Source of the DNA: Elusimicrobiota bacterium
GTDB lineage: Bacteria > Elusimicrobiota > Endomicrobiia > Endomicrobiales > JAPLKN01
DNA length: 61,276 bases
Assembly: GCA_026388075.1 (NCBI GenBank)
Contig: JAPLKN010000145.1
Location: 1 to 61,276, forward strand
Reading direction: 5' to 3'
Below the pieces are notes generated by a model. That model worked only from the letters and a program-made list of their open reading frames with translations, made no database searches and was not told where the DNA came from. Position 1 is the first letter of the stretch. Each line of letters begins with the position of its first letter. A program made the position numbers and the translations under genes. Of the stretch, positions 1 to 61,276 are shown piece after piece.

Positions 1-3000
1 AAAGATTTTGACGCAATCGTTAAATCTCCCCAAGAACATACCGACCAAATAGAAAGGTTAAAATATTTTAAACAACTAAATATTTTAATTGACCCGGTAC
101 AAAATATATTCATCCGAATAAAGAATAAGCCAAAATCCGATTCGCTCGCAACGCTCTATGTAGGTAACGAAATAGCTTCTGAGATTCGCTTTGATAATGA
201 CGGACCCGTACCAGTAATTTTAGACACGTTGGCGGTTTCAAAATGGCGCAAAAAAGGGCTGACGCAATGGCTGCTGCTTTATTTATTTTTATATTCTGTA
301 AATATTTGTGATGTAAAAATAGTCAGGACAAATGCAATCACCGGCACTAACGGGCTTCCGGAAAACCTATGGAAAAAATATAATGGGACCGGAGCGCAAT
401 TCTACAAAACGATACAGGAAATTGCCGTCAAGGGGGTCCATTTTGAGCTTTCTATTGCCGGAATTGGATATGCAGAATTTAATCTGAAAGAAATAAATTA
501 TGATAACTGGAGAAAATATCTTGAAGAACATAAGCCTTTGTCAGCTATTGTAAAGGGTAATCAGAAAGAAAACGATGCGGCTGCAACGCTTCCTTCAACT
601 TACGACAATTTCATTTTGAAACTTCAAGAGGATCCGGAGTTTTTCAAAAAAGCGCTCAATAAGTGTTATCCCGATAATATAAACAGTACAAATGAAAAAG
701 AATGGGCAAAAGCCGCAAATAAAATGACCGAAGAACGGCTGCACAATGTTCTTGCAGCTATTAAGAATTTGGGAGAGAATTGGTGGAAGGATGATGTTAT
801 TAATTTAGTAAAAGACGCAGCAATTAGAGAGGATCTTATAATTCTGCGCCGTATCTGCCAAATATATTATGCTCCTGTTAGTGAAGCATTGCAGTTGATT
901 AGTCTCGCGAAAAGAGCATTTAGAAAGGTGCTTTCAATAAAGTCAAAATCAAAAAAAGTGATAAAGGAAGCCATAGCAAAAGCGATAACGGAAGTTGCGG
1001 GTATATTTGTGGAGAAGCACGGGTCGCAAACTGAAGTAGAAAGGGAAATAAGATTGCAGGGTGTAACGGACATATTGAAAGCAATATATTTGGGGATAGA
1101 TGAGGCAGTAAAAACAGCAGGTAAAGCAGTGCTTGGAATAGATAAAATTTCCGAAAAAGTATTTAAAATTGCCGTAGAAAAACACAGGGAATATAACAGA
1201 AGCCATCCCGAAGCGCCGCTGAGTAGAAATATAGCTAACGTGAAAAAGGCGGAGATTCTCGGTTATGATGAATATGCAGGCAAAGTTCTCGGTTACTATA
1301 GAGCGCGAAAGGGGCTTATTGATGCCATCAAAGATGGGGATATTAAGGCTTATAGATCGGATTATCAAAAAATTTTGGATTGCGCGATAGCAATCAAACA
1401 GTCATATATGAATAAACAGATTGATCTTAAAGCTGTTGTTAAGAAATTGGCGGGAGAAGGAAAACTCAGAGAATTTTATATCAAGGTTAAGAGAAAAGAA
1501 AACCTTGTCGCCCTTGGACAGTGGGACGAGATTTTACACTCGGCAGGGGATAAATTCAGCATCGAGCAGAAGCAGTGGATCGAAGAAACAGCTGACAAAA
1601 TAATTGCGGCGTTTCCTCAAGATCGGCAGAAATCAATTTTAGAGAAAAAGAATGAACTTATCGGAGATACCGTTCCATTTTCTTTAAAGCAATATGCTTT
1701 TTTCAAACCAAAACGTGTAGAACAAGCATTGGGTCAGTGCAGAAATGAAGGTGAGCGGGAAAGGTTCGCACAGGATGCTGAGGATATTTTGTATGAAGAA
1801 GCCACTTTTGAAAAAGGTGGCCACTATGGTTCAACAATGCGGTATCCTGGGCCGAATCCTGTACCCATGATAATCATGCGTGCTACGAATAATGAAGCCA
1901 TTTTCGTGGCTGTTTACATCCATGAAATAATCCATTATCTAGCTCTTAAAGGCATAATTGGTATTCCAGCCAGCGTTGAGATCGTAGGACACGTACTGTC
2001 AACGATAGAAAAAGCAGTCTACGACGACGGCCGGAAAGCGACGGAAGAGATTTTGTTCAATGCCGGACTAGAATGGCAAAGGAATAATCCGGATACCGAA
2101 ATTACAGTGATGGAATTAAACCAAGCGACACATGATACTATCATACAAAACTGGGAAAGATTGGGGCTATCATCGCTTTCAGATGCCCAGTATTTGCTGT
2201 TTAACGAGACTGCTGGACGTACTTCGGGAACTTTCCTTGGGGGCATATTTTGGGCAAGGAGCCGCGGTGACGAAGCTACAGCGCTCAAGTCTGCAATCGC
2301 TTGGATGGACACCTTTATAGCGACTAATGCCAACAACGTTCCTCTTTTGTATGTCGACCCCGATTATCTTATTGCAGAAAAAAAGGGTTTGACTGAAAAA
2401 TGGGATAAATTAAGGACAAGAAATTTAATTCGCACTCTTACAGATTGTGCGGCAGGTCACGACCCTAATTACTTAAGAACCATAAACGAAGGCATAAGGC
2501 CCGTATGGAAAAAGACAATCGAAGATGACGGCTGGACACTGGATGCTGCAAAGAAGATAGCGACAAAGGGTTCTGATGGAAAATGGGACGCTAAACCCGG
2601 CTGGGAAGTTGTTGTTGAATTGCTAAATACGCGGAAAAATGGCTCTCCGCTTTTGACTATCCCAGGCACTTACATCGCTTTTGCCAAAGAGCTTTTTGAG
2701 AAAACTGTCTCTAAGAGCAAAAAGCTTGCGAGAAGTTGGAACTACCCTAACGACATAAACAGCACAAGCGAAATAGCCTGGACCAAAGCCAAAAACAGTG
2801 TTAACGGTTGGTCAAAGGAGCGAAGACTTGCTGCGGTAAACTGGATGCATGCAAATAGTGGTGATTGGTGGAAAAAGATAGATGCAGTAACGAAAGAAGA
2901 CCTACCTCAGCTAACCCAGGAACAATTCAATCAATTAATAAATGATGTCAAAATTCTTCGCCGTATCTCTGAGATTAATTTTGCGCCAGAACATGAAGCA

Positions 3001-6000
3001 CCGGAATTGATAAAACTTGCGAGGGATGTATGGAATGCGGTAAAAGAAGGGATCAATTTTGAAAAAGCCTTAGAACTGGCCGCAATTATGTTTGTCGGGA
3101 AACATCAAAATAAAAGCAACGCAGTTCGTGATGAGCGTATTGAAGGAACAAAGAGCATAATAAGGGCCATTCTGGACGAAGTAAACAAAACAGTGGACAA
3201 TATATTTGGCTCAGCGGTTAAAATTACTAACATTTCCTGTGACATATGGCGAATTGCCGTAGAAAAGCACAAGGAATATAACATTGCCCATCCCGAAGCG
3301 CCGCTGACACAGTCAAGCAAAGAAAGCGGGACAAAAAAATTAAAAGACGTCTTGAATAAAATAATAGGGCCAGATAAATTCCAGCTTGAATACCGATCTG
3401 ACGGGAGTTATATTGTAACGATAGATGCGGCAGATATAACTGAAGGAAATGCAAAAAAGTTGAAAGCGTTAAACATAAAGATAGCCTTAACAGGGGTAAA
3501 AGAATGGGCAGATTATATGGCAGTAATAGCAGAAAATATAGAAGAGTTGGAGTTAACACAAGTAAAAGACATAGCTTTTATAAGGGGACTGAAACAGTTA
3601 AGAAAACTGAAAATCAGTGATTCGAAAATAGAAGATTTAAGTTTGTTAGCTAAGATAACAAGCCTAGAGAGTATAGAGCTTGAAAAGTTGGGAAAGCTGA
3701 GAAACCTGAGTCTCAGCGAACACATGAAAATTCAAAGTGTGAAGTTAAAGAATCTAAGGAATTTGGAAATGATTGACCTTAGTTTCTCGGGGATACAAAA
3801 GCTTGATCTTGGCGAAGGCCTTAGGGAATTGGAAGAACTTAATCTTCGCTCGTGTAAAAATCTTAAAAGTTTGAAATTAGAAAACCTAAGCAGTTTAGAG
3901 AATATTGACCTTCAAGAATCAGGGATAGAAACGCTTGAACTTGGCGCTGATCTTGGGGAATTGAAGAATCTTGATTTTAGCTGGTGTAGCAATCTTAGAA
4001 ATTTGAAGTTAGAAAATTTGAATAGTTTGGAATGGATTAGCCTGAGGGCATCAGGAATAGAAAAGCTTGAACTTGGCGAAGGCCTTGAGAAATTGGAAGA
4101 ACTTAAACTCAATAAATGTAAAACTCTTAAAAGCTTGAAGTTAGAAAACCTAAGCAGTTTGGGAAGAATTGCCCTTGAAAATTCAGGGATAGAAACACTT
4201 GAACTTGGCGAAGGCCTTGGGGAATTGGAAGAACTCGATCTTTCTGAATGTAAAAATCTTAGAAGCTTGAAATTAAGAAACCTAAGCAGTTTAGAGAATA
4301 TTGACCTTCAAGAATCAGGGATAGAAACGCTTGAACTTGGCGAAGGCCTTGGGGAATTGAAAGTACTTGATCTTCCCTTTTGTGAAAATCTTAAAAGTTT
4401 GAAATTAGAGAACCTAAGCAGTTTAGAGAATATTGACCTTCAGGAATCAGGGATAGAAAAGGTTAAACTTGGCGAAGGCCTTGGGGAATTGGAGGAACTT
4501 AATCTTCGCTCGTGTGAAAATCTTAAAAACTTAAAATTAGAAAACCTAAGCAGTTTAGAAGAAATTGACCTTCAAGCATCAGGGATAGAAACGCTTGAAC
4601 TTGGCGAAGGCCTTAGGGAATTGAAAGTACTTGATCTTCACTTGTGTGAAAATCTTAAAAGTTTGAAATTAGAGAACCTAAGCAGTTTGGAAGCGGCTGA
4701 CCTTGAAGATTCAGGAATAGAAACGCTTAAAGTAGGAAAGATCAGTGTCAAATTAGGAAAATTTCCAAGGGAATATTTGAATGAAATGGTTTCGTGTTGG
4801 TTATTATTGCTAAAGAAAAAAATAATTGATAGCCCAAAGAAAATATGGGATGATTTAGTCAGCATTTTAAATCTCAGTTCCGGTGTGGAAAAGAGGATTC
4901 TTTCAGCTATCAAAGAACTTTCGCCGATGATTGAAAAATATCCCCAATCGTGGAACGAACTAATTAAACCGATAATTTATAACCAAACGCAAGGCGCATT
5001 CCTTTCATTGGAAGCAGTTAAAAAACTCTATGATATGAAAGCAATTCAAACGGACAAAGATATGGAGTTTATTAAAACATTGATTATGGAACAAAGCTTT
5101 GGAGCATATAACACATTGAAGAATTTTATTATAAAAGGAATTGAAGGGAAAGAAAAGATTATAACTCTTCCGTTTTCGGTTAAAGAAGGAGTAACCGGTC
5201 AAGAAAAGTTGACAGATGAAGCGATAAAGATTATGAAATTCCTTAAAGAGATTGAATACCCTATTTTAGAAGTTTATAAGGTTTATAAAGATCCTGCAAG
5301 GAAAAAAGAAAAGGAGGGTTTGTTATCAAGGTGCAGGAATATCCATAAAAAAATAATGGATGGCGATGTGAGCGAGGTTGAGAAAGATCCATTATTCGTA
5401 CCCATACAGTACTACGTGCTTTCTCCCGAAGCAACTATGGAAGAAGCAATGTATGAAAATCTTAACGAAACCCGTCCGGACAGGAAAGAGGACACCAAAG
5501 CGCTAGAACGAGCGGTTGTGAGATGGAAGCCTATCCAATGGAGGAAATTTGAGGCTAGTGTTGGAAATTATAAGCTGAAAGATCCTTCCGAGCCTTTGAA
5601 TTCTACGCCTTGGGGAACAATCTTGAAAGTAGTAAAAGAGGTGAATAAAGAAGAAAAATCAACATTTAAAGAAGAAGAAAAGAGTAAGCTGGGAAAAGAA
5701 CTGATTGAAATATTGAAGAATAAGGATTGGAGCAGACACGGCGAAGAGGATATTAAGAAATGGGAAAATAAACGGGAAGAGATAATTAAGCAGTTATATC
5801 GGTTGTATAGGAGCAATGGATTTAGCCTGCCGGAAAATTTAAATACCATAGAGCATATAATGAATCATAAACAGTTTGTCGGAGATACACTAAGAGACTT
5901 AATCAATGAAGCGGTAAACGCCTATAGAAAAGGAAGCGAAACCAATGAGAAATATTATCAGGAGAGTATGGGAAATCTTTATAGAACCAAGATTAAAGAT

Positions 6001-7989
6001 CCTGCAAAGGGAGCCAAAATAATCCTTGGAATTCTTAAAAATGAAAAGATAGAAGAACCGGTTAAGAAAGAGAGGATTGGGGGAATATTGGGGATAGAAG
6101 AAGGCGTGCTGGATATGGTATGGGAAAAAATTAAAGAAAAAAAGGAGTTGGGAAAGATAGAAGAGGTATTATCAGGGATAGAGTTTAAAATCCAGCAAGG
6201 AAAAGAAGCGCTAGATTTAGCCCAAGTTTTGCAGGGGGAAGAATACAAACAGATGCAGGGAGAAGTAAACGCTAAGTATGAATTCAATGAGGGGAAAGAT
6301 AAGTTAAAATTAAGATTTCTGGTTTCAAAAAGAAAAGGGCACGGGGTGGCAGGATACAATATGGGGGTTTGCGTTGCTCCTGACAAACAATTATGGAATA
6401 ATCCCAATTTTATGAATGCAATCATTTGGGATGAGAAGGGCCTTGCAATGGGCGGTTTCCATATACTGATTATTGAAAATGAAGGAAAGAGATACTTAAC
6501 GCTTCCCGGGATAAACCCCAGCAGTAAACTGCTTGCGCAGGTTGCGGCAGATTCCATATTTGATGAAATTATCAAATATGCACACGATGTGGCGAAAGTC
6601 TTGAAGTGTGAAGAGGTTTTAATTCCTTCAAATTCAACAATCCATTCCAACCGCTCTGAGATTCAAAGAGTGATTGCCTCAAGAGAATATGAAAAGAAGA
6701 TGCTAAAGGAAATTCAGCCTTTTAGTTATTCCCCCTATAAATACGAATTTCAAGAATGTTTAGTTGTTCCGCCTATAAAATCTAAATTCTGGAAAAATGT
6801 AGCTTTGGTATTACGTGAATACATCCCGTCATTATTGCCCCATTTTTATGAGAAACACTTCAAAAAGGGAGAGGTCCCCACCGGCGAGGAGAAGGCTTCC
6901 GACCCCAGGATAAAAGGCATAAGGGAGATGCGAAAAGCCGCGATAATCCCGTTTCCTTTTTATGGCGTCAGCTTGCTTGGGCTTCTTGTTCCCTGGGGAG
7001 CAATAATTATTTGGCTTACGATAATAGCAGTAACAATTGCATCAATATCATACAGCGGAAAGAAACATTTGGAGTTTAACCGCGAGCATCCCGATAAGCT
7101 TTTGACAAAATATAATCAGGCTAGTGGTCCTTCAAAAAAACGCCTGGGTGGAAACAAAATAACAAATATTCGCCAACCTTTAACGCCAAAACAACAATTA
7201 GACTTTTACTCAAAGCCAAACCAAGAAGCAATATTATTTAAAAAGGCAATTAAAACAATTGATCCATTGAATGAAAATATTACTGCTCTGGAGAAAGAAG
7301 AGCTGGTTAAGAATTATAAGAAAATAATTGAGAACAATCTGGATCTGGCATTAATAGAAATATCACGAGTTAATGGAGATAGGGGAACAATTTATATAAA
7401 AGTTAATAAAAATGGTATGCCGGAAATAATTCAGATGGCGTATAACAATGACGGAAAAACATACATAAAAAGCAAGTTTGATTTTAAGAAAAAAATCTCC
7501 AATTTAGAATCTAATGAACAGGCCGAATTAAATAAACATTTATTGGATTACAATCCTTTAGGTAATGACGCATTGATTATGAGCGATTTTGATATTTCAG
7601 TTTCAGCGCCGGTATTTCAGCTTGAATACACGAGTTCCTATTATAAGGCATTGGAGCTGTTTTATTATATTTATATGAATTTAACAGGAAGCGGCGAAAT
7701 AAGAGAAATTGAAAATATAATAAGAAAGGGAAAAGACGATTACGCATATTATAAAATACCCGCAAATATAGAAGTAATTGTGATAAATAAAGTTCCTTAT
7801 ATTGTTGGTTTCGGATTAAAAGAAGTGGAAAGAAAAGGGGAGCAAATCCTTGATAGAACGCCTTTTGACGATTTTAACTTTAAGGAAGCTCGGTCTGAAG
7901 ATGCGAAAAGAGGAATTGCAAAAAGTGAACTGAAAAATTTGTTAAAGGGACTTATTGATAAGAGTTCTTTTTCACTAACCGACAAATAA
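1..7989 (+). CDS. Giant mosaic protein A, 5-prime partial (at least 2662 aa in window). It contains a duplicated helical module, an HEIIH zincin-like motif, a 44-aa LRR array, a region paralogous to ORF E and a C-terminal TM pair.
   Basis: The frame of the ORF-track call 229..7989 has no stop from nt 1 to TAA 7987-7989. Position 229 is only the first TTG, so the gene almost certainly continues upstream of the window. Hydrophobic pair AAIIPFPFYGVSLLGLLVPWGAIIIWLTIIAVTIASI lies at about 6937-7055. Confidence 0.85.
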   Translation, partial: KDFDAIVKSPQEHTDQIERLKYFKQLNILIDPVQNIFIRIKNKPKSDSLATLYVGNEIASEIRFDNDGPVPVILDTLAVSKWRKKGLTQWLLLYLFLYSVNICDVKIVRTNAITGTNGLPENLWKKYNGTGAQFYKTIQEIAVKGVHFELSIAGIGYAEFNLKEINYDNWRKYLEEHKPLSAIVKGNQKENDAAATLPSTYDNFILKLQEDPEFFKKALNKCYPDNINSTNEKEWAKAANKMTEERLHNVLAAIKNLGENWWKDDVINLVKDAAIREDLIILRRICQIYYAPVSEALQLISLAKRAFRKVLSIKSKSKKVIKEAIAKAITEVAGIFVEKHGSQTEVEREIRLQGVTDILKAIYLGIDEAVKTAGKAVLGIDKISEKVFKIAVEKHREYNRSHPEAPLSRNIANVKKAEILGYDEYAGKVLGYYRARKGLIDAIKDGDIKAYRSDYQKILDCAIAIKQSYMNKQIDLKAVVKKLAGEGKLREFYIKVKRKENLVALGQWDEILHSAGDKFSIEQKQWIEETADKIIAAFPQDRQKSILEKKNELIGDTVPFSLKQYAFFKPKRVEQALGQCRNEGERERFAQDAEDILYEEATFEKGGHYGSTMRYPGPNPVPMIIMRATNNEAIFVAVYIHEIIHYLALKGIIGIPASVEIVGHVLSTIEKAVYDDGRKATEEILFNAGLEWQRNNPDTEITVMELNQATHDTIIQNWERLGLSSLSDAQYLLFNETAGRTSGTFLGGIFWARSRGDEATALKSAIAWMDTFIATNANNVPLLYVDPDYLIAEKKGLTEKWDKLRTRNLIRTLTDCAAGHDPNYLRTINEGIRPVWKKTIEDDGWTLDAAKKIATKGSDGKWDAKPGWEVVVELLNTRKNGSPLLTIPGTYIAFAKELFEKTVSKSKKLARSWNYPNDINSTSEIAWTKAKNSVNGWSKERRLAAVNWMHANSGDWWKKIDAVTKEDLPQLTQEQFNQLINDVKILRRISEINFAPEHEAPELIKLARDVWNAVKEGINFEKALELAAIMFVGKHQNKSNAVRDERIEGTKSIIRAILDEVNKTVDNIFGSAVKITNISCDIWRIAVEKHKEYNIAHPEAPLTQSSKESGTKKLKDVLNKIIGPDKFQLEYRSDGSYIVTIDAADITEGNAKKLKALNIKIALTGVKEWADYMAVIAENIEELELTQVKDIAFIRGLKQLRKLKISDSKIEDLSLLAKITSLESIELEKLGKLRNLSLSEHMKIQSVKLKNLRNLEMIDLSFSGIQKLDLGEGLRELEELNLRSCKNLKSLKLENLSSLENIDLQESGIETLELGADLGELKNLDFSWCSNLRNLKLENLNSLEWISLRASGIEKLELGEGLEKLEELKLNKCKTLKSLKLENLSSLGRIALENSGIETLELGEGLGELEELDLSECKNLRSLKLRNLSSLENIDLQESGIETLELGEGLGELKVLDLPFCENLKSLKLENLSSLENIDLQESGIEKVKLGEGLGELEELNLRSCENLKNLKLENLSSLEEIDLQASGIETLELGEGLRELKVLDLHLCENLKSLKLENLSSLEAADLEDSGIETLKVGKISVKLGKFPREYLNEMVSCWLLLLKKKIIDSPKKIWDDLVSILNLSSGVEKRILSAIKELSPMIEKYPQSWNELIKPIIYNQTQGAFLSLEAVKKLYDMKAIQTDKDMEFIKTLIMEQSFGAYNTLKNFIIKGIEGKEKIITLPFSVKEGVTGQEKLTDEAIKIMKFLKEIEYPILEVYKVYKDPARKKEKEGLLSRCRNIHKKIMDGDVSEVEKDPLFVPIQYYVLSPEATMEEAMYENLNETRPDRKEDTKALERAVVRWKPIQWRKFEASVGNYKLKDPSEPLNSTPWGTILKVVKEVNKEEKSTFKEEEKSKLGKELIEILKNKDWSRHGEEDIKKWENKREEIIKQLYRLYRSNGFSLPENLNTIEHIMNHKQFVGDTLRDLINEAVNAYRKGSETNEKYYQESMGNLYRTKIKDPAKGAKIILGILKNEKIEEPVKKERIGGILGIEEGVLDMVWEKIKEKKELGKIEEVLSGIEFKIQQGKEALDLAQVLQGEEYKQMQGEVNAKYEFNEGKDKLKLRFLVSKRKGHGVAGYNMGVCVAPDKQLWNNPNFMNAIIWDEKGLAMGGFHILIIENEGKRYLTLPGINPSSKLLAQVAADSIFDEIIKYAHDVAKVLKCEEVLIPSNSTIHSNRSEIQRVIASREYEKKMLKEIQPFSYSPYKYEFQECLVVPPIKSKFWKNVALVLREYIPSLLPHFYEKHFKKGEVPTGEEKASDPRIKGIREMRKAAIIPFPFYGVSLLGLLVPWGAIIIWLTIIAVTIASISYSGKKHLEFNREHPDKLLTKYNQASGPSKKRLGGNKITNIRQPLTPKQQLDFYSKPNQEAILFKKAIKTIDPLNENITALEKEELVKNYKKIIENNLDLALIEISRVNGDRGTIYIKVNKNGMPEIIQMAYNNDGKTYIKSKFDFKKKISNLESNEQAELNKHLLDYNPLGNDALIMSDFDISVSAPVFQLEYTSSYYKALELFYYIYMNLTGSGEIREIENIIRKGKDDYAYYKIPANIEVIVINKVPYIVGFGLKEVERKGEQILDRTPFDDFNFKEARSEDAKRGIAKSELKNLLKGLIDKSSFSLTDK
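664..1230 (+). repeat. Internal duplication in ORF A, copy 1 (YPDNINSTNEKEW ... ILRRICQIYYAP ... IAVEKHREYNRSHPEAPL)
   Basis: Alignable by eye with 2743-3310. The 56-nt core at 1171-1226 differs from 3253-3308 at only a few positions. Confidence 0.7.
1830..1990 (+). other. Zincin-like HExxH module (RYPGPNPVPMIIMRATNNEAIFVAVYIHEIIHYLALKG)
   Basis: HEIIH is encoded at 1921-1935. The same layout (YPG..., short beta-like stretch, hydrophobic run, HExxH) recurs in ORF C (24239) and ORF D (49853). Confidence 0.4.
2743..3310 (+). repeat. Internal duplication in ORF A, copy 2 (YPNDINSTSEIAW ... ILRRISEINFAP ... IAVEKHKEYNIAHPEAPL)
   Basis: Paralogous to 664-1230, offset about 2080 nt. Confidence 0.7.
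3754..4745 (+). repeat. Tandem 132-bp (44-aa) leucine-rich repeat array, about 7.5 units, inside ORF A
   Basis: The CTA codon of L-S-S-L-E-N-I-D-L recurs at 3754, 3886, 4018, 4150, 4282, 4414, 4546 and 4678, exactly 132 nt apart. The unit is LSSLENIDLQESGIETLELGEGLGELEELDLSECKNLKSLKLEN, with a Cys-containing LxxLxLxxCxxL half. More diverged LRRs extend back to about 3540. Confidence 0.9.
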
Positions 7990-8019
7990 AAGGAAGAGTT
8001 TATCAAGAAATTTGATGAA

Positions 8020-11000
8020 ATGCCGGGAGAAACTATTTTAAATAATGCGATTGAGCAGTTTAAGCAAGAACAAAGCAAAAAAGATGAATCGTTGTCGGGA
8101 AGCGAAACCGCGGAAACAACAGTTGCAGGCCAGGAACCCGAGAAATCGCATGAAACACTAGACGAGACGAAAAGCCAATTATTAAGCCAAGAAACACCGA
8201 CCGATGACGAAATCATAGATTTTCTTGATAAAAACGGAGAATTGTTAAAAGCGAATAATGTTAAATTAATTGAGGCGGACGACATATTATTAAAATTTAG
8301 AAAAGACAACCATCGTCTGCCGGATTTAAAAGAATTTAAAAATGAAATTGAAGTCATAAAGAAATTCCGTGAAAAAAACAAACAATTATTAACAGATCAA
8401 CATATTTTGAGCAGTGACGAACTTAATGTTCTAATTAAGTTCGAAAAACAAAATAATTATATTCCGGAAAAAGTAGAATTAGAAATCGCGATAGCATTTG
8501 ATGCGCACATTAAAGAGAGAAACCCCAATGTACCGGGGACACTTATACCAACTAAAGACCAGGTGGATACGATCAAAAGTCATGTCGGTCCAGGTTTTGG
8601 TGCTAAAAAAGCCGTAAGATTCCAGCTTTCAAGATGGAAATGGCTGACCAACAAACCGATGACAAAACCTGCTACTTATGATAAATTTCGTTCAGTTTAC
8701 AATCTCTTTTACAGGTCTAAGCCTCTTCCGGAGAACTGGCAGGGCTTGGCGCAGTACGCTAAACTGAAGAGAAAAGTGGAAATCTTTTTTGCGCCTTTTT
8801 TTGAAGTATTTAGTTTTGTGTTTAATCCGGTCGGATTTTTGCGTGCCCATACACCTGCAAAGGCAAGGAAAATAGGCGTTGCAGTAATCTGGAGTTCAGC
8901 CGTTGGCATGGGAATGGTGCCTTGGGTGATACTTGGTATCAGCTGGATAGCTTTGGGCTGGAGTATTTTAGCGGTATTTTTATCAAATATGATTTTACAT
9001 TCAATTTATAATATCTTTTTTGGAACTGGAACAAAGGCAAATGCTCCGCTGGCAATTGAAATTAAAGATGAAAACGCTGCGAGAGAGCTTATAAAAACAA
9101 AATGCTATGAAAAATTCGGACATCAACCTGAGGACTGGGAAACTGAAATGATTCTAGATGCTTTAAAGTGTAAACCGAATAATACCGCAATAGGCGACGC
9201 TATTGAGAATTTCTTAAATCATGAGCAAGAACTTCGAAATCTATTCATAAAAAAGTTTCATCAGCCACCAATGCCTGGGGAATTAGAGGTCTTATTTAAT
9301 ATTACGGCTGCTGCCGACGATGATAAATTCTCAGAAACCGTAGGCCAACTGCTTGAAGAAACAGGAAAAGCTGAACTGGAAAAATTAGTTGTACGCAAAG
9401 AAATAAAAGTTTTGTTTGCAAAGGAGCTGAATAATATATATGAAAAGTATCTTTCCGTAACTAATATAGAAAAAAATGAATTTATTCGGAGTTTGAGCAT
9501 CCAATACGAAGCTAATTTGAAAACTGAGGAACACACGGCGGTTTTCAAAGATTTGGTTTCTAATTTAAAATTGGATGATTCAACTAAATTACTCATTCTG
9601 AAAAAAATCATATTTTTAGCGTATTTTTTACCTATAAAAGTAAAAAAACATTTTGAAGTAACTGAAGAACCTGTTGAATATGCCGGTATGTATCTGGTAA
9701 GAGTGAAAAAAATAGGAAAGGCCGGCTCAGAAAAAACGCTTGTTGTCCCTTTAAACGATTCAGCAGAAGCCAAGCTCGCGCTTGAAGTGGCGGTGTATGA
9801 AACACTGGGCGGATACGGGGGAATTCCTATAATAGAAAAATTCTATGGGGCAGATGAGTATGGCGCTCTAGCACTTCTTTTTGACCAAGTTGTTGACTTA
9901 GATACTTTTACGATGACATTTGAGCTTGTGAATTCGTATATCAACCGAAAAAAAGGAGAAGGAAAAATAAAATATGAGGAAATAAAAAAAGCAGTTTTGA
10001 GCGACATTGAAATTGTTAAAAATAAAACTAAACTTCCTCCCGGGAAAATAAAAGCATTAATATTTATGGTAATAAGTTATTATGCCGCTCAGGATGATAA
10101 AACTTTTGAAGAAAGTCTTGAAGATGTTTTATCATCAAAGAAAATTCAAGAAGCCGTGGGGCGGCAGCTGACCAAAGTGTCTACATATGACAAATTTTGT
10201 CCGGTTTATAAACTTTTTACCGGCAAAGAATTGCCTAAAGGTTGGCAGGATTGGCTCAGATATTCCGCTCTTAAGAGAAAAGTGCAAATCTTTTTTGCGC
10301 CTGTTGTTGAAGTATTAAGTTTTGTGTTTAATTCAATAGGCTTTTTACTAGACCATTTTGAAAGAAAAACACAAAGAAGCCTTGTTTTTGAAATATTTTT
10401 AATTGCATTAAGTTTTGCTATAGGGCTTTTATTCCCGATGCAATGGATTGCGGTAGTAGGACTATCTTTAAGCAATATTTTAAACGGAATTTATAGTTTA
10501 ATCGTTAAAGCGAACTTGGAAAAAAATATAGGATCTGTTAAAAAAGGCATTGAAGAACTGAATAAACTGGAGCTTGCGAAAAATCCGCCTTTGGAAGAGT
10601 TCCAGACATTGAGTAATATAATTGAGAAGATGAAGCCTGAAGTTTTGAAAAATCAGAAAATATTGTCGGCTATAGCAGAAAAAATTGATGTGATAATCGG
10701 AATAAGAAAAGATTCTTTCGGAGAAGAACAGCCGGCTTTGCGGACAATATTTGGCGCAAACTCTTCTATTAGTAAGACAATTTGCACGATAATTAAAACT
10801 ATTTATGCAGACAGAGACATTGATAAATATGATTTAAGTTACAGAATAGGTAAAATTATGGAAAATGAACAAAAAGATTTCTATAACAAGAAAACATTTT
10901 CAGAATTCGGTAAAGATGAAATATGGACATCGGAGTATGTAATCGGAATGGCAAAAAGGCAAAAATTTGTTGATATGGTAAATTCTGCAGTAGAAAAAGA

Positions 11001-13341
11001 GCTCAATACTAACCAAATACATGATAAAAAAATAGATAAATCTGAAATTTATAGGACAATCGGGGTTGCAGTGATATTGGGAATTACAATAGTGTCTGCA
11101 GTCATTTTCCCTGTATTGCCGTTTATAGGACCTGCGGTTGAGTTTATTTCATTACTGATAACGAATATTCTGTCTTTAATAGGAATTCAAATCTCAGGGA
11201 TAATGCTGGTTATTTTACAGTCCTTAATTGCGGCTGGAATAGTAAATATTTTCAGCCATTTTATCTATCAATTAACGAAAGGCGAACAATATAATATCGA
11301 AAGCTTGCCCAAAGAACTGGGGATTTGGCTTAATACGCTGAGAAATGTGATATCGCTAGAATGGCTTGAGCATTTCAAGAAAACAACTTTTGAAGGGACA
11401 AACAAATTTAGCAGAGGTATAAATCCCTTTGTATTTGCTTCTCTTGAATCCGATGGCGCAATATTGAATAAAGAATTATCCGGAATAAAAATATTAGCTC
11501 TTGCTGATAACATTGAGAAGCTAAGTCCACTGGGTTATTCTGTTACATTTAAAACAGATGAAGGTAAAGTAATAAAGTCTGCTGTCTGGGCAAAAAATGA
11601 TGATGGCAGTTTGGCAATATATCTTGATATGAGAGAACTGCCGGCAGATAAAAAAGAAACTTTTTTTCAAGAAGCTGTTAAAGACATAATAACCCAGCTG
11701 GGAGGAGCTTACGGTCTTTCCGGAAACAGAAATATTCTGGAAATATTAAGCGGACTGGGAATAAAAGAGTTCTCAAGCTGGGATTTTTCTAACCCCGTTC
11801 TAATTACAAGCGATGCCGAGATTAATCAATGGAAAAAGAACGATTCTTTTGCAATTAATTTCCCGCGAGTGCCTATAGTTTCATTAGAAAGTTTCAAACA
11901 GTTCAGCCCGGGCGAGGCGAAAGAATTTATCGCAAATCTTTCGGCATTAAAAAACAATCATGCTCTTACAAAAAGCGGGCAGACAATATTGAAAACAAAA
12001 GTACCAAGCATAGCAAAAGCTTATAAAGAGGGAGAAGCGTTAAAACTTGGCAATGTTTCAAGACTCTTTAATGCAAATATTTTCACTTCAATAAATGGGA
12101 ATTTTAAAAGCAGTAATAAAGGATATAGAGAAGGTTTTATAGATAATGAGCATTTTTTCGGGAGAAAAGTTATTGCGGGCTATTTCAATATTAGAAATAT
12201 TAAAACTCTTAATAATGAAGAAATAAAAGAAATTAGCAACACGCTTGGGATAGACGGTCTTTATTTTGATTTTGGCAATGAAACTATAACAAATGAAGAT
12301 GCTAAAAATTTCATAAATGACATTCTTGGCGAGATCCGTGCTGATGTAGTAATTAATATATATTTCGGAAATAAAAAATTTGCTAAAGGAATATTTCCCG
12401 AAAGAGTAAAAACAGTTATAAAGAAATCTGTAAAAGAACAGGGTTTTTCAAAATACTTTTCTTCAGATAATATTTACGAAATTAGTATTGACAATGATAT
12501 TACCGACGGAGAATTAATTAAAGTGTTTCAAGAGATAAGCAATATTCCTTCTTCAATCAGCTTGATATTTGATCTGGAGAAACTGAAAAAAGCCGCTGGC
12601 AATATCAGGGATGTTCTTGATGAAAAATTGTTTATTATTAATATACTTAAAAATTTGAACTGCATTCTTAAAACTCCGGAAGAAAAAATAACTTACGAAA
12701 GAAATTTTGTGAAAAACATGGAAACAAAATATTTTCCCAAAATGAGTGAAACCGAAGAAGAAAATGAAAAGATTTTTGAAACTTTAGAAAAAACACTTGA
12801 TATGATAAAAACAGGCAATTTAGCTAATGGAAAAACGGAAGAATTATTGAAAATATTTAGGCCTGAATCTTTCATAGGACTTCATCTAAAAGAACTTTAT
12901 AACGGCGAAAAACCTGATACCGTTTCTTTGAAGGCGTTTATCAACGCTTTGTTGGAAATGATGCTTGTTAAACAGGCAAAACCCGGCTTTGAATTTGCCG
13001 ATATAAGAATGAGAGAAAAATTAGGCAAGGCATTATATGAGCAAAGAATCAACGGTAAGACTAAGGATAAAAACGAAATTGAAAACAAGCTAATTAAACT
13101 TAATGCTTTAATAACAAAACTGAACACGGAAAAATTTTATAGGGCAGTTGACAAAAATATATCTGAACTTGAATTAGAAATAGCAAGTACTGGAACTAGC
13201 GCGGAGCAAAAAGCTGTAGCCAGGGACGCTATGATAGAAATTATTAAACTTTGGTCTGAGCCGAAGTGGAAGAAAAAAATCAATAAAACTCCTCAAAGTA
13301 TTGATACTGAAAAGGTTAAGAATATTCTGTCAGCGGCATAA
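8020..13341 (+). CDS. Giant mosaic protein B (1773 aa). It has an acidic N-terminus, two copies of a membrane-hairpin module, a further TM cluster (about 11045-11270) and a C-terminal region paralogous to the ORF E C-terminus.
   Basis: Uninterrupted 5.3-kb ORF. It is in the same frame as ORF A, 10 sense codons after the TAA of A. The only SD-like element (AAGGAAGAG, 7990-7998) lies 22 nt upstream of the ATG. Confidence 0.85.
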   Translation: MPGETILNNAIEQFKQEQSKKDESLSGSETAETTVAGQEPEKSHETLDETKSQLLSQETPTDDEIIDFLDKNGELLKANNVKLIEADDILLKFRKDNHRLPDLKEFKNEIEVIKKFREKNKQLLTDQHILSSDELNVLIKFEKQNNYIPEKVELEIAIAFDAHIKERNPNVPGTLIPTKDQVDTIKSHVGPGFGAKKAVRFQLSRWKWLTNKPMTKPATYDKFRSVYNLFYRSKPLPENWQGLAQYAKLKRKVEIFFAPFFEVFSFVFNPVGFLRAHTPAKARKIGVAVIWSSAVGMGMVPWVILGISWIALGWSILAVFLSNMILHSIYNIFFGTGTKANAPLAIEIKDENAARELIKTKCYEKFGHQPEDWETEMILDALKCKPNNTAIGDAIENFLNHEQELRNLFIKKFHQPPMPGELEVLFNITAAADDDKFSETVGQLLEETGKAELEKLVVRKEIKVLFAKELNNIYEKYLSVTNIEKNEFIRSLSIQYEANLKTEEHTAVFKDLVSNLKLDDSTKLLILKKIIFLAYFLPIKVKKHFEVTEEPVEYAGMYLVRVKKIGKAGSEKTLVVPLNDSAEAKLALEVAVYETLGGYGGIPIIEKFYGADEYGALALLFDQVVDLDTFTMTFELVNSYINRKKGEGKIKYEEIKKAVLSDIEIVKNKTKLPPGKIKALIFMVISYYAAQDDKTFEESLEDVLSSKKIQEAVGRQLTKVSTYDKFCPVYKLFTGKELPKGWQDWLRYSALKRKVQIFFAPVVEVLSFVFNSIGFLLDHFERKTQRSLVFEIFLIALSFAIGLLFPMQWIAVVGLSLSNILNGIYSLIVKANLEKNIGSVKKGIEELNKLELAKNPPLEEFQTLSNIIEKMKPEVLKNQKILSAIAEKIDVIIGIRKDSFGEEQPALRTIFGANSSISKTICTIIKTIYADRDIDKYDLSYRIGKIMENEQKDFYNKKTFSEFGKDEIWTSEYVIGMAKRQKFVDMVNSAVEKELNTNQIHDKKIDKSEIYRTIGVAVILGITIVSAVIFPVLPFIGPAVEFISLLITNILSLIGIQISGIMLVILQSLIAAGIVNIFSHFIYQLTKGEQYNIESLPKELGIWLNTLRNVISLEWLEHFKKTTFEGTNKFSRGINPFVFASLESDGAILNKELSGIKILALADNIEKLSPLGYSVTFKTDEGKVIKSAVWAKNDDGSLAIYLDMRELPADKKETFFQEAVKDIITQLGGAYGLSGNRNILEILSGLGIKEFSSWDFSNPVLITSDAEINQWKKNDSFAINFPRVPIVSLESFKQFSPGEAKEFIANLSALKNNHALTKSGQTILKTKVPSIAKAYKEGEALKLGNVSRLFNANIFTSINGNFKSSNKGYREGFIDNEHFFGRKVIAGYFNIRNIKTLNNEEIKEISNTLGIDGLYFDFGNETITNEDAKNFINDILGEIRADVVINIYFGNKKFAKGIFPERVKTVIKKSVKEQGFSKYFSSDNIYEISIDNDITDGELIKVFQEISNIPSSISLIFDLEKLKKAAGNIRDVLDEKLFIINILKNLNCILKTPEEKITYERNFVKNMETKYFPKMSETEEENEKIFETLEKTLDMIKTGNLANGKTEELLKIFRPESFIGLHLKELYNGEKPDTVSLKAFINALLEMMLVKQAKPGFEFADIRMREKLGKALYEQRINGKTKDKNEIENKLIKLNALITKLNTEKFYRAVDKNISELELEIASTGTSAEQKAVARDAMIEIIKLWSEPKWKKKINKTPQSIDTEKVKNILSAA
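8671..9060 (+). repeat. ORF B membrane module, copy 1 (TYDKFRSVYNLF...KLKRKVEIFFAPFFEVFSFVFNPVGFL + TM helices + GTGTKANAPL)
   Basis: Paralogous to 10180-10540 at both protein and nucleotide level (aaaagtggaaatcttttttgcgcc vs aaaagtgcaaatcttttttgcgcc). Confidence 0.7.
10180..10540 (+). repeat. ORF B membrane module, copy 2 (TYDKFCPVYKLF...LKRKVQIFFAPVVEVLSFVFNSIGFL + TM helices)
   Basis: See copy 1; the offset is about 1510 nt. Confidence 0.7.
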
Positions 13342-13463
13342 TTTAGTAAAAGGCGTGTAAAAGTGTAAATGTTTAGAAGGTTACGAAAGTAAAAAGCTTT
13401 TAAGTATTTATCCTTCTAAACCTTAACACTTTCTTAACTCTCATAACGCAGTCTCAAAAAAGT

Positions 13464-13492
13464 TTGACAGAATCTGCGTTTTTAGGTATAAT
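13464..13492 (+). promoter_or_regulatory. Perfect sigma70-type promoter, TTGACA-N17-TATAAT
   Basis: TTGACA at 13464-13469, a 17-nt spacer, then TATAAT at 13487-13492. It lies in the 450-nt gap between ORF B and rpmH, about 300 nt upstream of the rpmH ATG. Confidence 0.6.
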
Positions 13493-13791
13493 TCCTACCT
13501 TAAAATAGATCTCCGTTTCAGCCATTTCTGCTATTTAAAACATATTGTTAATTCAACCCAAATTTTGCAACAGATTGCAAAATTTGTCCCAAAGGGACAG
13601 CCCGTCATCGACGAGCTGGGTTAACCCCGCACCATTTATAACTTGTTCAATTAAATGTTTGCCGGGGTTTCCAGCTGACACTCTTTTAAAGTGCTTCATT
13701 TTTCAGCATTTTCAATGGTGTGGCACTACGTGCAGATTTTTCTATTGAAAAATCTGGGTTCAATATAATTTGCCAAAAAAGGATATTAAAC

Positions 13792-13929
13792 ATGGTTAAA
13801 CGCACATTTCAACCAAACAGAAGGCACCGCAAAAAAACTATCGGTTTTCGCGCCAGAATGAAATCTAAAGGCGGAAGAAGAGTATTAAGCGCGCGCAGAA
13901 GAAAGGGCCGGAAGATACTGAGCGCATAA
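13792..13929 (+). CDS. rpmH: 50S ribosomal protein L34
   Basis: [45 protein letters not shown] (45 aa) is a canonical L34 sequence. AAGGA lies 7-8 nt upstream of ATG 13792. The ORF-track start at 13720 is an in-frame upstream extension. Confidence 0.95.
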
Positions 13930-13963
13930 TTAGGAGACACTGAAAGACTATCTTTTCTGTTCC

Positions 13964-14107
13964 TCCGCCAGTGGCGGATCGCGTTTAACTTGAAAATTCC
14001 CCGCATCTTGATGCGGGGTAACCAATAACTTCTCCCTTTGAAAAAGGGAGATTGAGAGGGATTTGGCGTTATTGAATCTCCCCTCACCCCTCTTTTTCAA
14101 AGAGGGG
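13964..14107. repeat. Cluster of four GC-rich perfect hairpins in the rpmH-rnpA spacer
   Basis: The four hairpins are tccgccaGtggcgga (13964-13978), ccccgcat-cttg-atgcgggg (13999-14018), tctcccttt-gaa-aaagggaga (14031-14051) and cccctcttt-ttc-aaagagggg (14087-14107). Confidence 0.8.
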
Positions 14108-14210
14108 AACATCTGATACCCCGCAGACTTGAAGAAATAAAACTGTAAAGACTTTGTTATTTTGATATTTTCTTAATTGTTGTTTGGATTTAGCCTTATA
14201 ACTTAATTAT

Positions 14211-14585
14211 ATGCGAGAAAATAAGGACCTCAAATATACTTTTAGGTTTTCCGAAAGACTTCATCTTCAAAAAGATTTTGATAAAATCTTCAAATCGGGC
14301 CGGAAAGCGGTTCACCCGGCGATTTTTGTTTATTCATTTTCCAGAAATGACAGATCTAAAATCCGCAGGCTGGGACTTATCACTTCGGGAAAACTTGGGC
14401 TTGCAGTAAAAAGAAATACTCTCAAAAGAAGACTGCGCGAAATTTTTAGATTAAACAAGCACAACTTAAAAACCGGGATAGATTTATTGTTTATTCCCAA
14501 GAAGGCCGCAATTGATATGGATTACCATAAACTTGAGGAAACAGTAATTTCTCTTCTAGAAAAGCTTAATGCAATAACAGTATGA
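14211..14585 (+). CDS. rnpA: Ribonuclease P protein component
   Basis: 124-aa basic protein ([17 protein letters not shown]...[13 protein letters not shown]) in the conserved position after rpmH. Its stop overlaps the yidD start (ATGA). Confidence 0.85.
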
Positions 14586-14797
14586 AAAAAATATTACTTT
14601 TAATTATAAGGCTTTACCAAATTATTTTTTCTTTCTTGCCTCATAGGTGCAGGTTCAGTCCGACTTGTTCCCATTACACTTACGAAGCTATTGAAAAATA
14701 CGGTGTTTTCAGGGGAACATGGCTGGGGATAAAAAGAATTCTAAAATGCCACCCGTTCCATAAAGGGGGGTACGATCCTTTACCCCGTAAGAGATAA
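14582..14797 (+). CDS. yidD: Membrane protein insertion efficiency factor YidD
   Basis: [59 protein letters not shown] is the canonical YidD motif set. The gene has a 4-nt overlap with rnpA. Confidence 0.9.
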
Positions 14798-14829
14798 CCG
14801 GCTAATATGTTTTGTGCTTTTTGACGTCC

Positions 14830-15010
14830 TCTAAAGGGGTCACTGCGAGGAACCTTTCGAATTAGTTCAGGGTGACGAAGCAGTCCGATGTAGAGCATCG
14901 TCCCGAGTAAAACGAGGGATCTTCTTCCGTTACATCATGGATCCTTCGCTTTGCTCAGGATGACCCTACGGGTCAGATTGCTTCCCCCGACGTTCGTCGG
15001 AGTCGCAATG
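14830..15010. repeat. GC-rich short-repeat cluster in the yidD-yidC spacer
   Basis: It contains AGTTCAGGGTGAC (14864-14876; also at 17016-17028, with variant AGTTCAGCATGAC at 16925-16937). TCAGGATGAC (14955-14964) is the inverted copy of GTCATCCTGA at 16878-16887. There are also hairpins gaccc-tac-gggtc and ccgacgTTcgtcgg (14987-15000). Confidence 0.7.
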
Positions 15011-15122
15011 ACAGACAAAAACGGGATTCGTGGCAGTTTCATAATTAGTTTATAATCACCATAATTATTATCTAAAAAATCACTGAAATCAGGCATAATA
15101 AATTATACCAAGAGGAAATTAA

Positions 15123-16676
15123 ATGCAAAAGAATACGTTTTTGGCAATATTTTTATCAACGCTTTTTCTGATTGTATGGTGGACCTACTTTCAGCCTAAA
15201 CCGGCAAAAGTTCCCGTAGTTCCTAGAACGGAAGTTCCAGCTGAACAAGCGATAGACATTAGGAAGCTTGGGGAATCGCCGAAAATATCAAAGGAAGTCC
15301 TTTTAGAAAATATTGCAACCCCGGAAAAAGAAATAATTGTAGAAACCAAAAAATATCGGGTTGTTTTTACTAACAGAGGAGCTGCGATTAAGAGCTGGAT
15401 AATTAAAGAAATAAACGGAAATTTAGTAGATCTTGTGCTTGGAAAAAATTCAAGCGTTATGGCAACTTTCCCGGGTTCAAATTATACCGTATCTCAGCCG
15501 GAGCCTTTTAAGATTGTTTTTAAACATACTTCGCCTCAAGGTTGGGAAATAGTAAAAACCTATAATCTTTCCAAAGAATATCTCCATAATTTGACAATAG
15601 AACTTAAAAAAATTAAAAAATCTGCCAAGCTTCCTTACATTTCCGTCGGCTGGGGCCCGGGCCTAGGAACTGATTATAAAGAGCTTAAAGAAAATACCGG
15701 CTTAATTCGCGTTTTGGGTTATACGATTGCAAAGCCGCCTAAACTGGAAAAACTTAAAAATGGCGAGCATTCAGGCACCTTTTATGAGTGGACCGCAATT
15801 GACAACAGATATTTCCTTGCCGCGTTTATACCGGAAAACGGAAAAGGTTTTCCAAACATTGAAGTTTATAAAGAAAATAAGAATAGCCCTTTAGGAATAA
15901 ACTTGTTTTCAACACCTAAGCCCGATTCTTTAAAAGAGGAATTTTCTGTTAATTATTATGTGGGCCCGAAAGAGTATAACATGCTCAAGTCGTTCAATCT
16001 TAAACTTGAAGAAACGGTTGATTTTGGCTTTTTTGGATTTCTGGGAAAAGGGGTGCTTTATGTGCTCCATTTTATAAAGAACATTACAAATAATTTCGGC
16101 TGGGCGATAATAATTTTAACCGTAATCATGCAAATTATAGTTGCTCCGCTTACGATAAAGAGTTTTAAGGCTTCTGCCGCAATGAAACAGCTTCAGCCTC
16201 ATATTAAAGAACTTCAGGATAAATATAAGAATGATTCAAAACGGCTCAATGCCGAAGTACTTAATTTATATAAGACGCAGAAGGTAAATCCTTTAGGAGG
16301 GTGCCTTCCGATGATTTTGCAGCTTCCGATTTTTTGGGCGCTTTTTACAACGCTTAGAAATGCTTACGAGCTGAGGGGAGCTAATTGGATATTGTGGGTT
16401 AAAGACCTTTCAGCGCCGGATTCGGTTGCTGCTTTCGGGAGTTTCAATTTGAATATTTTGCCTCTTATTATGGGTATAGGAATGTTTTTACAGCAGAAAA
16501 TGATGACGGTTCAGACCGATCAGATGCAGGCAAGGATGATGTATATGATGCCCGTTATTTTTACTTTTATGTTCTGGGGTTTTCCTTCAGGACTTGTTAT
16601 ATATTGGCTTACAAACAGCGTTCTTACAATGCTGGAGCAATATTTTATTATGAAAGGGATGGATTCGCCCCGTTAG
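15123..16676 (+). CDS. yidC: Membrane protein insertase YidC
   Basis: 517 aa with an N-terminal TM and a periplasmic domain. The conserved core is GWAIIILTVIMQIIVAPLTIKSFKASAAMKQLQPHIKELQDKYKND...NPLGGCLPMILQLPIFWALF. GAGGA lies upstream of the ATG. Confidence 0.95.
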   Translation: MQKNTFLAIFLSTLFLIVWWTYFQPKPAKVPVVPRTEVPAEQAIDIRKLGESPKISKEVLLENIATPEKEIIVETKKYRVVFTNRGAAIKSWIIKEINGNLVDLVLGKNSSVMATFPGSNYTVSQPEPFKIVFKHTSPQGWEIVKTYNLSKEYLHNLTIELKKIKKSAKLPYISVGWGPGLGTDYKELKENTGLIRVLGYTIAKPPKLEKLKNGEHSGTFYEWTAIDNRYFLAAFIPENGKGFPNIEVYKENKNSPLGINLFSTPKPDSLKEEFSVNYYVGPKEYNMLKSFNLKLEETVDFGFFGFLGKGVLYVLHFIKNITNNFGWAIIILTVIMQIIVAPLTIKSFKASAAMKQLQPHIKELQDKYKNDSKRLNAEVLNLYKTQKVNPLGGCLPMILQLPIFWALFTTLRNAYELRGANWILWVKDLSAPDSVAAFGSFNLNILPLIMGIGMFLQQKMMTVQTDQMQARMMYMMPVIFTFMFWGFPSGLVIYWLTNSVLTMLEQYFIMKGMDSPR

Positions 16677-16839
16677 AAACATTTAAACGTTAAGAAAAAA
16701 TTAAAGATAACGAATATATAAATCTGCTCTTTCGTAGTTTTGGGAATAAACAGCTGTTTAGCTGTTTCTAACGGGGTAAAGCCCCATTAGAGATACAAAA
16801 ATAATAAATTTTATCCTTATGAAGGATAACTAAAAAGTG

Positions 16840-17035
16840 TCAGAAAGTCATTCCGAACTTAACAGCATAAAAAGAATGTCATCCTGAATTTATTTCAGGA
16901 TCTCGGTTTTGAGATGCTGAACCAAGTTCAGCATGACAAAATTGAAATTGACCCTGACCTCCCCCCGCATGGTTTCTTTGAAACCAAATCAACGGGGCAG
17001 GCACGGCGGACAGGCAAGTTCAGGGTGACAGCTTA
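16840..17035. repeat. GC-rich hairpin-repeat cluster in the yidC-jag spacer
   Basis: Hairpins are atcctgaa-tttat-ttcaggat (16881-16901), atgctgaac-caa-gttcagcat (16914-16934) and ggtttc-ttt-gaaacc. It shares 13-mers with the 14830-15010 cluster. Confidence 0.75.
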
Positions 17036-17109
17036 GAAATCTACTTGGCGGTCTTAATGCGGCGAAATCAAAAAATACTAAAGATGTTATACTTGCGGAG
17101 GTAAAATAG

Positions 17110-17769
17110 ATGGCTGAAATTGAAGTAGAAGGAAAAACGGTTGAAGAAGCAATTCAAGAAGGGCTTAAAAAGCTCGGCTGTAACAGAGAAGACGTTGAAA
17201 TTAAAATCTTGAATGAAGGTTCTAACGGGCTTTTCGGCCTTATGGGAAATAAACCGGCTGTTGTACAGCTTAAATCAAAGCTGGAAACGGATCTGGTTGA
17301 TTATGATTTGGCGCAGAAAAAAACAAAGGAAATTCTTTCAGAGCTTTTAAATCTTATGAAAATAAATTATAAGCAGATTAACACTGCTCTGATGACCGGA
17401 AGAGTGCTTGCAGATATTAAAAGCGACGAAAGCGGAATAATTATCGGGCGAGGCGGGCAGACCCTTGATGCAATAGAGCTGGTATTAAATTTAATTTTAA
17501 ACAAAGACAAAAATACCCGCACTAAAGTTTCGGTTGATACCGATAAATTTCATCTTAAACACGAGGAGCAAATCCAGAAATTGGCAAAGGATGCTGCGGA
17601 TCAGGTAAGAAAAACCGGTTCAATTTATCATTTCGGCCCAATGCCTTCAAAAGACAGAAAAACTATACACGAATTCTTAAAATCAGACAATGATGTAGAA
17701 ACTTATTCGGAAGGCGAAGGCCTTTTAAGAAAACTTTGCATCAAACTGAAAGACAACAGCAACCAGTAA
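17110..17769 (+). CDS. jag: RNA-binding protein Jag/KhpB (Jag_N + KH + R3H)
   Basis: N-terminus MAEIEVEGKTVEEAIQEGLKKLGCNREDVEIKILNEGSNGLFG, KH-like IIGRGGQTLDAIE and an R3H-like C-terminus (PMPSKDRKTIHEFL). GGAGG lies 8 nt upstream. It occupies the conserved position after yidC. Confidence 0.85.
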   Translation: MAEIEVEGKTVEEAIQEGLKKLGCNREDVEIKILNEGSNGLFGLMGNKPAVVQLKSKLETDLVDYDLAQKKTKEILSELLNLMKINYKQINTALMTGRVLADIKSDESGIIIGRGGQTLDAIELVLNLILNKDKNTRTKVSVDTDKFHLKHEEQIQKLAKDAADQVRKTGSIYHFGPMPSKDRKTIHEFLKSDNDVETYSEGEGLLRKLCIKLKDNSNQ

Positions 17770-17862
17770 CCCGCAACCAGTTACCGGTAAAAACAAAATC
17801 AAAAATATTTAATCGCCTTTGCTGGTCGCCGGTCACAGGTGGCTGGTAACGGCTTTTTAAAA

Positions 17863-19281
17863 ATGAAAAGATTTATAATTTTATTATTTATAAATATTTT
17901 TTTTGCCGGCACATTATTTTGCGTTAAAATACCTGACGGAAATATAACGGTTGCCATATCTACCGAAGCGGCAACCCAGCCGCTTACAAAGGAAGAACAG
18001 GAAGAAGAACAAATAACCACGGACACCGAAGGGGAAAACGCTGCAGTTGAGTTTGGCGAGAAAAAACCCGAAGTCCCGTGGCCTTCCGAAAAAATGCTGA
18101 TAAATGCCGAGAAACTTTTCAGGAAGGCTGTTATGGCCTATTCTGACGGCAATAAACAAAAGGCCGGCAAGCTTTTTACTGAAAGCTTGTCTCAAATTCA
18201 GTCCGCTGTTATGCCCGCCGAAGCGCATTATTATCTAAAAGACCAGTATGAAAACTTGTTTCTTAAAATACATGATCTTACATATCAGGACGAGTCCACA
18301 TTAACGGCAAAAGCCTATAAAATACCGATGGATGCGGAAAATCCTGTTGTAAAAAAATATCTTGATCAGTACAAGCAGGGAACGTCCAAAGAAAGGATAA
18401 AAAGGGCATTAGAAAGATCAGGAAAATATCAAGATATGATTTTCCCTTCGTTAAGAAAATACAATTTGCCGAAAGAATTAATTTATCTTCCCGTGGTTGA
18501 AAGTTTATACGACGTGAACGACCTTTCACGCGCCGGCGCGCTCGGAATATGGCAGTTTATGCCTCAAACTGCGCGCGGTTTCGGCCTGAAAGTTAACTAT
18601 TGGATTGACGAAAGAAAAGATACTGAAAAATCAACAATTGCGGCGGCGAGGTATTTGCGCGATTTATATATTCTTTTTGACGACTGGCACCTGGCTTTAG
18701 CGGCGTATAACAGGGGAGAATTCGGCCTTGGGCGGGATATGCATTTTTCCCAGGCAGTTAATATTGAACAGTTCAAGGATAGAAAGGCGGTTCCTAAAGA
18801 AACCGAAAATTATGTTCCTCAGTTTATAGCGGTGACTCTGATCGGGGATAATCCAAAGCAGTACGGGTATAATCTTAAATTTGACAAACCTATTGAGTAT
18901 GATGAAACCATAATAAACAATGTGATTGATTTAAAAATTGTAGCTGAATGCGCGAAAACGACAGTGGAAGAGATTCGTGAGCTTAACCCTTCCATAATGG
19001 CATGGTGCACCCCGCCGAACTATCCTGAGTTTAAACTGAAACTGCCGAAAGGTTCTAAAGAAACATTTCTTGCCAGTATTGCTACGGTAAAAGACTTAAA
19101 TCCAACGCGCGGATTTTTGAAATACAAAGTTAAAAAAGGCGACTGGATAGAAAAAATAGCAAAAAAATTCAACACTACAGTCAAGGCAATTAAAGAAGAC
19201 AACAAGCAGCTCCGCGGTAAAAAATACCTCAGAATAGGGCAGTCCTTAATAATCCGCCCCGGTAAGAAATACTTCAATTAA
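17863..19281 (+). CDS. MltD-like membrane-bound lytic murein transglycosylase with a C-terminal LysM domain
   Basis: SLT core: LIYLPVVESLYDVNDLSRAGALGIWQFMPQTARGFGL...AAARYLRDLY...ALAAYNRG. LysM: YKVKKGDWIEKIAKKFNTTVKAIKEDNK...IGQSLII. Signal peptide MKRFIILLFINIFFAGTLFC follows ATG 17863. The ORF-track start at 17839 is an upstream GTG. Confidence 0.85.
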   Translation: MKRFIILLFINIFFAGTLFCVKIPDGNITVAISTEAATQPLTKEEQEEEQITTDTEGENAAVEFGEKKPEVPWPSEKMLINAEKLFRKAVMAYSDGNKQKAGKLFTESLSQIQSAVMPAEAHYYLKDQYENLFLKIHDLTYQDESTLTAKAYKIPMDAENPVVKKYLDQYKQGTSKERIKRALERSGKYQDMIFPSLRKYNLPKELIYLPVVESLYDVNDLSRAGALGIWQFMPQTARGFGLKVNYWIDERKDTEKSTIAAARYLRDLYILFDDWHLALAAYNRGEFGLGRDMHFSQAVNIEQFKDRKAVPKETENYVPQFIAVTLIGDNPKQYGYNLKFDKPIEYDETIINNVIDLKIVAECAKTTVEEIRELNPSIMAWCTPPNYPEFKLKLPKGSKETFLASIATVKDLNPTRGFLKYKVKKGDWIEKIAKKFNTTVKAIKEDNKQLRGKKYLRIGQSLIIRPGKKYFN

Positions 19282-19609
19282 TACTGCAGCACAAAAAACA
19301 GTAGATAGTCCTCGGACCCATAGGGTCCTATGGACCCGAGGGTAGGTAGTAGGTAGGAAAAGCCACAAAAAAATCTTTATTCATCCAAAAACTACAGAAA
19401 ATCCTCCTCAGAATACTTTCTAAACATAAAATCCTTCATTATTCAATGCATTTTGCCAATTCCAGATTTTTCATATTTTTTTCACCCCTGCCATAATTTT
19501 TTTACAAATTTATTGTAATATTAAGCACTTTATTAGAAATTTGTTGTAAACAATAAACTATGTCCCGCATAAACATTAAAAAATCAACCATTTTCCAAAC
19601 GGTGACTGG

Positions 19610-22600
19610 ATGAAAAGAAATCTTATTTTCATCCTAGTTTTTATTTTTCTGCTGAATAATTTTTCAGCGATAGATATTTTATTTTTTAATAATAGCACAA
19701 TAGTAACTAATATAATAAAGGCGCAGTCCCCGATATTGAGCGTGTTTTCAATGTCTGTCCTGCCGATGAAAGTGTTTGAAGCACTTGCCGATAAACTTAA
19801 TATTTCAAAGAAGCAAGGAAATAACCAGCCTGAAAATCAAACAGAGGAAAAGAGAAACTCCTCTTCGGACTATGCAATAATTTCTTCCGAAAAAGTATTT
19901 ATTAAAGTCCTCAAAACAAAAATTCCCGACAATTTAAGTGTCATTTTTAACGGTTTAAACGAGATGTACCGCGCTTTTACGATTTGTGCAAGAGGAAGCC
20001 CCCCGGGAAAGCAGGTTAATTTTTTTATTTTACTTTTATTGCTGTATTTAATCTTGCTATCCAGAAGTAATCTTCCAAATAGCAGTGTAAGGATGATTTT
20101 TGTCAAAAATATGTCCCGGCTTTTGAAAAAAAGCCGGGTTTTTTATTTATGGGCGGGCAGTATTTTGAAATTTAATTTTAAAAAGGCCGTTGCTGTATTC
20201 ACGGCGGCATGTTTTATGTTTTCTGTTGTTGGAGCTGATGTTTTGCGCGCGTCAACTGTTATAAGCGAAAGAAAAAAAGAAATATATGAAATAGAAAATT
20301 CCTTGGATAGCACAATAATTCCTGCATCTTTGGGAAGAGTAACTTCAGAAAAATGTTTTGAAAGCGATAGAGTGGTAATCAATATCCAGGATTTGCACTG
20401 CAACAGCGAAGTTCAAAGAAATATCAGCGGGATACTTAAGAATCTTGACGATAAATACGGCCTTCATAGAATCTTTGTTGAAGGAGCATCCGGGGAAGTG
20501 GATACATCATGGCTTTGCGGGCTTACGGACGCAAATTTCAAAAACAAAGCCATTGAAATATTGGTTAATCAGGGGAAATTGACCGGATCCGAATACTATT
20601 CGGTAATCAGCAATAAACCCAAGCTTCTTTATGGGCTTGAAAAAGAAGGCCCTTATAACGAAAATTTGAAAAGACTGAATAAAATAATTGATTGCCAGCC
20701 GATGTATGAAAAAATAATTAAAGAAATTCAGAAAGATTTGGATGAAATGAAGACAAATTATCTAAATCCCCAGCAGAAACGTCTTGAAAACATAGTGTCC
20801 AAATATCGGCAGGGAAAAATAGATTCCGGGAAATTTTACAAGTTAATTAATAAATATATTGATAAACTAAACAAAAACAAAGAAACATATGATATCGGCT
20901 CTATCAGTTTAAGTCAATATGAAAATATTAAGCTTTATCTGGATGCTTTAGAAATTGAGCGCGGCATAAATTACGGTGCCGTGTCTCAGGAACTACAGAA
21001 GTTTGTCCAAAATATAAAGCAAAAACTATCGTATTCAACTTACCGTGAAATTGCTGAAAAAACAAACAATTTTACAAAACTGGATGAAACATATACCTGC
21101 CTTTCTTACCTGTCCGAAAACAAAACATTTTCTGTAGAAAATGGGTCCCACAATCTCAGAGAATTTTTCAAGTATCTTAAAACAAGCAAAAAAATAAATC
21201 CTATAAGATTAATTAGAGAAGAAAACAATCTTATTTCCGAGATAAGAACCGGTTTTTCACAAAATATTACGGAGTATGAAATATCATTCCTTGCCGGAAC
21301 ATTTTGTTCGTTTGAAGACTATTTAAGAAATAAACTATCGTACGAAGAATATAAAAAATTCAAGGCAAATTTTGAAGAATTCAGGCTTCTTTGGCAAAAA
21401 TATACGGGTGGAAATCAGCTAAAAGAATTGGAAAAAGACTTTGAATTATTAAATGCTTTTTATAATCTTAACGCAGAAAGGAATGAATATTTTATTGAAG
21501 CCATATTCAAAAAGAAGGTTAAAGTTGAGGTTAAGGTTAAGGAACAGCAAGACAACAAAAATGGAATAATTCAGGAGACACTTCCTAGTCGACCTTTGGG
21601 CTCTTCGCAGAAAGAATCAGATTCAAAAAAAGTCAGCTCGCAACTCAAAAAAGCAAAAGAAATAACAGTCGTTATTACGGGAGGTTTTCATAGCGAAGGG
21701 CTTGAAGAATTATTGTCAGATAATAAAATATCGCACATTACAATCACTCCTTGCGTTATAAAAGAAATAAAAACTTGCGAAAAGATTTACAAAGAGATTG
21801 CCAAAGAGCAGTTTAAAAATATTTCTGCCCAAGCTATAGCATTGAAGCTTCTGTCCCAAATGTCTCCTGAAACTAAATTTTCCGAATTAGTAAATGTAAA
21901 AATAATAAAAGCTATTGAAGAGGGTCAAAAAGCATTTGAAAAGTTGATGAAAGGGAACGAAAACAATATTGAAATGATTCTTGAAAATATGCAGGTAATA
22001 TGGAACGCAAACAAAACTATTGCGGATAAAGAAGGTAAAATCAAAAGCGTTAAAAACCTAGGGATAAAGGACAGTGGATACCATTTTGCAATAGATTTCG
22101 GCACGGGAGAAACAGAATTTGCATATGTTCCGGGAGCTGTAAATCCTGTTCAATTGGTAATTGAATCAGCACAATTATCAAATAAAGCGGTTTCCGGAAA
22201 AGCAGATATACAGAAAATTTTGGAGCAAATGAAAGCAGGGCTTCAGGACAGAGAAATAAAATCTAAAAATGGAAAAATATTTAGACTAAAAATAAATGGA
22301 GATGATAAAATCGCGATTTTTATCTCGCTAATTGATGATAAAGGTCAGGAATCTTCCATAGTGTCACACGTAAGCTATACAGAAGATAATGAAATGAATA
22401 TAAGCCTAGTTTTGGATGAAGTTGTCTTTGACCATGAAGCGAACGATTTAACTGGACAGTGGCTTGGAGGCCAAATTTTAGAATTCTGCAGTAATTATGT
22501 TCCGGCCGGCACCAAATTCAGTTTGGAAGTTGTAAATACCGAAACCATTCAAAAACTCATTAGAGGATATAAAACAAAAAGCTTTGCAGATATAGCAGAA

Positions 22601-25600
22601 ATGACAAGCTTTTTCAAAGAACAAACGCCGATAGGAAAATTAATTTCGGGCAAATCCGGCCTCGGCGGCTTTGAGTTTGAGCAGAACTTCAAAATAATTA
22701 AAGATAAAAGCGAAATAAGCTCTTTTATTGATATGTTGGAAAAAGGATTACAAAAAAAAGAGGGATTTATTCTGCACGCCATAAAATTAGCTAGTGAAAA
22801 CGAAGTTAGCGATAAAGAAGAAAAAATTGCGCAGTTCAGAGTAGCACTGCGACAGAGATTTTTTAGTATGGTTTGGATAAAGGACAGAGATGCGAGTGGA
22901 AAAAAACTCAGTTATTACGAAAAAGAAAAAATGTTAAAGGATTTTGAAGACGGATTGACAGAGAAATATAAAAATATTGTTAATAATCCTTCATCTTATG
23001 ATAAGTGTTTTCAAGAAATGGTTGGAATCATAACGGCCTTTTATAAACTTCATTCAAGAGGATTCTTTTATCTTGATATTGATAAGCCGAAAGATATTGC
23101 AGATTTCCTTGAAAATAGAATTATCAAAGCAGAACCCCTATTTTCGATAAGTAGAATAAATAAAAGTGCAATGCAATTTAATGGGCTTGCGGGTTCCGGC
23201 GCCACAGCCGCGGTTTTAAAAATAATCTTAAAAGGGCATGAAGGACAAAAGCTGGTTGTGAAAACCATGTTCAATTATAAAGATGATAAAAATCAAAAAT
23301 ATTTCAAACGAGAAAGAAAAATATTGAAAAAGTTTCAAAATTTTCAGTGGGCAGTAAGATTGTATGACGATTTAACCGAAGAATTCTGCGTAGAAGGAGG
23401 GATTCTAAAAGGAATTGTAATGGAAGATATATCAGAAGGAATAGATCCGGAGCAATTCCCGGCAGGCGATTTTACAAATGAATATTTCAAGGAATTAATA
23501 GACGCATTATTGGCCATAATAAATTCCGGGCATAAGATTACGGAAGATTTTCAAAACGTTATATTAAACGGACATCCGAAAATCTATGATTTCGGCGCTT
23601 ATGGTGAAATCAGAAGCGAAAATCAAAGAAACGAAAATATTGAAGAGGCAAACAAGATAGTTCGTTTCCTAACTCGGAAAAATATTACAGAATATCTGCA
23701 ATCAACCCGAAATATTACCCTGACTAAAGAAGAGATTTCAATAATTGAAGAATTATTTATCAATGAGCCTCAAAAAATCACAATCAAAGAATTCTGTGAC
23801 AGATACATTTCTCAAAAAGAAGCAATGCAAAAAAAGCCCCAAGCTTTGGGTGAAAACATTTCCTCGGACGATCAGGAAACTTCAGGCAAAAAGGGTGGTG
23901 AAATTAGGCCCAAGGATCTGAAACGTGCGGTCGCTGTTACGTATGGTATAGGTGCCGGTATAGGGATTGCAAATCTTCTTATTCAACTGGCTTTGGGTCA
24001 AGTGTTCGGAGTCGCCGGGCCAAAATATTTAGTTCCTTTTGATGGTATTGATGAAGAGGATGTTAGGCCTTCAGTTCCGAAATTTAATTACTATACTCCT
24101 CAAGAGTTTATGGGGGTGCGTAGAAGATACCCCGGCGGCCGATGGGAAATAAGGATTAATCCGGCAGTGTATAAAGTGCTGATATCGCTCCCTGTATTCA
24201 TGCAAAGGGTCGTGCTTTCATATACGGGTATTGTGGGCCATGAGGCGTATCATTTAAACTTCAAAAATAGTGAAAAGATCAAGTACAATAGACATCAAGA
24301 AATACGTGCTTACGGTTTGGCTCAAGTTTTGCCTGCAAGTTCCGGAGTTGTAGTAAGTCTATTTTTGATTTATTGCTGCGGTATGGGGATCATAGGTTCG
24401 ATTATTGCAGGTGTTTTAACATCCTTTATTGTTGTAAATTTGATCAGCGAAATATACGGCAATCATGTGATTAAAAGGGAACAATTTGAAAGATTGTTTA
24501 CGCTCCCCGGCAATACAGGATTTGTTCTGCAAAATCAATGGAATGATGCAGCCGAGGCAGATGAGAAAAGGAAGGAACTTAAGGATCTGTTCGGCAAAAA
24601 TAGTAAGAAAATAGAAAAATACCTTTTTGAACGTCCAACCCCCGAAAATGCAGTTTCACATGTTCAGAAAGAATATCAGGCTATGTTTGCCCTAATTTTC
24701 GAACTTTTGCCGAAAAACTGTGCTTTTTATACGTATGATGATTTTGAAGACAATTCGTTCGGTTCAATTTCATCTTCCGATAATAGCATTTTCCTTCACA
24801 GGTCTATATCCGCTAACCAGGCGGCTCTCTGGAAGTATATGCTTGAATTTCTTGCAGAAAAAAATCTTTTGAAAATTACTCTTAAAAATCAGGTTCTCAT
24901 TATTGAAAGCAACGGGAAAACTATCGGAGAAATTAAGATATCTGATGAAGCGATCACATATACTAAGCATCAGGATTTTGCTGACTCAAAAGAAGATAGT
25001 TTGCCGTATCTTATCCATTTAATGTGTAGAGAGGTATTTGGTAAATACAGCGAAGATTTGAACTTATTTGAAAGTAAATATAAAGAAACACTTGAAAATT
25101 GTTCGCTTAATGAAGACCTGATATTGAATCCGTCGTTATCGCCGTATCCCGAGCTCTACAAGGAAACTAAGGAGATTTTTGAGGATCTGTGCTCAGCGGC
25201 AGGAATTGAGGGAGCAACCTTGTGGCTTCTGGATAACGAAGATATATCGGTGTTTGCCGTTCCGGGAATGAGAATTGCGGCCATTTCAGTAGGGACATTC
25301 AAGAAAATAAAACATCTGACAAAAGACGCCATCGCTTTCGCTCTCGCGCACGAAATACGCCATATTTCTCAAAAAGAACTTCTAAATATATCTCAGACAA
25401 AACATCGGATATCCCGGAAGGCCGCAAAAGAGACAGACGCGGATTATTTTGCGCTTTGCCTTATGAACAAGGCAAAATATAACGTGCTGGAAGCGACAAA
25501 ATTATTTGAAAGTTTAAAGGATGAAGAAGAATTAGATGATACTCTGAAGATGATATTAGAACTTCGGGATGAACATGGCAGTGTTGAAAAAAGAATCAAG

Positions 25601-28600
25601 CATCTAAGGGATTTGATTAACGATACTAATTGGGGAAACACGTCAGAAATAAAATATTTTTCCAAAAGCGCCGCTGACTCACTGGATGAGAAAACACGAC
25701 TCAATAAAATCATTAAGCTTGTTTCTGGAGTTCGCACGTTTAAGGAACTGAGCGACATACTTCTTCTCATTTCTACCGATTCAGGTCTTCAGGAATATGT
25801 GAATACTATTTTAGCGAGCGGGATTATGAATGTTTTCAAATCATTTGAACAAGATTTGCACTTAGAAAAGAGAATATCTGAGCATGACTTCAAGTTCAAA
25901 TTTACATTAACGGATGGGTTTACCCTCTTGTTGATTCTGTTTGGTGATATGAAGTGGCAAAGCATTTTTAAAAACAATAAATATTACGCATTGCTAAAAA
26001 CAATATTTGCTTCAAAAGGTTTCACGCGTATAAATATAGACTTTCAGACATTCATGAGTGAATATGAGCATACGTACGGCAAAATAATTTCGGATATCAC
26101 GATCAATATATTACTGAACAATATATGTCAGACCTGGCTTTATATTTTTGGAGAAAACAAACAAGCAATGGAAATGGCAAGGAAATATATTAAAAAGAGA
26201 ATCGCCAGATCTATGAGCCGGATAGAGGTGCAGCCGAAACAGCTTATAAAGTTCCCGCTGGCTAGTACCGCGGGAGCCATTTCACCGACAATTTTCCATA
26301 GTGATGACGCATACAAATGGTACCTTGATATGTGCATGGAAGAAATGCTGAAGAACAAACATTGGAACATCGCATATGTTACCGAGCTCATAAAACAATT
26401 GGACAATTTGAGCGAAACGGTCAAAGACGATTATTACACATTATATGGAAGTTTGCTGAAATTTTACGATAGAATAGTAAAAGTGCTGATAGAAAGCGGC
26501 GCATACAGCGATGAAGAACTCGCAAAACTGCTTTTTGATCATAGCTATCTCCTATACGCAGGTCACGAGTCCAATCCCTATGTAAATAGCAGAGCCTTCA
26601 AAGTCATATTCGATTTATACGGAAAGAATGGGCGGTATAAAGAACGCACTGAAGAGCTGTTGAAAAACATTTGGGATAAGTATTGCAGTTTCAGTATTTT
26701 ATGGATCATGGCAGAAAAGTATTACGAAGAGTTCAAAAAAGGCAATTATGATTATCTGCATTTCCTTAAATTGGATGGCAATGAGCTCCTATACATTTAT
26801 AAAACACTCGCAAAAAAACATAGAACGCGTCAGGAAAGGTACGAGATACTCGTTATATTAACTGATTATGCACAGAAGAAGAACATTGAGTTTATATATG
26901 ATTCATACATGACCATGCGCGAGTTTAGAAATGCCCTTCCGGAAACAGATGGGGAGCTTATGGCGTGTATAGAAGAATTAATTGCGCGGGCAAAGAATAC
27001 GTATCCCGGCATAGAAAAGGCTTTATCTTCTGTAGATCAGATCGGGAAGAAAGCGAAAGAAATTCTGATATGGATGCTGATGTTTGGATGCTATGATTTT
27101 ACTAGACTGAACCTGTCCATTGAAGAAAAAGAGGTTTTGCTGGAAGTTTTAAGAACCATCTATGACAAGAAAACAGAAAGCAAAAACGGCTCTGCTGACC
27201 TGGAAGTTCCAGAAAAAAAGCTCCAGGAGCTGATTCTTGGTGAGAAGGACGGCTATTACCGTGAGTCAAACGAGCAGCGATTGCTCAGAGAACAGACCGA
27301 TGTCGGGCTTGACCTGTTTCTGCGGAAAATAGGATATTCCGATAACGACCAGGTGCTTACAAACAAGGTGCAATTTCTAAAAACCGTGGCAGATATAAGA
27401 ATGGGGGTATCCCGTTCTGCAAAGTTCAAAGGAAAAGTGAGCAATGAAAATAATTCAACTGGGGGGAGTGTAGCCGACTATAAAATTACAGAAGCATATG
27501 AAAATTATTTCAGGAAGTTGTTTGATTTGCCGTTTTACATAGAGCGTCCGGATGCATCACAAAATCGGAAACAATATTTCAAGGATGATGTGTTCGATTT
27601 CATATTCAAAACAGAAATGAGTTTTGAGGACTGTCTGGGCTATGTTAAAAGGTATCTTCCTCCGAGCGTAATCAGAAATCTTGTGCTCCTTGCACTGCTG
27701 CTTAAAGAGGCTGAGAAAATCTACCCGGATGAAAACGTATTTAATAATTTCTTAACCAGTACGCGAGTGCTTAATGATAAGGCAATAAAAGAAAAAGTGG
27801 GCATGGTGCTTCCGTTATTGGTGCCTGACAGCACATTGCTTGCAAATAATACGGTATTAATAGAACATCTTGTTGAGAAAGAGCGGCGAGGGAAGAAAAG
27901 TGGATTGGGCGGAGCAGACTCGTTTTCTGAGGAAATTAAAAATAAACGGGAAAGGGGGACTGCATCTGTCGCGGGTGTTCGAGAACGATGCAAAGTGTTC
28001 ATTAAGACAATTTTTATAATTCTTACGAATTTCGTAAGGTATGTTATTTTGAAAGTTGACAGAAAATTATTTCCAAAGAGGTACTTAAAACAAGTTAGAA
28101 ATATATTTGATCAGAGGAATGTCAGCGCAAAGTTTTTGGGGGAGAAGCGGCAGAATATCATTGCCAATGAAATAACTCCTTCGCTTTTTAAAGAAGAATT
28201 ACTGCAAAAAAGAGGGTTGGACAAATTCATTATAAAAGCTTTTGCTGAAGAGCATAACATATCTCCGGACGGCATAGCAAACCTTTCACCAAAAATGCTC
28301 GCACAGTTTATCAACACGTATATAGTAGAAGAAAATCTTGCCACCAAAGAAATAATTGATCTTTCCGATATAAAGAACAGGAGCGAGCGAAATAGAGCCC
28401 AAGAGCTGTTGGATAAAATAAAAGTGAAAGTAGAAAAACCTGTTTCCTCAAATACACAGAATCCGCGACGATATATTGACAACATTGATCAGAAGATCAA
28501 ATATGATCAATATATAGAACAGGTGAGAGAATTCAACGTTATTGTCCTAAAATCAATGTATCCTAAATCTATTCATATTTCATATCAAAAAGATGTGGTG

Positions 28601-31600
28601 GACACCGTTGTTGGTAATTACTTTATGGAGAATATTCTTCATGCGATGTATCAAATAATGTCTCCGAAAAGCATTCAGCGGCTTGCGACCGCGTATTTTG
28701 AGCGTAAAAGAAGGGAAAAGGGAATACAAAAAATTGATGCGCTCTATTTTGATTATAATCACCCAAATAAATTCGCACAGCCGGACGCGGTCCTGCCGGA
28801 CGTCTTTTTTGGGGAAGAGATTATGGGCAACATTCAATCAGGTGTTGAATTTCTTAATAAAATTAGCTTTGTATGCTCTAAATTTGTAAATTCCCAGCCC
28901 GCGCGGGATAAATACCTTGAAATTATTTTTGAGCAGGAGTTAGCAAACATCAAAGTGAAAAGCGGCGAGGCCAGAGATAAGGACGGAATTCTTCAAGTTT
29001 GTGGTATGTTGGCGGCGGTGCGAGAGCAGTCTAAAATGTTTTATAATTCCTACTTTTCAGACCGGTATCTTTCCGAAGCGCTTTCAATAGATGTCGGGCT
29101 AAGTGAACTGAGCGCAGCCCTGGAAAATGAACAATTTACCCTGATGAAGGAAATAGGCATCATAGAACAATATTTCCCGGAGAAGAGCTATATTCGCGAT
29201 GATATTTTAAAAAGTCTTTGGGAGAGCGTCCATGATTTTGAAGAAGCAAAAAAACTTCAGGCTATGATGTACGGAGACAGGCGCAACATGCTGGGTGATG
29301 TGAAAACTGAGAGAAAGGTTTTTTATGAAGAAAAATTTAAAATACTTTTTGAGGAACTTCCTCGAATGGATAAAAATGATTTTATGCTTTGGATTATAGG
29401 GATCAAAGAGAAACCCGTATTCATGAGACAATGGGAAGAAATGCTCGGCATTTCGTTTGACCAATTAAAGAATATATATCAGATGCCTCAGGGCTCGGCA
29501 AGATATAAGTTTGTAGGAGAAAGCGCCAGGAACTTGTTCATTGAAGAAATGTTTTTGGGAAGTCAAGGTATTCTAAAGGATAGTAAATTGTTTGAATATT
29601 TCATGAGCCAAATAGTTGAATACATTCTTAATAAGACTGATGTTGGAAAAACAGTTTCAAAGTCAGTTTTGCGCAAGATATCCAAGGCGGTGATAAAGGA
29701 GACCGATAATGATAAGAAGCTAGAGATCGTAAAAGCGCTTTCTCTGAATCTTTCGTCGGTATTCCAGGAAGGGCAGGGAAATGAATTTGATGTTATTGTA
29801 AAACTCATGGAGTCGCTAGGGATAATAGGAATCAAAATTGGCCAGATGATAGGATTTTCTAATGAGATAGATGTCTCGCCAGAGCTAAAGAATAAGTTCA
29901 AAAAATTGGGTTCATCGGCAGTCCCTTTGACCAAGCAGGTGGCATTTGAATCGTTAATAAACCTTGGCATGCAGGACAAAATCAAAAGCATCGATGAATC
30001 CCTAGGTTCGGCTTCAATAAAAATTGTGTTCGGCGCAACGCTTAATGACGGCAGAAAGGTAGCGCTCAAGATACTACGGCCAAAAGTTGCGCACGATCTA
30101 AAAAAAGACCTGAAAATGTTTAAGAAAGTGATTGCCAGGCTTAGGAAACAAGGGGTAAAGATTCCAAATGGTTTTGAAGATAGAGCCTCCTCCAATATAG
30201 AAGAAGACGCGGATTTTGAGAACGAAATCAAAAATTCCGCTCTGCTTGAGAGTCAGCTTAAAGAGATTAGTCAGGAACATACCTTTAAATTATCTTGTTC
30301 CGGGGCTCAGGTGCAATTTGCGCTTCCTGTGCTGTACGAAGGGTCAAATAATAAAATTTTGTTTTGCGAAAAAATATCAGGCCGAGATCTGAAAGACGAA
30401 GACGGGCTGATAAGCGATAAAATTCTTTCTCGGGAAGAGCTAAGCGAGCTTAAGGGCGTTATATTTGATTTTCTTATGATTCAGATGTTTGAAAAAGGGC
30501 TCTATCTGGGAGATCCTCATGGAGGCAATTTCAGAATTGTGAGAGAAGATGGTGTCATCAAGGTCTACCTAACGGATGTCGGGGCAATGGAAAAACTTGA
30601 AAAAGATGCTGAAAAATACAGGCGATTCCTCATCGGACTTGGCTGCATGAAAAGAAACATCAAAACGGCAGGGGAGTTTATTGATGAAGCCCTATTTTTT
30701 ACCAGGGCAGGCCATCTGATTGAAAACAAAGGCGAAAAAGAACTGTTGAAGATAATGTTGCAAAAAATGCCCAAGGACGTTGCACCCTACGATACAACTG
30801 ATATCGATTCGGCTGTAAAAAAGTTTGAAATTGATTTCATAAAAGATGTCATTAGCAAGAAAGTGCACAGGACATCAAAAAAAGAAAATAGTGTTAAACC
30901 CGATGCTAAAGAATTTTTAGCTGAAGACGAAGAAGCCGAAGAGGCCTTGGATGAGCCGGAATTGGCTCAAGGCCTTAAGTCCCTCGGCGAAAAACCGGAA
31001 GTGGTTGTTGCCAAGGCGGCGGCGAATGGGGTAGAGGTTGTTCTCGGCGGGGTCGTGATAAAAGTTGCCCAGTGGATTGCAGACAAGATAGTTGCTCTCG
31101 GCATCAAAAACCTTGAAGTTCCTAAAGATTTTTCAGATTATGATGGCTGGCTAAAACTAATCCAGGATAACGCAGTCACTCTTTCAGGGGTTATACAAGG
31201 CGCACATGAAAACATGTATGAAGACGAAAAGCATCTGGTTACCGGCGAAAAACTTAAACTGTATAAGACGAAAATAGAAAAGATAAAACAACTTCTTGAG
31301 GAAAACGGTTATCCCGGTTTTGATGTATTAGTAAGCGAGAATCCGAATTTAATTCATCCTGAAGGAGATGCCTATTCTTTAGCCACGTTCAATACTGACA
31401 AAAAGAAGATTATGGTTCATACGGCTTTTCTTGATCGTGCCCCGCCAGAAATGATCGAGGAATTAGTGAAACACGAAACAGGTGAAGACAATGCATTAAA
31501 AGGAAACGATCCAGGATTTGAAAAATACATATCGGATTTATCTGTTGAATCCCAGCAACCCATTGAAACCTACCGAAATCAAGGAATTTATCACAAATAC

Positions 31601-34600
31601 CTGAAATCAATTAATGAGCAGGAAACTTTATTAAACTACTCTGAGGAAATTGCAGACGCGGAACGTAAGAAAAGAATTTCTAAAGAGTTAGGAAATTTTA
31701 AATCTTCATTGTCCCGTGTTAAAAATCCGGATGGTTCTTACACTTCTAAACCTTCGGCTGATATCTCACCGTTGGAATTAATAAAAAAGCTAATAATACA
31801 GGCAAGGGAAAACGGGCACGATGCAGTAGAAATATATACGGACGATTATTTTGGCTTTATGAAGTTTGACCAGCCCGCCGCTGAATTTAAGCAGGCCCAT
31901 ATAAAAATGTTTGACGAGATGATAGGCAAGGCTCAAGAAATAAAAAAGTTGGCATCTGAATTGGGGATAGAAATAAATGTTCATGCCCCGGCTTATCATT
32001 TTATCGAAAATGATCTTTCACGATACCTTGAACCTGCAAAAGATTTTGAGATATTTGAAAAAACCATTCAGTTTGCAAAAGCCTTAGAAGCAAAGACAAT
32101 TATCATTCATCTTACAAATACAGATGAGGCAAGCCTTAACGGATTTATTAAGTTTGTAAAAGAAGCGGCAAAATCAGAAATAAAAGTGGGTATAGAAAAT
32201 ACAAACTATAATAAAGATAATGTGAAGGTAAAGGGCGATGCTGAATTTTATCCGAAAACGAAGCCGCATAATTACGAAGAGTTCACAAAAGCATTGCAAT
32301 TTATTAATTCAAAATTACGGATAAGGGAAAGACAATATTTGGGTGTCACATTGGATTTAAATAAAGCATATAATTCGCAGATTGGGGATAAAGCCCAGAC
32401 AGACGTAATAGAATATCTTACTAGGCTTAAAGAAAAGAATATAAACTTATTTAATATTCATTTAACGCAGCTTGACATAAATAATCCTAAAAGAAAGACT
32501 CCAATTTATAAAAATGGCCTTATATTAATGGTCTCATTTTTAAATGAGGTTATGAAATATTACGGAGCGAGTGTTTATATAAATCAGGAAATAAATGAAG
32601 GGATATTATCTCCGTTAAAGGCAGAAAAAAAACTCATATCCCTAGGGAAAAAGCCAAGGGTAGCTGTTGCCCGGGCGGCGGCAAAAAGCAAAGGTATTTC
32701 AGTTATACTTTTTGATATGCACGGCACATTATATGATGCTGAGATATTTAATAAGGCGATTAAAGATTCGCTTATTTTTGCCTATGCAAAAAAATACAAT
32801 GCAACATTTGATGAAGCAGAATTTATTGTTAATAACAAAAGAAAGGAACTGACCCAAGATGGAAAGATCGCTTTAAGCGACAGCGCGTTGGCTCTTGATT
32901 TAAAAGTCAGCTGGGCGGAAAAAGATGCGGCAGAGGATGAGCATTTACCCTACGAGAAAATTAAAGAAAACAGAAAACTTCAAGAAGTTCTGATGAAGCT
33001 AAAAAAACAAGGCTATATCTTAGCTCTTGCGACTAATGCTGGTCCGAGCAGGGTTAATAAAATAATGGACAAGATAGGCATAAGGAAATATTTTGACTTC
33101 ATTTATTCAAGAAATGATTTGAATGCTACAAAGCCGGATCCGAAGTTTTTTGAAAAAGTGTTAAGCCTTCTTGGCGAGAAGCCTCAGCAGATAATATATG
33201 TGGGAGATGAGCCAAAGAAAGACATCGTGCCTTCGGAAAATTTAGGAATATGGACTCTAAAGGCAAATGGACCTGAAGAGATAAATTGTATTTCAAAGAG
33301 GCTAGAGGAGATAAGCAAAGCGAAAAAGAAAGGCAGGCAGCAGCCATTGCCTATAAGCATTTTTGATTATTCGGGAGATATTGAAGATGTCGGGCCAATA
33401 CTTGAAAAGAAGCAGGAGGGCGTAAAATACGAAGAATTTAAAATACGTATAAAAGCTTACAAAGCTACGCTTGAGATCTCGTATTCAGTGCCGTGTGTTC
33501 TTTTAACCTCGGAAACAAATATCTTAGCGCGTTTCTTTGCGAATGTTATTAAGAAGTACACTGAAGGACAGAATATAGATTCAGTAGAAATAATTACTAA
33601 AAATAAAAGTCTTTCTCGCATGACAAAAAGAGAAATTAAAAATATTAATGGAAAAGGGCAAAAAGTAAATGGCAAAGGCGTTTCTATTGTGCTTTTTGAT
33701 GTTGACGGGACATTGTATAAATCTGAAAAATTTGCAAAGGCCATCAAAGATTCGTTGGTTTTAACTTATATGAATAAACAAAATGAATTAAGGAAAGATC
33801 ATCCTGAATTAGGTAAAACTTTAACTTTTGAAGATGCAAAGGCTATTGTAGACAACAAGAGAAAGGAATTATCTCAAGACGGGAAAGTTACTGTAAGTGA
33901 TAATAAGGTGTCTTTAGAGCTTGGTATAAGCTGGGCCGAAAAGGAAGCAGCAGAGCTTGAAAATTTGCCCTTTAATGCAATAGAACAAAACAAAAAATTG
34001 CAGAAAATCCTGAAAAAACTAAAAAAACAAGGCTATATCTTGGCTATTGCAACAAATTCCAGCACAAACAGGGCAAGAGAGGTATTAAAAAGGATAGGAA
34101 TAGACAAAGATTATTTTGATTTTATTTTCACAAAAGAAAATTTGGAAGCGTTAAAGCCCGATAAGAAATTTTTTAAGAAGGCTATAGACCTTTTGATTGA
34201 AGAGCCCGATGAAATAATATATGTGGGAGATGAACCTAAAAAAGACATAGAGCCTTCCGAAAATTTAGGAATGTGGACTTTAAGGGCAGATGGCCCTGAA
34301 GGGATATACGGCATTTCAGAAAAACTTAAGGAAATAAAAAAAGCTAAAAAACACGGACGCCAGAAACCGTTGCCAATAAGCATTTTTGAGTATTCGGGAA
34401 ATATTGAAAATGTTAGCCAATTGATAAGACATGAACAGGGGATTCTGCGGTATGAAGATGTTAATGTTATTATTGACACAGATAAGGGATTAATTCAATT
34501 TTCATTCTCGGTTCCAATTTATCTTTTATCTTGGGAAATAAATATTATAGCGCGATTTATTGCGGCTCATATAATGGAAAAGGCAGAAGGAGTAAATATT

Positions 34601-37600
34601 AATTTGGTGAAATTAGTGAGCGGACAAAAAAAGCTTAACAAAACAGTTGAAAACTTTATCAGAACTCATGCTTCAATTGATGACAATATTAAACGCTCTT
34701 CATTTGATATTAATAAGATTCTCGGCCTCGGGGATCGATTAGAGCCGGTTACTTTGGGAGAAGATATTGTAAGGATTGTTGCAAGGGCGGCGGCATTTGA
34801 CGGCGGATTCGCGAAATGGCTTCAGGATAAATTCAGATTAACTGCTCAATTTTCCACAGAAGAAAGCTGGCTTGAAACTTTAAGCGGAAAATCAATTGAA
34901 GTTTATTTGGCTTTATTGGAATTATTTAAAAAAGGAGCAGTAACAGAAATACCTGAAAAAATAAAAATCATAATAAAAGAATTTATTGATGAAGCGGCGA
35001 AATGGTTAAATGTTGATCCTTCAATGATAGATATAGTGACTACAACAAATCCCGATTTAATAAGTAGAGATGCCTGGGGGCTTTCGGCTTTGCAAAAGAA
35101 TGCTAACGGCAGGATTACCATTTATGTGCATCAGCTATTCTGGGAAGAACTAATAAATAAGTCCCAAAAGGTAAAAAAGAGATTAGTAGAAAAGCTTCTG
35201 AAACACGAACCCGGCGAATATCTAGCACTTATCGAGCCTGAAAAAGGGAATAAAATACATCAGCTTATTTATGACGGTTTTACGAATTATTTAATAGAAA
35301 AACTTAACACTCAAAAAACTCTAGTTAAAGACAATCGGTATAGAAACAGCAAAAATTTCCATGAATATCTCAAATATATTGAAGAAAAAAGCAAAAAAAA
35401 GAAGCCATTAACTGAGGCGGAAGAATTGTTAAACGGGCAAGGAGAACTCTTTTCTTTTGCTGAGGAAATTAAGGAGAAATATTCAAGTATTTTGGCAGAA
35501 AAAGAATATAACGATTTATGTTCAAAGGGGATGGTAGACAAAAAGTTTGTTTATAAGCATAAATTAAATACAGAACTTCTTGAAAAAATAGTTAGGAACG
35601 AAAAAGTTGATGATTTTGTAAGAATCTACGCTTTTGTTATTTTATCTTGTCCCAGATACTTCGTTGGCAGTAACGGCAAAACGTTTATTAATCAGAATTT
35701 TAGTTATTTCGGGCCCCGTCCGGTTCCACAGGAAAAACTTGTTGAACTTGCAAAATTACTAAAACCCGCAGCAATCAGTTTCATAAGTAAAGCTAATGAT
35801 AGTAATGAAAATTGGCGGGACAGATTTGAAGAAATTATGTTTAGAAACGACCCCAGAATTTTAGAGCTTTCCGCTTACTCTACTGCTGTATTTCTCTCTT
35901 ACATTTCTGATATGTTTTCTTTTGATAAACGTTTTGAGGATAATTTTCATTCCTTGCTAAGAGCTGTTACAGATACCAAGAAAGAAGCAATTAGAGGTGA
36001 TTCTTGTGCGTGTTTTGAAGACGGCATTATAAAGTTAGATCTTTATAAAATGAAACAAAAAAATAAAGAGCCGGTTCTAATATTTCAAAGCATTGCCCAT
36101 GAGATCGGGGAAGCCATATGGGATGTAGTTTATAATTATCCGGATAACGATACGAATCAAAGAATTGCCGAATATTTTGCAGATTTGAATATATTTATTT
36201 TTTCACATAACTGCGGTTTAGATAAAAAAGAAGATTTTATTGATAAACTTTTTAAAGGTATTAAATATTTCATGGATTACGATACTTTTCTAAAAGATAA
36301 AAATATTGCAAAAAACGTTCACCCTCAAAGCAGGGTATTCATAAGAATGCATTTAGATAAAGCAGGAGGAGCCGGAAAAATAGAATGGTTAAAACTCGCC
36401 AAAGCTGTATTAAAAACGGCTACGGATGAGGCAAATAAGTCTAAAGAGTTTTATAAAATTGCTATTTTATCGCTTGCAGATTACTTGGGTGTAAACAAAA
36501 GGACTGCAGAAGAATATATTTCGGGTATTTCAAAAATTATTTATTTGAAAGATGCCGAATTAAAAGCTAGCGAAATAATACCGTCTCCTGATATTGTAGA
36601 GAAGCTGATTTATGAGTCTCCTGATAGGCCGAAAGACACGTCTTTAAAAACAGCTTTTCTGGGTGAAAATATATTCTGGGTTTTTGCTCAAGCGGCAAGG
36701 CTGGGCAACCGATTTGTTTCAGAAACCATAAATAATTACTTGCTGTGTTTAATGGATATTCCGGAAAGCATCAATGAATGGTTTGAAGCACTTGAAAACA
36801 AATCAGTAAAAGATACCCCATTAATGCGCAGCTTGTTCAAATCTATTTTTAGCGCAGGCGCGGTTGAGAAAGTGGGCGAGGGACTGGAAGCATATACCGA
36901 GAGTTTGAAAAATGAATATTCATTACGCCTGAAAACATCAAAGCTAACAGTAAAAACAAGTAATAATCCTGCATTGATTGGCATAAAAGGCTGGGCGTTG
37001 GCCACATTAGGCAAACATACGGATGGAACATTTACCCCGTTAGAGAATACCGCTGACTCTCCTCAGCAGCTTGTAACTCAATCACAAGACGGCAATACAA
37101 ATCTCTCATCCTCATTTGTTAGAAAACAGGGTTCTCTAACGGGGTTTACGTTGTATATCCATCAGGCGTTTTGGGATGCGCTTAAAGGTAAAACGCTTGC
37201 AGAGCAGGAAGAATTATTGAGAATTCTTTTTGACCAGGAAATTATTAAGCATCTCGCTTTAGAAGGGGAAGATCCGGAATTTGATATTTTTATCAAAGAT
37301 AATATTTTGTCTAAATTAAATCTTCTGGAAATTCCGCAAGATATATCGCGCTATCGCACGGACGAAAACTTCGGTGAATATTCAAGAATAAAATATCCGA
37401 AGCACGAAAAGCTCCAAATATTTGGAAAAAAAATATCCCAAACATACTTTCAGGGACTGTATTTAAAAATGGCGCATATCTTATATAAATTATATTCAAA
37501 GAATGAAATATTTCCCCAAGATATTAAGGAGATATTTAAAGAAATTAAAGAAGAGTTAAATAGTTATGGTTTTAAAAATATAAATCAGCTAAATTTGTTA

Positions 37601-40600
37601 AAAGAAACTATCAACTGGGCAGGTTTTATTACAAAAGGCCTATATGGATTAGATAAATTGCTGAGAGAGAAGAAATATTCGCAGAAAAAAGTAGAAAAGA
37701 TCGCCAAGAGATTATTTGCTGGCTTTTTAGGATACTATAAAAATGAATCATCCGAGCCGTCAGAGATAAAAGGAAGGCAAATAAAAAATATCAGAAAATA
37801 CAATATTCCGCTGAATGAAATATTTAAGTTAATGGACAGCGGCAAGGATCTTTCCGGTTTAAAAACGCTGAAACAAAACCTAACAGCATCCAATAAGAAC
37901 AAACCGCAAGCAAAAGCTCTGAGCGAAGAGCTTCCCTTATTGATTGCGAATGCGGTTTTAGGGTGCTTTTTGCCGGATTTTGTACCGCGGATTTGTGAAG
38001 CGATTGGGATTGAAGCTGATTCCCTTTACGCAAGTAAACCGATGGATTTGGCAAGTAAAATAGCAGATAATTCAGCATTGCTTGCTGATGCGCTTTTAGC
38101 TCTTTTCAAACGAGGTGCTATAAATAAAACGTTCACCAAAGAGGAAGAGCAATATATTAATGAGTATAAAACTGAAGCGGCTTTCAAGCTCTTTGGCATA
38201 AGGGACGGATCAAAAATAAAACTTGTTACAAGCAATAATCCTGCTCTTATTCAAGGAAAAGCTTGGGCTCATTCTACTATAGAGGTAGATGAAGTAAACG
38301 GCAACGCAACTATATATGTTCATCAGGCATTTTGGGAAGCATTAAAAAATAAAGCGCCGCCCGCGCAGCTTAATCAGCTTGTTCAAAAAGTATTATTGAA
38401 AATGCTTTTTGGTCACGAGCTGGACGAGGATTCAGCATTAAAAGGTGAAGACCCCGATTTTGAACAATTTATTGAACCGATTCTTAAAGAAAAAAACCTG
38501 CCGATAACGGAAGAAAACAAATCAAAATACCGCACTATTAAAAACTATCATGAATTTCTTAGATCAAAAAAGCCTGAAAAAGCAGTAATTTTAGATTTTG
38601 GGAAAAAAGCCGCCAAGGAGTATTACGACGGATTATATTTGAAAATGTTAAACATAGTCTGTCGGCTATTTATCAAAGATAAAGAATTGTCATCTGTAGA
38701 TATTATGAGCGCGGTCAAAGAAATTGAAAATACAGTGCTTCAATATGGTTTTTATAACGTAGGAATGCTAGAACACTTTGGAGAAAGAATCGGTTGGTCA
38801 GAAGCCTTGTTAAAAACATTTTTGGACGGATATGTTGAATTGGCAATGCATTCTAAAGCGGATACTTATTTTCAGAAAAGTGCACAAGAATCAGTTCAAA
38901 AATTTTTCACACAACTCTTGAAATATTGTGCTATTAAATCGGCTGAGATGTTTGAAGTAAGAAAAGGGGAAATGTGGAATGTATATAGAAATCGGTTCGC
39001 TTTAAATAAAATTACGAAAATAACAGAAAAAGGAGATGAATTACTAATATTATTTAAGCGGATAGAAAGATTCCTAAAAAATGATGAAAGACAAAATCGG
39101 TGTGAAACTCTTCAAATAAATAAGGATTTTGTTTTTGAATTAGCGCGTGTTCTTATGCCAGATTCTTTAAGAGAACTTAGCGATGTAAAAGATAGCGATC
39201 ACTGCGATTTGATATCGTATTTATTATCGGGATTATTAACCGAATTGCCTCTTAGTGAAGAAAAATATGAATTAGTCTGCTTGGATTTAAAAAATCGTAC
39301 GGCAACAGGGGTTTTGCATAACAATAGGCTACTAGTTTTAGATTACGCGGCAGAACGTGTTTTTGAATTAAGCCTTAATGACTATACGGAAGAAAAAGAG
39401 CCTGAAGGAAAAAAATCGGTAATAAAACGCTATATGATCAGCAAAGTCCCGATCGAAGACAATTTTGTACAAATGAATTATAAAGAGATAAAAATTTATC
39501 CTTTTAGTACGGCAAAAAGTATTTATTTAGTTGAGCTTGGTGCTTTGTGCTTGAAGAAGGCAGAAATAACACATGAAAAAGTGTATTACGATCAGGCAGG
39601 CAAATATTTTGATGAGGCGATAGAAACAGATCCGAATTATCCTAACGCCTGGGAAAATAAGGGGCTTCTATTTGAGAAACTGGATAAATTGGATGAAGCG
39701 GCTGGCTGCTATAAGAAAGTGATAGAACTAGATCCTCCTAATAATAGGACGACAAGGGATAGGCTGACTAATGAAATAAAGAAAGCAGAAGAAAAGCAGG
39801 AAATTGAGCTTGAAGTGTTTGAAGGAATAATGAAACTGCAGGGATATGACAAAGAAGTATCGGATTTAAAACTCAGGGCGCAAAAACTGAAAATCAGGGT
39901 TTCCGATGATATATACATTGCAACTGCAATAGGAAATCGCGAGCTGATTGATGATTTATTAAAGAGAGAAAAGGATTTTGAGGCGGATAAGCAAGCATAT
40001 AAATCAAAAAAAGGGCAAGAATTGGCAGTTGCTTATCTAAAGAGTTCGGGAGAAATACTTTCAGTAAGAAGGTTTAAACCAGAAAATGAGGAAGGTATTT
40101 TAAACCTTATTCATACGGAAACAAAGGAAGATTGGTCAGGCTTAGGGCTAAATTCTAGTTTATTGTATATCTTGTTTTTAATGTTTTGCAGGGATGATAA
40201 CTTTAAAAAAGCTGTAACAACCTTTCTTACAGACAGTGATTCTTATAAAAGCGAGAAAGAACAACCAATTCCTGGAACGGGGTATGACTTCTATTACAGG
40301 CTAAAGAAATATGCGGGAAAAGAGGCCGTTAATTTAAGGGATCTCTATAAAGAGGGCAGATTTTCTGGCCGTTATGCTGAAATTTATTTTGACAAACTGA
40401 ATTTAGATAGCATTAAAGAGCATTTGGCAAAGCACTTGAAAGAGTTAACTCATGAAAAAACAAGGCAGATTCAGTTTCAAATACTTGAAAAAAGATTACG
40501 AGCTGATATGTGGGTAGGCAATGTTGCAAGTGATTTCGGCAAACGCATTACAGAATTTATTGAAAAACTCAATCAAGATTTAAATATCTTAAATAAATCC

Positions 40601-43600
40601 AGCGATAAGGAATCTTTAAATAAGGCAAAAGAGATTGAGGAAATTAAAGAAAAATCAGAAAGTTTAAATAAAAAAGCAGAGCATTACTCTGAGCCTGAAG
40701 AATTTATTCTTTTCAGTAATGATGAAAGAATTCAAGAAGCTATGCGCAATGCTGCAGCAATATATATGCCCAAAGATGCAAGCTCCTATACAGAGAAATA
40801 TTTGATTAATATAAGAAATGATAAAGGAAAAATAGTCTCAGCTATTTTATACAGACTTGATGAAGAAACCGATAAGAAAGCAAAGCAGACTCATTTATGC
40901 AGAATTTCAGTATCGTATGACTGGGATAATTTAGGGAACAATAAATTAAACAAATCAACAATAAGCGATGCCTTTATTAAAGTTCCGACAATTGAACTGG
41001 GGAAGATTTTCTTTGAAATATTGGAATCTATTGCCGGCGAGGGATCAGCCAAAGTAGTAAAAGAGAATAAATTAGAAAAGAATATAGAAATAAATCTAAA
41101 TAAGCTTAATCTTGTCAATTTAGATGATTTTTCAATCATTGATAAACTGATTGAAATTGTTAATGAACTAGATGCTGATGCAATGTTGATTGATCATATA
41201 GATAAGATAAATAAGATTATTTATTTAGAAGTCAAAACTAATAAAGAATATACGATTCTTAAAATTCCCTATGCCGAATCCGTGGCTAATAAAAAGCTTA
41301 CTGCCAAGGGGACCTATCAGGCCTACGGTGAACTCTACCCAGATAAAATCATTCGGGATCAAAACTTTGAAAATTGGTGGGAAAATCCGGCAAATGCAAA
41401 AGCGAAACGCGACTGCGAAATTAACTTTGCTCCAGTCAAAGAATATAAGGAGTCTACCAAAGATCCGATCGGATTTATTGTATCGCATGTTGACCTATCA
41501 GTAAAGGATAATCTTGGAGAAGATAATCTAAGAATACTTGCACTTCAGGGCCTTACCTTCAAAACCTATAAAAAATTCGCAGCCCGGACACCTGAAAAAA
41601 CGATTGAATTATTGTCTAAAACCTTCAATAACGACAAGAGAGCAATAAATACTTTCCTTAAAACATTTTATCAACGCGCTCGGGTTGTTGACCAAATGAT
41701 GCGGTTTGAAGAAATAGGGGAAAACATTGGGAAACCCGGACAAGTTAGGGAATACGGCCTATTCCGCGCAGCAATTAACGGTGTTATTTCGTTGATTATA
41801 CGCTTAATGACTAGACTAAAAAAGAACGTTGTTTTGGCAGAAGAAGGAATAGAGCAGACAAGGATCAAGGCTGGGAACATTCTTTCCCACTGGTGGAATA
41901 ACTTTATTAATAAAGCTCCGTTGCTTCAAAACGAAATAAAAGCAAAGAGAATCAAAACTATCGTTTTCAATAAAGCAGAGCTAATTAAACTAAACATCAG
42001 GATACCGGAAATTGAAGAATATAAGAAAGACAGAGAAAAAGCATTATGGGACAGATATGAAATTGAAAAAATTAAATGGGAAAAAGGCGAAACTCCGATC
42101 CCGCTTGCGCCAGGAATAGGGAATTTTTTGAAAGTTTTACAAGAAAAAAATAAACCTTGCATAATAACCAGTGGGGAAGAATTGGATAAACTGAAAACAA
42201 AAATCTCGGATATGAAATTGAAAAAATATTTCAAAAATGAAAACATTCATGGCTTCCCTGAAACTAAAGCCGAGGTGTTGAAAAATATAGCTGAACCCGG
42301 GACAAAGTTGATCATGTTTGGCGATGCGCCTTCGAATATGAAAGCGGCAAAGGATGCGGGGGCTGTAGCTGTAGGAATAGCGCATAACGAGAAAGGTGCG
42401 GCAAGGTTAAAAGAAGCCGGTGCTGATATAATTGTTCTAGGCGGCTTTATAGAGTTGACGGAGATTCTGGAAGGAAAAAAGCCATTGGAAAATAACGGGA
42501 ACGTCATAGTCATAAACAAAATATATGATCTTAACGCGGACAAATACGTGTTTGATTGGGATGGGACGATTTCTGATGCATTTTGGTTTTGGCCGGAAGT
42601 AGAAGGGGAACAGATTGCGGGTTATATTTGTTCTAAAGATGAAAATAACAAAGCTATTTGGGAAAAGGCAAAGTTATGGGCAGCTGAGTTTGGGCGAACA
42701 TCCTTTTGGCAAAGTCCAACACCGCTGACTCTGGACAATAAATACGAGATACTAATAACTGGTTTAAAAGAATTGCAGTCAAATGTGTTGAGCCTTAAAA
42801 TAAAAGACTTTTTTAAGAAATATCTTGAAAATTTCAACATTAAAAATATCAAATATTTGTCCTTTTTCTCTCATTTCCAAATTTTTAGGATAGTCTGTTC
42901 TATATCCAGATTATTGAAGTACGGAAAGATTGATGTCGGAGATGCCAGTGATTTCATATTATTACTTCACAATTTAATGATGATTGCTAAGCAGGATATG
43001 GCCAAAATCGTGAATTATATCATAAGAAATTTATCTAGAATAAATGAACAAGTAGGCTTAAAACCATATATGATTTCTCTTCTGGATAATTTCGGCAAGA
43101 GTAAATCCGTTTTATATAAATTAGAAGATCTTCCTTTGAAATTCTTTTTATCGTTAAGGAAACAAAAGATTGTACTTAAAGATATTAAATCAATAAATGT
43201 TATTTTGACTGCTAAATTAGAAGGGCGGGGTGATATTCCCAATGCTTTTGATTTAGCATCAGGTATAACGGAAATGTTCCCTGATAAGGATATCACTCTC
43301 ACTTTCTTTGAAGAAAACACATATAAATTATTTGCAAAAGATTTCCAGATGAAAATTCCAAATCTTAGAATCGCACACGGTCTAGATACGGACAAAGCAA
43401 AGGATTGCGATTTGATTATATTTATTACCATTCCTTGGACTTACATACACGGAATTAATCCCCTTGAAACAAATCTGAAAGGGAGAAAAGCGACTTTTTA
43501 TATTCCATGTTTTGACTGGTGGCACATGAGCAACGGAGCATTTATTGACAAAAGAGATAATCAAATCACTCTGCATATGTTTCTCAAATCAGGATTTTCG

Positions 43601-46600
43601 CCGGGAACGAACGGGTTGATATTTGATTCAATTAATATTTCTGCTACAAAACAGCAGCTCGTTGATAAATTATATCGCAAATTACACAGAACAAAGAGAA
43701 TACAAGATATTAAAAGTATGATCATAAACAGTAAATGGATGTTCGCTTATTCAAGTTCAAGCAGGGAGATTTATTACAAGATTTTATCTCTGGCTAAATC
43801 TGTTAAAGACGAACAAATTTCTATATTTATGCCATTAGATTATCAAAAGGATAAAGAGATTATCTCCTTTATAAAAAATAGTGAAGACATGTTGTATTTT
43901 AGTAAGAATATAAAAGATAGCGCCAAAGTTAAAGACATAAGCAAAATAAAATTAATCATAATAAATACAAAAACTTTCGATCTGCATCGTAAGATTATTC
44001 TGGCATTATTGGGAAATAGCGATTTCCCGGTATTTGTATCCGGCAACGTAAGCCTTTCCGAGGCTATTAAGCGCAAAATTCCTTTTATTTACATGAAAAC
44101 AAATTTCCATACGAAAGTTTCTGCTGAAGCTATGAAATATTCTTTTTCGGATATATTGCCTATTGATAAAAGCAAAGTATTAAAAAATTCTTTTGAGATT
44201 ATAGACAACTATCTTGAAGGCAATACAAATACTATACCTGCGGAATTGTTTGTAAGAAAAGACTGGCAGATTTATCTAAAGGAATGGGAAGAACTTGTTT
44301 ATGAAAGGATGAATTTTTTCAAAACTATTCAAGGCATTGTGAATGGTAAAAAGTTAATTGAAATAGACGGATATTTTGAAGACCCGTCATTTTTTAAATT
44401 TGTTGAGTCGGTTAAGGAAGTAAGAGTAGTTTACAGATATAGGTATCTAACAGAATCTTGCGGAATAGCAATATATGATGCGCTTCATCAATTAAAAGAA
44501 GAAGGTTATGACCTTAAAGATGCCTTAAGTTGTATTGACAATCCGGAGCTTAGCAAATATGCGATAGAAATATTGAGCGGGGCAGAAATAGAAAATGAGG
44601 TTGGCGACATTTTGATCAAAATGCTCAGACAATATGTGCATAAATGGAAAGTTGACAGAAAAATGCTGCCGGTTATTAACTCTGTTATTAGTATATTTTC
44701 ATTAGCTACACCTTTTATGCGATCAGATGCTGAGATAATAAAATTGTTAAGGCATCCCAATAATGAAATTAAAAAAGAAGCTTTTAAATACTTAAAAAGT
44801 ATTGGGGATGATGATAGTTTAAAAATAATTCAATCATTGTCAGAAAAGAAAGTATCAAATGAGAAAGCAAGAATAGCAAAAGAAGTTAATGATTATTTTG
44901 AAGGAATATTAAGCGAGTATGATAAGGAACAAATATATTCCATAGATGATTTTATTGAAAATGTTAATCCTCAGCTTCTCATCAGATGGGAGCCTAATCA
45001 AACCAAAAAAGTTACGGAAATATTAGAAAACGAATTAGAAACTATAAATAATAGTGATAAGATAAATAAAATTATCAATTTCAAAGTAAGCAGCGGTTCT
45101 CTTAGAAAGAATAATTGGATGCTTGGTTCCGGTATTGATGAAATTGAAATTGAGTATTTAGGAGAAAAAAATGTTTTGGAAATGAAAATTAAAAGTATGT
45201 TAAATAGATTTTGTGTTTTAATTAAGGAAGAAGGATGGGTATGGAGCAATATTAGGTGGATTCAGAAAAATGCTGATGAGGCGGTTCTTAACGAATTTAG
45301 GAATGATAGAAAAGTTCTGACAATTCAAAAGAAGGAAGATAAAGATAGTAAATGGCTTACCAAGAAAATATTTTATAGAAACAAACTTCTTGATGAATGG
45401 AACAGCTTTGGGAAATCTGTAAAAGAGCTGGTCAAAAAACTTCACATAGCTATGGCGCTAAAAAACTTTAATAACAAACAAATAAAAGTTAATCTAAACC
45501 GGAAGGAAATAGTTTTATTACATTATTTGGAAAGAAAGGGTTTAATATCAATTATCAAAAACAGGATTTTTATTAAATGGTTTTCAAACAGAAGAGGAAC
45601 GAATATTTTATTTAATTATCTAATATTTAATGCCGAAAAGATAAATAAAACCATTCCTGAAGCGCCTATTGATAAAGAAGTTCTTGAGCAGGAAGGAAAA
45701 ATTAACCCTGATAAACCGCAGCTTACCCGGGAAGATGTTTATATTAAATATGGTCAAAAGCACGGCCTAAATCCGGGCTGGTACCTAAGCAGGCCAACTT
45801 TTCCCGAAGAAGAAAAAGTCTGGATTCAGCACAGGCGCGCGGCCGAGCGGATGGCGGGGTGGTATGAATTGCCGCAATTTTTTACCGATCCGATTGGATT
45901 TTTGTTTAGCCACTATATAACCACCAAGTACGAGCGCGCTTGGAACTGGGTATCGTTTAGTATGGTAATTGTTGCCTGGCTTGCAAGTGTAATGGTGCCG
46001 TGGCTTGGGGTGGCAGTATTTTTAGGAAATGTCATTGTTAGAAGTATCGGAAGCTACATAAAATTAAGAAGATACGAAGCTGAGAAGCTGGGAAAATGGG
46101 AAGCTGAGCAAGAAAAAACTAAGTACGAAATAAGAAAAGCAGGCGTAAAAGAGATAACCCAAAAATCAATAATAATAGGGGCAATTGTCGGGACAGTTGC
46201 AGGAACAATTTCTGCATTAGTTATAGGCACTATAACATCCTTCCTCATACCATTCACATTAGTATTCATTGCAGTAGCCGCATACAACTTCATTAAACTT
46301 CACCAGAAATACAATAAAGAAAAAGGCACAGGCACAAAATGGGAAGCGCCGCTGACGGAAGAACAGTGCAAAACACTGGCGGAAAAGGATTATGAACAAA
46401 ATGAGAATTTTAAGGACATGGTTAGACAAGGAAAAGTTGACCGGGGGGCGGTCATCCTTTTTCTGGCGATCAAACACTATATCCGGGGCAAAAAGGTTAC
46501 GGCGAAAGACGGCAGAGAATATACTCTGGTAGCCAAGATGGAACATCCGTGGTCGATTGAAATCTATCTCAAAAACAATGAAGAAACCGAATCCAATAAG

Positions 46601-47170
46601 CGATTCCTATGTCTGGATTCTTTGGAGGATGGCTCATACAGCTTTGGCATTGACTTAAGTGAAGTAACTTTTGGTGAAGCTGGCCCAGAAGACCTCACAG
46701 AGAAGGGCCTTGGGAAAAAGGTATTTATGCTGGCTACCGAACTTTTTCCTGTTGGATCAACATTCAACATCGAGATAAGGAACGAGGATACCTTAACTAT
46801 TCTGGAGAACATGATAGCGTCCGGGAATATCTCCAGCATGGCTGAGCTCGAAAGAGTATTCACCGAAGAAACAGTTATGGGCCACATCCTCGAGGTTGCC
46901 GGTTTTAGAAATTTCAAGTTTATGTATGACCCAATTGGCTATTTCTCCGGGAAAAGCGGTAGTTTCAAGGAAGTGGAAGAGAACAATATTGCCGAATTTG
47001 GGCAGTGGATTGAGGAATTCCATGATTTCCAATTGGTTGCAAAGAAAACTGAGGCGAAAAGGGATTATTTAAAGCAGGTTTTTGAGGACAATAAACAGAA
47101 AGAACCAGATAAAACAAAGGTATTAACAAATAATTCTAACGCAGATTTGGATGGCGAAAAACAAGAGTAA
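19610..47170 (+). CDS. Giant mosaic protein C (9186 aa, 27.6 kb). It has N-terminal signal/TM segments, at least 10 enzyme-like or repeat domains, five junction/adaptor cassettes and internal and C-terminal TM clusters.
   Basis: Single uninterrupted ORF starting at the first ATG after an in-frame TAA (19577-19579). MKRNLIFILVFIFLLNNFSA is a hydrophobic N-terminus. No convincing SD. It ends at TAA 47168-47170, and the same frame stays open into ORF D. Confidence 0.9.
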   Translation: MKRNLIFILVFIFLLNNFSAIDILFFNNSTIVTNIIKAQSPILSVFSMSVLPMKVFEALADKLNISKKQGNNQPENQTEEKRNSSSDYAIISSEKVFIKVLKTKIPDNLSVIFNGLNEMYRAFTICARGSPPGKQVNFFILLLLLYLILLSRSNLPNSSVRMIFVKNMSRLLKKSRVFYLWAGSILKFNFKKAVAVFTAACFMFSVVGADVLRASTVISERKKEIYEIENSLDSTIIPASLGRVTSEKCFESDRVVINIQDLHCNSEVQRNISGILKNLDDKYGLHRIFVEGASGEVDTSWLCGLTDANFKNKAIEILVNQGKLTGSEYYSVISNKPKLLYGLEKEGPYNENLKRLNKIIDCQPMYEKIIKEIQKDLDEMKTNYLNPQQKRLENIVSKYRQGKIDSGKFYKLINKYIDKLNKNKETYDIGSISLSQYENIKLYLDALEIERGINYGAVSQELQKFVQNIKQKLSYSTYREIAEKTNNFTKLDETYTCLSYLSENKTFSVENGSHNLREFFKYLKTSKKINPIRLIREENNLISEIRTGFSQNITEYEISFLAGTFCSFEDYLRNKLSYEEYKKFKANFEEFRLLWQKYTGGNQLKELEKDFELLNAFYNLNAERNEYFIEAIFKKKVKVEVKVKEQQDNKNGIIQETLPSRPLGSSQKESDSKKVSSQLKKAKEITVVITGGFHSEGLEELLSDNKISHITITPCVIKEIKTCEKIYKEIAKEQFKNISAQAIALKLLSQMSPETKFSELVNVKIIKAIEEGQKAFEKLMKGNENNIEMILENMQVIWNANKTIADKEGKIKSVKNLGIKDSGYHFAIDFGTGETEFAYVPGAVNPVQLVIESAQLSNKAVSGKADIQKILEQMKAGLQDREIKSKNGKIFRLKINGDDKIAIFISLIDDKGQESSIVSHVSYTEDNEMNISLVLDEVVFDHEANDLTGQWLGGQILEFCSNYVPAGTKFSLEVVNTETIQKLIRGYKTKSFADIAEMTSFFKEQTPIGKLISGKSGLGGFEFEQNFKIIKDKSEISSFIDMLEKGLQKKEGFILHAIKLASENEVSDKEEKIAQFRVALRQRFFSMVWIKDRDASGKKLSYYEKEKMLKDFEDGLTEKYKNIVNNPSSYDKCFQEMVGIITAFYKLHSRGFFYLDIDKPKDIADFLENRIIKAEPLFSISRINKSAMQFNGLAGSGATAAVLKIILKGHEGQKLVVKTMFNYKDDKNQKYFKRERKILKKFQNFQWAVRLYDDLTEEFCVEGGILKGIVMEDISEGIDPEQFPAGDFTNEYFKELIDALLAIINSGHKITEDFQNVILNGHPKIYDFGAYGEIRSENQRNENIEEANKIVRFLTRKNITEYLQSTRNITLTKEEISIIEELFINEPQKITIKEFCDRYISQKEAMQKKPQALGENISSDDQETSGKKGGEIRPKDLKRAVAVTYGIGAGIGIANLLIQLALGQVFGVAGPKYLVPFDGIDEEDVRPSVPKFNYYTPQEFMGVRRRYPGGRWEIRINPAVYKVLISLPVFMQRVVLSYTGIVGHEAYHLNFKNSEKIKYNRHQEIRAYGLAQVLPASSGVVVSLFLIYCCGMGIIGSIIAGVLTSFIVVNLISEIYGNHVIKREQFERLFTLPGNTGFVLQNQWNDAAEADEKRKELKDLFGKNSKKIEKYLFERPTPENAVSHVQKEYQAMFALIFELLPKNCAFYTYDDFEDNSFGSISSSDNSIFLHRSISANQAALWKYMLEFLAEKNLLKITLKNQVLIIESNGKTIGEIKISDEAITYTKHQDFADSKEDSLPYLIHLMCREVFGKYSEDLNLFESKYKETLENCSLNEDLILNPSLSPYPELYKETKEIFEDLCSAAGIEGATLWLLDNEDISVFAVPGMRIAAISVGTFKKIKHLTKDAIAFALAHEIRHISQKELLNISQTKHRISRKAAKETDADYFALCLMNKAKYNVLEATKLFESLKDEEELDDTLKMILELRDEHGSVEKRIKHLRDLINDTNWGNTSEIKYFSKSAADSLDEKTRLNKIIKLVSGVRTFKELSDILLLISTDSGLQEYVNTILASGIMNVFKSFEQDLHLEKRISEHDFKFKFTLTDGFTLLLILFGDMKWQSIFKNNKYYALLKTIFASKGFTRINIDFQTFMSEYEHTYGKIISDITINILLNNICQTWLYIFGENKQAMEMARKYIKKRIARSMSRIEVQPKQLIKFPLASTAGAISPTIFHSDDAYKWYLDMCMEEMLKNKHWNIAYVTELIKQLDNLSETVKDDYYTLYGSLLKFYDRIVKVLIESGAYSDEELAKLLFDHSYLLYAGHESNPYVNSRAFKVIFDLYGKNGRYKERTEELLKNIWDKYCSFSILWIMAEKYYEEFKKGNYDYLHFLKLDGNELLYIYKTLAKKHRTRQERYEILVILTDYAQKKNIEFIYDSYMTMREFRNALPETDGELMACIEELIARAKNTYPGIEKALSSVDQIGKKAKEILIWMLMFGCYDFTRLNLSIEEKEVLLEVLRTIYDKKTESKNGSADLEVPEKKLQELILGEKDGYYRESNEQRLLREQTDVGLDLFLRKIGYSDNDQVLTNKVQFLKTVADIRMGVSRSAKFKGKVSNENNSTGGSVADYKITEAYENYFRKLFDLPFYIERPDASQNRKQYFKDDVFDFIFKTEMSFEDCLGYVKRYLPPSVIRNLVLLALLLKEAEKIYPDENVFNNFLTSTRVLNDKAIKEKVGMVLPLLVPDSTLLANNTVLIEHLVEKERRGKKSGLGGADSFSEEIKNKRERGTASVAGVRERCKVFIKTIFIILTNFVRYVILKVDRKLFPKRYLKQVRNIFDQRNVSAKFLGEKRQNIIANEITPSLFKEELLQKRGLDKFIIKAFAEEHNISPDGIANLSPKMLAQFINTYIVEENLATKEIIDLSDIKNRSERNRAQELLDKIKVKVEKPVSSNTQNPRRYIDNIDQKIKYDQYIEQVREFNVIVLKSMYPKSIHISYQKDVVDTVVGNYFMENILHAMYQIMSPKSIQRLATAYFERKRREKGIQKIDALYFDYNHPNKFAQPDAVLPDVFFGEEIMGNIQSGVEFLNKISFVCSKFVNSQPARDKYLEIIFEQELANIKVKSGEARDKDGILQVCGMLAAVREQSKMFYNSYFSDRYLSEALSIDVGLSELSAALENEQFTLMKEIGIIEQYFPEKSYIRDDILKSLWESVHDFEEAKKLQAMMYGDRRNMLGDVKTERKVFYEEKFKILFEELPRMDKNDFMLWIIGIKEKPVFMRQWEEMLGISFDQLKNIYQMPQGSARYKFVGESARNLFIEEMFLGSQGILKDSKLFEYFMSQIVEYILNKTDVGKTVSKSVLRKISKAVIKETDNDKKLEIVKALSLNLSSVFQEGQGNEFDVIVKLMESLGIIGIKIGQMIGFSNEIDVSPELKNKFKKLGSSAVPLTKQVAFESLINLGMQDKIKSIDESLGSASIKIVFGATLNDGRKVALKILRPKVAHDLKKDLKMFKKVIARLRKQGVKIPNGFEDRASSNIEEDADFENEIKNSALLESQLKEISQEHTFKLSCSGAQVQFALPVLYEGSNNKILFCEKISGRDLKDEDGLISDKILSREELSELKGVIFDFLMIQMFEKGLYLGDPHGGNFRIVREDGVIKVYLTDVGAMEKLEKDAEKYRRFLIGLGCMKRNIKTAGEFIDEALFFTRAGHLIENKGEKELLKIMLQKMPKDVAPYDTTDIDSAVKKFEIDFIKDVISKKVHRTSKKENSVKPDAKEFLAEDEEAEEALDEPELAQGLKSLGEKPEVVVAKAAANGVEVVLGGVVIKVAQWIADKIVALGIKNLEVPKDFSDYDGWLKLIQDNAVTLSGVIQGAHENMYEDEKHLVTGEKLKLYKTKIEKIKQLLEENGYPGFDVLVSENPNLIHPEGDAYSLATFNTDKKKIMVHTAFLDRAPPEMIEELVKHETGEDNALKGNDPGFEKYISDLSVESQQPIETYRNQGIYHKYLKSINEQETLLNYSEEIADAERKKRISKELGNFKSSLSRVKNPDGSYTSKPSADISPLELIKKLIIQARENGHDAVEIYTDDYFGFMKFDQPAAEFKQAHIKMFDEMIGKAQEIKKLASELGIEINVHAPAYHFIENDLSRYLEPAKDFEIFEKTIQFAKALEAKTIIIHLTNTDEASLNGFIKFVKEAAKSEIKVGIENTNYNKDNVKVKGDAEFYPKTKPHNYEEFTKALQFINSKLRIRERQYLGVTLDLNKAYNSQIGDKAQTDVIEYLTRLKEKNINLFNIHLTQLDINNPKRKTPIYKNGLILMVSFLNEVMKYYGASVYINQEINEGILSPLKAEKKLISLGKKPRVAVARAAAKSKGISVILFDMHGTLYDAEIFNKAIKDSLIFAYAKKYNATFDEAEFIVNNKRKELTQDGKIALSDSALALDLKVSWAEKDAAEDEHLPYEKIKENRKLQEVLMKLKKQGYILALATNAGPSRVNKIMDKIGIRKYFDFIYSRNDLNATKPDPKFFEKVLSLLGEKPQQIIYVGDEPKKDIVPSENLGIWTLKANGPEEINCISKRLEEISKAKKKGRQQPLPISIFDYSGDIEDVGPILEKKQEGVKYEEFKIRIKAYKATLEISYSVPCVLLTSETNILARFFANVIKKYTEGQNIDSVEIITKNKSLSRMTKREIKNINGKGQKVNGKGVSIVLFDVDGTLYKSEKFAKAIKDSLVLTYMNKQNELRKDHPELGKTLTFEDAKAIVDNKRKELSQDGKVTVSDNKVSLELGISWAEKEAAELENLPFNAIEQNKKLQKILKKLKKQGYILAIATNSSTNRAREVLKRIGIDKDYFDFIFTKENLEALKPDKKFFKKAIDLLIEEPDEIIYVGDEPKKDIEPSENLGMWTLRADGPEGIYGISEKLKEIKKAKKHGRQKPLPISIFEYSGNIENVSQLIRHEQGILRYEDVNVIIDTDKGLIQFSFSVPIYLLSWEINIIARFIAAHIMEKAEGVNINLVKLVSGQKKLNKTVENFIRTHASIDDNIKRSSFDINKILGLGDRLEPVTLGEDIVRIVARAAAFDGGFAKWLQDKFRLTAQFSTEESWLETLSGKSIEVYLALLELFKKGAVTEIPEKIKIIIKEFIDEAAKWLNVDPSMIDIVTTTNPDLISRDAWGLSALQKNANGRITIYVHQLFWEELINKSQKVKKRLVEKLLKHEPGEYLALIEPEKGNKIHQLIYDGFTNYLIEKLNTQKTLVKDNRYRNSKNFHEYLKYIEEKSKKKKPLTEAEELLNGQGELFSFAEEIKEKYSSILAEKEYNDLCSKGMVDKKFVYKHKLNTELLEKIVRNEKVDDFVRIYAFVILSCPRYFVGSNGKTFINQNFSYFGPRPVPQEKLVELAKLLKPAAISFISKANDSNENWRDRFEEIMFRNDPRILELSAYSTAVFLSYISDMFSFDKRFEDNFHSLLRAVTDTKKEAIRGDSCACFEDGIIKLDLYKMKQKNKEPVLIFQSIAHEIGEAIWDVVYNYPDNDTNQRIAEYFADLNIFIFSHNCGLDKKEDFIDKLFKGIKYFMDYDTFLKDKNIAKNVHPQSRVFIRMHLDKAGGAGKIEWLKLAKAVLKTATDEANKSKEFYKIAILSLADYLGVNKRTAEEYISGISKIIYLKDAELKASEIIPSPDIVEKLIYESPDRPKDTSLKTAFLGENIFWVFAQAARLGNRFVSETINNYLLCLMDIPESINEWFEALENKSVKDTPLMRSLFKSIFSAGAVEKVGEGLEAYTESLKNEYSLRLKTSKLTVKTSNNPALIGIKGWALATLGKHTDGTFTPLENTADSPQQLVTQSQDGNTNLSSSFVRKQGSLTGFTLYIHQAFWDALKGKTLAEQEELLRILFDQEIIKHLALEGEDPEFDIFIKDNILSKLNLLEIPQDISRYRTDENFGEYSRIKYPKHEKLQIFGKKISQTYFQGLYLKMAHILYKLYSKNEIFPQDIKEIFKEIKEELNSYGFKNINQLNLLKETINWAGFITKGLYGLDKLLREKKYSQKKVEKIAKRLFAGFLGYYKNESSEPSEIKGRQIKNIRKYNIPLNEIFKLMDSGKDLSGLKTLKQNLTASNKNKPQAKALSEELPLLIANAVLGCFLPDFVPRICEAIGIEADSLYASKPMDLASKIADNSALLADALLALFKRGAINKTFTKEEEQYINEYKTEAAFKLFGIRDGSKIKLVTSNNPALIQGKAWAHSTIEVDEVNGNATIYVHQAFWEALKNKAPPAQLNQLVQKVLLKMLFGHELDEDSALKGEDPDFEQFIEPILKEKNLPITEENKSKYRTIKNYHEFLRSKKPEKAVILDFGKKAAKEYYDGLYLKMLNIVCRLFIKDKELSSVDIMSAVKEIENTVLQYGFYNVGMLEHFGERIGWSEALLKTFLDGYVELAMHSKADTYFQKSAQESVQKFFTQLLKYCAIKSAEMFEVRKGEMWNVYRNRFALNKITKITEKGDELLILFKRIERFLKNDERQNRCETLQINKDFVFELARVLMPDSLRELSDVKDSDHCDLISYLLSGLLTELPLSEEKYELVCLDLKNRTATGVLHNNRLLVLDYAAERVFELSLNDYTEEKEPEGKKSVIKRYMISKVPIEDNFVQMNYKEIKIYPFSTAKSIYLVELGALCLKKAEITHEKVYYDQAGKYFDEAIETDPNYPNAWENKGLLFEKLDKLDEAAGCYKKVIELDPPNNRTTRDRLTNEIKKAEEKQEIELEVFEGIMKLQGYDKEVSDLKLRAQKLKIRVSDDIYIATAIGNRELIDDLLKREKDFEADKQAYKSKKGQELAVAYLKSSGEILSVRRFKPENEEGILNLIHTETKEDWSGLGLNSSLLYILFLMFCRDDNFKKAVTTFLTDSDSYKSEKEQPIPGTGYDFYYRLKKYAGKEAVNLRDLYKEGRFSGRYAEIYFDKLNLDSIKEHLAKHLKELTHEKTRQIQFQILEKRLRADMWVGNVASDFGKRITEFIEKLNQDLNILNKSSDKESLNKAKEIEEIKEKSESLNKKAEHYSEPEEFILFSNDERIQEAMRNAAAIYMPKDASSYTEKYLINIRNDKGKIVSAILYRLDEETDKKAKQTHLCRISVSYDWDNLGNNKLNKSTISDAFIKVPTIELGKIFFEILESIAGEGSAKVVKENKLEKNIEINLNKLNLVNLDDFSIIDKLIEIVNELDADAMLIDHIDKINKIIYLEVKTNKEYTILKIPYAESVANKKLTAKGTYQAYGELYPDKIIRDQNFENWWENPANAKAKRDCEINFAPVKEYKESTKDPIGFIVSHVDLSVKDNLGEDNLRILALQGLTFKTYKKFAARTPEKTIELLSKTFNNDKRAINTFLKTFYQRARVVDQMMRFEEIGENIGKPGQVREYGLFRAAINGVISLIIRLMTRLKKNVVLAEEGIEQTRIKAGNILSHWWNNFINKAPLLQNEIKAKRIKTIVFNKAELIKLNIRIPEIEEYKKDREKALWDRYEIEKIKWEKGETPIPLAPGIGNFLKVLQEKNKPCIITSGEELDKLKTKISDMKLKKYFKNENIHGFPETKAEVLKNIAEPGTKLIMFGDAPSNMKAAKDAGAVAVGIAHNEKGAARLKEAGADIIVLGGFIELTEILEGKKPLENNGNVIVINKIYDLNADKYVFDWDGTISDAFWFWPEVEGEQIAGYICSKDENNKAIWEKAKLWAAEFGRTSFWQSPTPLTLDNKYEILITGLKELQSNVLSLKIKDFFKKYLENFNIKNIKYLSFFSHFQIFRIVCSISRLLKYGKIDVGDASDFILLLHNLMMIAKQDMAKIVNYIIRNLSRINEQVGLKPYMISLLDNFGKSKSVLYKLEDLPLKFFLSLRKQKIVLKDIKSINVILTAKLEGRGDIPNAFDLASGITEMFPDKDITLTFFEENTYKLFAKDFQMKIPNLRIAHGLDTDKAKDCDLIIFITIPWTYIHGINPLETNLKGRKATFYIPCFDWWHMSNGAFIDKRDNQITLHMFLKSGFSPGTNGLIFDSINISATKQQLVDKLYRKLHRTKRIQDIKSMIINSKWMFAYSSSSREIYYKILSLAKSVKDEQISIFMPLDYQKDKEIISFIKNSEDMLYFSKNIKDSAKVKDISKIKLIIINTKTFDLHRKIILALLGNSDFPVFVSGNVSLSEAIKRKIPFIYMKTNFHTKVSAEAMKYSFSDILPIDKSKVLKNSFEIIDNYLEGNTNTIPAELFVRKDWQIYLKEWEELVYERMNFFKTIQGIVNGKKLIEIDGYFEDPSFFKFVESVKEVRVVYRYRYLTESCGIAIYDALHQLKEEGYDLKDALSCIDNPELSKYAIEILSGAEIENEVGDILIKMLRQYVHKWKVDRKMLPVINSVISIFSLATPFMRSDAEIIKLLRHPNNEIKKEAFKYLKSIGDDDSLKIIQSLSEKKVSNEKARIAKEVNDYFEGILSEYDKEQIYSIDDFIENVNPQLLIRWEPNQTKKVTEILENELETINNSDKINKIINFKVSSGSLRKNNWMLGSGIDEIEIEYLGEKNVLEMKIKSMLNRFCVLIKEEGWVWSNIRWIQKNADEAVLNEFRNDRKVLTIQKKEDKDSKWLTKKIFYRNKLLDEWNSFGKSVKELVKKLHIAMALKNFNNKQIKVNLNRKEIVLLHYLERKGLISIIKNRIFIKWFSNRRGTNILFNYLIFNAEKINKTIPEAPIDKEVLEQEGKINPDKPQLTREDVYIKYGQKHGLNPGWYLSRPTFPEEEKVWIQHRRAAERMAGWYELPQFFTDPIGFLFSHYITTKYERAWNWVSFSMVIVAWLASVMVPWLGVAVFLGNVIVRSIGSYIKLRRYEAEKLGKWEAEQEKTKYEIRKAGVKEITQKSIIIGAIVGTVAGTISALVIGTITSFLIPFTLVFIAVAAYNFIKLHQKYNKEKGTGTKWEAPLTEEQCKTLAEKDYEQNENFKDMVRQGKVDRGAVILFLAIKHYIRGKKVTAKDGREYTLVAKMEHPWSIEIYLKNNEETESNKRFLCLDSLEDGSYSFGIDLSEVTFGEAGPEDLTEKGLGKKVFMLATELFPVGSTFNIEIRNEDTLTILENMIASGNISSMAELERVFTEETVMGHILEVAGFRNFKFMYDPIGYFSGKSGSFKEVEENNIAEFGQWIEEFHDFQLVAKKTEAKRDYLKQVFEDNKQKEPDKTKVLTNNSNADLDGEKQE
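20370..21780 (+). other. Possible ChaN/Tiki/TraB-erythromycin-esterase-superfamily-like domain
   Basis: VINIQDLHCNSEVQRNISGILKNL...IFVEG at the N-terminal end and VVITGGFHSEGL at the C-terminal end resemble the GExH...H..Q / G..H motif pair of that superfamily. This is a weak, motif-only call. Confidence 0.2.
23180..23700 (+). other. Protein-kinase-like fold (atypical)
   Basis: G-loop-like GSGATAAV, LVVKTM (VAIK-like Lys), RERKIL (alpha-C Glu), hinge IVMEDI, ITEDFQNVIL in place of the catalytic loop, and IYDFGAYG (DFG). Confidence 0.35.
23843..24480 (+). other. Membrane-embedded HExxH module (ALGENI junction, TM, RYPGGRWEIRINPAVYKVL, HEAYH, 2-3 TM helices)
   Basis: HEAYH is encoded at 24239-24253. 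Flanking hydrophobic runs are AVAVTYGIGAGIGIANLLIQLALGQVFG and LPASSGVVVSLFLIYCCGMGIIGSIIAGVLTSFIVVNLI. Same architecture as 49421-50050 in ORF D. Confidence 0.5.
25200..25530 (+). other. M48-family-like Zn metallopeptidase domain
   Basis: NEDISVFAVPGMRIAAISVGTFKKIKHLTKDAIAFALAHEIRHISQKE ... ETDADYFAL matches the M48 pattern (NAFA...I.v..GLl..l..dEl.aVlaHElgH ... E.eAD). HEIRH is encoded at 25349-25363. Confidence 0.6.
29790..30610 (+). other. ABC1/UbiB-family atypical kinase domain
   Basis: The diagnostic motifs occur in the expected order: GIKIGQMIG, LGSASIKIVFGATLNDGRKVALKILRP, EEDADFENEIKNS, ILFCEKISG, LYLGDPHGGNF (30509-30529) and LTDVGAM. Confidence 0.7.
30980..31640 (+). repeat. Junction + adaptor cassette head, copy C1 (SLGEKPEVVVAKAAA ... 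ENPNLIHPEGDAYSLATF...IMVHTAF...HETGEDNALKGNDPGFEKYI)
   Basis: The junction is encoded at 30980-31024 and HETGE at 31473-31487. By eye about 85% nt identity to ORF D copy 48380-48770. Confidence 0.8.
31770..32600 (+). other. Xylose-isomerase-like TIM barrel (AP-endonuclease-2 / sugar phosphate isomerase-epimerase family)-like domain
   Basis: LGIEINVHAPAYHF ... AKALEAKTIIIHLTN ... EIKVGIENTNYN ... NIHLTQLD matches the beta-strand-end H/E pattern of that family. Confidence 0.45.
32639..32683 (+). repeat. Junction motif only (SLGKKPRVAVARAAA), directly preceding HAD cassette 1
   Basis: tccctagggaaaaagccaagggtagctgttgcccgggcggcggca. It shares GTTGCCCGGGCGGC with copies at 48074, 53835 and 55620. 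Confidence 0.8.
32690..33660 (+). other. HAD-IA hydrolase domain 1 plus a trailing unknown domain of about 110 aa. Motif I is the variant DMHGT.
   Basis: ILFDMHGTLYD (DMHGT at 32714-32728), LALATNAG, ATKPDPKFF and YVGDEPKKDI cover HAD motifs I-IV. The domain is followed by GRQQPLPISIFDYSGDIEDV... Confidence 0.7.
33670..34700 (+). other. HAD-IA hydrolase domain 2 plus the same trailing domain. Motif I is the canonical DVDGT.
   Basis: VLFDVDGTLYK (DVDGT at 33698-33712, 984 nt after copy 1), LAIATNSS, ALKPDKKFF, YVGDEPKKDI, then GRQKPLPISIFEYSGNIENV... Confidence 0.7.
34751..35330 (+). repeat. Junction + adaptor cassette head, copy C2 (TLGEDIVRIVARAAA ... TNPDLISRDAWGLSAL...ITIYVHQLFW...HEPGEYLAL)
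   Basis: The junction is at 34751-34795 and HEPGE at 35204-35218. Confidence 0.7.
35500..36300 (+). other. Degenerate zincin-like domain paralogous to ORF E 54500-55400 (HEIGE here, HEISH there)
   Basis: VRIYAFVILSCPRYF ... LIFQSIAHEIGEAIWDVVYNYP aligns by eye with LRIYAFSLLCSNYQ ... LLELCHEISHSAQECVYGIANEYG. Confidence 0.3.
36656..37330 (+). repeat. Junction + adaptor cassette head, copy C3 (FLGENIFWVFAQAAR ... SNNPALIGIKGWALATL...LYIHQAFWDAL...EIIKHLALEGEDPEF)
   Basis: The junction is at 36656-36700. The His-Glu motif is degenerate here (QEIIKH). Confidence 0.65.
37915..38520 (+). repeat. Junction (degenerate) + adaptor cassette head, copy C4 (LSEELPLLIANAVLG ... SNNPALIQGKAWAHSTI...IYVHQAFWEAL...GHELDEDSALKGEDPDF)
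   Basis: HELDE is at 38414-38428. This is a tandem paralogue of the 36656 cassette, and the downstream helical part is also alignable (YRTDENFGEY.../YRTIKNYHEF..., GLYLKMAHILYKLY/GLYLKMLNIVCRLF). Confidence 0.6.
39520..39750 (+). other. TPR repeats (2-3)
   Basis: YYDQAGKYFDEAIETDPNYPNAWENKGLLFEKLDKLDEAAGCYKKVIELDPPN is a classical TPR consensus. Confidence 0.7.
41950..42480 (+). other. HAD-like domain with a degenerate motif I. A separate DWDGT motif follows at 42554-42568.
   Basis: IVFNKAE stands in place of DxDGT. Also present: CIITSGEE, K...IMFGDAPSNMKAAKDAGAVAVGIA and ADIIVLGG. Downstream, YVFDWDGTISD looks like the start of a further HAD-type fold. Confidence 0.45.
43190..44130 (+). 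other. EarP-like (GT-B, arginine rhamnosyltransferase family)-like glycosyltransferase domain
   Basis: The motif order matches my recollection of EarP. LEGRGDIPNAFDLA corresponds to DNYGDIGVTWRLA (GDI at 43229-43237). FLKSGFSPGTNGLIFD corresponds to FFPGF...GGLL. WMFAYSS corresponds to SLFAYEN. FDLHRKIILALLGNSDFPVFVSGNVSLSEAIKRKIPFIY corresponds to YDRLLWCCDLNAVRGEDSFVRAQWAGRPLLWHIY. Confidence 0.4.
44530..44850 (+). other. HEAT-like repeats
   Basis: NPELSKYAIEILSG... and LLRHPNNEIKKEAFKYLKSIGDDDSLKII resemble PBS-lyase-type HEAT repeats. Confidence 0.3.
45940..46300 (+). other. C-terminal TM cluster of ORF C (about 4 helices) followed by a HQKYN...GTGTKWEAPL juxtamembrane motif
   Basis: WNWVSFSMVIVAWLASVMVPWLGVAVFLGNVIV and IIIGAIVGTVAGTISALVIGTITSFLIPFTLVFIAVAAYNFI. 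Confidence 0.6.
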
Positions 47171-47335
47171 AAGAAGAGCGAACAAATTGAGCCTGAAAAA
47201 ATAAAAAAGAGGACGTCCAAAAACAATCAAGCCGAAGTTCTGAAAAGGTTAAATAAAGGCATTAAATCCCACGGCGGAAAGCCGGCGGCAAAAGAGAACA
47301 GAAAACCCTATGTAGAGGACACGAACCAGAGAAAA

Positions 47336-56500: not shown

Positions 56501-59500
56501 GGACGAGTTGCTTGATCTTCTCTATGGAATAATTAAAATCAAAAAAGAGCTTGCTGATGCATATCTCTCAAAACATTATGGATTTGAAACAAACAAGGAA
56601 GATGAAGAGTTTGACGGGCAATATAAGGAAATGACTTATGAAGCATTCATTAGGTTAAATTCGGTCATGAAATTTGCAGAGAAGCGAAAGATTAACGGCG
56701 AAGGTTTGCGCAAACTCTACATTTGGTTTACTGATCATCTTTTCATTTTTTCCCACAGCTTGCATACGGCTTATCTCGTTTCAAAGAAAACAAAACAAAC
56801 AATGATCAAGAATATCATAGATTCAATAAAGGACACGGCAGAAGAAATTAAATCTGAAATATTGTCTTTTCAAAGATCAGGGATTGTTAGAAAAGATTTG
56901 GATTGTAATAAATTAACAAAAAATGATGTAGATAATATTTTCTCAGGAAACGCGGATTATTTGGAAGATGGTACTATACAGAAAGTGTTGAGGATTATGA
57001 TAGAAAATGGAATTGATATTTCATTTGATGGTAAGACGAAAGAAAACATCAAGTTGGAAGATAAATATGAAATTCCAGCGGAAGATGAACGGTTGAAAAA
57101 AATATTTGGATTGGAAGGGAAAGACAGTGCAGTTGAGATATGGAAAGATGAACAAGGAAATATCGTTTCTGACTGGTTTTCAAAAACAGAAAGAGACTAT
57201 TTACGGCAAATTGCTATTGAAATCGGACAGGAAAAATTAAAGCAGGTTGAATTATTTGACAAACCAATCGGTGAGAATAGAAAAGACATAGAGGAATTTC
57301 TCCGTAAAATTGACCAGAAGATTAACATATTCTCTTGGAACGATTTGATGGATGAAACTGTAAGTATGATAATTTTGGCAGTAGAGAAGGGAATTGCTAA
57401 GAATCTGCGAGATGCTATTGCCGAAATGCTCGGGTATAAGTTAATTAATAATTCAGTAGAGTATTTTAACAATGAAAAAATGAATAAATTCTTAAAAATT
57501 CATTATAAAGCATATTTTCGCCTGCTTGCATTCAAGAGTTTAATTAATAGTTGTCTTAATGTCTATGCTAAAGGATGTGGCGAGAAAATCGAGAAAAAGA
57601 TTAGTAATCTATTGTCTGGGGTCAAAATCGGGATCAAATATGAACTCGAAACTTCACAAGACGGAGCGGAGACTCGTTTATTTAATCGTTCATTTTCCTT
57701 TATTAGTGCAAATAATTTATTGCTCCTTCCCTATGAAATTTGGCATGAATCAATTCACTTACTATTAAATTTCCACAAAAAAGATTTTAAAAATGAATCT
57801 TTGACAACAGCTGGGAGTTATTTATTTTTTAAGATTCTTGCAGATCAGAATCCTGCTTTAAAAGATATTTTCAATTTAATGGCTTTAGTGGAACGTCAAG
57901 TTATGAAAGAAGGGGATGTTTATAAATTGATTAGCGAATATGCTAATCCGCGTCAAGCGTTTCTATACAGTGCTTTTGAAAAGTTTTTGTTCAATCAAGG
58001 ACTGCCAAAGGATATCCTATCACGGTTTAAAATGTTCAGGCACTTTGTTGAAGGTAAAAAGGATTTTTGGATTGACGACATTCTTGAGATTATCCAGAAA
58101 AAAGATACGTCAGATTTTTTAAAAGATGCCGTTCGTAGTTCTTCAAACATCAAAAGAATGTTTCAGCATACAAGACTGCAAGAAATATTTAAGATTATTG
58201 TTATGCCGGTTGCATTAATTGCTTTTTTAACGAAAAAATCAGAGATAGGGGCAAAACTTGGAAATTTATTTAGGGCGGCGAGAGTTCAAAAGACTGCTCT
58301 TCCTTCAGCCTTTTACTATTGTTTAAATTCAGAAAACTTAAATGATAATATGGCTAATAGATTGCTGGATCAAAATTCTAAAGGAGCAAACAATATAATT
58401 GTAACTGTTGCGGACCACGAAAAAATTATACAAGGCCTTAATCAAAGGGATGTTAGTTTGCCTAGGAAAATTTCAGTTGAAGGCAGACTGTGCAAAATAT
58501 GGATAAAGTCGGTTTGGAAGGATGATGCTTCTTCTATTGAAATAATTTATGTTGAGCCAAGAGCGGGAGCCGAGGTTGCCTTAAATAATGCTTCAGTTGA
58601 GGTTATAAGGGAACTTTACGGTGACGGAATTAGGGAGGGAGATCCTGCCATTAAAAGAACAATCAATGAAATGCACAAAGGAGAAACGGGTTTTAAACCT
58701 GCAATAATATTCAATGATACCGGCAAAAAGCCGTCATCTTTTGAGGATAGATGTGAAAAAAGAAGCATGGGGGCTGAATTTAAAACTTTAGAAGAAAGCA
58801 GAATAAAGGATTTTAAAGAATTCAAGGCGGCTGAAAATCAGAAGAATCACGAAAGATTTGTTAACGGCAGATATTTCATATTAAGTGCGTCAGTAAAGGG
58901 ACAGAATAAAAGTGAGATTTTAGAAGCTATTAATACTTTGGCAAGAATCGGCGCCGTAAATATAAGGCTAAGGGATCTTTCTTCAGATTTGTCGGAAAAA
59001 GACTTAGAAGATATAGTTAAATACTGCCACGATAGCGGTGTTGATATTCTTTCGGATCTCGATGTTTCTGATATTGATACAAAAGCTGATAAACTTGGCA
59101 GGGCTGGTTTCAACGGTTTCGAACTGGATCTGTCAAATTTTGAAGGAGATCCCGTGGAAGTTTTAGACAAAGCAATGAAGAATTTTAAATCCGCTTCTTC
59201 AATAATAACGATTAAATTAAAGAAAAAAGAAGATAGGGCATTGTTCAAAGGAATTGACGGAGTAAAATTTGTTAAATTTCAAGGGACAGCAATTGACGGT
59301 AAGTTGGACGCTGAAGAAGACGAATGCCTTTTTATTACTGATCCGGAAAAAGTGAAAGAATTCAAAGCCGGTATGGTAGAAATTCCTGTTGAATCTCTGG
59401 TCGGTGATACGGCCGGTTTTAAATTTTTGGTTTTTGCTATGGGTGTGGATTTCTATCAAAGATGCAAAGAAAAATTTGCAAAACTAAAAGCCGTATTTAA

Positions 59501-60227
59501 GACAACACCTGAAAAAGAATATGATTCTGCTTATATGTATGAAAAAGAAGATCTTCCCGATATAGAACTGTGGATAAAAATAAAAGAATTACTGGAACAG
59601 GAAAAGTATTCAAAAATTAAGGCTTATTTGACCGTCTTTAAAAAGGATTTAAACGAAACGGATATTGAAGAAGTAAAAATGTTTGCAAAGGATCTTGAAC
59701 AGGCAGGATGGGTTAAAGAAAGGAAATCTTATGCGAGGTTTGGAGAACTTTCAGAAAAAATTGCTGGATATGGGGCTACGGTTGAAAATATAGTATTGTT
59801 TATGGCGTTTATTAAAGCTGTTTTTGAGATGACACTTATCAAGGATGACCTTTTGAATAATACTAAAGGAAAATGGATGTTTTCTAATTTCAAACATTGG
59901 AAATTGTTTGGGCAGATACTTTTGAAAAGGGAATTTTTGGAATCTGAAGTGGTTTCAAAAATAGATAACAATTCGGAAGTTGTTAAAATAATTGACCAGA
60001 TAGATTCTGCTTTTTCAAAGGGATATACTGAGCAAAATCTATCTAAGTTGTTTGATGAAAGTGTTGTAAAATTAACAAAAATGACAGAAGATGGTGTGCC
60101 CGGAGCCATGAGCGGATTGATAAAAATCTTGAGGGTTTACTCTGATTCCAAGATACAAATAAAAATTGAAAAAATGCATGAAAATACGATTATAAATTCA
60201 GTGAAAGATATGCTAGGGGCCGCTTAA
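50514..60227 (+). CDS. Giant mosaic protein E (3237 aa). Order of modules: N-third paralogous to the ORF A C-half, two junction/adaptor cassettes, two HExxH motifs, then a C-terminal region of about 600 aa paralogous to the ORF B C-terminus.
   Basis: Uninterrupted 9.7-kb ORF. The tracked start is GTG 50514 without an SD. The frame is open for a further 48 codons upstream (from 50370). Confidence 0.85.
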   Translation: MLGWIGTEENLVNIARDILRAIKYGFKDIEIIDEEGGSIRGSPELFRKIKYLKETFGKEFISDKWADIMAMAGKDKKSEFYICEYLSKLGERCGAEFVKDNWQTILRLIETAEAEGVDPGSLLEYGLPALKEILTKENLMQIGEELIRYGVDAGDEKSFYYGLFKLRELITGDNYIRVFEGLSRINCSGSERKIKMKDVYEKFTEIFNGTITFDNYENILKDFIEFVFTLQGKVPEKCISGLLIALSPVIKEQGQQIVFEEINEIMSLCADSSPKILQAISDLSNLILKNYGKAVNTWDELIRPVVMTQAKKSSRILEEIKALYDLGALEKAEDLNGLRELIKINGIESYNILHEFLVPGIKDKIISKNLSKELVIVNKYVAEVQCPILDVYKKYLENPEKVAEIAKHLPEFMDKFHLANIGLDAGRRFDENLFRTEYVVYSISLEELMPGSIKHMISVLNSVIKDKGNPNVVIRYLDSKKAALNDPKAAEVVNRIKMSILGKLEIRSRKLVIGEKEKALAAIDLQLDDYKKIDFNKMPEKKRKNLETKYKNLPIQRDALAKELKTIRKIGDKKWKKEETERVIQKGLRCINLTIFNQEIIDKVSSIVELGSTGWLLENIDGIMEYTFETSENSIEDRMYALKNELVKRGFLGNLAKMLGIEETNIALGAYDKIDYENAPKLSQALKFLKENVSRQEYDMYKEYLKAMLEDRVWDFIENKSQKSRIGREIASQNEHERKMMIEEGINVDRWLGGRQVEGGRDSGLRFGDGQFMYYEKSSYEYDPIGDALRAINYLRDIMNRNAFIKDQEAGTKAIKVLEDMGLSVVCDSRNKIARFEVNKKMPQPPKDIVEVMCKIENLERLTSLTDEVGANTKLASDIKISEWVPELKQVLAVLKTNLSKEGKKYIQELEKQRKSFIIRPMKREPGRDLFIGDKTSCCLAMTSTTYPRAMFERLIDEGMNVIEVIDEATGKTMACSWLYISEDEYLTINNMEIHREYGKIAPLKETVGEEMIKYAQRFAKYIGAKKFIVGKPGHGEYIDYVAKKYKNKLVELPEMLGKIGGSIYDIEYYLDSATKTKQAYIIKDFEKKPLGIPVTEYMPEEVDKVVSLGKKPEIAVARAAIKGARELLQGITEAESLSVKLANWLIGKASGLSIEELSKMEESSFLDTLIQASISIQEALAKMFELGKVEEKNLTDEERAYGGTIQSRAEKQLNAKVNLVVSDNPDLIPPEGDAYSLSTIIENADGSYTIYVHRAFFKGLKNKKSQERKELLEQLAIHEIGEYEYLLANPGKNYQDYHKTLAGDKKQQKLLEYGKEAKLYENIVKNVNESESESAIDRGADIAAAYHEIYLQKTNIDILRHISEDPETRAELRIYAFSLLCSNYQIKSDFSQEDLVKISEELELIAVDEISKLLKSNREDWNRNFVKAENWLQNEKLRMYSMTVFLASEFGFIKRNKKEILKGEDMRELYYEIGNTEFSSRAEQTGIGIRIPQKTITDKNAEGVLLELCHEISHSAQECVYGIANEYGSLTLDALAETVSELSVLDFMQKFNINIEEWQSVLDWPYEKHFEEAVRDKYFMSSPHAAARAFLFMVLDLSKQYNIPVDWGIFKLKFISNLRNVVFSEICIKTMADYWKLENPGVYINRLREYSKNTVVEKEISYGYNEWVEPVLTQKVLIPPRFIMEELIKDIQENQKYEKNTSLGEKPEIAVARAAIKGAKEALLGIIEAESLSVKLANWIIGKSGLSVEELSKIEENSLLDTLIQLSISVQEALAKMFELGKVDEEKLTNKEKTYVEIIRSHAEKQLNAKVNLVVSDNPDLIPPEGDAYSLSTIVKEADGSYTIYVHRAFLKGLENKTSSEREELLEQLAVHEIGEYKFLQANPGKTYEDYHKTLAGNKKQQKLREFAKNIAVEVGSNGEKFKVFISKAVAVKERIRENGFINSIKDSNWTKELHSNSSYSAGWDMSNMKDDEIRLCFDILKRLGVDIYQYSRKKDELLDLLYGIIKIKKELADAYLSKHYGFETNKEDEEFDGQYKEMTYEAFIRLNSVMKFAEKRKINGEGLRKLYIWFTDHLFIFSHSLHTAYLVSKKTKQTMIKNIIDSIKDTAEEIKSEILSFQRSGIVRKDLDCNKLTKNDVDNIFSGNADYLEDGTIQKVLRIMIENGIDISFDGKTKENIKLEDKYEIPAEDERLKKIFGLEGKDSAVEIWKDEQGNIVSDWFSKTERDYLRQIAIEIGQEKLKQVELFDKPIGENRKDIEEFLRKIDQKINIFSWNDLMDETVSMIILAVEKGIAKNLRDAIAEMLGYKLINNSVEYFNNEKMNKFLKIHYKAYFRLLAFKSLINSCLNVYAKGCGEKIEKKISNLLSGVKIGIKYELETSQDGAETRLFNRSFSFISANNLLLLPYEIWHESIHLLLNFHKKDFKNESLTTAGSYLFFKILADQNPALKDIFNLMALVERQVMKEGDVYKLISEYANPRQAFLYSAFEKFLFNQGLPKDILSRFKMFRHFVEGKKDFWIDDILEIIQKKDTSDFLKDAVRSSSNIKRMFQHTRLQEIFKIIVMPVALIAFLTKKSEIGAKLGNLFRAARVQKTALPSAFYYCLNSENLNDNMANRLLDQNSKGANNIIVTVADHEKIIQGLNQRDVSLPRKISVEGRLCKIWIKSVWKDDASSIEIIYVEPRAGAEVALNNASVEVIRELYGDGIREGDPAIKRTINEMHKGETGFKPAIIFNDTGKKPSSFEDRCEKRSMGAEFKTLEESRIKDFKEFKAAENQKNHERFVNGRYFILSASVKGQNKSEILEAINTLARIGAVNIRLRDLSSDLSEKDLEDIVKYCHDSGVDILSDLDVSDIDTKADKLGRAGFNGFELDLSNFEGDPVEVLDKAMKNFKSASSIITIKLKKKEDRALFKGIDGVKFVKFQGTAIDGKLDAEEDECLFITDPEKVKEFKAGMVEIPVESLVGDTAGFKFLVFAMGVDFYQRCKEKFAKLKAVFKTTPEKEYDSAYMYEKEDLPDIELWIKIKELLEQEKYSKIKAYLTVFKKDLNETDIEEVKMFAKDLEQAGWVKERKSYARFGELSEKIAGYGATVENIVLFMAFIKAVFEMTLIKDDLLNNTKGKWMFSNFKHWKLFGQILLKREFLESEVVSKIDNNSEVVKIIDQIDSAFSKGYTEQNLSKLFDESVVKLTKMTEDGVPGAMSGLIKILRVYSDSKIQIKIEKMHENTIINSVKDMLGAA
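53835..54480 (+). repeat. Junction + adaptor cassette head, copy E1 (SLGKKPEIAVARAAI ... DNPDLIPPEGDAYSLSTI...YTIYVHRAFF...HEIGEYEYL)
   Basis: The junction is at 53835-53879 and HEIGE at 54348-54362. By eye about 80% nt identity to copy E2 over about 650 nt. Confidence 0.85.
54500..55400 (+). other. Zincin-like domain with HEISH
   Basis: GVLLELCHEISHSAQECVYG, with HEISH encoded at 55044-55058. Paralogous to ORF C 35500-36300. Confidence 0.35.
55620..56260 (+). repeat. Junction + adaptor cassette head, copy E2 (SLGEKPEIAVARAAI ... DNPDLIPPEGDAYSLSTI...YTIYVHRAFL...HEIGEYKFL)
   Basis: The junction is at 55620-55664 and HEIGE at 56130-56144. Confidence 0.85.
57600..57900 (+). other. Additional HExxH motif region (LLLPYEIWHESIHLLLNFH)
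   Basis: HESIH is encoded at 57744-57758. This is a motif-only call. Confidence 0.25.
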
Positions 60228-60248
60228 ACTGCTGGAAAAATAGGGACA

Positions 60249-61276
60249 GTTGTTAATGCTCACTAATTAGGTAACTCTTTTGGTAGAATATAACCAAAGG
60301 AGGCTGTCCAATGAAATACCAAGACATAATAATAGTAAAGCGATGGATACCAATACTAAAAGAGTACGAACGAACAAAAGCAAAGATTGATCCGCGCCCC
60401 TTTAGATATGTTAAGGACCTGTGTTCAGCACATAATATTTCAAAGAAAGAACTAACGCGCTATTATCACAAATGGGTCAATGGCGGAAAACTGGATGAAT
60501 CATTGTTGCCCAAGAAGCGGGGTGCGCGCCCCGGTTCGCGAAGAACCCCAAAAGAGATAGAACGATCTATTGTAAAAGCATATAGGCACTTTGGTTCAAA
60601 CAGATACGAGCTTGTTCTTTTATTTAAACCATATTACTTAGACAAAACGCCCTCACCGGCAACTATGGACCGGATTAAAGCGCGTTATCCGCTTAACGAG
60701 CAGGATAAGAAGGTCATTAAGCGCTACGAACGTCAGTCCCCTGGAGAATTGGCTCATATAGACCTTAGTAAAGTTCCCCATGATATCCGTTGTTCTTTTA
60801 AAGTAAAAGAGCTTTATATTGCTGCTGTTAATGACGACTGTACGCGTTTGACCTATGCTGAAATTATTAAAGACAAAAAAGCATCAACCTTAACTTATTT
60901 CTTGGCACGGTCATTGTCATGGTTTAAACAAATATACAATTTCGAATTTGAATCTATTCTGTCAGATAACGGTGCAGAGTTCAAAGGTTCGCTTGCTAGA
61001 GAACATCCCTTTGAAACCTTTTGCAAGGAATTGGGTATAAAACATATTTGTACTAGGCCTTACAGACCGCAAACCAACGGCAAAATTGAGGCTTTCTGGC
61101 GTATCGTTCAAAAGGAGTTCTTTTACCCGAATTCTTTTGCTTCAGAACAAGATATTATCCTTAATCTTGGAAATTTCCTGTTCGAGTTTAACCATTTACG
61201 CAAACATGGCGGTTTGAATTATATAACACCATTTGATAAACTACAAAAAGTTACCGAATTATTGAGCTAGTACAAC
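60249..61276 (+). mobile_element. IS481-family insertion sequence; the right end is at or beyond the window edge
   Basis: Imperfect terminal inverted repeats: gttgttaatgctcactaattaggtaac (60249-60275) versus the reverse complement of 61250-61276 (gttgtactagctcaataattcggtaac), 21/27 matches. The right IR overlaps the transposase stop, as is usual for IS481. The true outer ends may extend a few nt further out. Confidence 0.75.
60311..61270 (+). CDS. IS481-family DDE transposase (rve integrase core)
   Basis: N-terminal HTH region. The DDE triad context is AHIDLSKV / ILSDNGAEF / RPQTNGKIEAFWR. GGAGG at 60299-60303 lies 7 nt before the ATG. Confidence 0.9.
   Translation: MKYQDIIIVKRWIPILKEYERTKAKIDPRPFRYVKDLCSAHNISKKELTRYYHKWVNGGKLDESLLPKKRGARPGSRRTPKEIERSIVKAYRHFGSNRYELVLLFKPYYLDKTPSPATMDRIKARYPLNEQDKKVIKRYERQSPGELAHIDLSKVPHDIRCSFKVKELYIAAVNDDCTRLTYAEIIKDKKASTLTYFLARSLSWFKQIYNFEFESILSDNGAEFKGSLAREHPFETFCKELGIKHICTRPYRPQTNGKIEAFWRIVQKEFFYPNSFASEQDIILNLGNFLFEFNHLRKHGGLNYITPFDKLQKVTELLS

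Follow-up and report, generated by a model that had tools for sequence, protein, structure and literature searches.

Five giant open reading frames around the rpmH-yidC operon of an Elusimicrobiota bacterium may represent two split units of a modular megaprotein family

Five giant open reading frames (ORFs) surround the rpmH-yidC operon in a 61,276-nucleotide stretch of DNA from an Elusimicrobiota bacterium (GCA_026388075.1, JAPLKN010000145.1:1-61276), which raises the question of what they encode and whether they are five genes or the pieces of fewer. This stretch, called here the window, makes up an entire 61-kb contig of an Elusimicrobiota MAG. As are all features given below, the ORFs are on the + strand: G1 (1 to 7989; at least 2662 aa, 5′-truncated and open at the contig start), G2 (8020 to 13341; 1773 aa), G3 (19610 to 47170; 9186 aa), G4 (47429 to 50401; 990 aa, annotated by NCBI as "MFS transporter") and G5 (50514 to 60227; 3237 aa). 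Together they cover 53,559 nt, or 87.4% of the window, and their number, strand and sizes agree with the initial annotation of this locus. The chance origin of ORFs this long is ruled out, because stop codons appear off frame at a frequency of 8 to 10% per codon. The NCBI records for G4 and G5 (MCX5782612/13) are named "Elusimicrobia bacterium," and the top YidC matches are from Elusimicrobiota, with 52 to 63% identity. At the contig end, outside the system, lies an IS3-type (rve) transposase gene (60311 to 61270; rve_3, 1.1e-13; rve, 1.3e-10), the only mobile gene in the window; no phage or conjugation genes were found there, and neither secretion-system nor immunity genes nor toxin domains were detected within the window by Pfam/NCBIfam.

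The giants look like members of a phylum-specific family of modular megaproteins that had not been described before, in which a head and a tail are fixed and a repeated module (M1) alternates between them with variable enzyme or repeat cargo and with transmembrane-hairpin "staples." An exhaustive HMMER search with an M1 profile over 1.84e9 representative proteins retrieved 51 family representatives, mostly of 2,000 to 7,232 aa. All 14 named members that were looked up belong to Elusimicrobiota or Endomicrobia, 12 of them being independent after removal of the window's own G4 and G5. The head was present in 24/49 family proteins, starting at or before residue 31, or at residues 185 to 189 if an N-terminal extension is fused to it, and the tail in 17/49, always reaching the last residue; head, M1 and tail occur together in 13 proteins. 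Within the window, HMM searches placed the head only at the N terminus of G3 and the tail only at the C termini of G2 and G5. M1 is present there in seven copies, four in G3, one in G4 and two in G5, and was absent from G1 and G2 in the HMM scan.

The M1 module is approximately 220 aa long, occurs in one to four copies per family protein and carries the pattern H…HExxE…H, with H154, H179-E180, E183 and H199 shared by 90% or more of 32 sequences. Its AlphaFold model (pLDDT, 93.6; pTM, 0.89) gave weak fold matches (E, 0.02 to 0.3), mostly to zincins such as BlaR1, SprT-like proteins and M48; structure comparison against two libraries returned no fold match with an E of <0.01. The head comprises approximately 550 aa after an N-terminal signal anchor and has 15 stand-alone homologues (E down to 5e-123), with no Pfam or PDB sequence match. 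It was modeled with a pLDDT of 79.6, and its invariant residues H76, E104 and H507 sit at strand ends. The tail, of approximately 150 aa, ends with (I/L/M)L(S/G/A)AA at the exact C terminus, and the LxAA ending recurs across the family.

P0018, a 7085-aa protein from another genome, carries G2-, G3-, G4- and G5-type modules in one ORF, in a different order. Because modules are shared among the giants and P0018 joins the G2 to G5 types in a single ORF, the giants can be regarded as one mosaic family. The cassettes shared between them (tile BLASTP E down to 1e-106; DNA identity of 70 to 83%) are, as the initial annotation had proposed, homologous and do not reflect low complexity. Paralogous modules have dN/dS values of 0.20 to 0.53, and purifying selection acts on them. 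The same annotation spoke of a paralogous, recombining family, of which only the family part holds: the closest module copies have a dS of at least 0.42 and a nucleotide identity of at most 83%, and the shuffling of modules is therefore evolutionary and not ongoing.

The genomic setting of the giants is likewise shared with relatives. Between G2 and G3 lies a housekeeping block (13792 to 19281; Pfam E from 1e-13 to 1e-61) composed of rpmH (13792 to 13929; L34, 2.6e-19), rnpA (14211 to 14585; RNase P, 9.9e-25), yidD (14582 to 14797; YidD, 1e-30), yidC (15123 to 16676; 60KD_IMP, 9.4e-61), jag/khpB (17110 to 17769; Pfam Jag_N/KH/R3H) and, by Pfam, a lytic transglycosylase gene with SLT and LysM domains (17839 to 19281). 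All five genes of the rpmH-rnpA-yidD-yidC-jag series are present, in order and with the expected Pfam signatures, and a sigma-70 promoter with perfect consensus (TTGACA-17-TATAAT) is located 5′ of rpmH at 13464 to 13492. Synteny of the block was seen in the relatives L001, L002, L027 and L029, and the rpmH-rnpA-yidD-yidC-jag context is kept in three genomes. In L029 (GCA_042562855.1), a tail-bearing giant of at least 1856 aa is followed by rpmH-rnpA-yidD-yidC-jag-SLT and then by P0018; in L027/L028, rnpA-yidC-jag-SLT is followed by a G3 homologue. Giants on either side of the rpmH-yidC-jag-SLT operon are thus a conserved arrangement, which an independent genome also has.

Upstream of this block, G1 contains a repeated module whose first copy (586 to 1395; aa 196 to 465) is 32% identical to the second (2656 to 3489; aa 886 to 1163) in tile BLASTP (E, 4e-28). 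The module is also found in the giant of L027/L028, and its motif KEYNxAHPExPLS recurs in L029up. It is followed by a leucine-rich repeat (LRR) array of the BspA/internalin type (3511 to 4737; period of approximately 132 nt; LRR_5, 3.9e-23; LRR_EndoS, 2.5e-26), with additional LRR matches in the PDB and DNA repeats that are 79% identical. Transmembrane (TM) segments and signals were called by hydropathy, which gave G1 one hairpin (6934 to 7059; aa 2312 to 2353), whose PWG turn is uncharged and whose flanks carry K/R, as well as a borderline segment (aa 90 to 108). In G2, hydropathy located the first copy of a TM-hairpin module (8872 to 9021) and further hydrophobic clusters (10282 to 10506 and 11047 to 11265); aa 210 to 409 and 713 to 911 of G2 match each other (E, 4e-23) and also match G3 7225 to 7293 and 8701 to 8813. 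G2 closes with the family tail (12898 to 13338; aa 1627 to 1773), ending in ILSAA-stop. It is this tail, together with weak sequence motifs, that suggests membership of G1 and G2 in the family; a head, if any, would lie beyond the contig.

Downstream of the block, G3 begins with an N-terminal extension (19610 to 20170; aa 1 to 187) of two hydrophobic segments and a K/R-rich loop, which in the relatives L025 and L031 is a separate ORF of 166 to 181 aa. A terminator-like hairpin (20115 to 20148; 10-bp stem and T-run) lies inside the G3 coding sequence and is conserved in L028. The family head follows (20174 to 21913; aa 189 to 768), with a signal anchor and an alpha/beta core (DLH…EG…GGFH) that bears a helical insertion of approximately 330 aa. 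Next are a kinase-like region (23189 to 23632; aa 1194 to 1341), which is sub-threshold for Pkinase (E, 7.8e-6; 25.9 bits versus a cutoff of 31.7), a TM cluster with HEAYH between helices (23927 to 24460; aa 1440 to 1617), homologous to the TM/HELLH region of G4, and an M48-like zincin with HEIRH (25247 to 25612; Peptidase_M48, 7.2e-8, above the cutoff). The remainder of the chain carries an atypical kinase of the ABC1/UbiB/COQ8 type (29969 to 30625; PF03109, 1.1e-25; COQ8A/B PDB matches, 1e-9), a xylose-isomerase-like TIM barrel (31799 to 32458; AP_endonuc_2, 4.6e-12), tandem HAD phosphatase domains with DMHGT and then DVDGT (32696 to 34279; HAD_2, 4.5e-25 and 3.3e-23), which are 54% identical duplicates with a dN/dS of 0.20, TPR repeats (39533 to 39766; TPR_1, 9.9e-11; PDB TPR matches, 1.6e-21) and a third HAD-type domain (41996 to 42376; PF00702, 5.9e-8). 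The M1 copies of G3, found by BLASTP/HMM, are located at 30959 to 31666, 34742 to 35434, 36638 to 37414 (with QE instead of HE) and 37877 to 38614, and two TM hairpins with VPW and GTIT turns and K/R flanks lie near its C terminus (45941 to 46300). Thus, ABC1, three HADs, AP_endonuc_2, M48, TPR and the kinase-like region are all found on one polypeptide.

G4 contains N-terminal repeats of approximately 82 aa, an M1 copy (48056 to 48769; BLASTP/HMM), an NTase-like sequence motif (GS…DxD; 48941 to 49228) and a TM cluster with a membrane-embedded HELLH (49472 to 50038; hydropathy and motif). In G5, two M1 copies (53814 to 54473 and 55563 to 56258) are 79% identical, with a dN/dS of 0.20, and the family tail (59769 to 60224; aa 3086 to 3237) ends in MLGAA-stop. 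The domain content listed by the initial annotation is borne out by strong Pfam or PDB matches for the ABC1/COQ8 kinase, the three HADs, M48, LRR and TPR; HEAT and Pkinase are sub-threshold in Pfam, the NTase appears as a motif only, and no glycosyltransferase was detected in the giants. The absence of a SecA/Walker-A segment was confirmed by Pfam scans of all tiles, which contain only chance Walker-A-like strings. By hydropathy, the seven hydrophobic clusters listed earlier are all present at the positions given for them; the statement that each ORF has several TM clusters does not extend to G1, with its hairpin and borderline segment, or to G5. G1, G2 and G4 carry TM hairpins, and G5 alone has none that is clear (one borderline segment, no signal and no strong TM), so that as a stand-alone protein it would not be membrane anchored as had been supposed.

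The best explanation of these observations, which we favor with modest confidence, is that the five ORFs are two split head-to-tail units of the Elusimicrobiota head-M1-tail family, with the topology proposed below. We read G1 and G2 as the front and rear of unit A, of at least 4,445 aa, with the tail on G2 and one in-frame TAA interrupting it. Unit B is read as G3 (front), G4 and G5 (rear), approximately 13,500 aa in all; its head lies on G3 and its tail on G5, with seven M1 copies in total, and it is broken once by an in-frame TAA and once by a +1 frame change. At the G1/G2 junction (7987 to 8019), a single in-frame TAA is followed by 10 open codons and then by the ATG of G2. At the G3/G4 junction (47168 to 47428), a single in-frame TAA is followed by 86 codons without a stop or an ATG, GTG or TTG, the probability of no stop by chance being 1e-4 to 4e-3, and the repeat array of G4 starts at 47331, 98 nt upstream of the annotated ATG. 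At the G4/G5 junction (50370 to 50513), the reading frame of G5 extends 48 codons upstream of its GTG without a stop and overlaps the end of G4 by 32 nt (+1). Where the locus had been described as five genes, the family template and these three junctions point instead to two units.

Against the two-unit reading, the three breaks are present in the one assembly and could be genuine gene boundaries. P0018, which among full-length relatives is closest to G3, likewise ends soon after its C-terminal hairpin module, without a tail, and therefore the G3 stop may be ancestral. It is conceivable, although we consider it rather unlikely, that the ORFs are five separate paralogous genes, each translated alone, in an operon-like array produced by duplication and module exchange. 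The five ORFs are intact over 990 to 9186 codons and NCBI likewise annotates five, a plausible AGGA precedes the GTG of G5 by approximately 9 nt, P0018 illustrates that a giant with a head but no tail may form a gene complete in itself, and L025 splits the same modules over adjacent genes (a 166-aa ORF, a 904-aa head gene and a 2497-aa giant). However, G2 and G4 have no AGGAGG-like/Shine-Dalgarno ribosome-binding site, unlike yidC, jag and the IS gene; the stop- and start-free codons before G4 continue its repeat array; and the distribution of heads and tails fits single units. Moreover, G5 alone would have no signal or strong TM, yet its modules sit in signal-led proteins elsewhere.

The same interruptions might mark decay, that is, nonsense and frameshift mutations turning units A and B into pseudogenes, possibly aided by IS activity close by, which we judge improbable. 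Three disruptions in 52 kb of giant-gene sequence versus none in six housekeeping genes, the IS3-type transposase at the contig end and a break at approximately aa 430 in the G3 homologue of L028 are in line with it. Nevertheless, the downstream fragments are still open for 1773, 990 and 3237 codons, and therefore any inactivation would be very recent or bypassed; both TAAs lie in linkers rich in K/E and no recognised module is hit by any of the three breaks (0/3), as for tolerated fission, and selection on the paralogous modules has been purifying over the long term. That the giant ORFs or their junctions are artefacts of chimeric repeat assembly or consensus errors seems very improbable. The window is a single short-read-style MAG contig with internal repeats at 70 to 83% identity, terminated by an IS element, but the repeats are too diverged for collapse, a 27-kb open frame would not survive chimerism, and the gene order is identical in two other assemblies. 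In addition, G3 is colinear over aa 1 to 850 (39%) and aa 1469 to 4019 (44%) with P0018, a single ORF that was assembled independently.

Where the two proposed units would reside was considered from the hydropathy calls. In our reading, the signal anchor of the head would carry the N terminus over the inner membrane via Sec/YidC, and the single-span TM of G3 (aa 1443 to 1469) and the next hairpin would bring the chain back. Approximately 7,000 aa of cargo (ABC1 kinase, HAD phosphatases, TIM barrel, NTase-like motif and TPR) would then lie on the cytoplasmic face, held by charge-free hairpins. We lean slightly toward this sidedness. In the 45 charge-free, hairpin-size clusters, the K+R content of the flanks is 0.247 versus a background of 0.132, and the cargo of relatives includes cofactor-dependent enzymes (L-aspartate oxidase, 7.7e-100; PRTase; kinase). 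As to whether the giants are an effector arsenal rather than an adhesin, as the initial annotation supposed, the evidence is divided: such positive-inside statistics, like the cofactor needs of the cargo, favor a body in the cytoplasm, whereas the signal peptides on the family heads argue for export. Against a cytoplasmic body, in many of the smaller relatives no further TM accompanies the classical signal peptide, so that there M1, the cargo and the tail lie outside the cytoplasm, in conflict with the sidedness proposed here, and the G3 TM at aa 1443 to 1469, oriented as proposed, breaks the positive-inside rule. Metalloprotease-like modules (M1, M48-like and the membrane-embedded HExxH) might also cut the chain between modules; we advance this tentatively, and such cutting, if it occurs, would explain the tolerance of breaks at linkers.

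A fully exported effector string, in which the signal peptide exports the whole chain, the hairpins merely tether it and the cargo acts in the periplasm, at the surface or in a host or partner cell, is possible but somewhat doubtful. The string would be freed by the M1 and M48-like proteases, in the manner of MARTX toxins or of phage and plasmid polyvalent proteins. The heads bear classical Sec signal peptides with a K-rich n-region and an AxA-type c-region, the N-flank of the signal being more positive than the C-flank in 27/31 cases, and in the many relatives without further TM the M1 modules, cargo and tail must go with the head. The TM clusters are mostly of hairpin length, so that sidedness would be kept, and the LRR array of G1 is of the internalin/BspA/XopL type. 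Many of the named relatives are Endomicrobia, which include intracellular symbionts. Moreover, topology classes with signal peptide plus TM and with signal peptide only exist among Omnitrophota giants, and zincin-processed multi-effector proteins offer a precedent (PMC5512222). On the other hand, hairpin flanks with twice the background K/R around uncharged turns are a cytoplasmic-flank signature, the cargo requires ATP, FAD or PRPP, the window holds none of the secretion, toxin or immunity genes sought, and the number of TM segments after the head of G3 is apparently odd.

Compared with known systems, the head has a motif order that we take to resemble that of the EreA/ChaN/TIKI/TraB-PrgY hydrolase superfamily: a His ending a beta-strand (IQDLH), a Glu after the next strand (VEGA) and a C-terminal His (GGFH). 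Like those proteins, it would be extracytoplasmic behind a signal peptide, and EreC is among its top Foldseek matches, although weakly (E≈0.5). It differs in the insertion that divides its core, and no sequence or fold match is significant. The M1 model resembles SprT/Wss1, M48 and M56 BlaR1 in having a three-stranded sheet followed by an HE helix and a downstream His; unlike zincins, it has HExxE with the His 16 residues downstream instead of HExxH, and QE in 1/7 window copies. Phages and conjugative elements encode polyvalent proteins, which combine many enzymatic domains with built-in zincin-like peptidases that have been proposed to cut the chain into active pieces (Iyer et al. 2017, PMC5512222). 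The giants similarly join unrelated enzymes on one chain, and some of the weak M1 fold matches are phage polyvalent-protein domains and SprT-like zincins. However, they have a chromosomal housekeeping context, a Sec signal and TM hairpins, and their cargo consists of metabolic or signalling enzymes, unlike the anti-restriction or toxin domains of polyvalent proteins and MARTX. No RTX repeats, CPD, T1SS genes or toxin-immunity pair were found in the window by Pfam/NCBIfam.

Giant proteins of Omnitrophota/Archaeovorins, the former being the framework of the initial annotation, have been classed as "giant" at ≥30,000 aa and "large" at ≥10,000 aa, with divergent SecA_DEAD/preprotein-binding, C39, S8, dockerin and carbohydrate-binding domains as hallmarks (West-Roberts et al. 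2023, bioRxiv 10.1101/2023.11.21.568195). That framing does not hold here: the NCBI names and the nearest YidC are from Elusimicrobiota, the head/M1/tail triad retrieves only this phylum among named proteins, and Pfam/NCBIfam found none of these hallmark domains in the window giants. The longest annotated protein has 9186 aa, and the "large" class would be reached only if G3 and G4 (10,263 aa) or G3 to G5 were joined. The likeness is closer to the multi-enzyme giants of the "multi-enzyme metabolic cluster" type, a long-protein class (class 1) described along with topology classes having signal peptide plus TM or signal peptide only (Nielsen & Lui 2026, bioRxiv 10.64898/2026.06.07.730766). As in those, unrelated enzyme domains (HAD, kinases, HEAT/TPR) are combined with sparse TM or a signal peptide, the chain is largely Pfam-dark, repeated modules have diverged in DNA and embedded peptidases have been proposed to process the protein itself. 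G3 falls within the membrane-anchored multi-enzyme class, with enzyme families that tile the chain, none dominating, and a signal anchor plus TM. Finally, Elusimicrobiota rank with those bacterial phyla in which proteins of >5000 aa are most enriched, and the survey reporting this assigned no function to these proteins (PMC11573180). G3 is one such protein, and the present analysis adds to that survey a family, an architecture and a genomic context for the huge proteins of Elusimicrobiota.

The five giant ORFs, all on the + strand, comprise G1 (1..7989, open at the left end, at least 2662 aa), G2 (8020..13341, 1773 aa), G3 (19610..47170, 9186 aa), G4 (47429..50401, 990 aa), and G5 (50514..60227, 3237 aa), and they total 53,559 nt, or 87.4% of the window, which is the entire contig of 61,276 bp. 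Between G2 and G3 lie rpmH, rnpA, yidD, yidC, jag, and an SLT+LysM lytic transglycosylase gene, all six with strong Pfam signatures, and the co-oriented arrangement of five giants flanking rpmH-yidC described in the initial annotation was thus borne out. Off-frame stops within G3 occur at 8-10% per codon, a density indicating that G1 to G5 are coding now or were until very recently. The listed hydrophobic clusters were all found where they had been placed; several transmembrane (TM) clusters in each ORF, as had also been claimed, were not, since G5 has one borderline segment and G1 has one hairpin and one borderline segment (aa 90-108). A sigma-70 promoter with 12/12 consensus positions (TTGACA-17-TATAAT) was observed at 13464-13492 (+), approximately 300 nt upstream of rpmH, and this perfect consensus suggests that the rpmH operon is probably driven by a strong promoter of its own, independently of G2 read-through. 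A replication origin between G2 and rpmH was rejected, as 20 DnaA-box matches were found versus 16 expected and the GC skew is positive throughout. Rfam and tRNA scans of the window gave no match.

G4 and G5 are identical to NCBI MCX5782612.1 and MCX5782613.1 of the MAG "Elusimicrobia bacterium," and the best YidC relatives belong to Elusimicrobiota MAGs (52-63% identity). These matches and the names of the family proteins rule out an Omnitrophota origin, so the Omnitrophota framing first given to the cluster is one of analogy, not lineage. As seen in the public record, G4 (MCX5782612.1) is annotated as "MFS transporter," without a match to any transporter family; it contains N-terminal repeats, one copy of M1 (a module of approximately 220 aa with an H…HExxE…H pattern), an NTase-like motif, and a TM cluster in which a HELLH is embedded in the membrane, and the label is probably a misannotation. 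The last gene of the window is an IS3-type (rve) transposase (60311-61270), and the contig stops 6 nt beyond it; this element probably explains the assembly break.

The ORFs had been counted as five genes; from their junctions and from the placement of two terminal modules, we read them instead as two units. Within the window, the head (an N-terminal signal anchor plus approximately 550 aa) occurs at the start of G3 alone, and the tail (the C-terminal approximately 150 aa) occurs at the ends of G2 and G5 alone. At the G1/G2 junction, both ORFs share a frame and are separated by a single TAA and 10 open codons, followed by an ATG without a Shine-Dalgarno sequence; AGGAGG-like sites are present before yidC, jag, and the IS gene. 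G3 and G4 also share a frame, with a single TAA within a K/E-rich linker, after which 86 codons contain no stop, ATG, GTG, or TTG. The probability of no stop in those codons is 1e-4 to 4e-3, excluding the 1/3 chance of a frame match, and the repeat array of G4 (approximately 82 aa) begins 98 nt upstream of the annotated ATG. Ahead of the G5 GTG, the G5 frame stays open for 48 codons and runs over the last 32 nt of G4, and a +1 shift at any point in 50370-50401 would link the two. All three junctions therefore look like breaks in continuous coding sequence, and the predicted units would be A (G1+G2, at least 4,445 aa) and B (G3+G4+G5, approximately 13,500 aa, with seven M1 copies). Against this reading, P0018, a 7085-aa protein that is the closest relative of G3, stops near the same position without a tail. 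A word-indexed search with an 810-aa query spanning the G1 end and G2 start gave no match. The breaks may stem from sequencing error, tolerated fission, recoding, or early decay. Such breaks at module boundaries show that these genes can be larger than the annotated ORFs imply.

Sharing of cassettes among G1 to G5, also proposed initially, proved real: tile-wise BLASTP of the five proteins gave a network of significant matches. M1 (approximately 220-230 aa) is present in four copies in G3, one in G4, and two in G5, at 25-79% identity and with E values down to approximately 1e-105. A 300-aa HAD cassette occurs twice in G3 (54% identity), and a TM-hairpin module occurs in two copies each in G2 and G3. 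By BLASTP, G1 aa 1586-1762 matches G5 aa 232-395, G3 aa 1412-1617 matches G4 aa 665-866, and the C-terminal 150 aa or so of G2 and G5 match each other. The cassette copies are 70-83% identical in DNA, and Nei-Gojobori estimates between module copies gave dN/dS of 0.20-0.53, indicating purifying selection, with dS of at least 0.42. Recent gene conversion among the cassettes is ruled out by this dS and by a DNA identity of at most 83%. In the tandem HADs of G3, the first (32696-33256) has the motif DMHGT, with His in place of the Asp+2 general acid, and the second (33686-34279) has the canonical DVDGT; this difference suggests putative subfunctionalization or an inactive copy.

Known domains are few across the giants, as judged by Pfam and PDB sequence searches, and roughly 70% of the sequence is still dark. 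G1 carries a BspA/internalin-type LRR array, and G3 carries an M48-like zincin, an ABC1/COQ8 atypical kinase, an AP_endonuc_2 TIM barrel, three HADs, and TPR repeats, with Pkinase and HEAT matches below threshold. For G2, G4, and G5, the Pfam, NCBIfam, and PDB sequence searches were all negative, and NCBIfam added LRR matches only. The domain content initially assigned thus holds for kinase (ABC1), HAD, zincin, LRR, and TPR; the NTase is a motif only and HEAT is subthreshold, and the glycosyltransferase was detected by none of the searches of the giants. The reported absence of a SecA-like domain was confirmed. Six HExxH motifs occur in the giants, one of them within a TM helix of G4.

The AlphaFold model of M1, built from 32 sequences, reached a pLDDT of 93.6 and a pTM of 0.89; its N-terminal half is helical, and the remainder comprises a three-stranded sheet and two helices. 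Residue H154 is conserved at a strand end, as are H179-E180-x-x-E183 on a helix and H199 on the next helix. Foldseek found nothing at E<0.01 in the PDB, where the best match was the BlaR1 zinc-protease domain (E 0.28), or among viral models, whose top 50 included ten zincin-type matches (SprT-like, M48, and generic peptidase; E 0.06-1) as well as phage polyvalent-protein domains. Profiles of M1 and of the head gave nothing significant against the PDB and Pfam. We infer that M1 is a divergent zincin-like metal site, with a supported fold and a putative activity. The head model (pLDDT 79.6) shows an alpha/beta core split by a helical bundle of approximately 330 aa, with the invariants D74-L75-H76, E104-G105, and G504-G505-F506-H507 at strand ends. 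From its motifs, the head was presumed to be an Ere/ChaN/TIKI-like hydrolase; Foldseek against the PDB gave nothing at E<0.01, and erythromycin esterase EreC ranked 3 and 5 (E≈0.5), which would agree with that guess, though not significantly.

A word-indexed homology search with the M1 profile gave no match, and HMMER, run exhaustively against 1.84 billion representatives, recovered 51 proteins, mostly of 2,000-7,232 aa. The named ones among 20 looked up were all Elusimicrobiota, Endomicrobia, or Endomicrobiales. Homologues of the G3 head (aa ~189-768) were found as stand-alone proteins of approximately 900 aa (E to 5e-123) and as the N-terminus of many M1-bearing giants. When HMMs of the three parts were scored on 49 external M1 proteins, the head was present in 24, N-terminal every time, and the tail in 17, every time reaching the last residue; in 13 proteins the order is head, one to three M1 copies, and tail. 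The tails of G2 (last codons at 13324-13338), G5 (last codons at 60210-60224), and 20+ relatives end in …(I/L/M)L(S/G/A)AA-COOH, which we take to resemble ssrA/ClpX-type or Prc/FtsH-type nonpolar C-terminal recognition motifs. The link between the G2 and G5 tails was shown by shuffle-calibrated alignment and the family tail HMM; jackhmmer did not connect them. The variable cargo between these parts includes, depending on the member, a complete L-aspartate-oxidase-type flavoenzyme (7.7e-100), DUF218, PRTase, Ser/Thr kinase plus TPR, Dus, Maf, alpha-amylase, Radical SAM, and PGM_PMM. On another contig of the same MAG, P0012 (NT145_05865; partial, 426 aa) bears a head 39% identical to that of G3, and therefore the family is multicopy in this organism.

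The wrap of giants around the operon is the same in a related genome, L029 (GCA_042562855.1). There, a co-oriented giant of at least 1856 aa stops 86 nt before rpmH, and the order continues as rpmH-rnpA-yidD-yidC-(GIY-YIG)-jag-SLT/LysM, followed by P0018. This single ORF contains, in another order, modules found here across G2, G3, G4, and G5, and shares 2,550 colinear residues with G3 at 44% identity. The GIY-YIG gene of L029 (86 aa) sits in the yidC-jag gap, which measures 433 nt in the window (16677-17109) and holds no detectable remnant of it. In the loci L027 and L028, rnpA-yidC-jag-SLT is followed by a G3 homologue running into G1-like modules. In L027 (ERZ25039480 contig_27198), yidC, jag, and SLT are all broken by frame changes, marking it as an error-prone assembly whose gene calls are unsuitable for judging ORF integrity; SLT is intact in L028, a short-read contig from a related sample. 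A head-bearing giant divergent from rpmH was found in L001, L002 has no giant beside its rpmH-yidC block, and more distant family members are not adjacent to yidC. The linkage to the YidC operon is conserved within the G3 orthologue group. At another locus, ftsH lies between two family giants, one of 11,778 aa.

L025 has three adjacent genes here, one matching the first 187 aa of G3, one the head, and one the next giant; together with the layouts of other relatives, this indicates that fusion and fission at module boundaries are recurrent in the family. Genes for a small membrane protein (166-181 aa) directly precede head genes in L025 (9396-9896) and L031 (9349-9894), corresponding to 19610-20170 in the window; the L025 ORF is homologous to G3 aa 39-156, and that of L031 is a positional match only. 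The small protein is fused in frame to the head in G3, P0018, and the relative P0011, and is a predicted conserved head partner. At the seam between this extension and the head signal anchor, a terminator-like element was observed at 20115-20148 (+), in G3 codons ~169-181 (10-bp GC-rich stem, 4-nt loop, TTTTTTATTT). Its stem, with one G·U change, and its U-run are kept in L028, and it may be an attenuator, a pause site, or a relic of a former intergenic terminator.

The topology of these proteins was considered from their signals and charge distribution. Head N-termini resemble classical Sec signals, with a K-rich n-region, an h-region, and an AxA-like c-region, and in 27 of 31 cases positive charge is higher in the N-flank than in the C-flank, which points to a head outside the cytoplasm. 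In G3, the 36-residue loop before the head signal is strongly K/R rich, as expected for a cytoplasmic loop, and after the head a single-span segment (aa 1443-1469) and a hairpin would bring the chain back to the cytoplasm. For 45 charge-free clusters of hairpin size across the family, the flanking K+R fraction is 0.247 versus a background of 0.132, and approximately 80% of the bounding residues are K or R on both sides. These flanks, and cargo dependent on ATP, FAD, or PRPP, would fit a cytoplasmic body. Nevertheless, many of the smaller relatives lack any TM apart from a signal peptide, so their M1, cargo, and tail should be exported, and the G3 span at aa 1443-1469 breaks the positive-inside rule in the proposed orientation. 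A hidden TM between the head and the first M1, which would reconcile these signals, was ruled out by a median maximum hydropathy of 0.9 and by charged residues, and none was found in G3 aa 215-1440. Overall, we lean slightly toward an outward head and an inward body for the window giants, and consider a fully exported body possible, if rather doubtful. We also propose, tentatively, that self-processing might be carried out by M1, by the M48-like zincin, or by the HExxH zincin in the membrane; the analogies are polyvalent proteins processed by zincins (PMC5512222) and what has been suggested for the Omnitrophota giants.

A broader scheme, which we consider unlikely as a whole, is that Elusimicrobiota own a Sec-led "polyvalent" megaprotein class that combines a conserved, hydrolase-like head outside the cytoplasm, M1 as a new zincin-like (HExxE) module for self-processing, an …LxAA tail, and swappable metabolic or signaling enzymes. 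These enzymes would reach the membrane interface or a partner or host cell and be freed by autoproteolysis; recoding or reinitiation would keep the gene of approximately 13,500 codons functional in this genome across its in-frame UAA and +1 shift, and this gene would be coupled genetically to the YidC operon.

Giant bacterial genes are a recognized blind spot. Proteins over 5000 aa are statistically enriched in Elusimicrobiota but uncharacterized, with no family or function assigned (PMC11573180), and proteins of at least 10,000 aa occur in this phylum (bioRxiv 10.1101/2023.11.21.568195). The family described here is now searchable by three HMM-definable parts, one of them confidently folded and without a solved relative, and it has a conserved genomic anchor beside the membrane insertase operon. 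Metal binding and cleavage by M1, the sidedness of head versus body, and the role of the …LxAA end provide testable handles on whether bacterial megaproteins are single chains or polyprotein precursors. No description of the head, M1, and tail triad was found in the literature searched. Like the Omnitrophota giants, the window giants are giant, sparsely membrane-anchored, multienzyme proteins; they differ in the markers of that group, namely, SecA_DEAD, C39/S8, dockerin, a length of at least 30,000 aa, and phylum, and the family is set apart from it by the head, M1, and tail triad.

Follow-up and report, generated by a model that had tools for sequence, protein, structure and literature searches.

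Giant multi-enzyme membrane proteins have been described only recently, mainly from the Omnitrophota. The 'Archaeovorin' and 'multi-enzyme metabolic' giants of the Omnitrophota were reported by West-Roberts et al. (2023, bioRxiv 10.1101/2023.11.21.568195) and in a 2026 preprint (10.64898/2026.06.07.730766). In the passages of this work used here, proteins of at least 10,000 aa are termed 'very large' and those of at least 30,000 aa 'giant', and the N-terminal regions are described, in a passage of the 2023 paper, as generally having no identifiable domains. The Elusimicrobiota are rich in uncharacterised proteins longer than 5,000 aa (PMC11573180).

A second point of reference is the TIKI superfamily, which comprises Tiki, TraB/PrgY, EreB/EreC/Bcr135, ChaN and the MARTX effector RRSP. 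Its signature consists of two histidines and two acidic residues (2His/2acid, or 2His/2Glu) together with a conserved basic residue, as in RRSP (E3900, H3902, E3930, H4030, R4001) and Bcr135 (H85/E113) (PMC6254334).

Here we describe ORF C, a gene for a giant protein in a window of 61,276 nucleotides that represents one contig of an Elusimicrobiota MAG. By analogy, the 'Archaeovorin'-type giants of the Omnitrophota are the closest known kind to ORF C. In both groups, theirs and that of ORF C, single ORFs of great length encode numerous TM segments and sequence that is largely unannotated; both draw on a shared enzyme repertoire (HAD_2, PPDK_N, NUDIX, GGDEF, radical SAM, AAA_5, PGM, PGI, peptidases, TPR and HEAT), and an SLT-type gene or domain lies nearby in both Archaeovorin-type giants and ORF C. 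ORF C itself combines many TM segments with peptidase, HAD, kinase, TIM and TPR domains, while GT, MT and NUDIX domains were not found in it and occur in its paralogues. It differs in belonging to the Elusimicrobiota, in its length of 9,186 aa, which falls below both the 10,000-aa and the 30,000-aa threshold, and in having neither a SecA_DEAD domain, of the SecA-like kind that typifies the Omnitrophota giants (no Pfam match in tiles of the protein), nor a C39 or S8 peptidase near its N-terminus. Term-matched passages of the two Omnitrophota papers make no mention of a conserved N-terminal head, an esterase, a leader gene or a hairpin, and those of the 2026 preprint make none of Elusimicrobiota.

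Results

ORF C and its locus

ORF C occupies 19610..47170 on the plus strand, an uninterrupted frame of 9186 aa with an ATG start; a frame of 27.5 kb at about 35% GC is not open by chance. Around it on the 61-kb contig lie LRR protein A, B, rpmH, rnpA, yidD, yidC, jag, an SLT/LysM gene, D, E and an integrase gene, the last at the contig end. ORF D, downstream of C, is a 990-aa mosaic relative of it. An orthologue of 7085 aa (P0158) stands at the same locus (L079) in the single-cell genome of Elusimicrobiota SAG AM-326-M04, and the order rpmH-rnpA-yidD-yidC-jag-SLT/LysM-giant is common to the two. A synteny conserved across the whole family was considered and rejected, since yidC and jag adjoin the giant gene only in L079 and one further locus (L068).

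Residues 1-850 of C align with P0158 from its residue 1, at 39% identity, and aa 1469-4019 align with its aa 3629-6152, a block of 2,550 aa that is 44.5% identical. The motifs HExxH, HEIRH..E.DxDYF and the ABC1 Lys/DPHGxN/DxG set are all kept in the orthologue. Because the alignment begins at residue 1, the ATG start is correct. A TTG at 20165, which would fit the N-terminus of the homologues, was excluded as a start: in P0158 the 185 codons upstream of it have conserved counterparts from residue 1 on, and past the hairpin described below the orthologue lacks a start codon.

The MAG origin of the contig, the integrase gene at its end and the degenerate domains within C (HAD3, the HExGE modules and the kinase-like domain, all discussed below) might together suggest an assembly artefact, a pseudogene or a non-functional pile-up of domain relics. 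Such a reading is highly improbable in the face of 27.5 kb of open frame at 35% GC, a same-locus orthologue in an independent single-cell genome that keeps the catalytic motifs at 40-45% identity, and family members numbering in the thousands. Judged from these comparisons, ORF C is a genuine gene for a predicted giant polytopic membrane protein and a member of a very large Elusimicrobiota family.

The N-terminal region of ORF C contains three features, given with their coordinates and strand:

19610..20113, +: fused 'leader' part, aa 1-168, comprising a hydrophobic segment at the N-terminus and a second TM (LLLLLYLILLSRSNLP)
20115..20148, +: terminator-like hairpin with U-tract, 10-bp stem with 6 G-C pairs, separating, within the frame, the leader part from the family signal peptide
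20165..21934, +: family-defining N-terminal head (NTM), aa 186-775, a signal-peptide-like segment (aa 186-215) followed by a small alpha/beta core into which about 290 aa of helical sequence are inserted

A head with a TIKI-like catalytic signature

The head behind the signal-peptide-like segment is about 560 aa long. In an alignment of 17 diverse members, D261-x-H263, E291, E328, N352, N621, R624 and G691-G-F-H694 are invariant. E291 lies 28 residues past H263, a His-Glu spacing identical to that of Bcr135 (85/113) and RRSP (3902/3930) (PMC6254334), and the head carries the catalytic signature of the TIKI/erythromycin-esterase group (DxH, E at +28, R, GxxH) with Asp, not Glu, as its first acid. 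The AF2 model (pLDDT 80, pTM 0.75) has five short strands and helices, and in Foldseek comparisons with the PDB, EreC ranks first and fourth (6xcs, 6xcq) and Bcr135 twenty-ninth (3b55), at values that are not significant (E>=0.08, TM<0.2); the scores are low because the 290-aa helical insertion dominates the model.

The initial annotation had suggested a possible ChaN/Tiki-like domain near nt 20370, which is borne out by the motif pattern and weakly by the fold, but not by any sequence profile. The TraB/PrgY/GumN, ChaN and erythromycin-esterase profiles of Pfam gave no match at E<=10 in any of the 17 head sequences, only scattered chance hits, and profile searches of the PDB with the full head and with the core alone found nothing. 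Head and superfamily share the acid-x-His, the Glu at +28, the basic residue and GxxH, and on the model they may share a small beta-sheet core flanked by helices; they differ in sequence profile, in the insertion that splits the core, in the first acid and in the thousands of cargo residues fused to the head. From this signature we infer that the head would act as a hydrolase, either a peptidase or an esterase.

One head and many cargoes

The part of C held in common with its giant homologues (n=78; 2,762-7,673 aa) is confined to aa 188-770, which lie at their own N-terminus. A profile of the head matches at least 8,942 protein cluster representatives (50% clusters), 4,824 of them at E<=1e-30; the proteins that bear it are mostly giants with the head at the N-terminus, and where the taxon is known almost all are from Elusimicrobiota. 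Among GTDB species genomes the head was found in 456 stretches; 77 of the best 78 loci in these stretches belong to Elusimicrobiota. Paralogues within one genome number up to 10 or more, with up to 10 counted in one MAG. At least one protein labelled Omnitrophota (P0070) bears the same head. Habitats of the family include rumen, termite gut, peat and groundwater, and a hydrophobic segment at the N-terminus and numerous TM clusters are seen in most members.

Downstream of the head the homologues vary. Precomputed Pfam assignments list PFK, PPDK, PGM, PGI, adenylate and CMP kinases, NUDIX, HD, GGDEF, radical SAM and AAA domains, and pairs whose heads are less than 45% identical have a median of 0% of their downstream sequence in common. 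Close heads mostly retain the same cargo; two proteins with heads 83% identical (P0056 and P0059) carry unrelated cargo. Judged by sequence, these Elusimicrobiota giants form a very large and so far unnamed and undescribed family, in which one conserved head is followed by a different enzyme string in each lineage.

A constant N-terminal part, variable downstream cargo and many paralogues per genome follow the logic of polymorphic toxins such as Rhs and CDI, and ORF C resembles MARTX toxins as a huge polypeptide with several catalytic modules of different kinds and a TIKI-like module. The initial annotation saw in ORF C a membrane-anchored delivery scaffold or polyprotein for effector-like enzymes acting on a host or prey cell or on the producer's own envelope, and likened it to these toxins. 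On the toxin reading the protein would be exported and its cassettes, freed by embedded proteases, would act in or on a host or prey cell. The divergent cargo behind the P0056 and P0059 heads fits such a role, as do the signal-peptide-like N-termini, the several protease-like modules, the occurrence of TIKI-fold domains such as RRSP as MARTX effectors, the nearby genes for an SLT/LysM protein and an LRR surface protein, and the predation role that the authors of the Omnitrophota work, in the passages used here, prefer. Hallmarks of the two toxin classes are absent from ORF C: its tiles gave no Pfam match at E<=0.01 to glycine-rich RTX repeats, the C80 autoprocessing cysteine protease, RHS/YD, haemagglutinin repeats or pre-toxin domains, and the 61-kb contig has no type I to VI secretion genes, no acyltransferase gene and no immunity-like small gene. 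Its cargo is of a metabolic, housekeeping type that depends on ATP or SAM and extends over many kb, not one short toxin tip, and that cargo is not hyper-variable, being mostly stable among close relatives. The very different habitats also speak against a toxin, and the numerous TM clusters inside the protein speak for its staying in the membrane of its producer. We therefore regard a multi-effector toxin or delivery polyprotein as unlikely; of the earlier proposal, membrane association and the stringing together of domains that normally stand alone are retained, and membership of the MARTX or polymorphic toxins is not.

A leader gene and a hairpin normally precede the giant genes

The leader part of C has as its homologue a small membrane protein whose gene normally stands on its own directly upstream of family members. 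With jackhmmer, a homologous ORF of 160-205 aa was detected ahead of the giant gene at 40 out of 71 related loci, as a rule in a different frame or terminated by a stop codon, and a profile search recovered 72 stand-alone homologues, all hypothetical proteins of 155-200 aa.

The hairpin with its U-tract recurs at the equivalent place in L080 and L081 by a strict scan, and in L079, where the strict scan missed it, by RNAfold; the stem sequences differ among these loci and C. Counted over 150 nt, from -400 to -250 nt relative to the QDLH codon, hairpin and U-tract are present in 38 of 71 other loci against 1.5 expected, and the hairpin region of C has no Rfam family match. The hairpin that elsewhere divides the leader gene from the giant gene is in C kept within the reading frame. 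A small membrane 'leader' gene and a terminator-like hairpin thus normally precede the giant gene and would gate its expression, and in C both are fused into the frame; we consider it probable that the giant genes are gated in this way.

Cargo of ORF C

Downstream of the head, the following features were distinguished, mainly by searching Pfam with overlapping 920-aa tiles of C at E<=0.01 (GA, gathering score):

23189..23632, +: diverged protein-kinase-like domain, aa 1194-1341 (Pkinase 25.9 bits, E=7.8e-6, below the GA of 31.7)
23927..24457, +: membrane-embedded zincin module, with TM aa 1440-1469, HEAYH at aa 1544 with a downstream Glu, and a hydrophobic pair at aa 1573-1612
25316..25612, +: M48-like metalloprotease domain (Peptidase_M48 33 bits over aa 1939-2001, above the GA of 20.3)
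25727..29749, +: about 1,340 aa with no recognised domain, inside the 2,550-aa block shared with P0158
29777..30655, +: ABC1/UbiB-type atypical kinase, aa 3454-3682 by Pfam (ABC1 91 bits, cut-off 22.9)
30887..31699, +: HExGE module copy 1, aa 3760-4030, putative minigluzincin/M48-like fold (jackhmmer, alignment, AF2 model)
31799..32458, +: xylose-isomerase-like TIM barrel (AP_endonuc_2), aa 4064-4283 (Pfam 46.6 bits, GA 31.1)
32705..34279, +: two tandem HAD-IA hydrolase cassettes, aa 4366-4549 and 4694-4890 (HAD_2 89 and 83 bits; NCBIfam TIGR02253 103 and 108 bits)
34742..35395, +: HExGE module copy 2, HEPGE at aa 5199 (jackhmmer, alignment, motif)
36047..36199, +: 'degenerate zincin', HEIGE at aa 5497 and EYFAD after it, M48-like but with Glu in place of His (motif)
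36635..38629, +: HExGE copies 3 and 4, aa 5676-5947 (motif degenerate) and aa 6126-6340 (HELDE) (jackhmmer, alignment, motif)
39587..39742, +: TPR repeats, aa 6660-6711 (Pfam TPR_1 41.5 bits)
41996..42568, +: third HAD-like domain (HAD3), aa 7463-7584 (Pfam Hydrolase 33.8 bits, profile positions 67-191 only)
43190..44130, +: region called an EarP-like GT, an assignment that is unsupported
45710..46360, +: C-terminal membrane module, aa 8701-8917, about four TM helices by hydropathy

Of the families that the initial annotation had read from motifs, profile searches uphold the M48-like protease with HEIRH...E..AD (25349), the ABC1/UbiB kinase (29790-30610), the two tandem HAD hydrolases (32690-34700), the TPR (39520) and, as a prediction above GA, the TIM barrel (31770-32600). 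The HEAYH embedded among TM segments stands exactly where it had been placed (24239), and the 4 kb of 'helical unknown' are indeed free of Pfam and NCBIfam matches. Two assignments are unsupported: the EarP-like GT, for which aa 7860-8197 found no match in Pfam (E<=0.01), NCBIfam (E<=0.1) or, by sequence, the PDB (E<=10), and HEAT repeats at 44530, which reach 17 bits, below GA. Between these lies the kinase-like fold with DFG near 23180, where the DFG and the Pkinase match are present but the score stays under GA; the region also has a G-loop (GSGATAAV), the Lys in VVKT and an atypical catalytic loop (EDFQN), and found no PDB sequence match. The HAD-like domains announced at 41950 and 42554 are partly borne out, by the Hydrolase match and by an isolated motif I, DWDGT (aa 7649, nt 42554), after HAD3; the match is partial and HAD3 itself retains motifs II-IV only, its nucleophile Asp being missing (VFNKAE).

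The ABC1 domain has all of its motifs (KxGQ, Lys3486, DPHGGN, DVG), which are conserved in P0158; its identification as a UbiB orthologue was rejected, NCBIfam UbiB scoring 73 bits against an equivalog cut-off of 488. For the TIM barrel no PDB relative was found by sequence from which the metal-binding Glu/Asp/His/Glu residues could be assigned. The two HAD-IA cassettes are 54% identical across 294 aa; HAD2 has all four HAD motifs (I, DxDxT, here DVDGT; II, S/T; III, K; IV, GDxxxD), and HAD1 reads DMHGT, with the general acid/base Asp replaced by His. The motif sets are complete in M48, ABC1 and HAD2. Canonical catalytic residues are missing from the kinase-like domain, HAD1, HAD3 and the HExGE modules, and some of the cargo may therefore serve a structural purpose. 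At least 10 enzyme-like domains, as first counted, are indeed there, about 14 with the recurrent HExGE modules; to call their chemistry unrelated is an overstatement, since they belong to about six fold classes (among them zincin with about 7 copies, HAD with 3-4, kinase fold with 2, TIM with 1 and TIKI-like with 1).

Zincin-type modules

The HEAYH at nt 24239 has its counterpart in P0158 as HEASH with the Glu, and the membrane-embedded module recurs in ORF D (aa 665-866, HELLH) and in two further family proteins (P0005, P0062). The M48 motifs HEIRH (aa 1914) and ETDADYF (aa 1941) are both kept in P0158.

The HExGE module, of about 250 aa, occurs 4-5 times in C and also in the neighbours D and E, with the second zinc-binding His replaced by Glu. 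The AF2 model of copy 1 (pLDDT 76) found selecase at the top of a Foldseek search (4qhi/4qhh; prob 0.96-0.97, target TM 0.50-0.56), along with HtpX (3cqb), projannalysin (4jix) and BepA (6ait), at E values that are not significant (E>=0.27). A homologue search with the module returned nothing outside the lineage, a weak null, as even ORF D was missed. By its motif, the 'degenerate zincin' noticed near 36100, with its HEIGE at nt 36098, is one instance of this recurrent, putatively minigluzincin/M48-like module. It shares with the minigluzincins (selecase, projannalysin) and M48/HtpX/BepA, its best fold matches, the His and Glu of the HExxH helix; it departs from them in the second zinc ligand or in losing the motif, and C has a separate M48 domain with the full motif.

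Several protease-like modules make a polyprotein reading of C possible, in which the zincins (HEAYH, HEIRH), the TIKI-like head or both would cut the chain into enzymes for the producer's own membrane or envelope. Two zincin motifs with intact HExxH and Glu are kept in the orthologue, the head has a complete hydrolase signature, zincin-like modules lie between the enzyme cassettes, and a similar idea is raised, in a passage of West-Roberts et al., for the N-terminal peptidases of Omnitrophota giants. This self-processing is nevertheless doubtful: cleavage sites or repeated linker motifs were not identified, the modules that recur between cassettes have no second zinc ligand, and the head is predicted to lie across the membrane from most of the chain.

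Membrane segments and topology

A hydropathy scan gives at least 8 TM-like segments, with hydrophobic clusters at aa 6-24, 138-156, 194-212, 1440-1469, 1573-1612, 8778-8810 and 8854-8897. The hydropathy peaks at aa 3799 and 6108 were not accepted as TM helices, since both belong to a conserved LGE..VA.AA element of the HExGE module that is soluble in the model. The four TMs expected at 45940-46300 are present as C-terminal hydrophobic helices, in a module 34% identical to P0158 aa 6679-6906 and found also in ORF B (aa 211-329), P0109 and P0112; C-terminal relatives are those known from a local BLAST against 215 family proteins.

In Tiki and PrgY a signal peptide is followed by an extracytoplasmic domain and then by a TM segment. 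In C no hydrophobic segment lies between aa 213 and 1440, and the flanks of the TM at 1440-1469 favour N-in, which is at odds with an exported head unless the scan overlooked a crossing. Most of the cargo represents ATP- or phosphate-handling chemistry and fits the cytoplasmic face better.

Discussion

On balance we lean, with moderate confidence, towards reading ORF C as the combination of an exported hydrolase-type head with a membrane-tethered enzyme array. In the scheme that we infer for its topology, enzyme activities, substrates, scaffolding and gating, the head would be exported, be fixed to the inner membrane on its outer side and act there as a hydrolase. Behind the head each lineage has its own series of common enzyme domains, between which lie TM hairpins, helical spacers and degenerate zincins; in C the series comprises a kinase-like domain, a membrane-embedded HExxH protease, M48, an ABC1 kinase, a sugar-phosphate-type TIM barrel, HAD phosphatases, 4-5 HExGE pseudo-zincins and TPR. 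The TM clusters would hold this long chain at the membrane, so that the ATP- and phosphate-handling cargo might form a co-localised, membrane-tethered enzyme array, as proposed for the 'Archaeovorin'-type giants of the Omnitrophota, and the intact zincins may trim the chain or release parts of it.

Three elements of the locus can be worked with: the compact head (about 560 aa), whose catalytic signature can be tested, the partner gene, which is conserved, and a likewise conserved hairpin of regulatory appearance. Head, leader gene and hairpin are all small enough for expression, mutation and mapping. The head profile offers a way to gather thousands of such proteins from metagenomes and to study cassette swapping behind a constant N-terminus. 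More speculatively, and in our estimation improbably, leader protein, terminator-like hairpin and TIKI-like head may make up a dedicated and conserved 'launch cassette' that gates, inserts into the membrane and possibly processes interchangeable multi-enzyme cargo chains. If this were true, the launch cassette would be a modular system that has so far escaped recognition and that Elusimicrobiota, and possibly Omnitrophota, employ thousands of times over; it would also open the first way into the question of how bacteria produce and use giant multi-enzyme proteins.

Gene C and its neighbourhood

The window spans an entire contig of 61,276 bp from an Elusimicrobiota MAG. Every large open reading frame of this contig lies on the forward strand, in the following order:

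229-7989, + strand: ORF A, 2,586 aa, with BspA/EndoS-type LRR
8020-13341, + strand: ORF B, 1,773 aa
13720-19281, + strand: rpmH, rnpA, yidD, yidC, jag and an SLT/LysM lytic transglycosylase gene, between B and C
19610-47170, + strand: ORF C, 9,186 aa
47429-50401, + strand: ORF D, 990 aa
50514-60227, + strand: ORF E, 3,237 aa, no significant Pfam domain
60311-61270, + strand: ORF F, rve-family integrase, at the contig end

The contig's YidC and Jag are MCX5782608.1 and MCX5782609.1 at NCBI. With GC of 33-41%, it is impossible that the 27.5-kb frame of ORF C (hereafter C) is open by chance. The nearest relative found for C is P0158, a 7,085-aa protein from the single-cell genome Elusimicrobiota SAG AM-326-M04 (JBHPNE010000012.1). 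Both genomes have the gene order giant-rpmH-rnpA-yidD-yidC-jag-SLT/LysM-giant, with YidC, Jag and SLT 59-63% identical, and C aligns with P0158 at 39% identity from residue 1 to about 850, at 44.5% over a 2,550-aa block (C aa 1469-4019) and at 34% in the C-terminal membrane module. Given the shared gene order and an alignment that starts at residue 1, gene C and its ATG at 19610 are real.

The cluster rpmH-rnpA-yidD-yidC-jag is of origin-proximal type, and the SLT/LysM gene stands directly upstream of the giant. The SAG locus (L079, 5029-9754) keeps the order from rpmH to SLT/LysM with an additional GIY-YIG gene, and in another related locus, L068, yidC and jag also adjoin a family member, in divergent orientation. 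The rve integrase gene directly follows the run of giant genes, at the last bases of the contig.

An N-terminal head defines a family of giant proteins

A homologue search with the first 5,000 aa of C returned 78 proteins of 2,762-7,673 aa, of which those with a source name come almost all from Elusimicrobia/Endomicrobia MAGs. By local BLAST, only C aa 188-770 is common to C and the 78. This module, the head (C aa 186-775), forms the extreme N-terminus of nearly all homologues, after a signal-peptide-like MKxKK-hydrophobic-AxA segment. A profile (A1) built from 17 diverse head copies, across which Q-D-L-H, Q, E-G, E, N, N..R, G-G-F-H and P are invariant, matches 8,942 representatives of 50%-identity clusters (4,824 at E<=1e-30) and marks 456 stretches in GTDB species genomes. 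Among the best 78 of these 456 loci, 77 are from Elusimicrobiota, in rumen, termite gut, peat and groundwater, and 10 come from one MAG. The remaining locus, L003 (JBDRNO010000048.1; 39% identity), comes from a contig assigned to a Bacteroidota bin, which reflects either mis-binning or horizontal transfer. Our literature searches found no description of the head-bearing family.

The initial annotation had suggested a ChaN/Tiki-like domain at this position. Sequence profiles of Pfam and PDB do not recognise the head module. In its AlphaFold model (pLDDT 80, pTM 0.75), an inserted helical part of about 290 aa interrupts a small core of strands and helices, and the top PDB fold matches of the model, with non-significant E-values, are erythromycin esterases (EreC at ranks 1 and 4, Bcr135 at rank 29). 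Ere, ChaN and Tiki belong to the TIKI superfamily, which was defined in the structure paper on the MARTX effector RRSP by a 2His/2Glu signature and a conserved basic residue, the His-Glu pair being 85/113 in Bcr135 and 3902/3930 in RRSP (PMC6254334). The head of C has D261-x-H263, E291 exactly 28 residues on, R624 and GGF-H694. In our reading the head is a hydrolase domain of TIKI/Ere type that has diverged strongly, and the earlier call was a good one. The catalytic signature supports membership of the superfamily, the fold only hints at it, and sequence profiles do not support it.

Enzyme domains behind the head

C was searched in 920-aa tiles, with two offset tile sets for Pfam and one set for NCBIfam. 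Much of the enzyme string first listed by motif was recovered, namely the M48 peptidase (Pfam Peptidase_M48, 33 bits), the ABC1/UbiB kinase (Pfam ABC1, 91 bits), the xylose-isomerase-like TIM barrel (AP_endonuc_2, 46.6 bits), two tandem HAD domains (HAD-IA, 89 and 83 bits; TIGR02253-like) and TPR (41 bits); the motifs HEAYH, HEIRH, HEIGE and DWDGT lie at precisely the nucleotides first assigned to them. Support was partial for the later HAD-like domains, with a third HAD matching only in part at 33.8 bits, and for the kinase-like fold, whose Pfam match (25.9 bits, E=7.8e-6) falls under the gathering score. HEAT reached only 17 bits, and the proposed EarP-like transferase had no match in Pfam, NCBIfam or PDB sequence searches. 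The HAD cassette with its tail of about 100 aa is present as a tandem duplicate (window 32705-34550; aa 4360-4640 versus 4688-4981, 54% identity).

Catalytic residues, as read from the sequence, are intact in some domains and altered in others. ABC1 retains KxGQ, Lys, DPHGGN and DVG, M48 retains HEIRH and E..AD, the HEAYH zincin has its downstream Glu, and HAD2 is intact; HAD1 is partly changed (DMHGT in motif I, second Asp to His), HAD3 is without its nucleophile, and the kinase-like domain has an atypical catalytic loop. The zincin and ABC1 motifs are kept in P0158 despite an overall identity of 44%, a conservation that argues for functional zincin and ABC1 modules. The intact zincins may process the chain of C; on an alternative reading, C may be a self-processing polyprotein.

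A recurrent HExGE module

Self-comparison revealed a module of about 250 aa that recurs in C, D and E:

C aa 3760-4030, 5045-5262, 5676-5947 and 6126-6340: four copies
D aa 210-447: one copy (HELGE), 58-62% identical to the first C copy (over C aa 3790-4019)
ORF E: two copies (HEIGE)

Its conserved elements are LGE..VA.AA, S.NP.L..PEGDAYSL, IYVH.AF, HE.GE and YH.YL, and the 'degenerate zincin' noted earlier at nt 36098 proved to be an additional HEIGE..EYFAD element. The AlphaFold model of the first C copy (pLDDT 76) has as its top fold matches the minimal metallopeptidases selecase and projannalysin, the HtpX domain and BepA, with probability up to 0.97 and target-normalised TM of 0.50-0.56 at E-values that are not significant. 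These matches suggest that the module has a minigluzincin/M48-type fold whose second zinc-binding His is changed to Glu. Instead of acting as a protease, it may serve as a spacer with a structural or binding role.

Variable cargo and exchange of modules

The precomputed Pfam content of the homologues varies from one protein to another. Domains found there are phosphofructokinase, PPDK, PEP-utilising, phosphoglucomutase, glucose-6-phosphate isomerase, adenylate/CMP kinases, NUDIX, HD, GGDEF, radical SAM, MoxR-type AAA, WD40, HEAT, and M48 together with ABC1. In a set of 132 family proteins no shorter than 2,500 aa, pairs with heads less than 45% identical have a median of 0% of their downstream sequence in common, compared with 32% for pairs whose heads are at least 45% identical. 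Cargo is usually retained between close heads, so stable subfamilies exist; P0056 and P0059, with 83%-identical heads, share just 3% downstream.

Between C and P0158 whole cassettes differ: P0158 is without the kinase-like region and the TIM-HAD-HAD string of C, and has about 2,800 other residues behind its head. Inside these residues lies a stretch (L079 16199-18370) with 33% identity to ORF E aa 411-1127 over about 720 aa, which indicates that modules move between neighbouring giant genes. The separate gene E here, set against its counterpart within the giant of SAG AM-326-M04, therefore suggests module exchange or gene fission/fusion. ORF D is a mosaic of C modules: besides its HELGE pseudo-zincin it has a TM-HELLH-TM module that resembles C aa 1412-1617; NCBI names it 'MFS transporter' (MCX5782612.1), a label that is probably wrong, and it has no Pfam match. 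ORF A aa 338-710 resemble internal parts of the head-bearing giants P0024 and P0029 (27-28% identity), a further sign of modules shared among giant genes. ORF B contains two copies of a TM module (YDKF..Y.LF...PLP..WQ...YA.LKRKV.IFFAP...) related to the C-terminal membrane module of C (aa 8701-8813) and to modules within P0158.

A leader gene and a conserved hairpin

The family head does not include the first 170 or so residues of C, a part that the initial annotation had not described. These residues have their homologue in a small two-TM protein, the leader, of 155-205 aa and with no Pfam match. In 40 of 71 related loci a leader gene directly precedes the giant gene, mostly as an ORF of its own (160-205 aa), and 72 stand-alone hypothetical leader proteins occur in a large database. 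In-frame fusions of the leader are seen in ORF C, P0158, P0201, P0105, L020 and L065. Between the leader- and head-coding parts, within the C frame, lies the following element:

20115-20148, + strand: strong terminator-like hairpin with U-tract

A hairpin occurs at the same position in all three other fused genes compared as DNA, with stems that differ in sequence and stay complementary, that is, co-vary; in L079 it rests on RNAfold, the strict scan having missed it there. In 38 of 71 unfused loci a hairpin falls in the 150-nt window from -400 to -250 nt relative to the codons of the invariant QDLH head motif, where the hairpin density within the same loci would predict 1.5. No Rfam family matches the hairpin region. 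The hairpin resembles a conserved gate that separates a costly giant gene from its small partner, and may be an attenuator gating read-through into the latter. Termination at the hairpin within a fused ORF, if true, would yield a non-stop transcript.

Relation to known systems and proposed role

Elusimicrobiota have been reported to be enriched in proteins of more than 5,000 aa, which are uncharacterised (PMC11573180). The initial annotation likened C to MARTX and polymorphic toxins; the hallmarks of both are absent from C, and a role as an effector-delivery protein is possible. The nearest counterpart described is the 'Archaeovorin', or multi-enzyme giant, of Omnitrophota (10.1101/2023.11.21.568195; 10.64898/2026.06.07.730766), which has numerous TM segments, as does the family of C, and shares with it a repertoire of HAD_2, PPDK_N, NUDIX, GGDEF, radical SAM, AAA_5, PGM, PGI, TPR and HEAT. 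As Archaeovorins are defined there, C differs in size and phylum and is without SecA-like domains, and the passages of these papers on the searched terms describe no conserved head. The two groups may be linked, since P0070, a match labelled Omnitrophota, carries the head.

A hydropathy scan of C marks hydrophobic segments at aa 6-24, 138-156, 194-212, 1440-1469, 1573-1612, 8778-8810 and 8854-8897, a weaker one at aa 2796-2814, and no membrane crossing within aa 213-1440. The majority of the family carries a hydrophobic segment at the N-terminus, in many cases a TM cluster right behind the head, and many more clusters. From the positive-inside rule and the signal-peptide-like N-termini we would place the head outside the cytoplasmic membrane, and the flanks of aa 1440-1469 favour an orientation opposite to that of the exported head. 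With moderate confidence, we propose that C is a membrane-tethered multi-enzyme array, in which a TIKI-type hydrolase head would be exported, TM clusters would hold the cargo at the membrane, and enzymes handling ATP and phosphate (ABC1 kinase, TIM barrel and HAD phosphatases) would act on the cytoplasmic face.

Follow-up and report, generated by a model that had tools for sequence, protein, structure and literature searches.

Do C and D, annotated as separate open reading frames on either side of a TAA stop, represent two genes or one interrupted gene? The window analysed, i.e. the whole stretch of 61,276 nucleotides of an Elusimicrobiota bacterium contig, was inspected for reading frame, coding character, start signals and RNA context around this stop. 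The following features, all in frame 1, are central to the question:

47168-47170, TAA stop separating C and D
47171-47428, 258-nt interval that separates this stop from the annotated ATG of D
47186, near-cognate codon ATT
47201, near-cognate codon ATA
47240, near-cognate codon CTG
47261, near-cognate codon ATT
47348, 47375, 47390 and 47399, near-cognate codons ATA
47429, annotated ATG of D

The first-pass annotation had placed C and D in one frame, split by a single TAA. This was confirmed, as positions 19610, 47171 and 47429 share a common frame and, between 19580 and 50399, frame 1 contains no stop other than TAA 47168-47170. The sum of C, the stop and the extended D is 10,263 codons, the length predicted for a single product if the stop is ignored. 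A recount of the interval likewise yielded the 86 consecutive sense codons reported earlier, with ATG, GTG and TTG all absent. Such a run without a stop was said to be improbable by chance, and it is (P = 0.002-0.003 from local composition and shuffling); the remaining two frames of the interval are crowded with stops. The probability that 86 sense codons contain no start-type codon was 0.017, based on the codon usage of the window itself.

The claims that the interval is protein-coding and that a protein repeat crosses the annotated start of D both hold. Codon usage of the interval matches the reading frame. A search of the window with a profile of the repeat unit revealed six tandem copies and none outside this helical array:

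47339-48043, array of six repeat units, with its onset 90 nt upstream of the annotated ATG of D
47339-47452, repeat unit 1, spanning this ATG

Unit 1 scored 62.9 bits, compared with 58.6-69.8 bits for the remaining units, and shares 71-75% DNA identity with the later ones. In an AlphaFold model, the annotated start methionine of D lies within a helix predicted with confidence. The annotated start of D is an internal methionine and not the true N-terminus.

Four explanations had been offered for the split: (i) readthrough of the TAA, or a polymorphism or sequencing error; (ii) a non-canonical start of D; (iii) termination-reinitiation coupling; and (iv) a recent split of a giant gene. Polymorphism or error and recent split are favoured, whereas the others are unsupported. 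With respect to programmed readthrough, the stop is UAA, no RNA structure was detected downstream of it (z = 0.33), and an Rfam search gave no match. Moreover, TAA is a genuine, normal stop in this genome, since the jag gene terminates at a TAA after 219 aa and matches its orthologue in length. Coupling via canonical codons is unsupported because none occurs within the 258 nt. D lacks a start, a Shine-Dalgarno site and a signal peptide. Anti-Shine-Dalgarno pairing upstream of 47429 (-2.1 kcal/mol) is at background level (mean -2.05), in line with the lack of such a site noted previously; this is a weak argument, however, as the homology-validated start of C also lacks such a site (-3.0). Pairing is equally at background level for ATT 47186, which is preceded by 'AAGAAGAG' (-2.2 kcal/mol), and for CTG 47240, and a non-canonical start thus has no positive support.

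The best reading is one gene of roughly 10,000 codons, broken by a single TAA. D is composed solely of module types found inside giant proteins, C among them, and its modules are duplicates of modules internal to C. A block of higher GC (45600-49900) continues across the stop. The interruption of this unit is probably a point change that falls within a hydrophilic linker. Judged from sequence, assembly error, strain allele and fixed fission are favoured jointly; no close relative or second assembly was present in any collection searched. Two observations speak against a random hit: the stop lies within the protein's most hydrophilic 0.3%, in its single most hydrophilic stretch, and similar breaks occur at the A|B and D|E junctions as well as in one unrelated contig. 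The A|B junction shows the same pattern at TAA 7987, and E has a coding-like upstream extension without a start codon. Given these similar interruptions nearby, there is a slight possibility that the break is more deliberate. Nevertheless, the break is probably an ordinary split or an assembly fault, and E probably belongs to the same giant-protein unit as C and D.

According to the first-pass annotation, the giant ORF C and its downstream neighbor D share one reading frame and are separated by a single TAA. Inspection of frame 1 confirmed this arrangement: the TAA at 47168 is the sole stop between positions 19580 and 50399 (30.8 kb), and C joined to D-extended (D read from the first codon after the TAA, 47171) comprises 10,263 codons with one TAA. 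The features of this junction are as follows.

19610..47170, + strand: ORF C, 9186 codons, first segment of the proposed giant unit
47168..47170, + strand: in-frame TAA, one base change from AAA, GAA or CAA, in the Lys/Glu-rich context GEKQE-stop-KKSEQ
47171..47428, + strand: start-less coding-like segment of 86 sense codons, with coding-like codon usage in this frame alone
47429..47431, + strand: annotated ATG of D, a Met within repeat unit 1 (PYRML, with PYEML as its counterpart in unit 5)
47429-50401, + strand: annotated ORF D, 990 codons (NCBI MCX5782612.1, 990 aa, product name 'MFS transporter')
47072..47320, + strand: hydrophilic linker holding the TAA, predicted to be disordered (AlphaFold pLDDT < 50 for aa 1-48 of D-extended)
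47339..48043, + strand: tandem helical repeat of six 34-45 aa units, defined by profile and DNA identity (pLDDT 85-95)
45600..49900, unstranded: higher-GC block (GC ~0.38-0.44 versus 0.27-0.33 in the 2.6 kb profiled upstream)

The interval between the stop and the annotated start of D (47171-47428) indeed lacks ATG, GTG and TTG in all of its 86 sense codons; given the codon usage of the window, the probability of finding no start-type codon in such a run was 0.017. The absence of stops, which had been called improbable by chance, was assigned a probability of 0.002-0.003 on the basis of local composition, and both other frames of the interval are riddled with stops. Codon usage was further scored as a log-likelihood trained on the large ORFs of the window. 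The score amounted to 0.23 per codon for the interval and to 0.18 per codon for the 56-codon linker that precedes the repeat, as compared with a 5th percentile of 0.16 for like-sized coding windows and an off-frame and non-coding maximum of 0.10 for both. Frame 1 was the best-scoring frame at all positions from 46900 to 47700.

A repeat profile detected six tandem copies in the window, all of them between 47339 and 48043. With 62.9 bits, unit 1 (47339-47452) scored within the range of the other units (58.6-69.8 bits), and it includes the ATG at 47429; a protein repeat thus does run across the annotated start of D. In a single-sequence AlphaFold model of 47171-48100, residues 1-48 were disordered, and residues 51-294 (nt 47321-48052) were confidently modelled (pLDDT 85-95) as an all-helical repeat, whose helix 84-99 (pLDDT about 90) includes the annotated Met, residue 87 of D-extended. 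Codon usage, the frame-1 signal, repeat unit 1 and the helical model bear out the claim that the interval is under protein-coding constraint. The array went undetected at the DNA level by Tandem Repeats Finder, and its 34-45 aa unit (EFxD[IM]...D[IV]...P...L) matches no Pfam family. No significant match to the repeat domain came out of a fold search against the PDB, in which TAL-effector repeats ranked first (E = 0.4). The unit is related to the small proteins P0008, P0010 and P0011, which were met in the searches and contain EEEFASF..P.IVR.A....DPRAFLRK repeats. An antisense ORF of 156 codons (47422-47892, - strand) overlies the array; its status as a gene is unsupported, the coding signal being on the + frame.

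The properties of the interval bear on the possibility that the gene was split longer ago, that D is now expressed from ATG 47429, and that the 86 codons upstream are an untranslated relic which is still free of stops. The first canonical start after the TAA is ATG 47429, the 990 codons of D from there are intact, and the absence of a Shine-Dalgarno (SD) site does not disqualify a start in this gene family. However, initiation at this ATG would remove two and a half helices from a confidently modelled repeat. Moreover, unit 1 is preserved as well as the translated units, the codon usage of the putative relic is still coding-like, and under drift to composition 86 codons would stay free of stops with a probability of about 0.002-0.003. 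An older split is thus regarded as improbable.

The TAA is located in an unusual protein environment. Residues 9155-9217 of C+D (nt 47072-47260) form the only stretch of at least 60 aa with no more than 20% hydrophobic residues in the entire 10,263 aa, and the hydrophilicity rank of the stop site across this length is 0.3%. Stop-prone codons are not in excess in the linker (4.9% versus 5.3% in C), and the higher-GC block crosses the TAA without a step.

Taken together, the finding of two same-frame ORFs around a single TAA is genuine and was well observed. C and D, probably together with the following ORF E, are likely to be successive parts of a single giant membrane-protein unit that is composed of multiple modules and cut by a point stop in a linker. 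The unit would begin at the signal-anchor of C (19610). The TAA at 47168 would have arisen by a single-base change, most simply from AAA, GAA or CAA, in the disordered hydrophilic linker between two modules, and ATG 47429, internal to repeat unit 1, would be the first Met available to the gene caller and no true start. The tail of C together with D would have grown by in-frame duplication of C-internal modules. The modules concerned are listed below, with P0002 to P0009 denoting related proteins found in the searches.

45710..46420, + strand: transmembrane module of C (aa 8701-8937), the last part that can be aligned to P0002 (aa 6679-6924, 33% identity)
46469..46930, + strand: C-tail domain (aa 8954-9107), paralogue of C aa 874-1032
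48059..48826, + strand: 'HELGED' module of D, with copies also in E and within P0002
48809..49408, + strand: second D module, common to P0003, P0004, P0006 and P0007, without Pfam match
49421..50170, + strand: transmembrane module with HELLH (HExxH) motif, with paralogous copies in C (aa 1412-1617), P0002, P0003 and P0009

ORF C encodes an N-terminal signal-anchor and ABC1 kinase, HAD (two copies), AP_endonuc_2, M48-like and TPR domains. Its start is validated by the signal-anchor, which aligns from residue 1 with P0002 (7085 aa). D yielded no match in Pfam or NCBIfam, and the name 'MFS transporter' is therefore unsupported. It is composed of the helical repeat, two unnamed modules and the transmembrane HExxH module; a possible nucleotidyltransferase-like GS...DxD motif was recognized by eye in the module at 48809-49408. 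In an exhaustive HMMER search no full-length relative of D was found, and each of its modules was found within other giant proteins. The HELGED module (~230 aa), in which IQ.AHE.LYEDE.Y ... PPEGD.YSLATF ... HE..EDNALKG is conserved, is present twice each in P0002, C (aa 3790-4021 and 6098-6332) and E (aa 1106-1349 and 1700-1897). It has no Pfam family and could represent a new type of metal-binding or hydrolase-like module. The copy in D (nt 48254-48759) is 76.5% identical to nt 31193-31668 of C at the DNA level; for the protein, identity to C aa 3790-4019 is 62%.

Because paralogues of the HELGED module and of the C-tail domain occur within C, the 3' end of C and D appear to be built of duplicated internal modules, which, having no start codon, would most simply have been added as an in-frame extension. 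If the 3' part grew by duplication, the stop would have arisen later than that growth. The age of the stop was estimated with 5% of substitutions taken as nonsense and indels ignored. Under these assumptions, neutral divergence would have to remain below about 2% for an untranslated D (3228 nt) to be still free of stops with a probability above 5%. With D made from ATG 47429 instead, the probability that the 258-nt relic has acquired a stop would rise to 50% by the time divergence reaches about 5%. We infer that the TAA at 47168 is either evolutionarily young or not real.

The C-D junction is one of several breaks of this kind. Those in the window, including that between the giant ORFs A and B nearer the left end, involve the following features.

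7987..7989, + strand: second in-frame TAA, between A and B; ORF A is open at the left edge, and B (NCBI MCX5782604) starts at ATG 8020
50370..50513, + strand: open segment upstream of E, 48 coding-like codons in the frame of E before GTG 50514, without ATG, GTG or TTG
50514..60227, + strand: ORF E, 3237 codons (NCBI MCX5782613), probable last segment of the unit

Between the TAA at 7987 and ATG 8020 there are ten sense codons, and frame 0 contains a single stop from 1 to 13338. By hydrophilicity, the site of this TAA ranks among the top 5% of windows in A+B, and B, which lacks a signal peptide, begins in polar low-complexity sequence. At the D-E junction, the open segment 50370-50513 overlaps the last 10 codons of D (~30 nt), and a frame-2 coding signal takes over at the TGA of D (50399). 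Joining D and E requires a +1 frame change within 50370-50401, where no obvious slippery site is present. Further, on an unrelated metagenome contig (L005; ENA ERZ27247989 k141_4294370), the 4741-aa P0003 is preceded in its own frame by an ORF of at least 1327 codons. The two are separated (3984-4080) by a single TGA (GGC TGA C) and 31 strongly coding-like codons before the first ATG, and the other genes of this contig appear to be normally separated. The same-frame neighbor of P0009 was considered as a further split gene and was rejected as a coincidence, given that it has its own signal peptide.

The termini of the giant ORFs give an indication of where units begin and end. Among the giant ORFs of the window only C has an N-terminal signal-anchor, with B, D and E starting in polar or ordinary sequence. 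B (12829-13338) and E (59715-60224) have a C-terminal domain in common (24.5% identical, with the alignment reaching the final residue) that is present nowhere else in the window and ends in ...NILSAA and ...DMLGAA, respectively. P0003 and P0009, which come from other organisms, end in ...LLSAAA and ...FAGAA, respectively. A, C and D have no such ending, and P0002 and P0007 end differently from ...L[SG]AA. The distribution of the signal-anchor and of the C-terminal domain is suggestive of two units, A+B and C+D+E, but no proof of them, given the different ends of P0002 and P0007. Recalling Ala-Ala degrons, the ...L[SG]AA ending may serve the giant proteins as a tag or sorting signal at the C terminus. 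Directly after E, at the contig end, there is a gene for an rve-family integrase/transposase (60311-61270) with a strong SD site, and its presence may be the reason why the assembly stops there.

The window, a 61,276-bp contig of an Elusimicrobiota metagenome-assembled genome at NCBI (locus-tag prefix NT145), also contains yidC, jag/khpB and an SLT-LysM gene, and the very large ORFs that flank them are all on the + strand. The region 13342-19281 is syntenic with positions 5029-9754 of a contig from the Elusimicrobiota single amplified genome (SAG) AM-326-M04 (L001), in which (rpmH-rnpA-yidD)-yidC-jag-SLT/LysM is followed by a giant gene; the SAG has an additional GIY-YIG gene between yidC and jag. 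The giant gene is that for P0002, which is 39-44% identical to C over long blocks and, since it occurs in the same yidC-jag-SLT context (rpmH-rnpA-yidD-yidC-jag-SLT), is the positional orthologue of C. The giant ORF located upstream in this contig has no detectable homology to A or B. Past the last transmembrane module conserved between the two, P0002 continues for 161 aa and C for 249 aa, and no D-like ORF follows P0002. The stop of C could thus be near an ancestral gene end, which counts against the reading of one interrupted gene. D tail and P0002 tail showed a weak similarity (z = 2.7, P about 0.02; z = -1.0 for the C tail) that is too weak for use.

The contig of SAG AM-326-M04 was the only syntenic relative found, and no fused C-D orthologue was detected. 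A word-indexed protein search with D-extended returned only the deposited D, and such searches with the last 1500 aa of C and with the transmembrane-module alignment gave no match. Metagenome contigs gave no match to the exact DNA sequence in which NNN took the place of the stop, protein-guided scans of metagenome and genome collections revealed no relative, and an alignment-guided genome scan returned only the SAG contig already known. Look-ups of the exact products of D, E and jag yielded no independent record, and no homologue was found to span the L005, A-B or C-D junction. The contigs encoding P0004, P0006 and P0007 were rejected as comparison loci, being too short or of unrelated context.

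Initiation signals were assessed as pairing energies with the anti-SD sequence. The claim that ATG 47429 is not preceded by an SD site proved correct (-2.1 kcal/mol, with a mean of -2.05 for random in-frame positions of C). Energies for the near-cognate candidates were -2.2 (ATT 47186), -1.9 (ATA 47201), +0.1 (CTG 47240) and -3.4 kcal/mol (ATT 47261), and 27-75% of background positions pair at least as strongly; the SD site suspected for ATT 47186 was rejected for this reason. The strong sites of jag and of the integrase gene reached -10.8 and -11.6 kcal/mol, respectively. As the validated ATG of C has no SD site either (-3.0), the absence of such a site is weak evidence in this gene family. 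Neither a terminator nor a promoter match above chance was found at the C-D junction.

These energies are relevant to a stable two-cistron design, in which C ends naturally and D starts at ATT 47186, ATA 47201, CTG 47240 or ATT 47261, either de novo or by re-initiation after the TAA, the hydrophilic stretch representing two disordered tails. Such a design would account for a stop in a unique long hydrophilic stretch, where termini would be expected, and for P0002 ending comparably far past the transmembrane module without D. ATT 47186 is only 15 nt beyond the stop, E and the ORF after the TGA in L005 also seem to lack a canonical start, which hints at a habit of the lineage, and the start of C demonstrates that SD-less initiation is possible in these giant genes. 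However, no candidate codon pairs above background, which speaks against the non-canonical starts at ATT 47186 or CTG 47240 put forward in the first-pass annotation. Starts other than AUG, GUG and UUG are very rare and weak in bacteria, the textbook case being AUU in infC. Termination-reinitiation coupling, also put forward, is disfavored for canonical codons by the nearest in-frame ATG, GTG or TTG being 258 nt past the stop. Moreover, the common frame of C and D would become a coincidence (1 in 3), D holds only internal-type modules and not the terminal domain of B and E, and both the GC block and the frame-1 codon signal continue through the stop. We therefore consider two stable cistrons unlikely.

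Decoding of the TAA was considered as well. Reassignment of TAA was rejected in view of one TAA in the 10,263 codons of C+D and of TAA terminating six of nine ORFs. jag, for example, stops on TAA at 219 aa, a length equal to that of its orthologue, and TAA is thus an ordinary stop here. Recoding to selenocysteine or pyrrolysine does not apply to a codon that is neither UGA nor UAG. A suppressor tRNA was considered and rejected, with no tRNA found in the window. There was no Rfam match in 46000-51000, and the minimum free energy z-score of RNA structure at 47140-47340 was 0.33.

Programmed readthrough would imply that mostly C is made and that a fraction of ribosomes decode the TAA to give a 10,263-aa C-D fusion, with the TAA between A and B behaving alike. 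In its favor are the single frame, the single stop and the intact start-less coding sequence downstream. The stops are in linkers, which would suffer no harm from an additional residue, and similar purine-rich bases follow both of them (TAA AAGAAGAG and TAA AAGGAAGAG). However, these bases are Lys/Glu codons typical of these proteins; AAG, GAA and GAG are simply abundant, and the ordinary terminal TAA of E also has A next. UAA is the least leaky stop and is recognized by both release factors. The lack of a downstream structure, Rfam element and tRNA, the use of TAA as the commonest ordinary stop and the orthologous length of jag likewise speak against readthrough, and so this explanation, which had also been raised at first pass, fared poorly. 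As the D-E junction needs a frame change and L005 has a TGA, no single mechanism fits all breaks. Programmed readthrough is accordingly regarded as very improbable.

Within the favored reading of one interrupted giant gene, two versions were weighed. In the first, the TAA stems from an error of consensus or assembly or is a strain allele that is not fixed, and the organism makes the fused protein; this is a realistic though doubtful possibility. In the second, for which there is a tentative case, the fission is real, and restart at ATG 47429 or at a near-cognate codon yields a little D, or no D is produced. Overall, a stop that is not real or not fixed and a real fission were given roughly equal weight. 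Counted toward an artefact or transient allele were the finding that the 1076 codons of D-extended are intact although start-less and the published Omnitrophota and Staphylococcus aureus cases described below. A random nonsense mutation or base error, however, would seldom land in the most hydrophilic 0.3% of the protein, and the position of the stop thus looks selected or boundary-related, making a break that is tolerated or functional more likely than a random error. The end of P0002 without a following D was also counted toward a real, tolerated break. In addition, three or four junctions (A-B, C-D, D-E and L005) plausibly exceed what random consensus substitution errors would produce in an Illumina assembly.

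Solely the repeated occurrence of breaks that fall in linkers and lack restart codons keeps a more far-reaching reading alive. Giant genes of this lineage might be deliberate chains of ORFs, with one signal-anchor first, the ...L[SG]AA domain last and breaks in hydrophilic linkers, the start-less downstream segments being made by start-codon-independent restart or low-level recoding to yield pieces plus a fusion of >13,000 aa. At present we find such chains rather improbable.

For the locus itself, the deposited gene models appear to be wrong and correctable: D is no 990-aa 'MFS transporter', and C+D (10,263 codons), or perhaps C+D+E (about 13,500 codons), are better regarded as a single locus, which would rank among the larger bacterial genes. 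If the breaks are real and recurrent, they would show very large multi-module genes fragmenting at linkers and would raise the question of how start-less segments get translated. If they are assembly faults, they are a further warning that giant genes are systematically under-called in uncurated metagenome-assembled genomes.

The arrangement can be compared with several known systems. The A1 protein of phage Q-beta is made by programmed stop-codon readthrough and resembles the C-D case in that an in-frame ORF without its own start codon continues past a single stop; here, however, the stop is UAA and a stimulatory element is lacking. Known cases of bacterial and phage readthrough use a leaky UGA or UAG and are conserved. 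The AUU start of infC finds a parallel in ATT 47186, which occurs soon after the stop and would give D its full repeat domain, but SD pairing above background, evidence of conservation and an autoregulatory logic are lacking here. Closer parallels are offered by giant genes that are themselves interrupted. The ebh gene of Staphylococcus aureus is split into ebhA and ebhB by a frameshift in strains Mu50 and N315 and is intact in other strains (PMC3868527). Like the unit proposed here, it is a gene of ~30 kb for a membrane-anchored repeat/module protein in which one point lesion creates two adjacent ORFs, the downstream one being annotated from the first available start. The two cases differ in that the ebh lesion is a frameshift with known intact alleles and the present one an in-frame TAA in a single strain, and the proteins are unrelated. 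In Omnitrophota, the repair of a local error in an Illumina-only assembly merged two neighboring giant ORFs into one gene of 74,983 aa, and the dataset of that study also includes Elusimicrobia (West-Roberts et al., bioRxiv 10.1101/2023.11.21.568195). Although the break described here is a clean single-codon stop with no visibly misassembled patch, and the domain content is different, the two cases are alike in that an uncurated metagenome assembly of an uncultivated bacterium presents two giant ORFs side by side on one contig.
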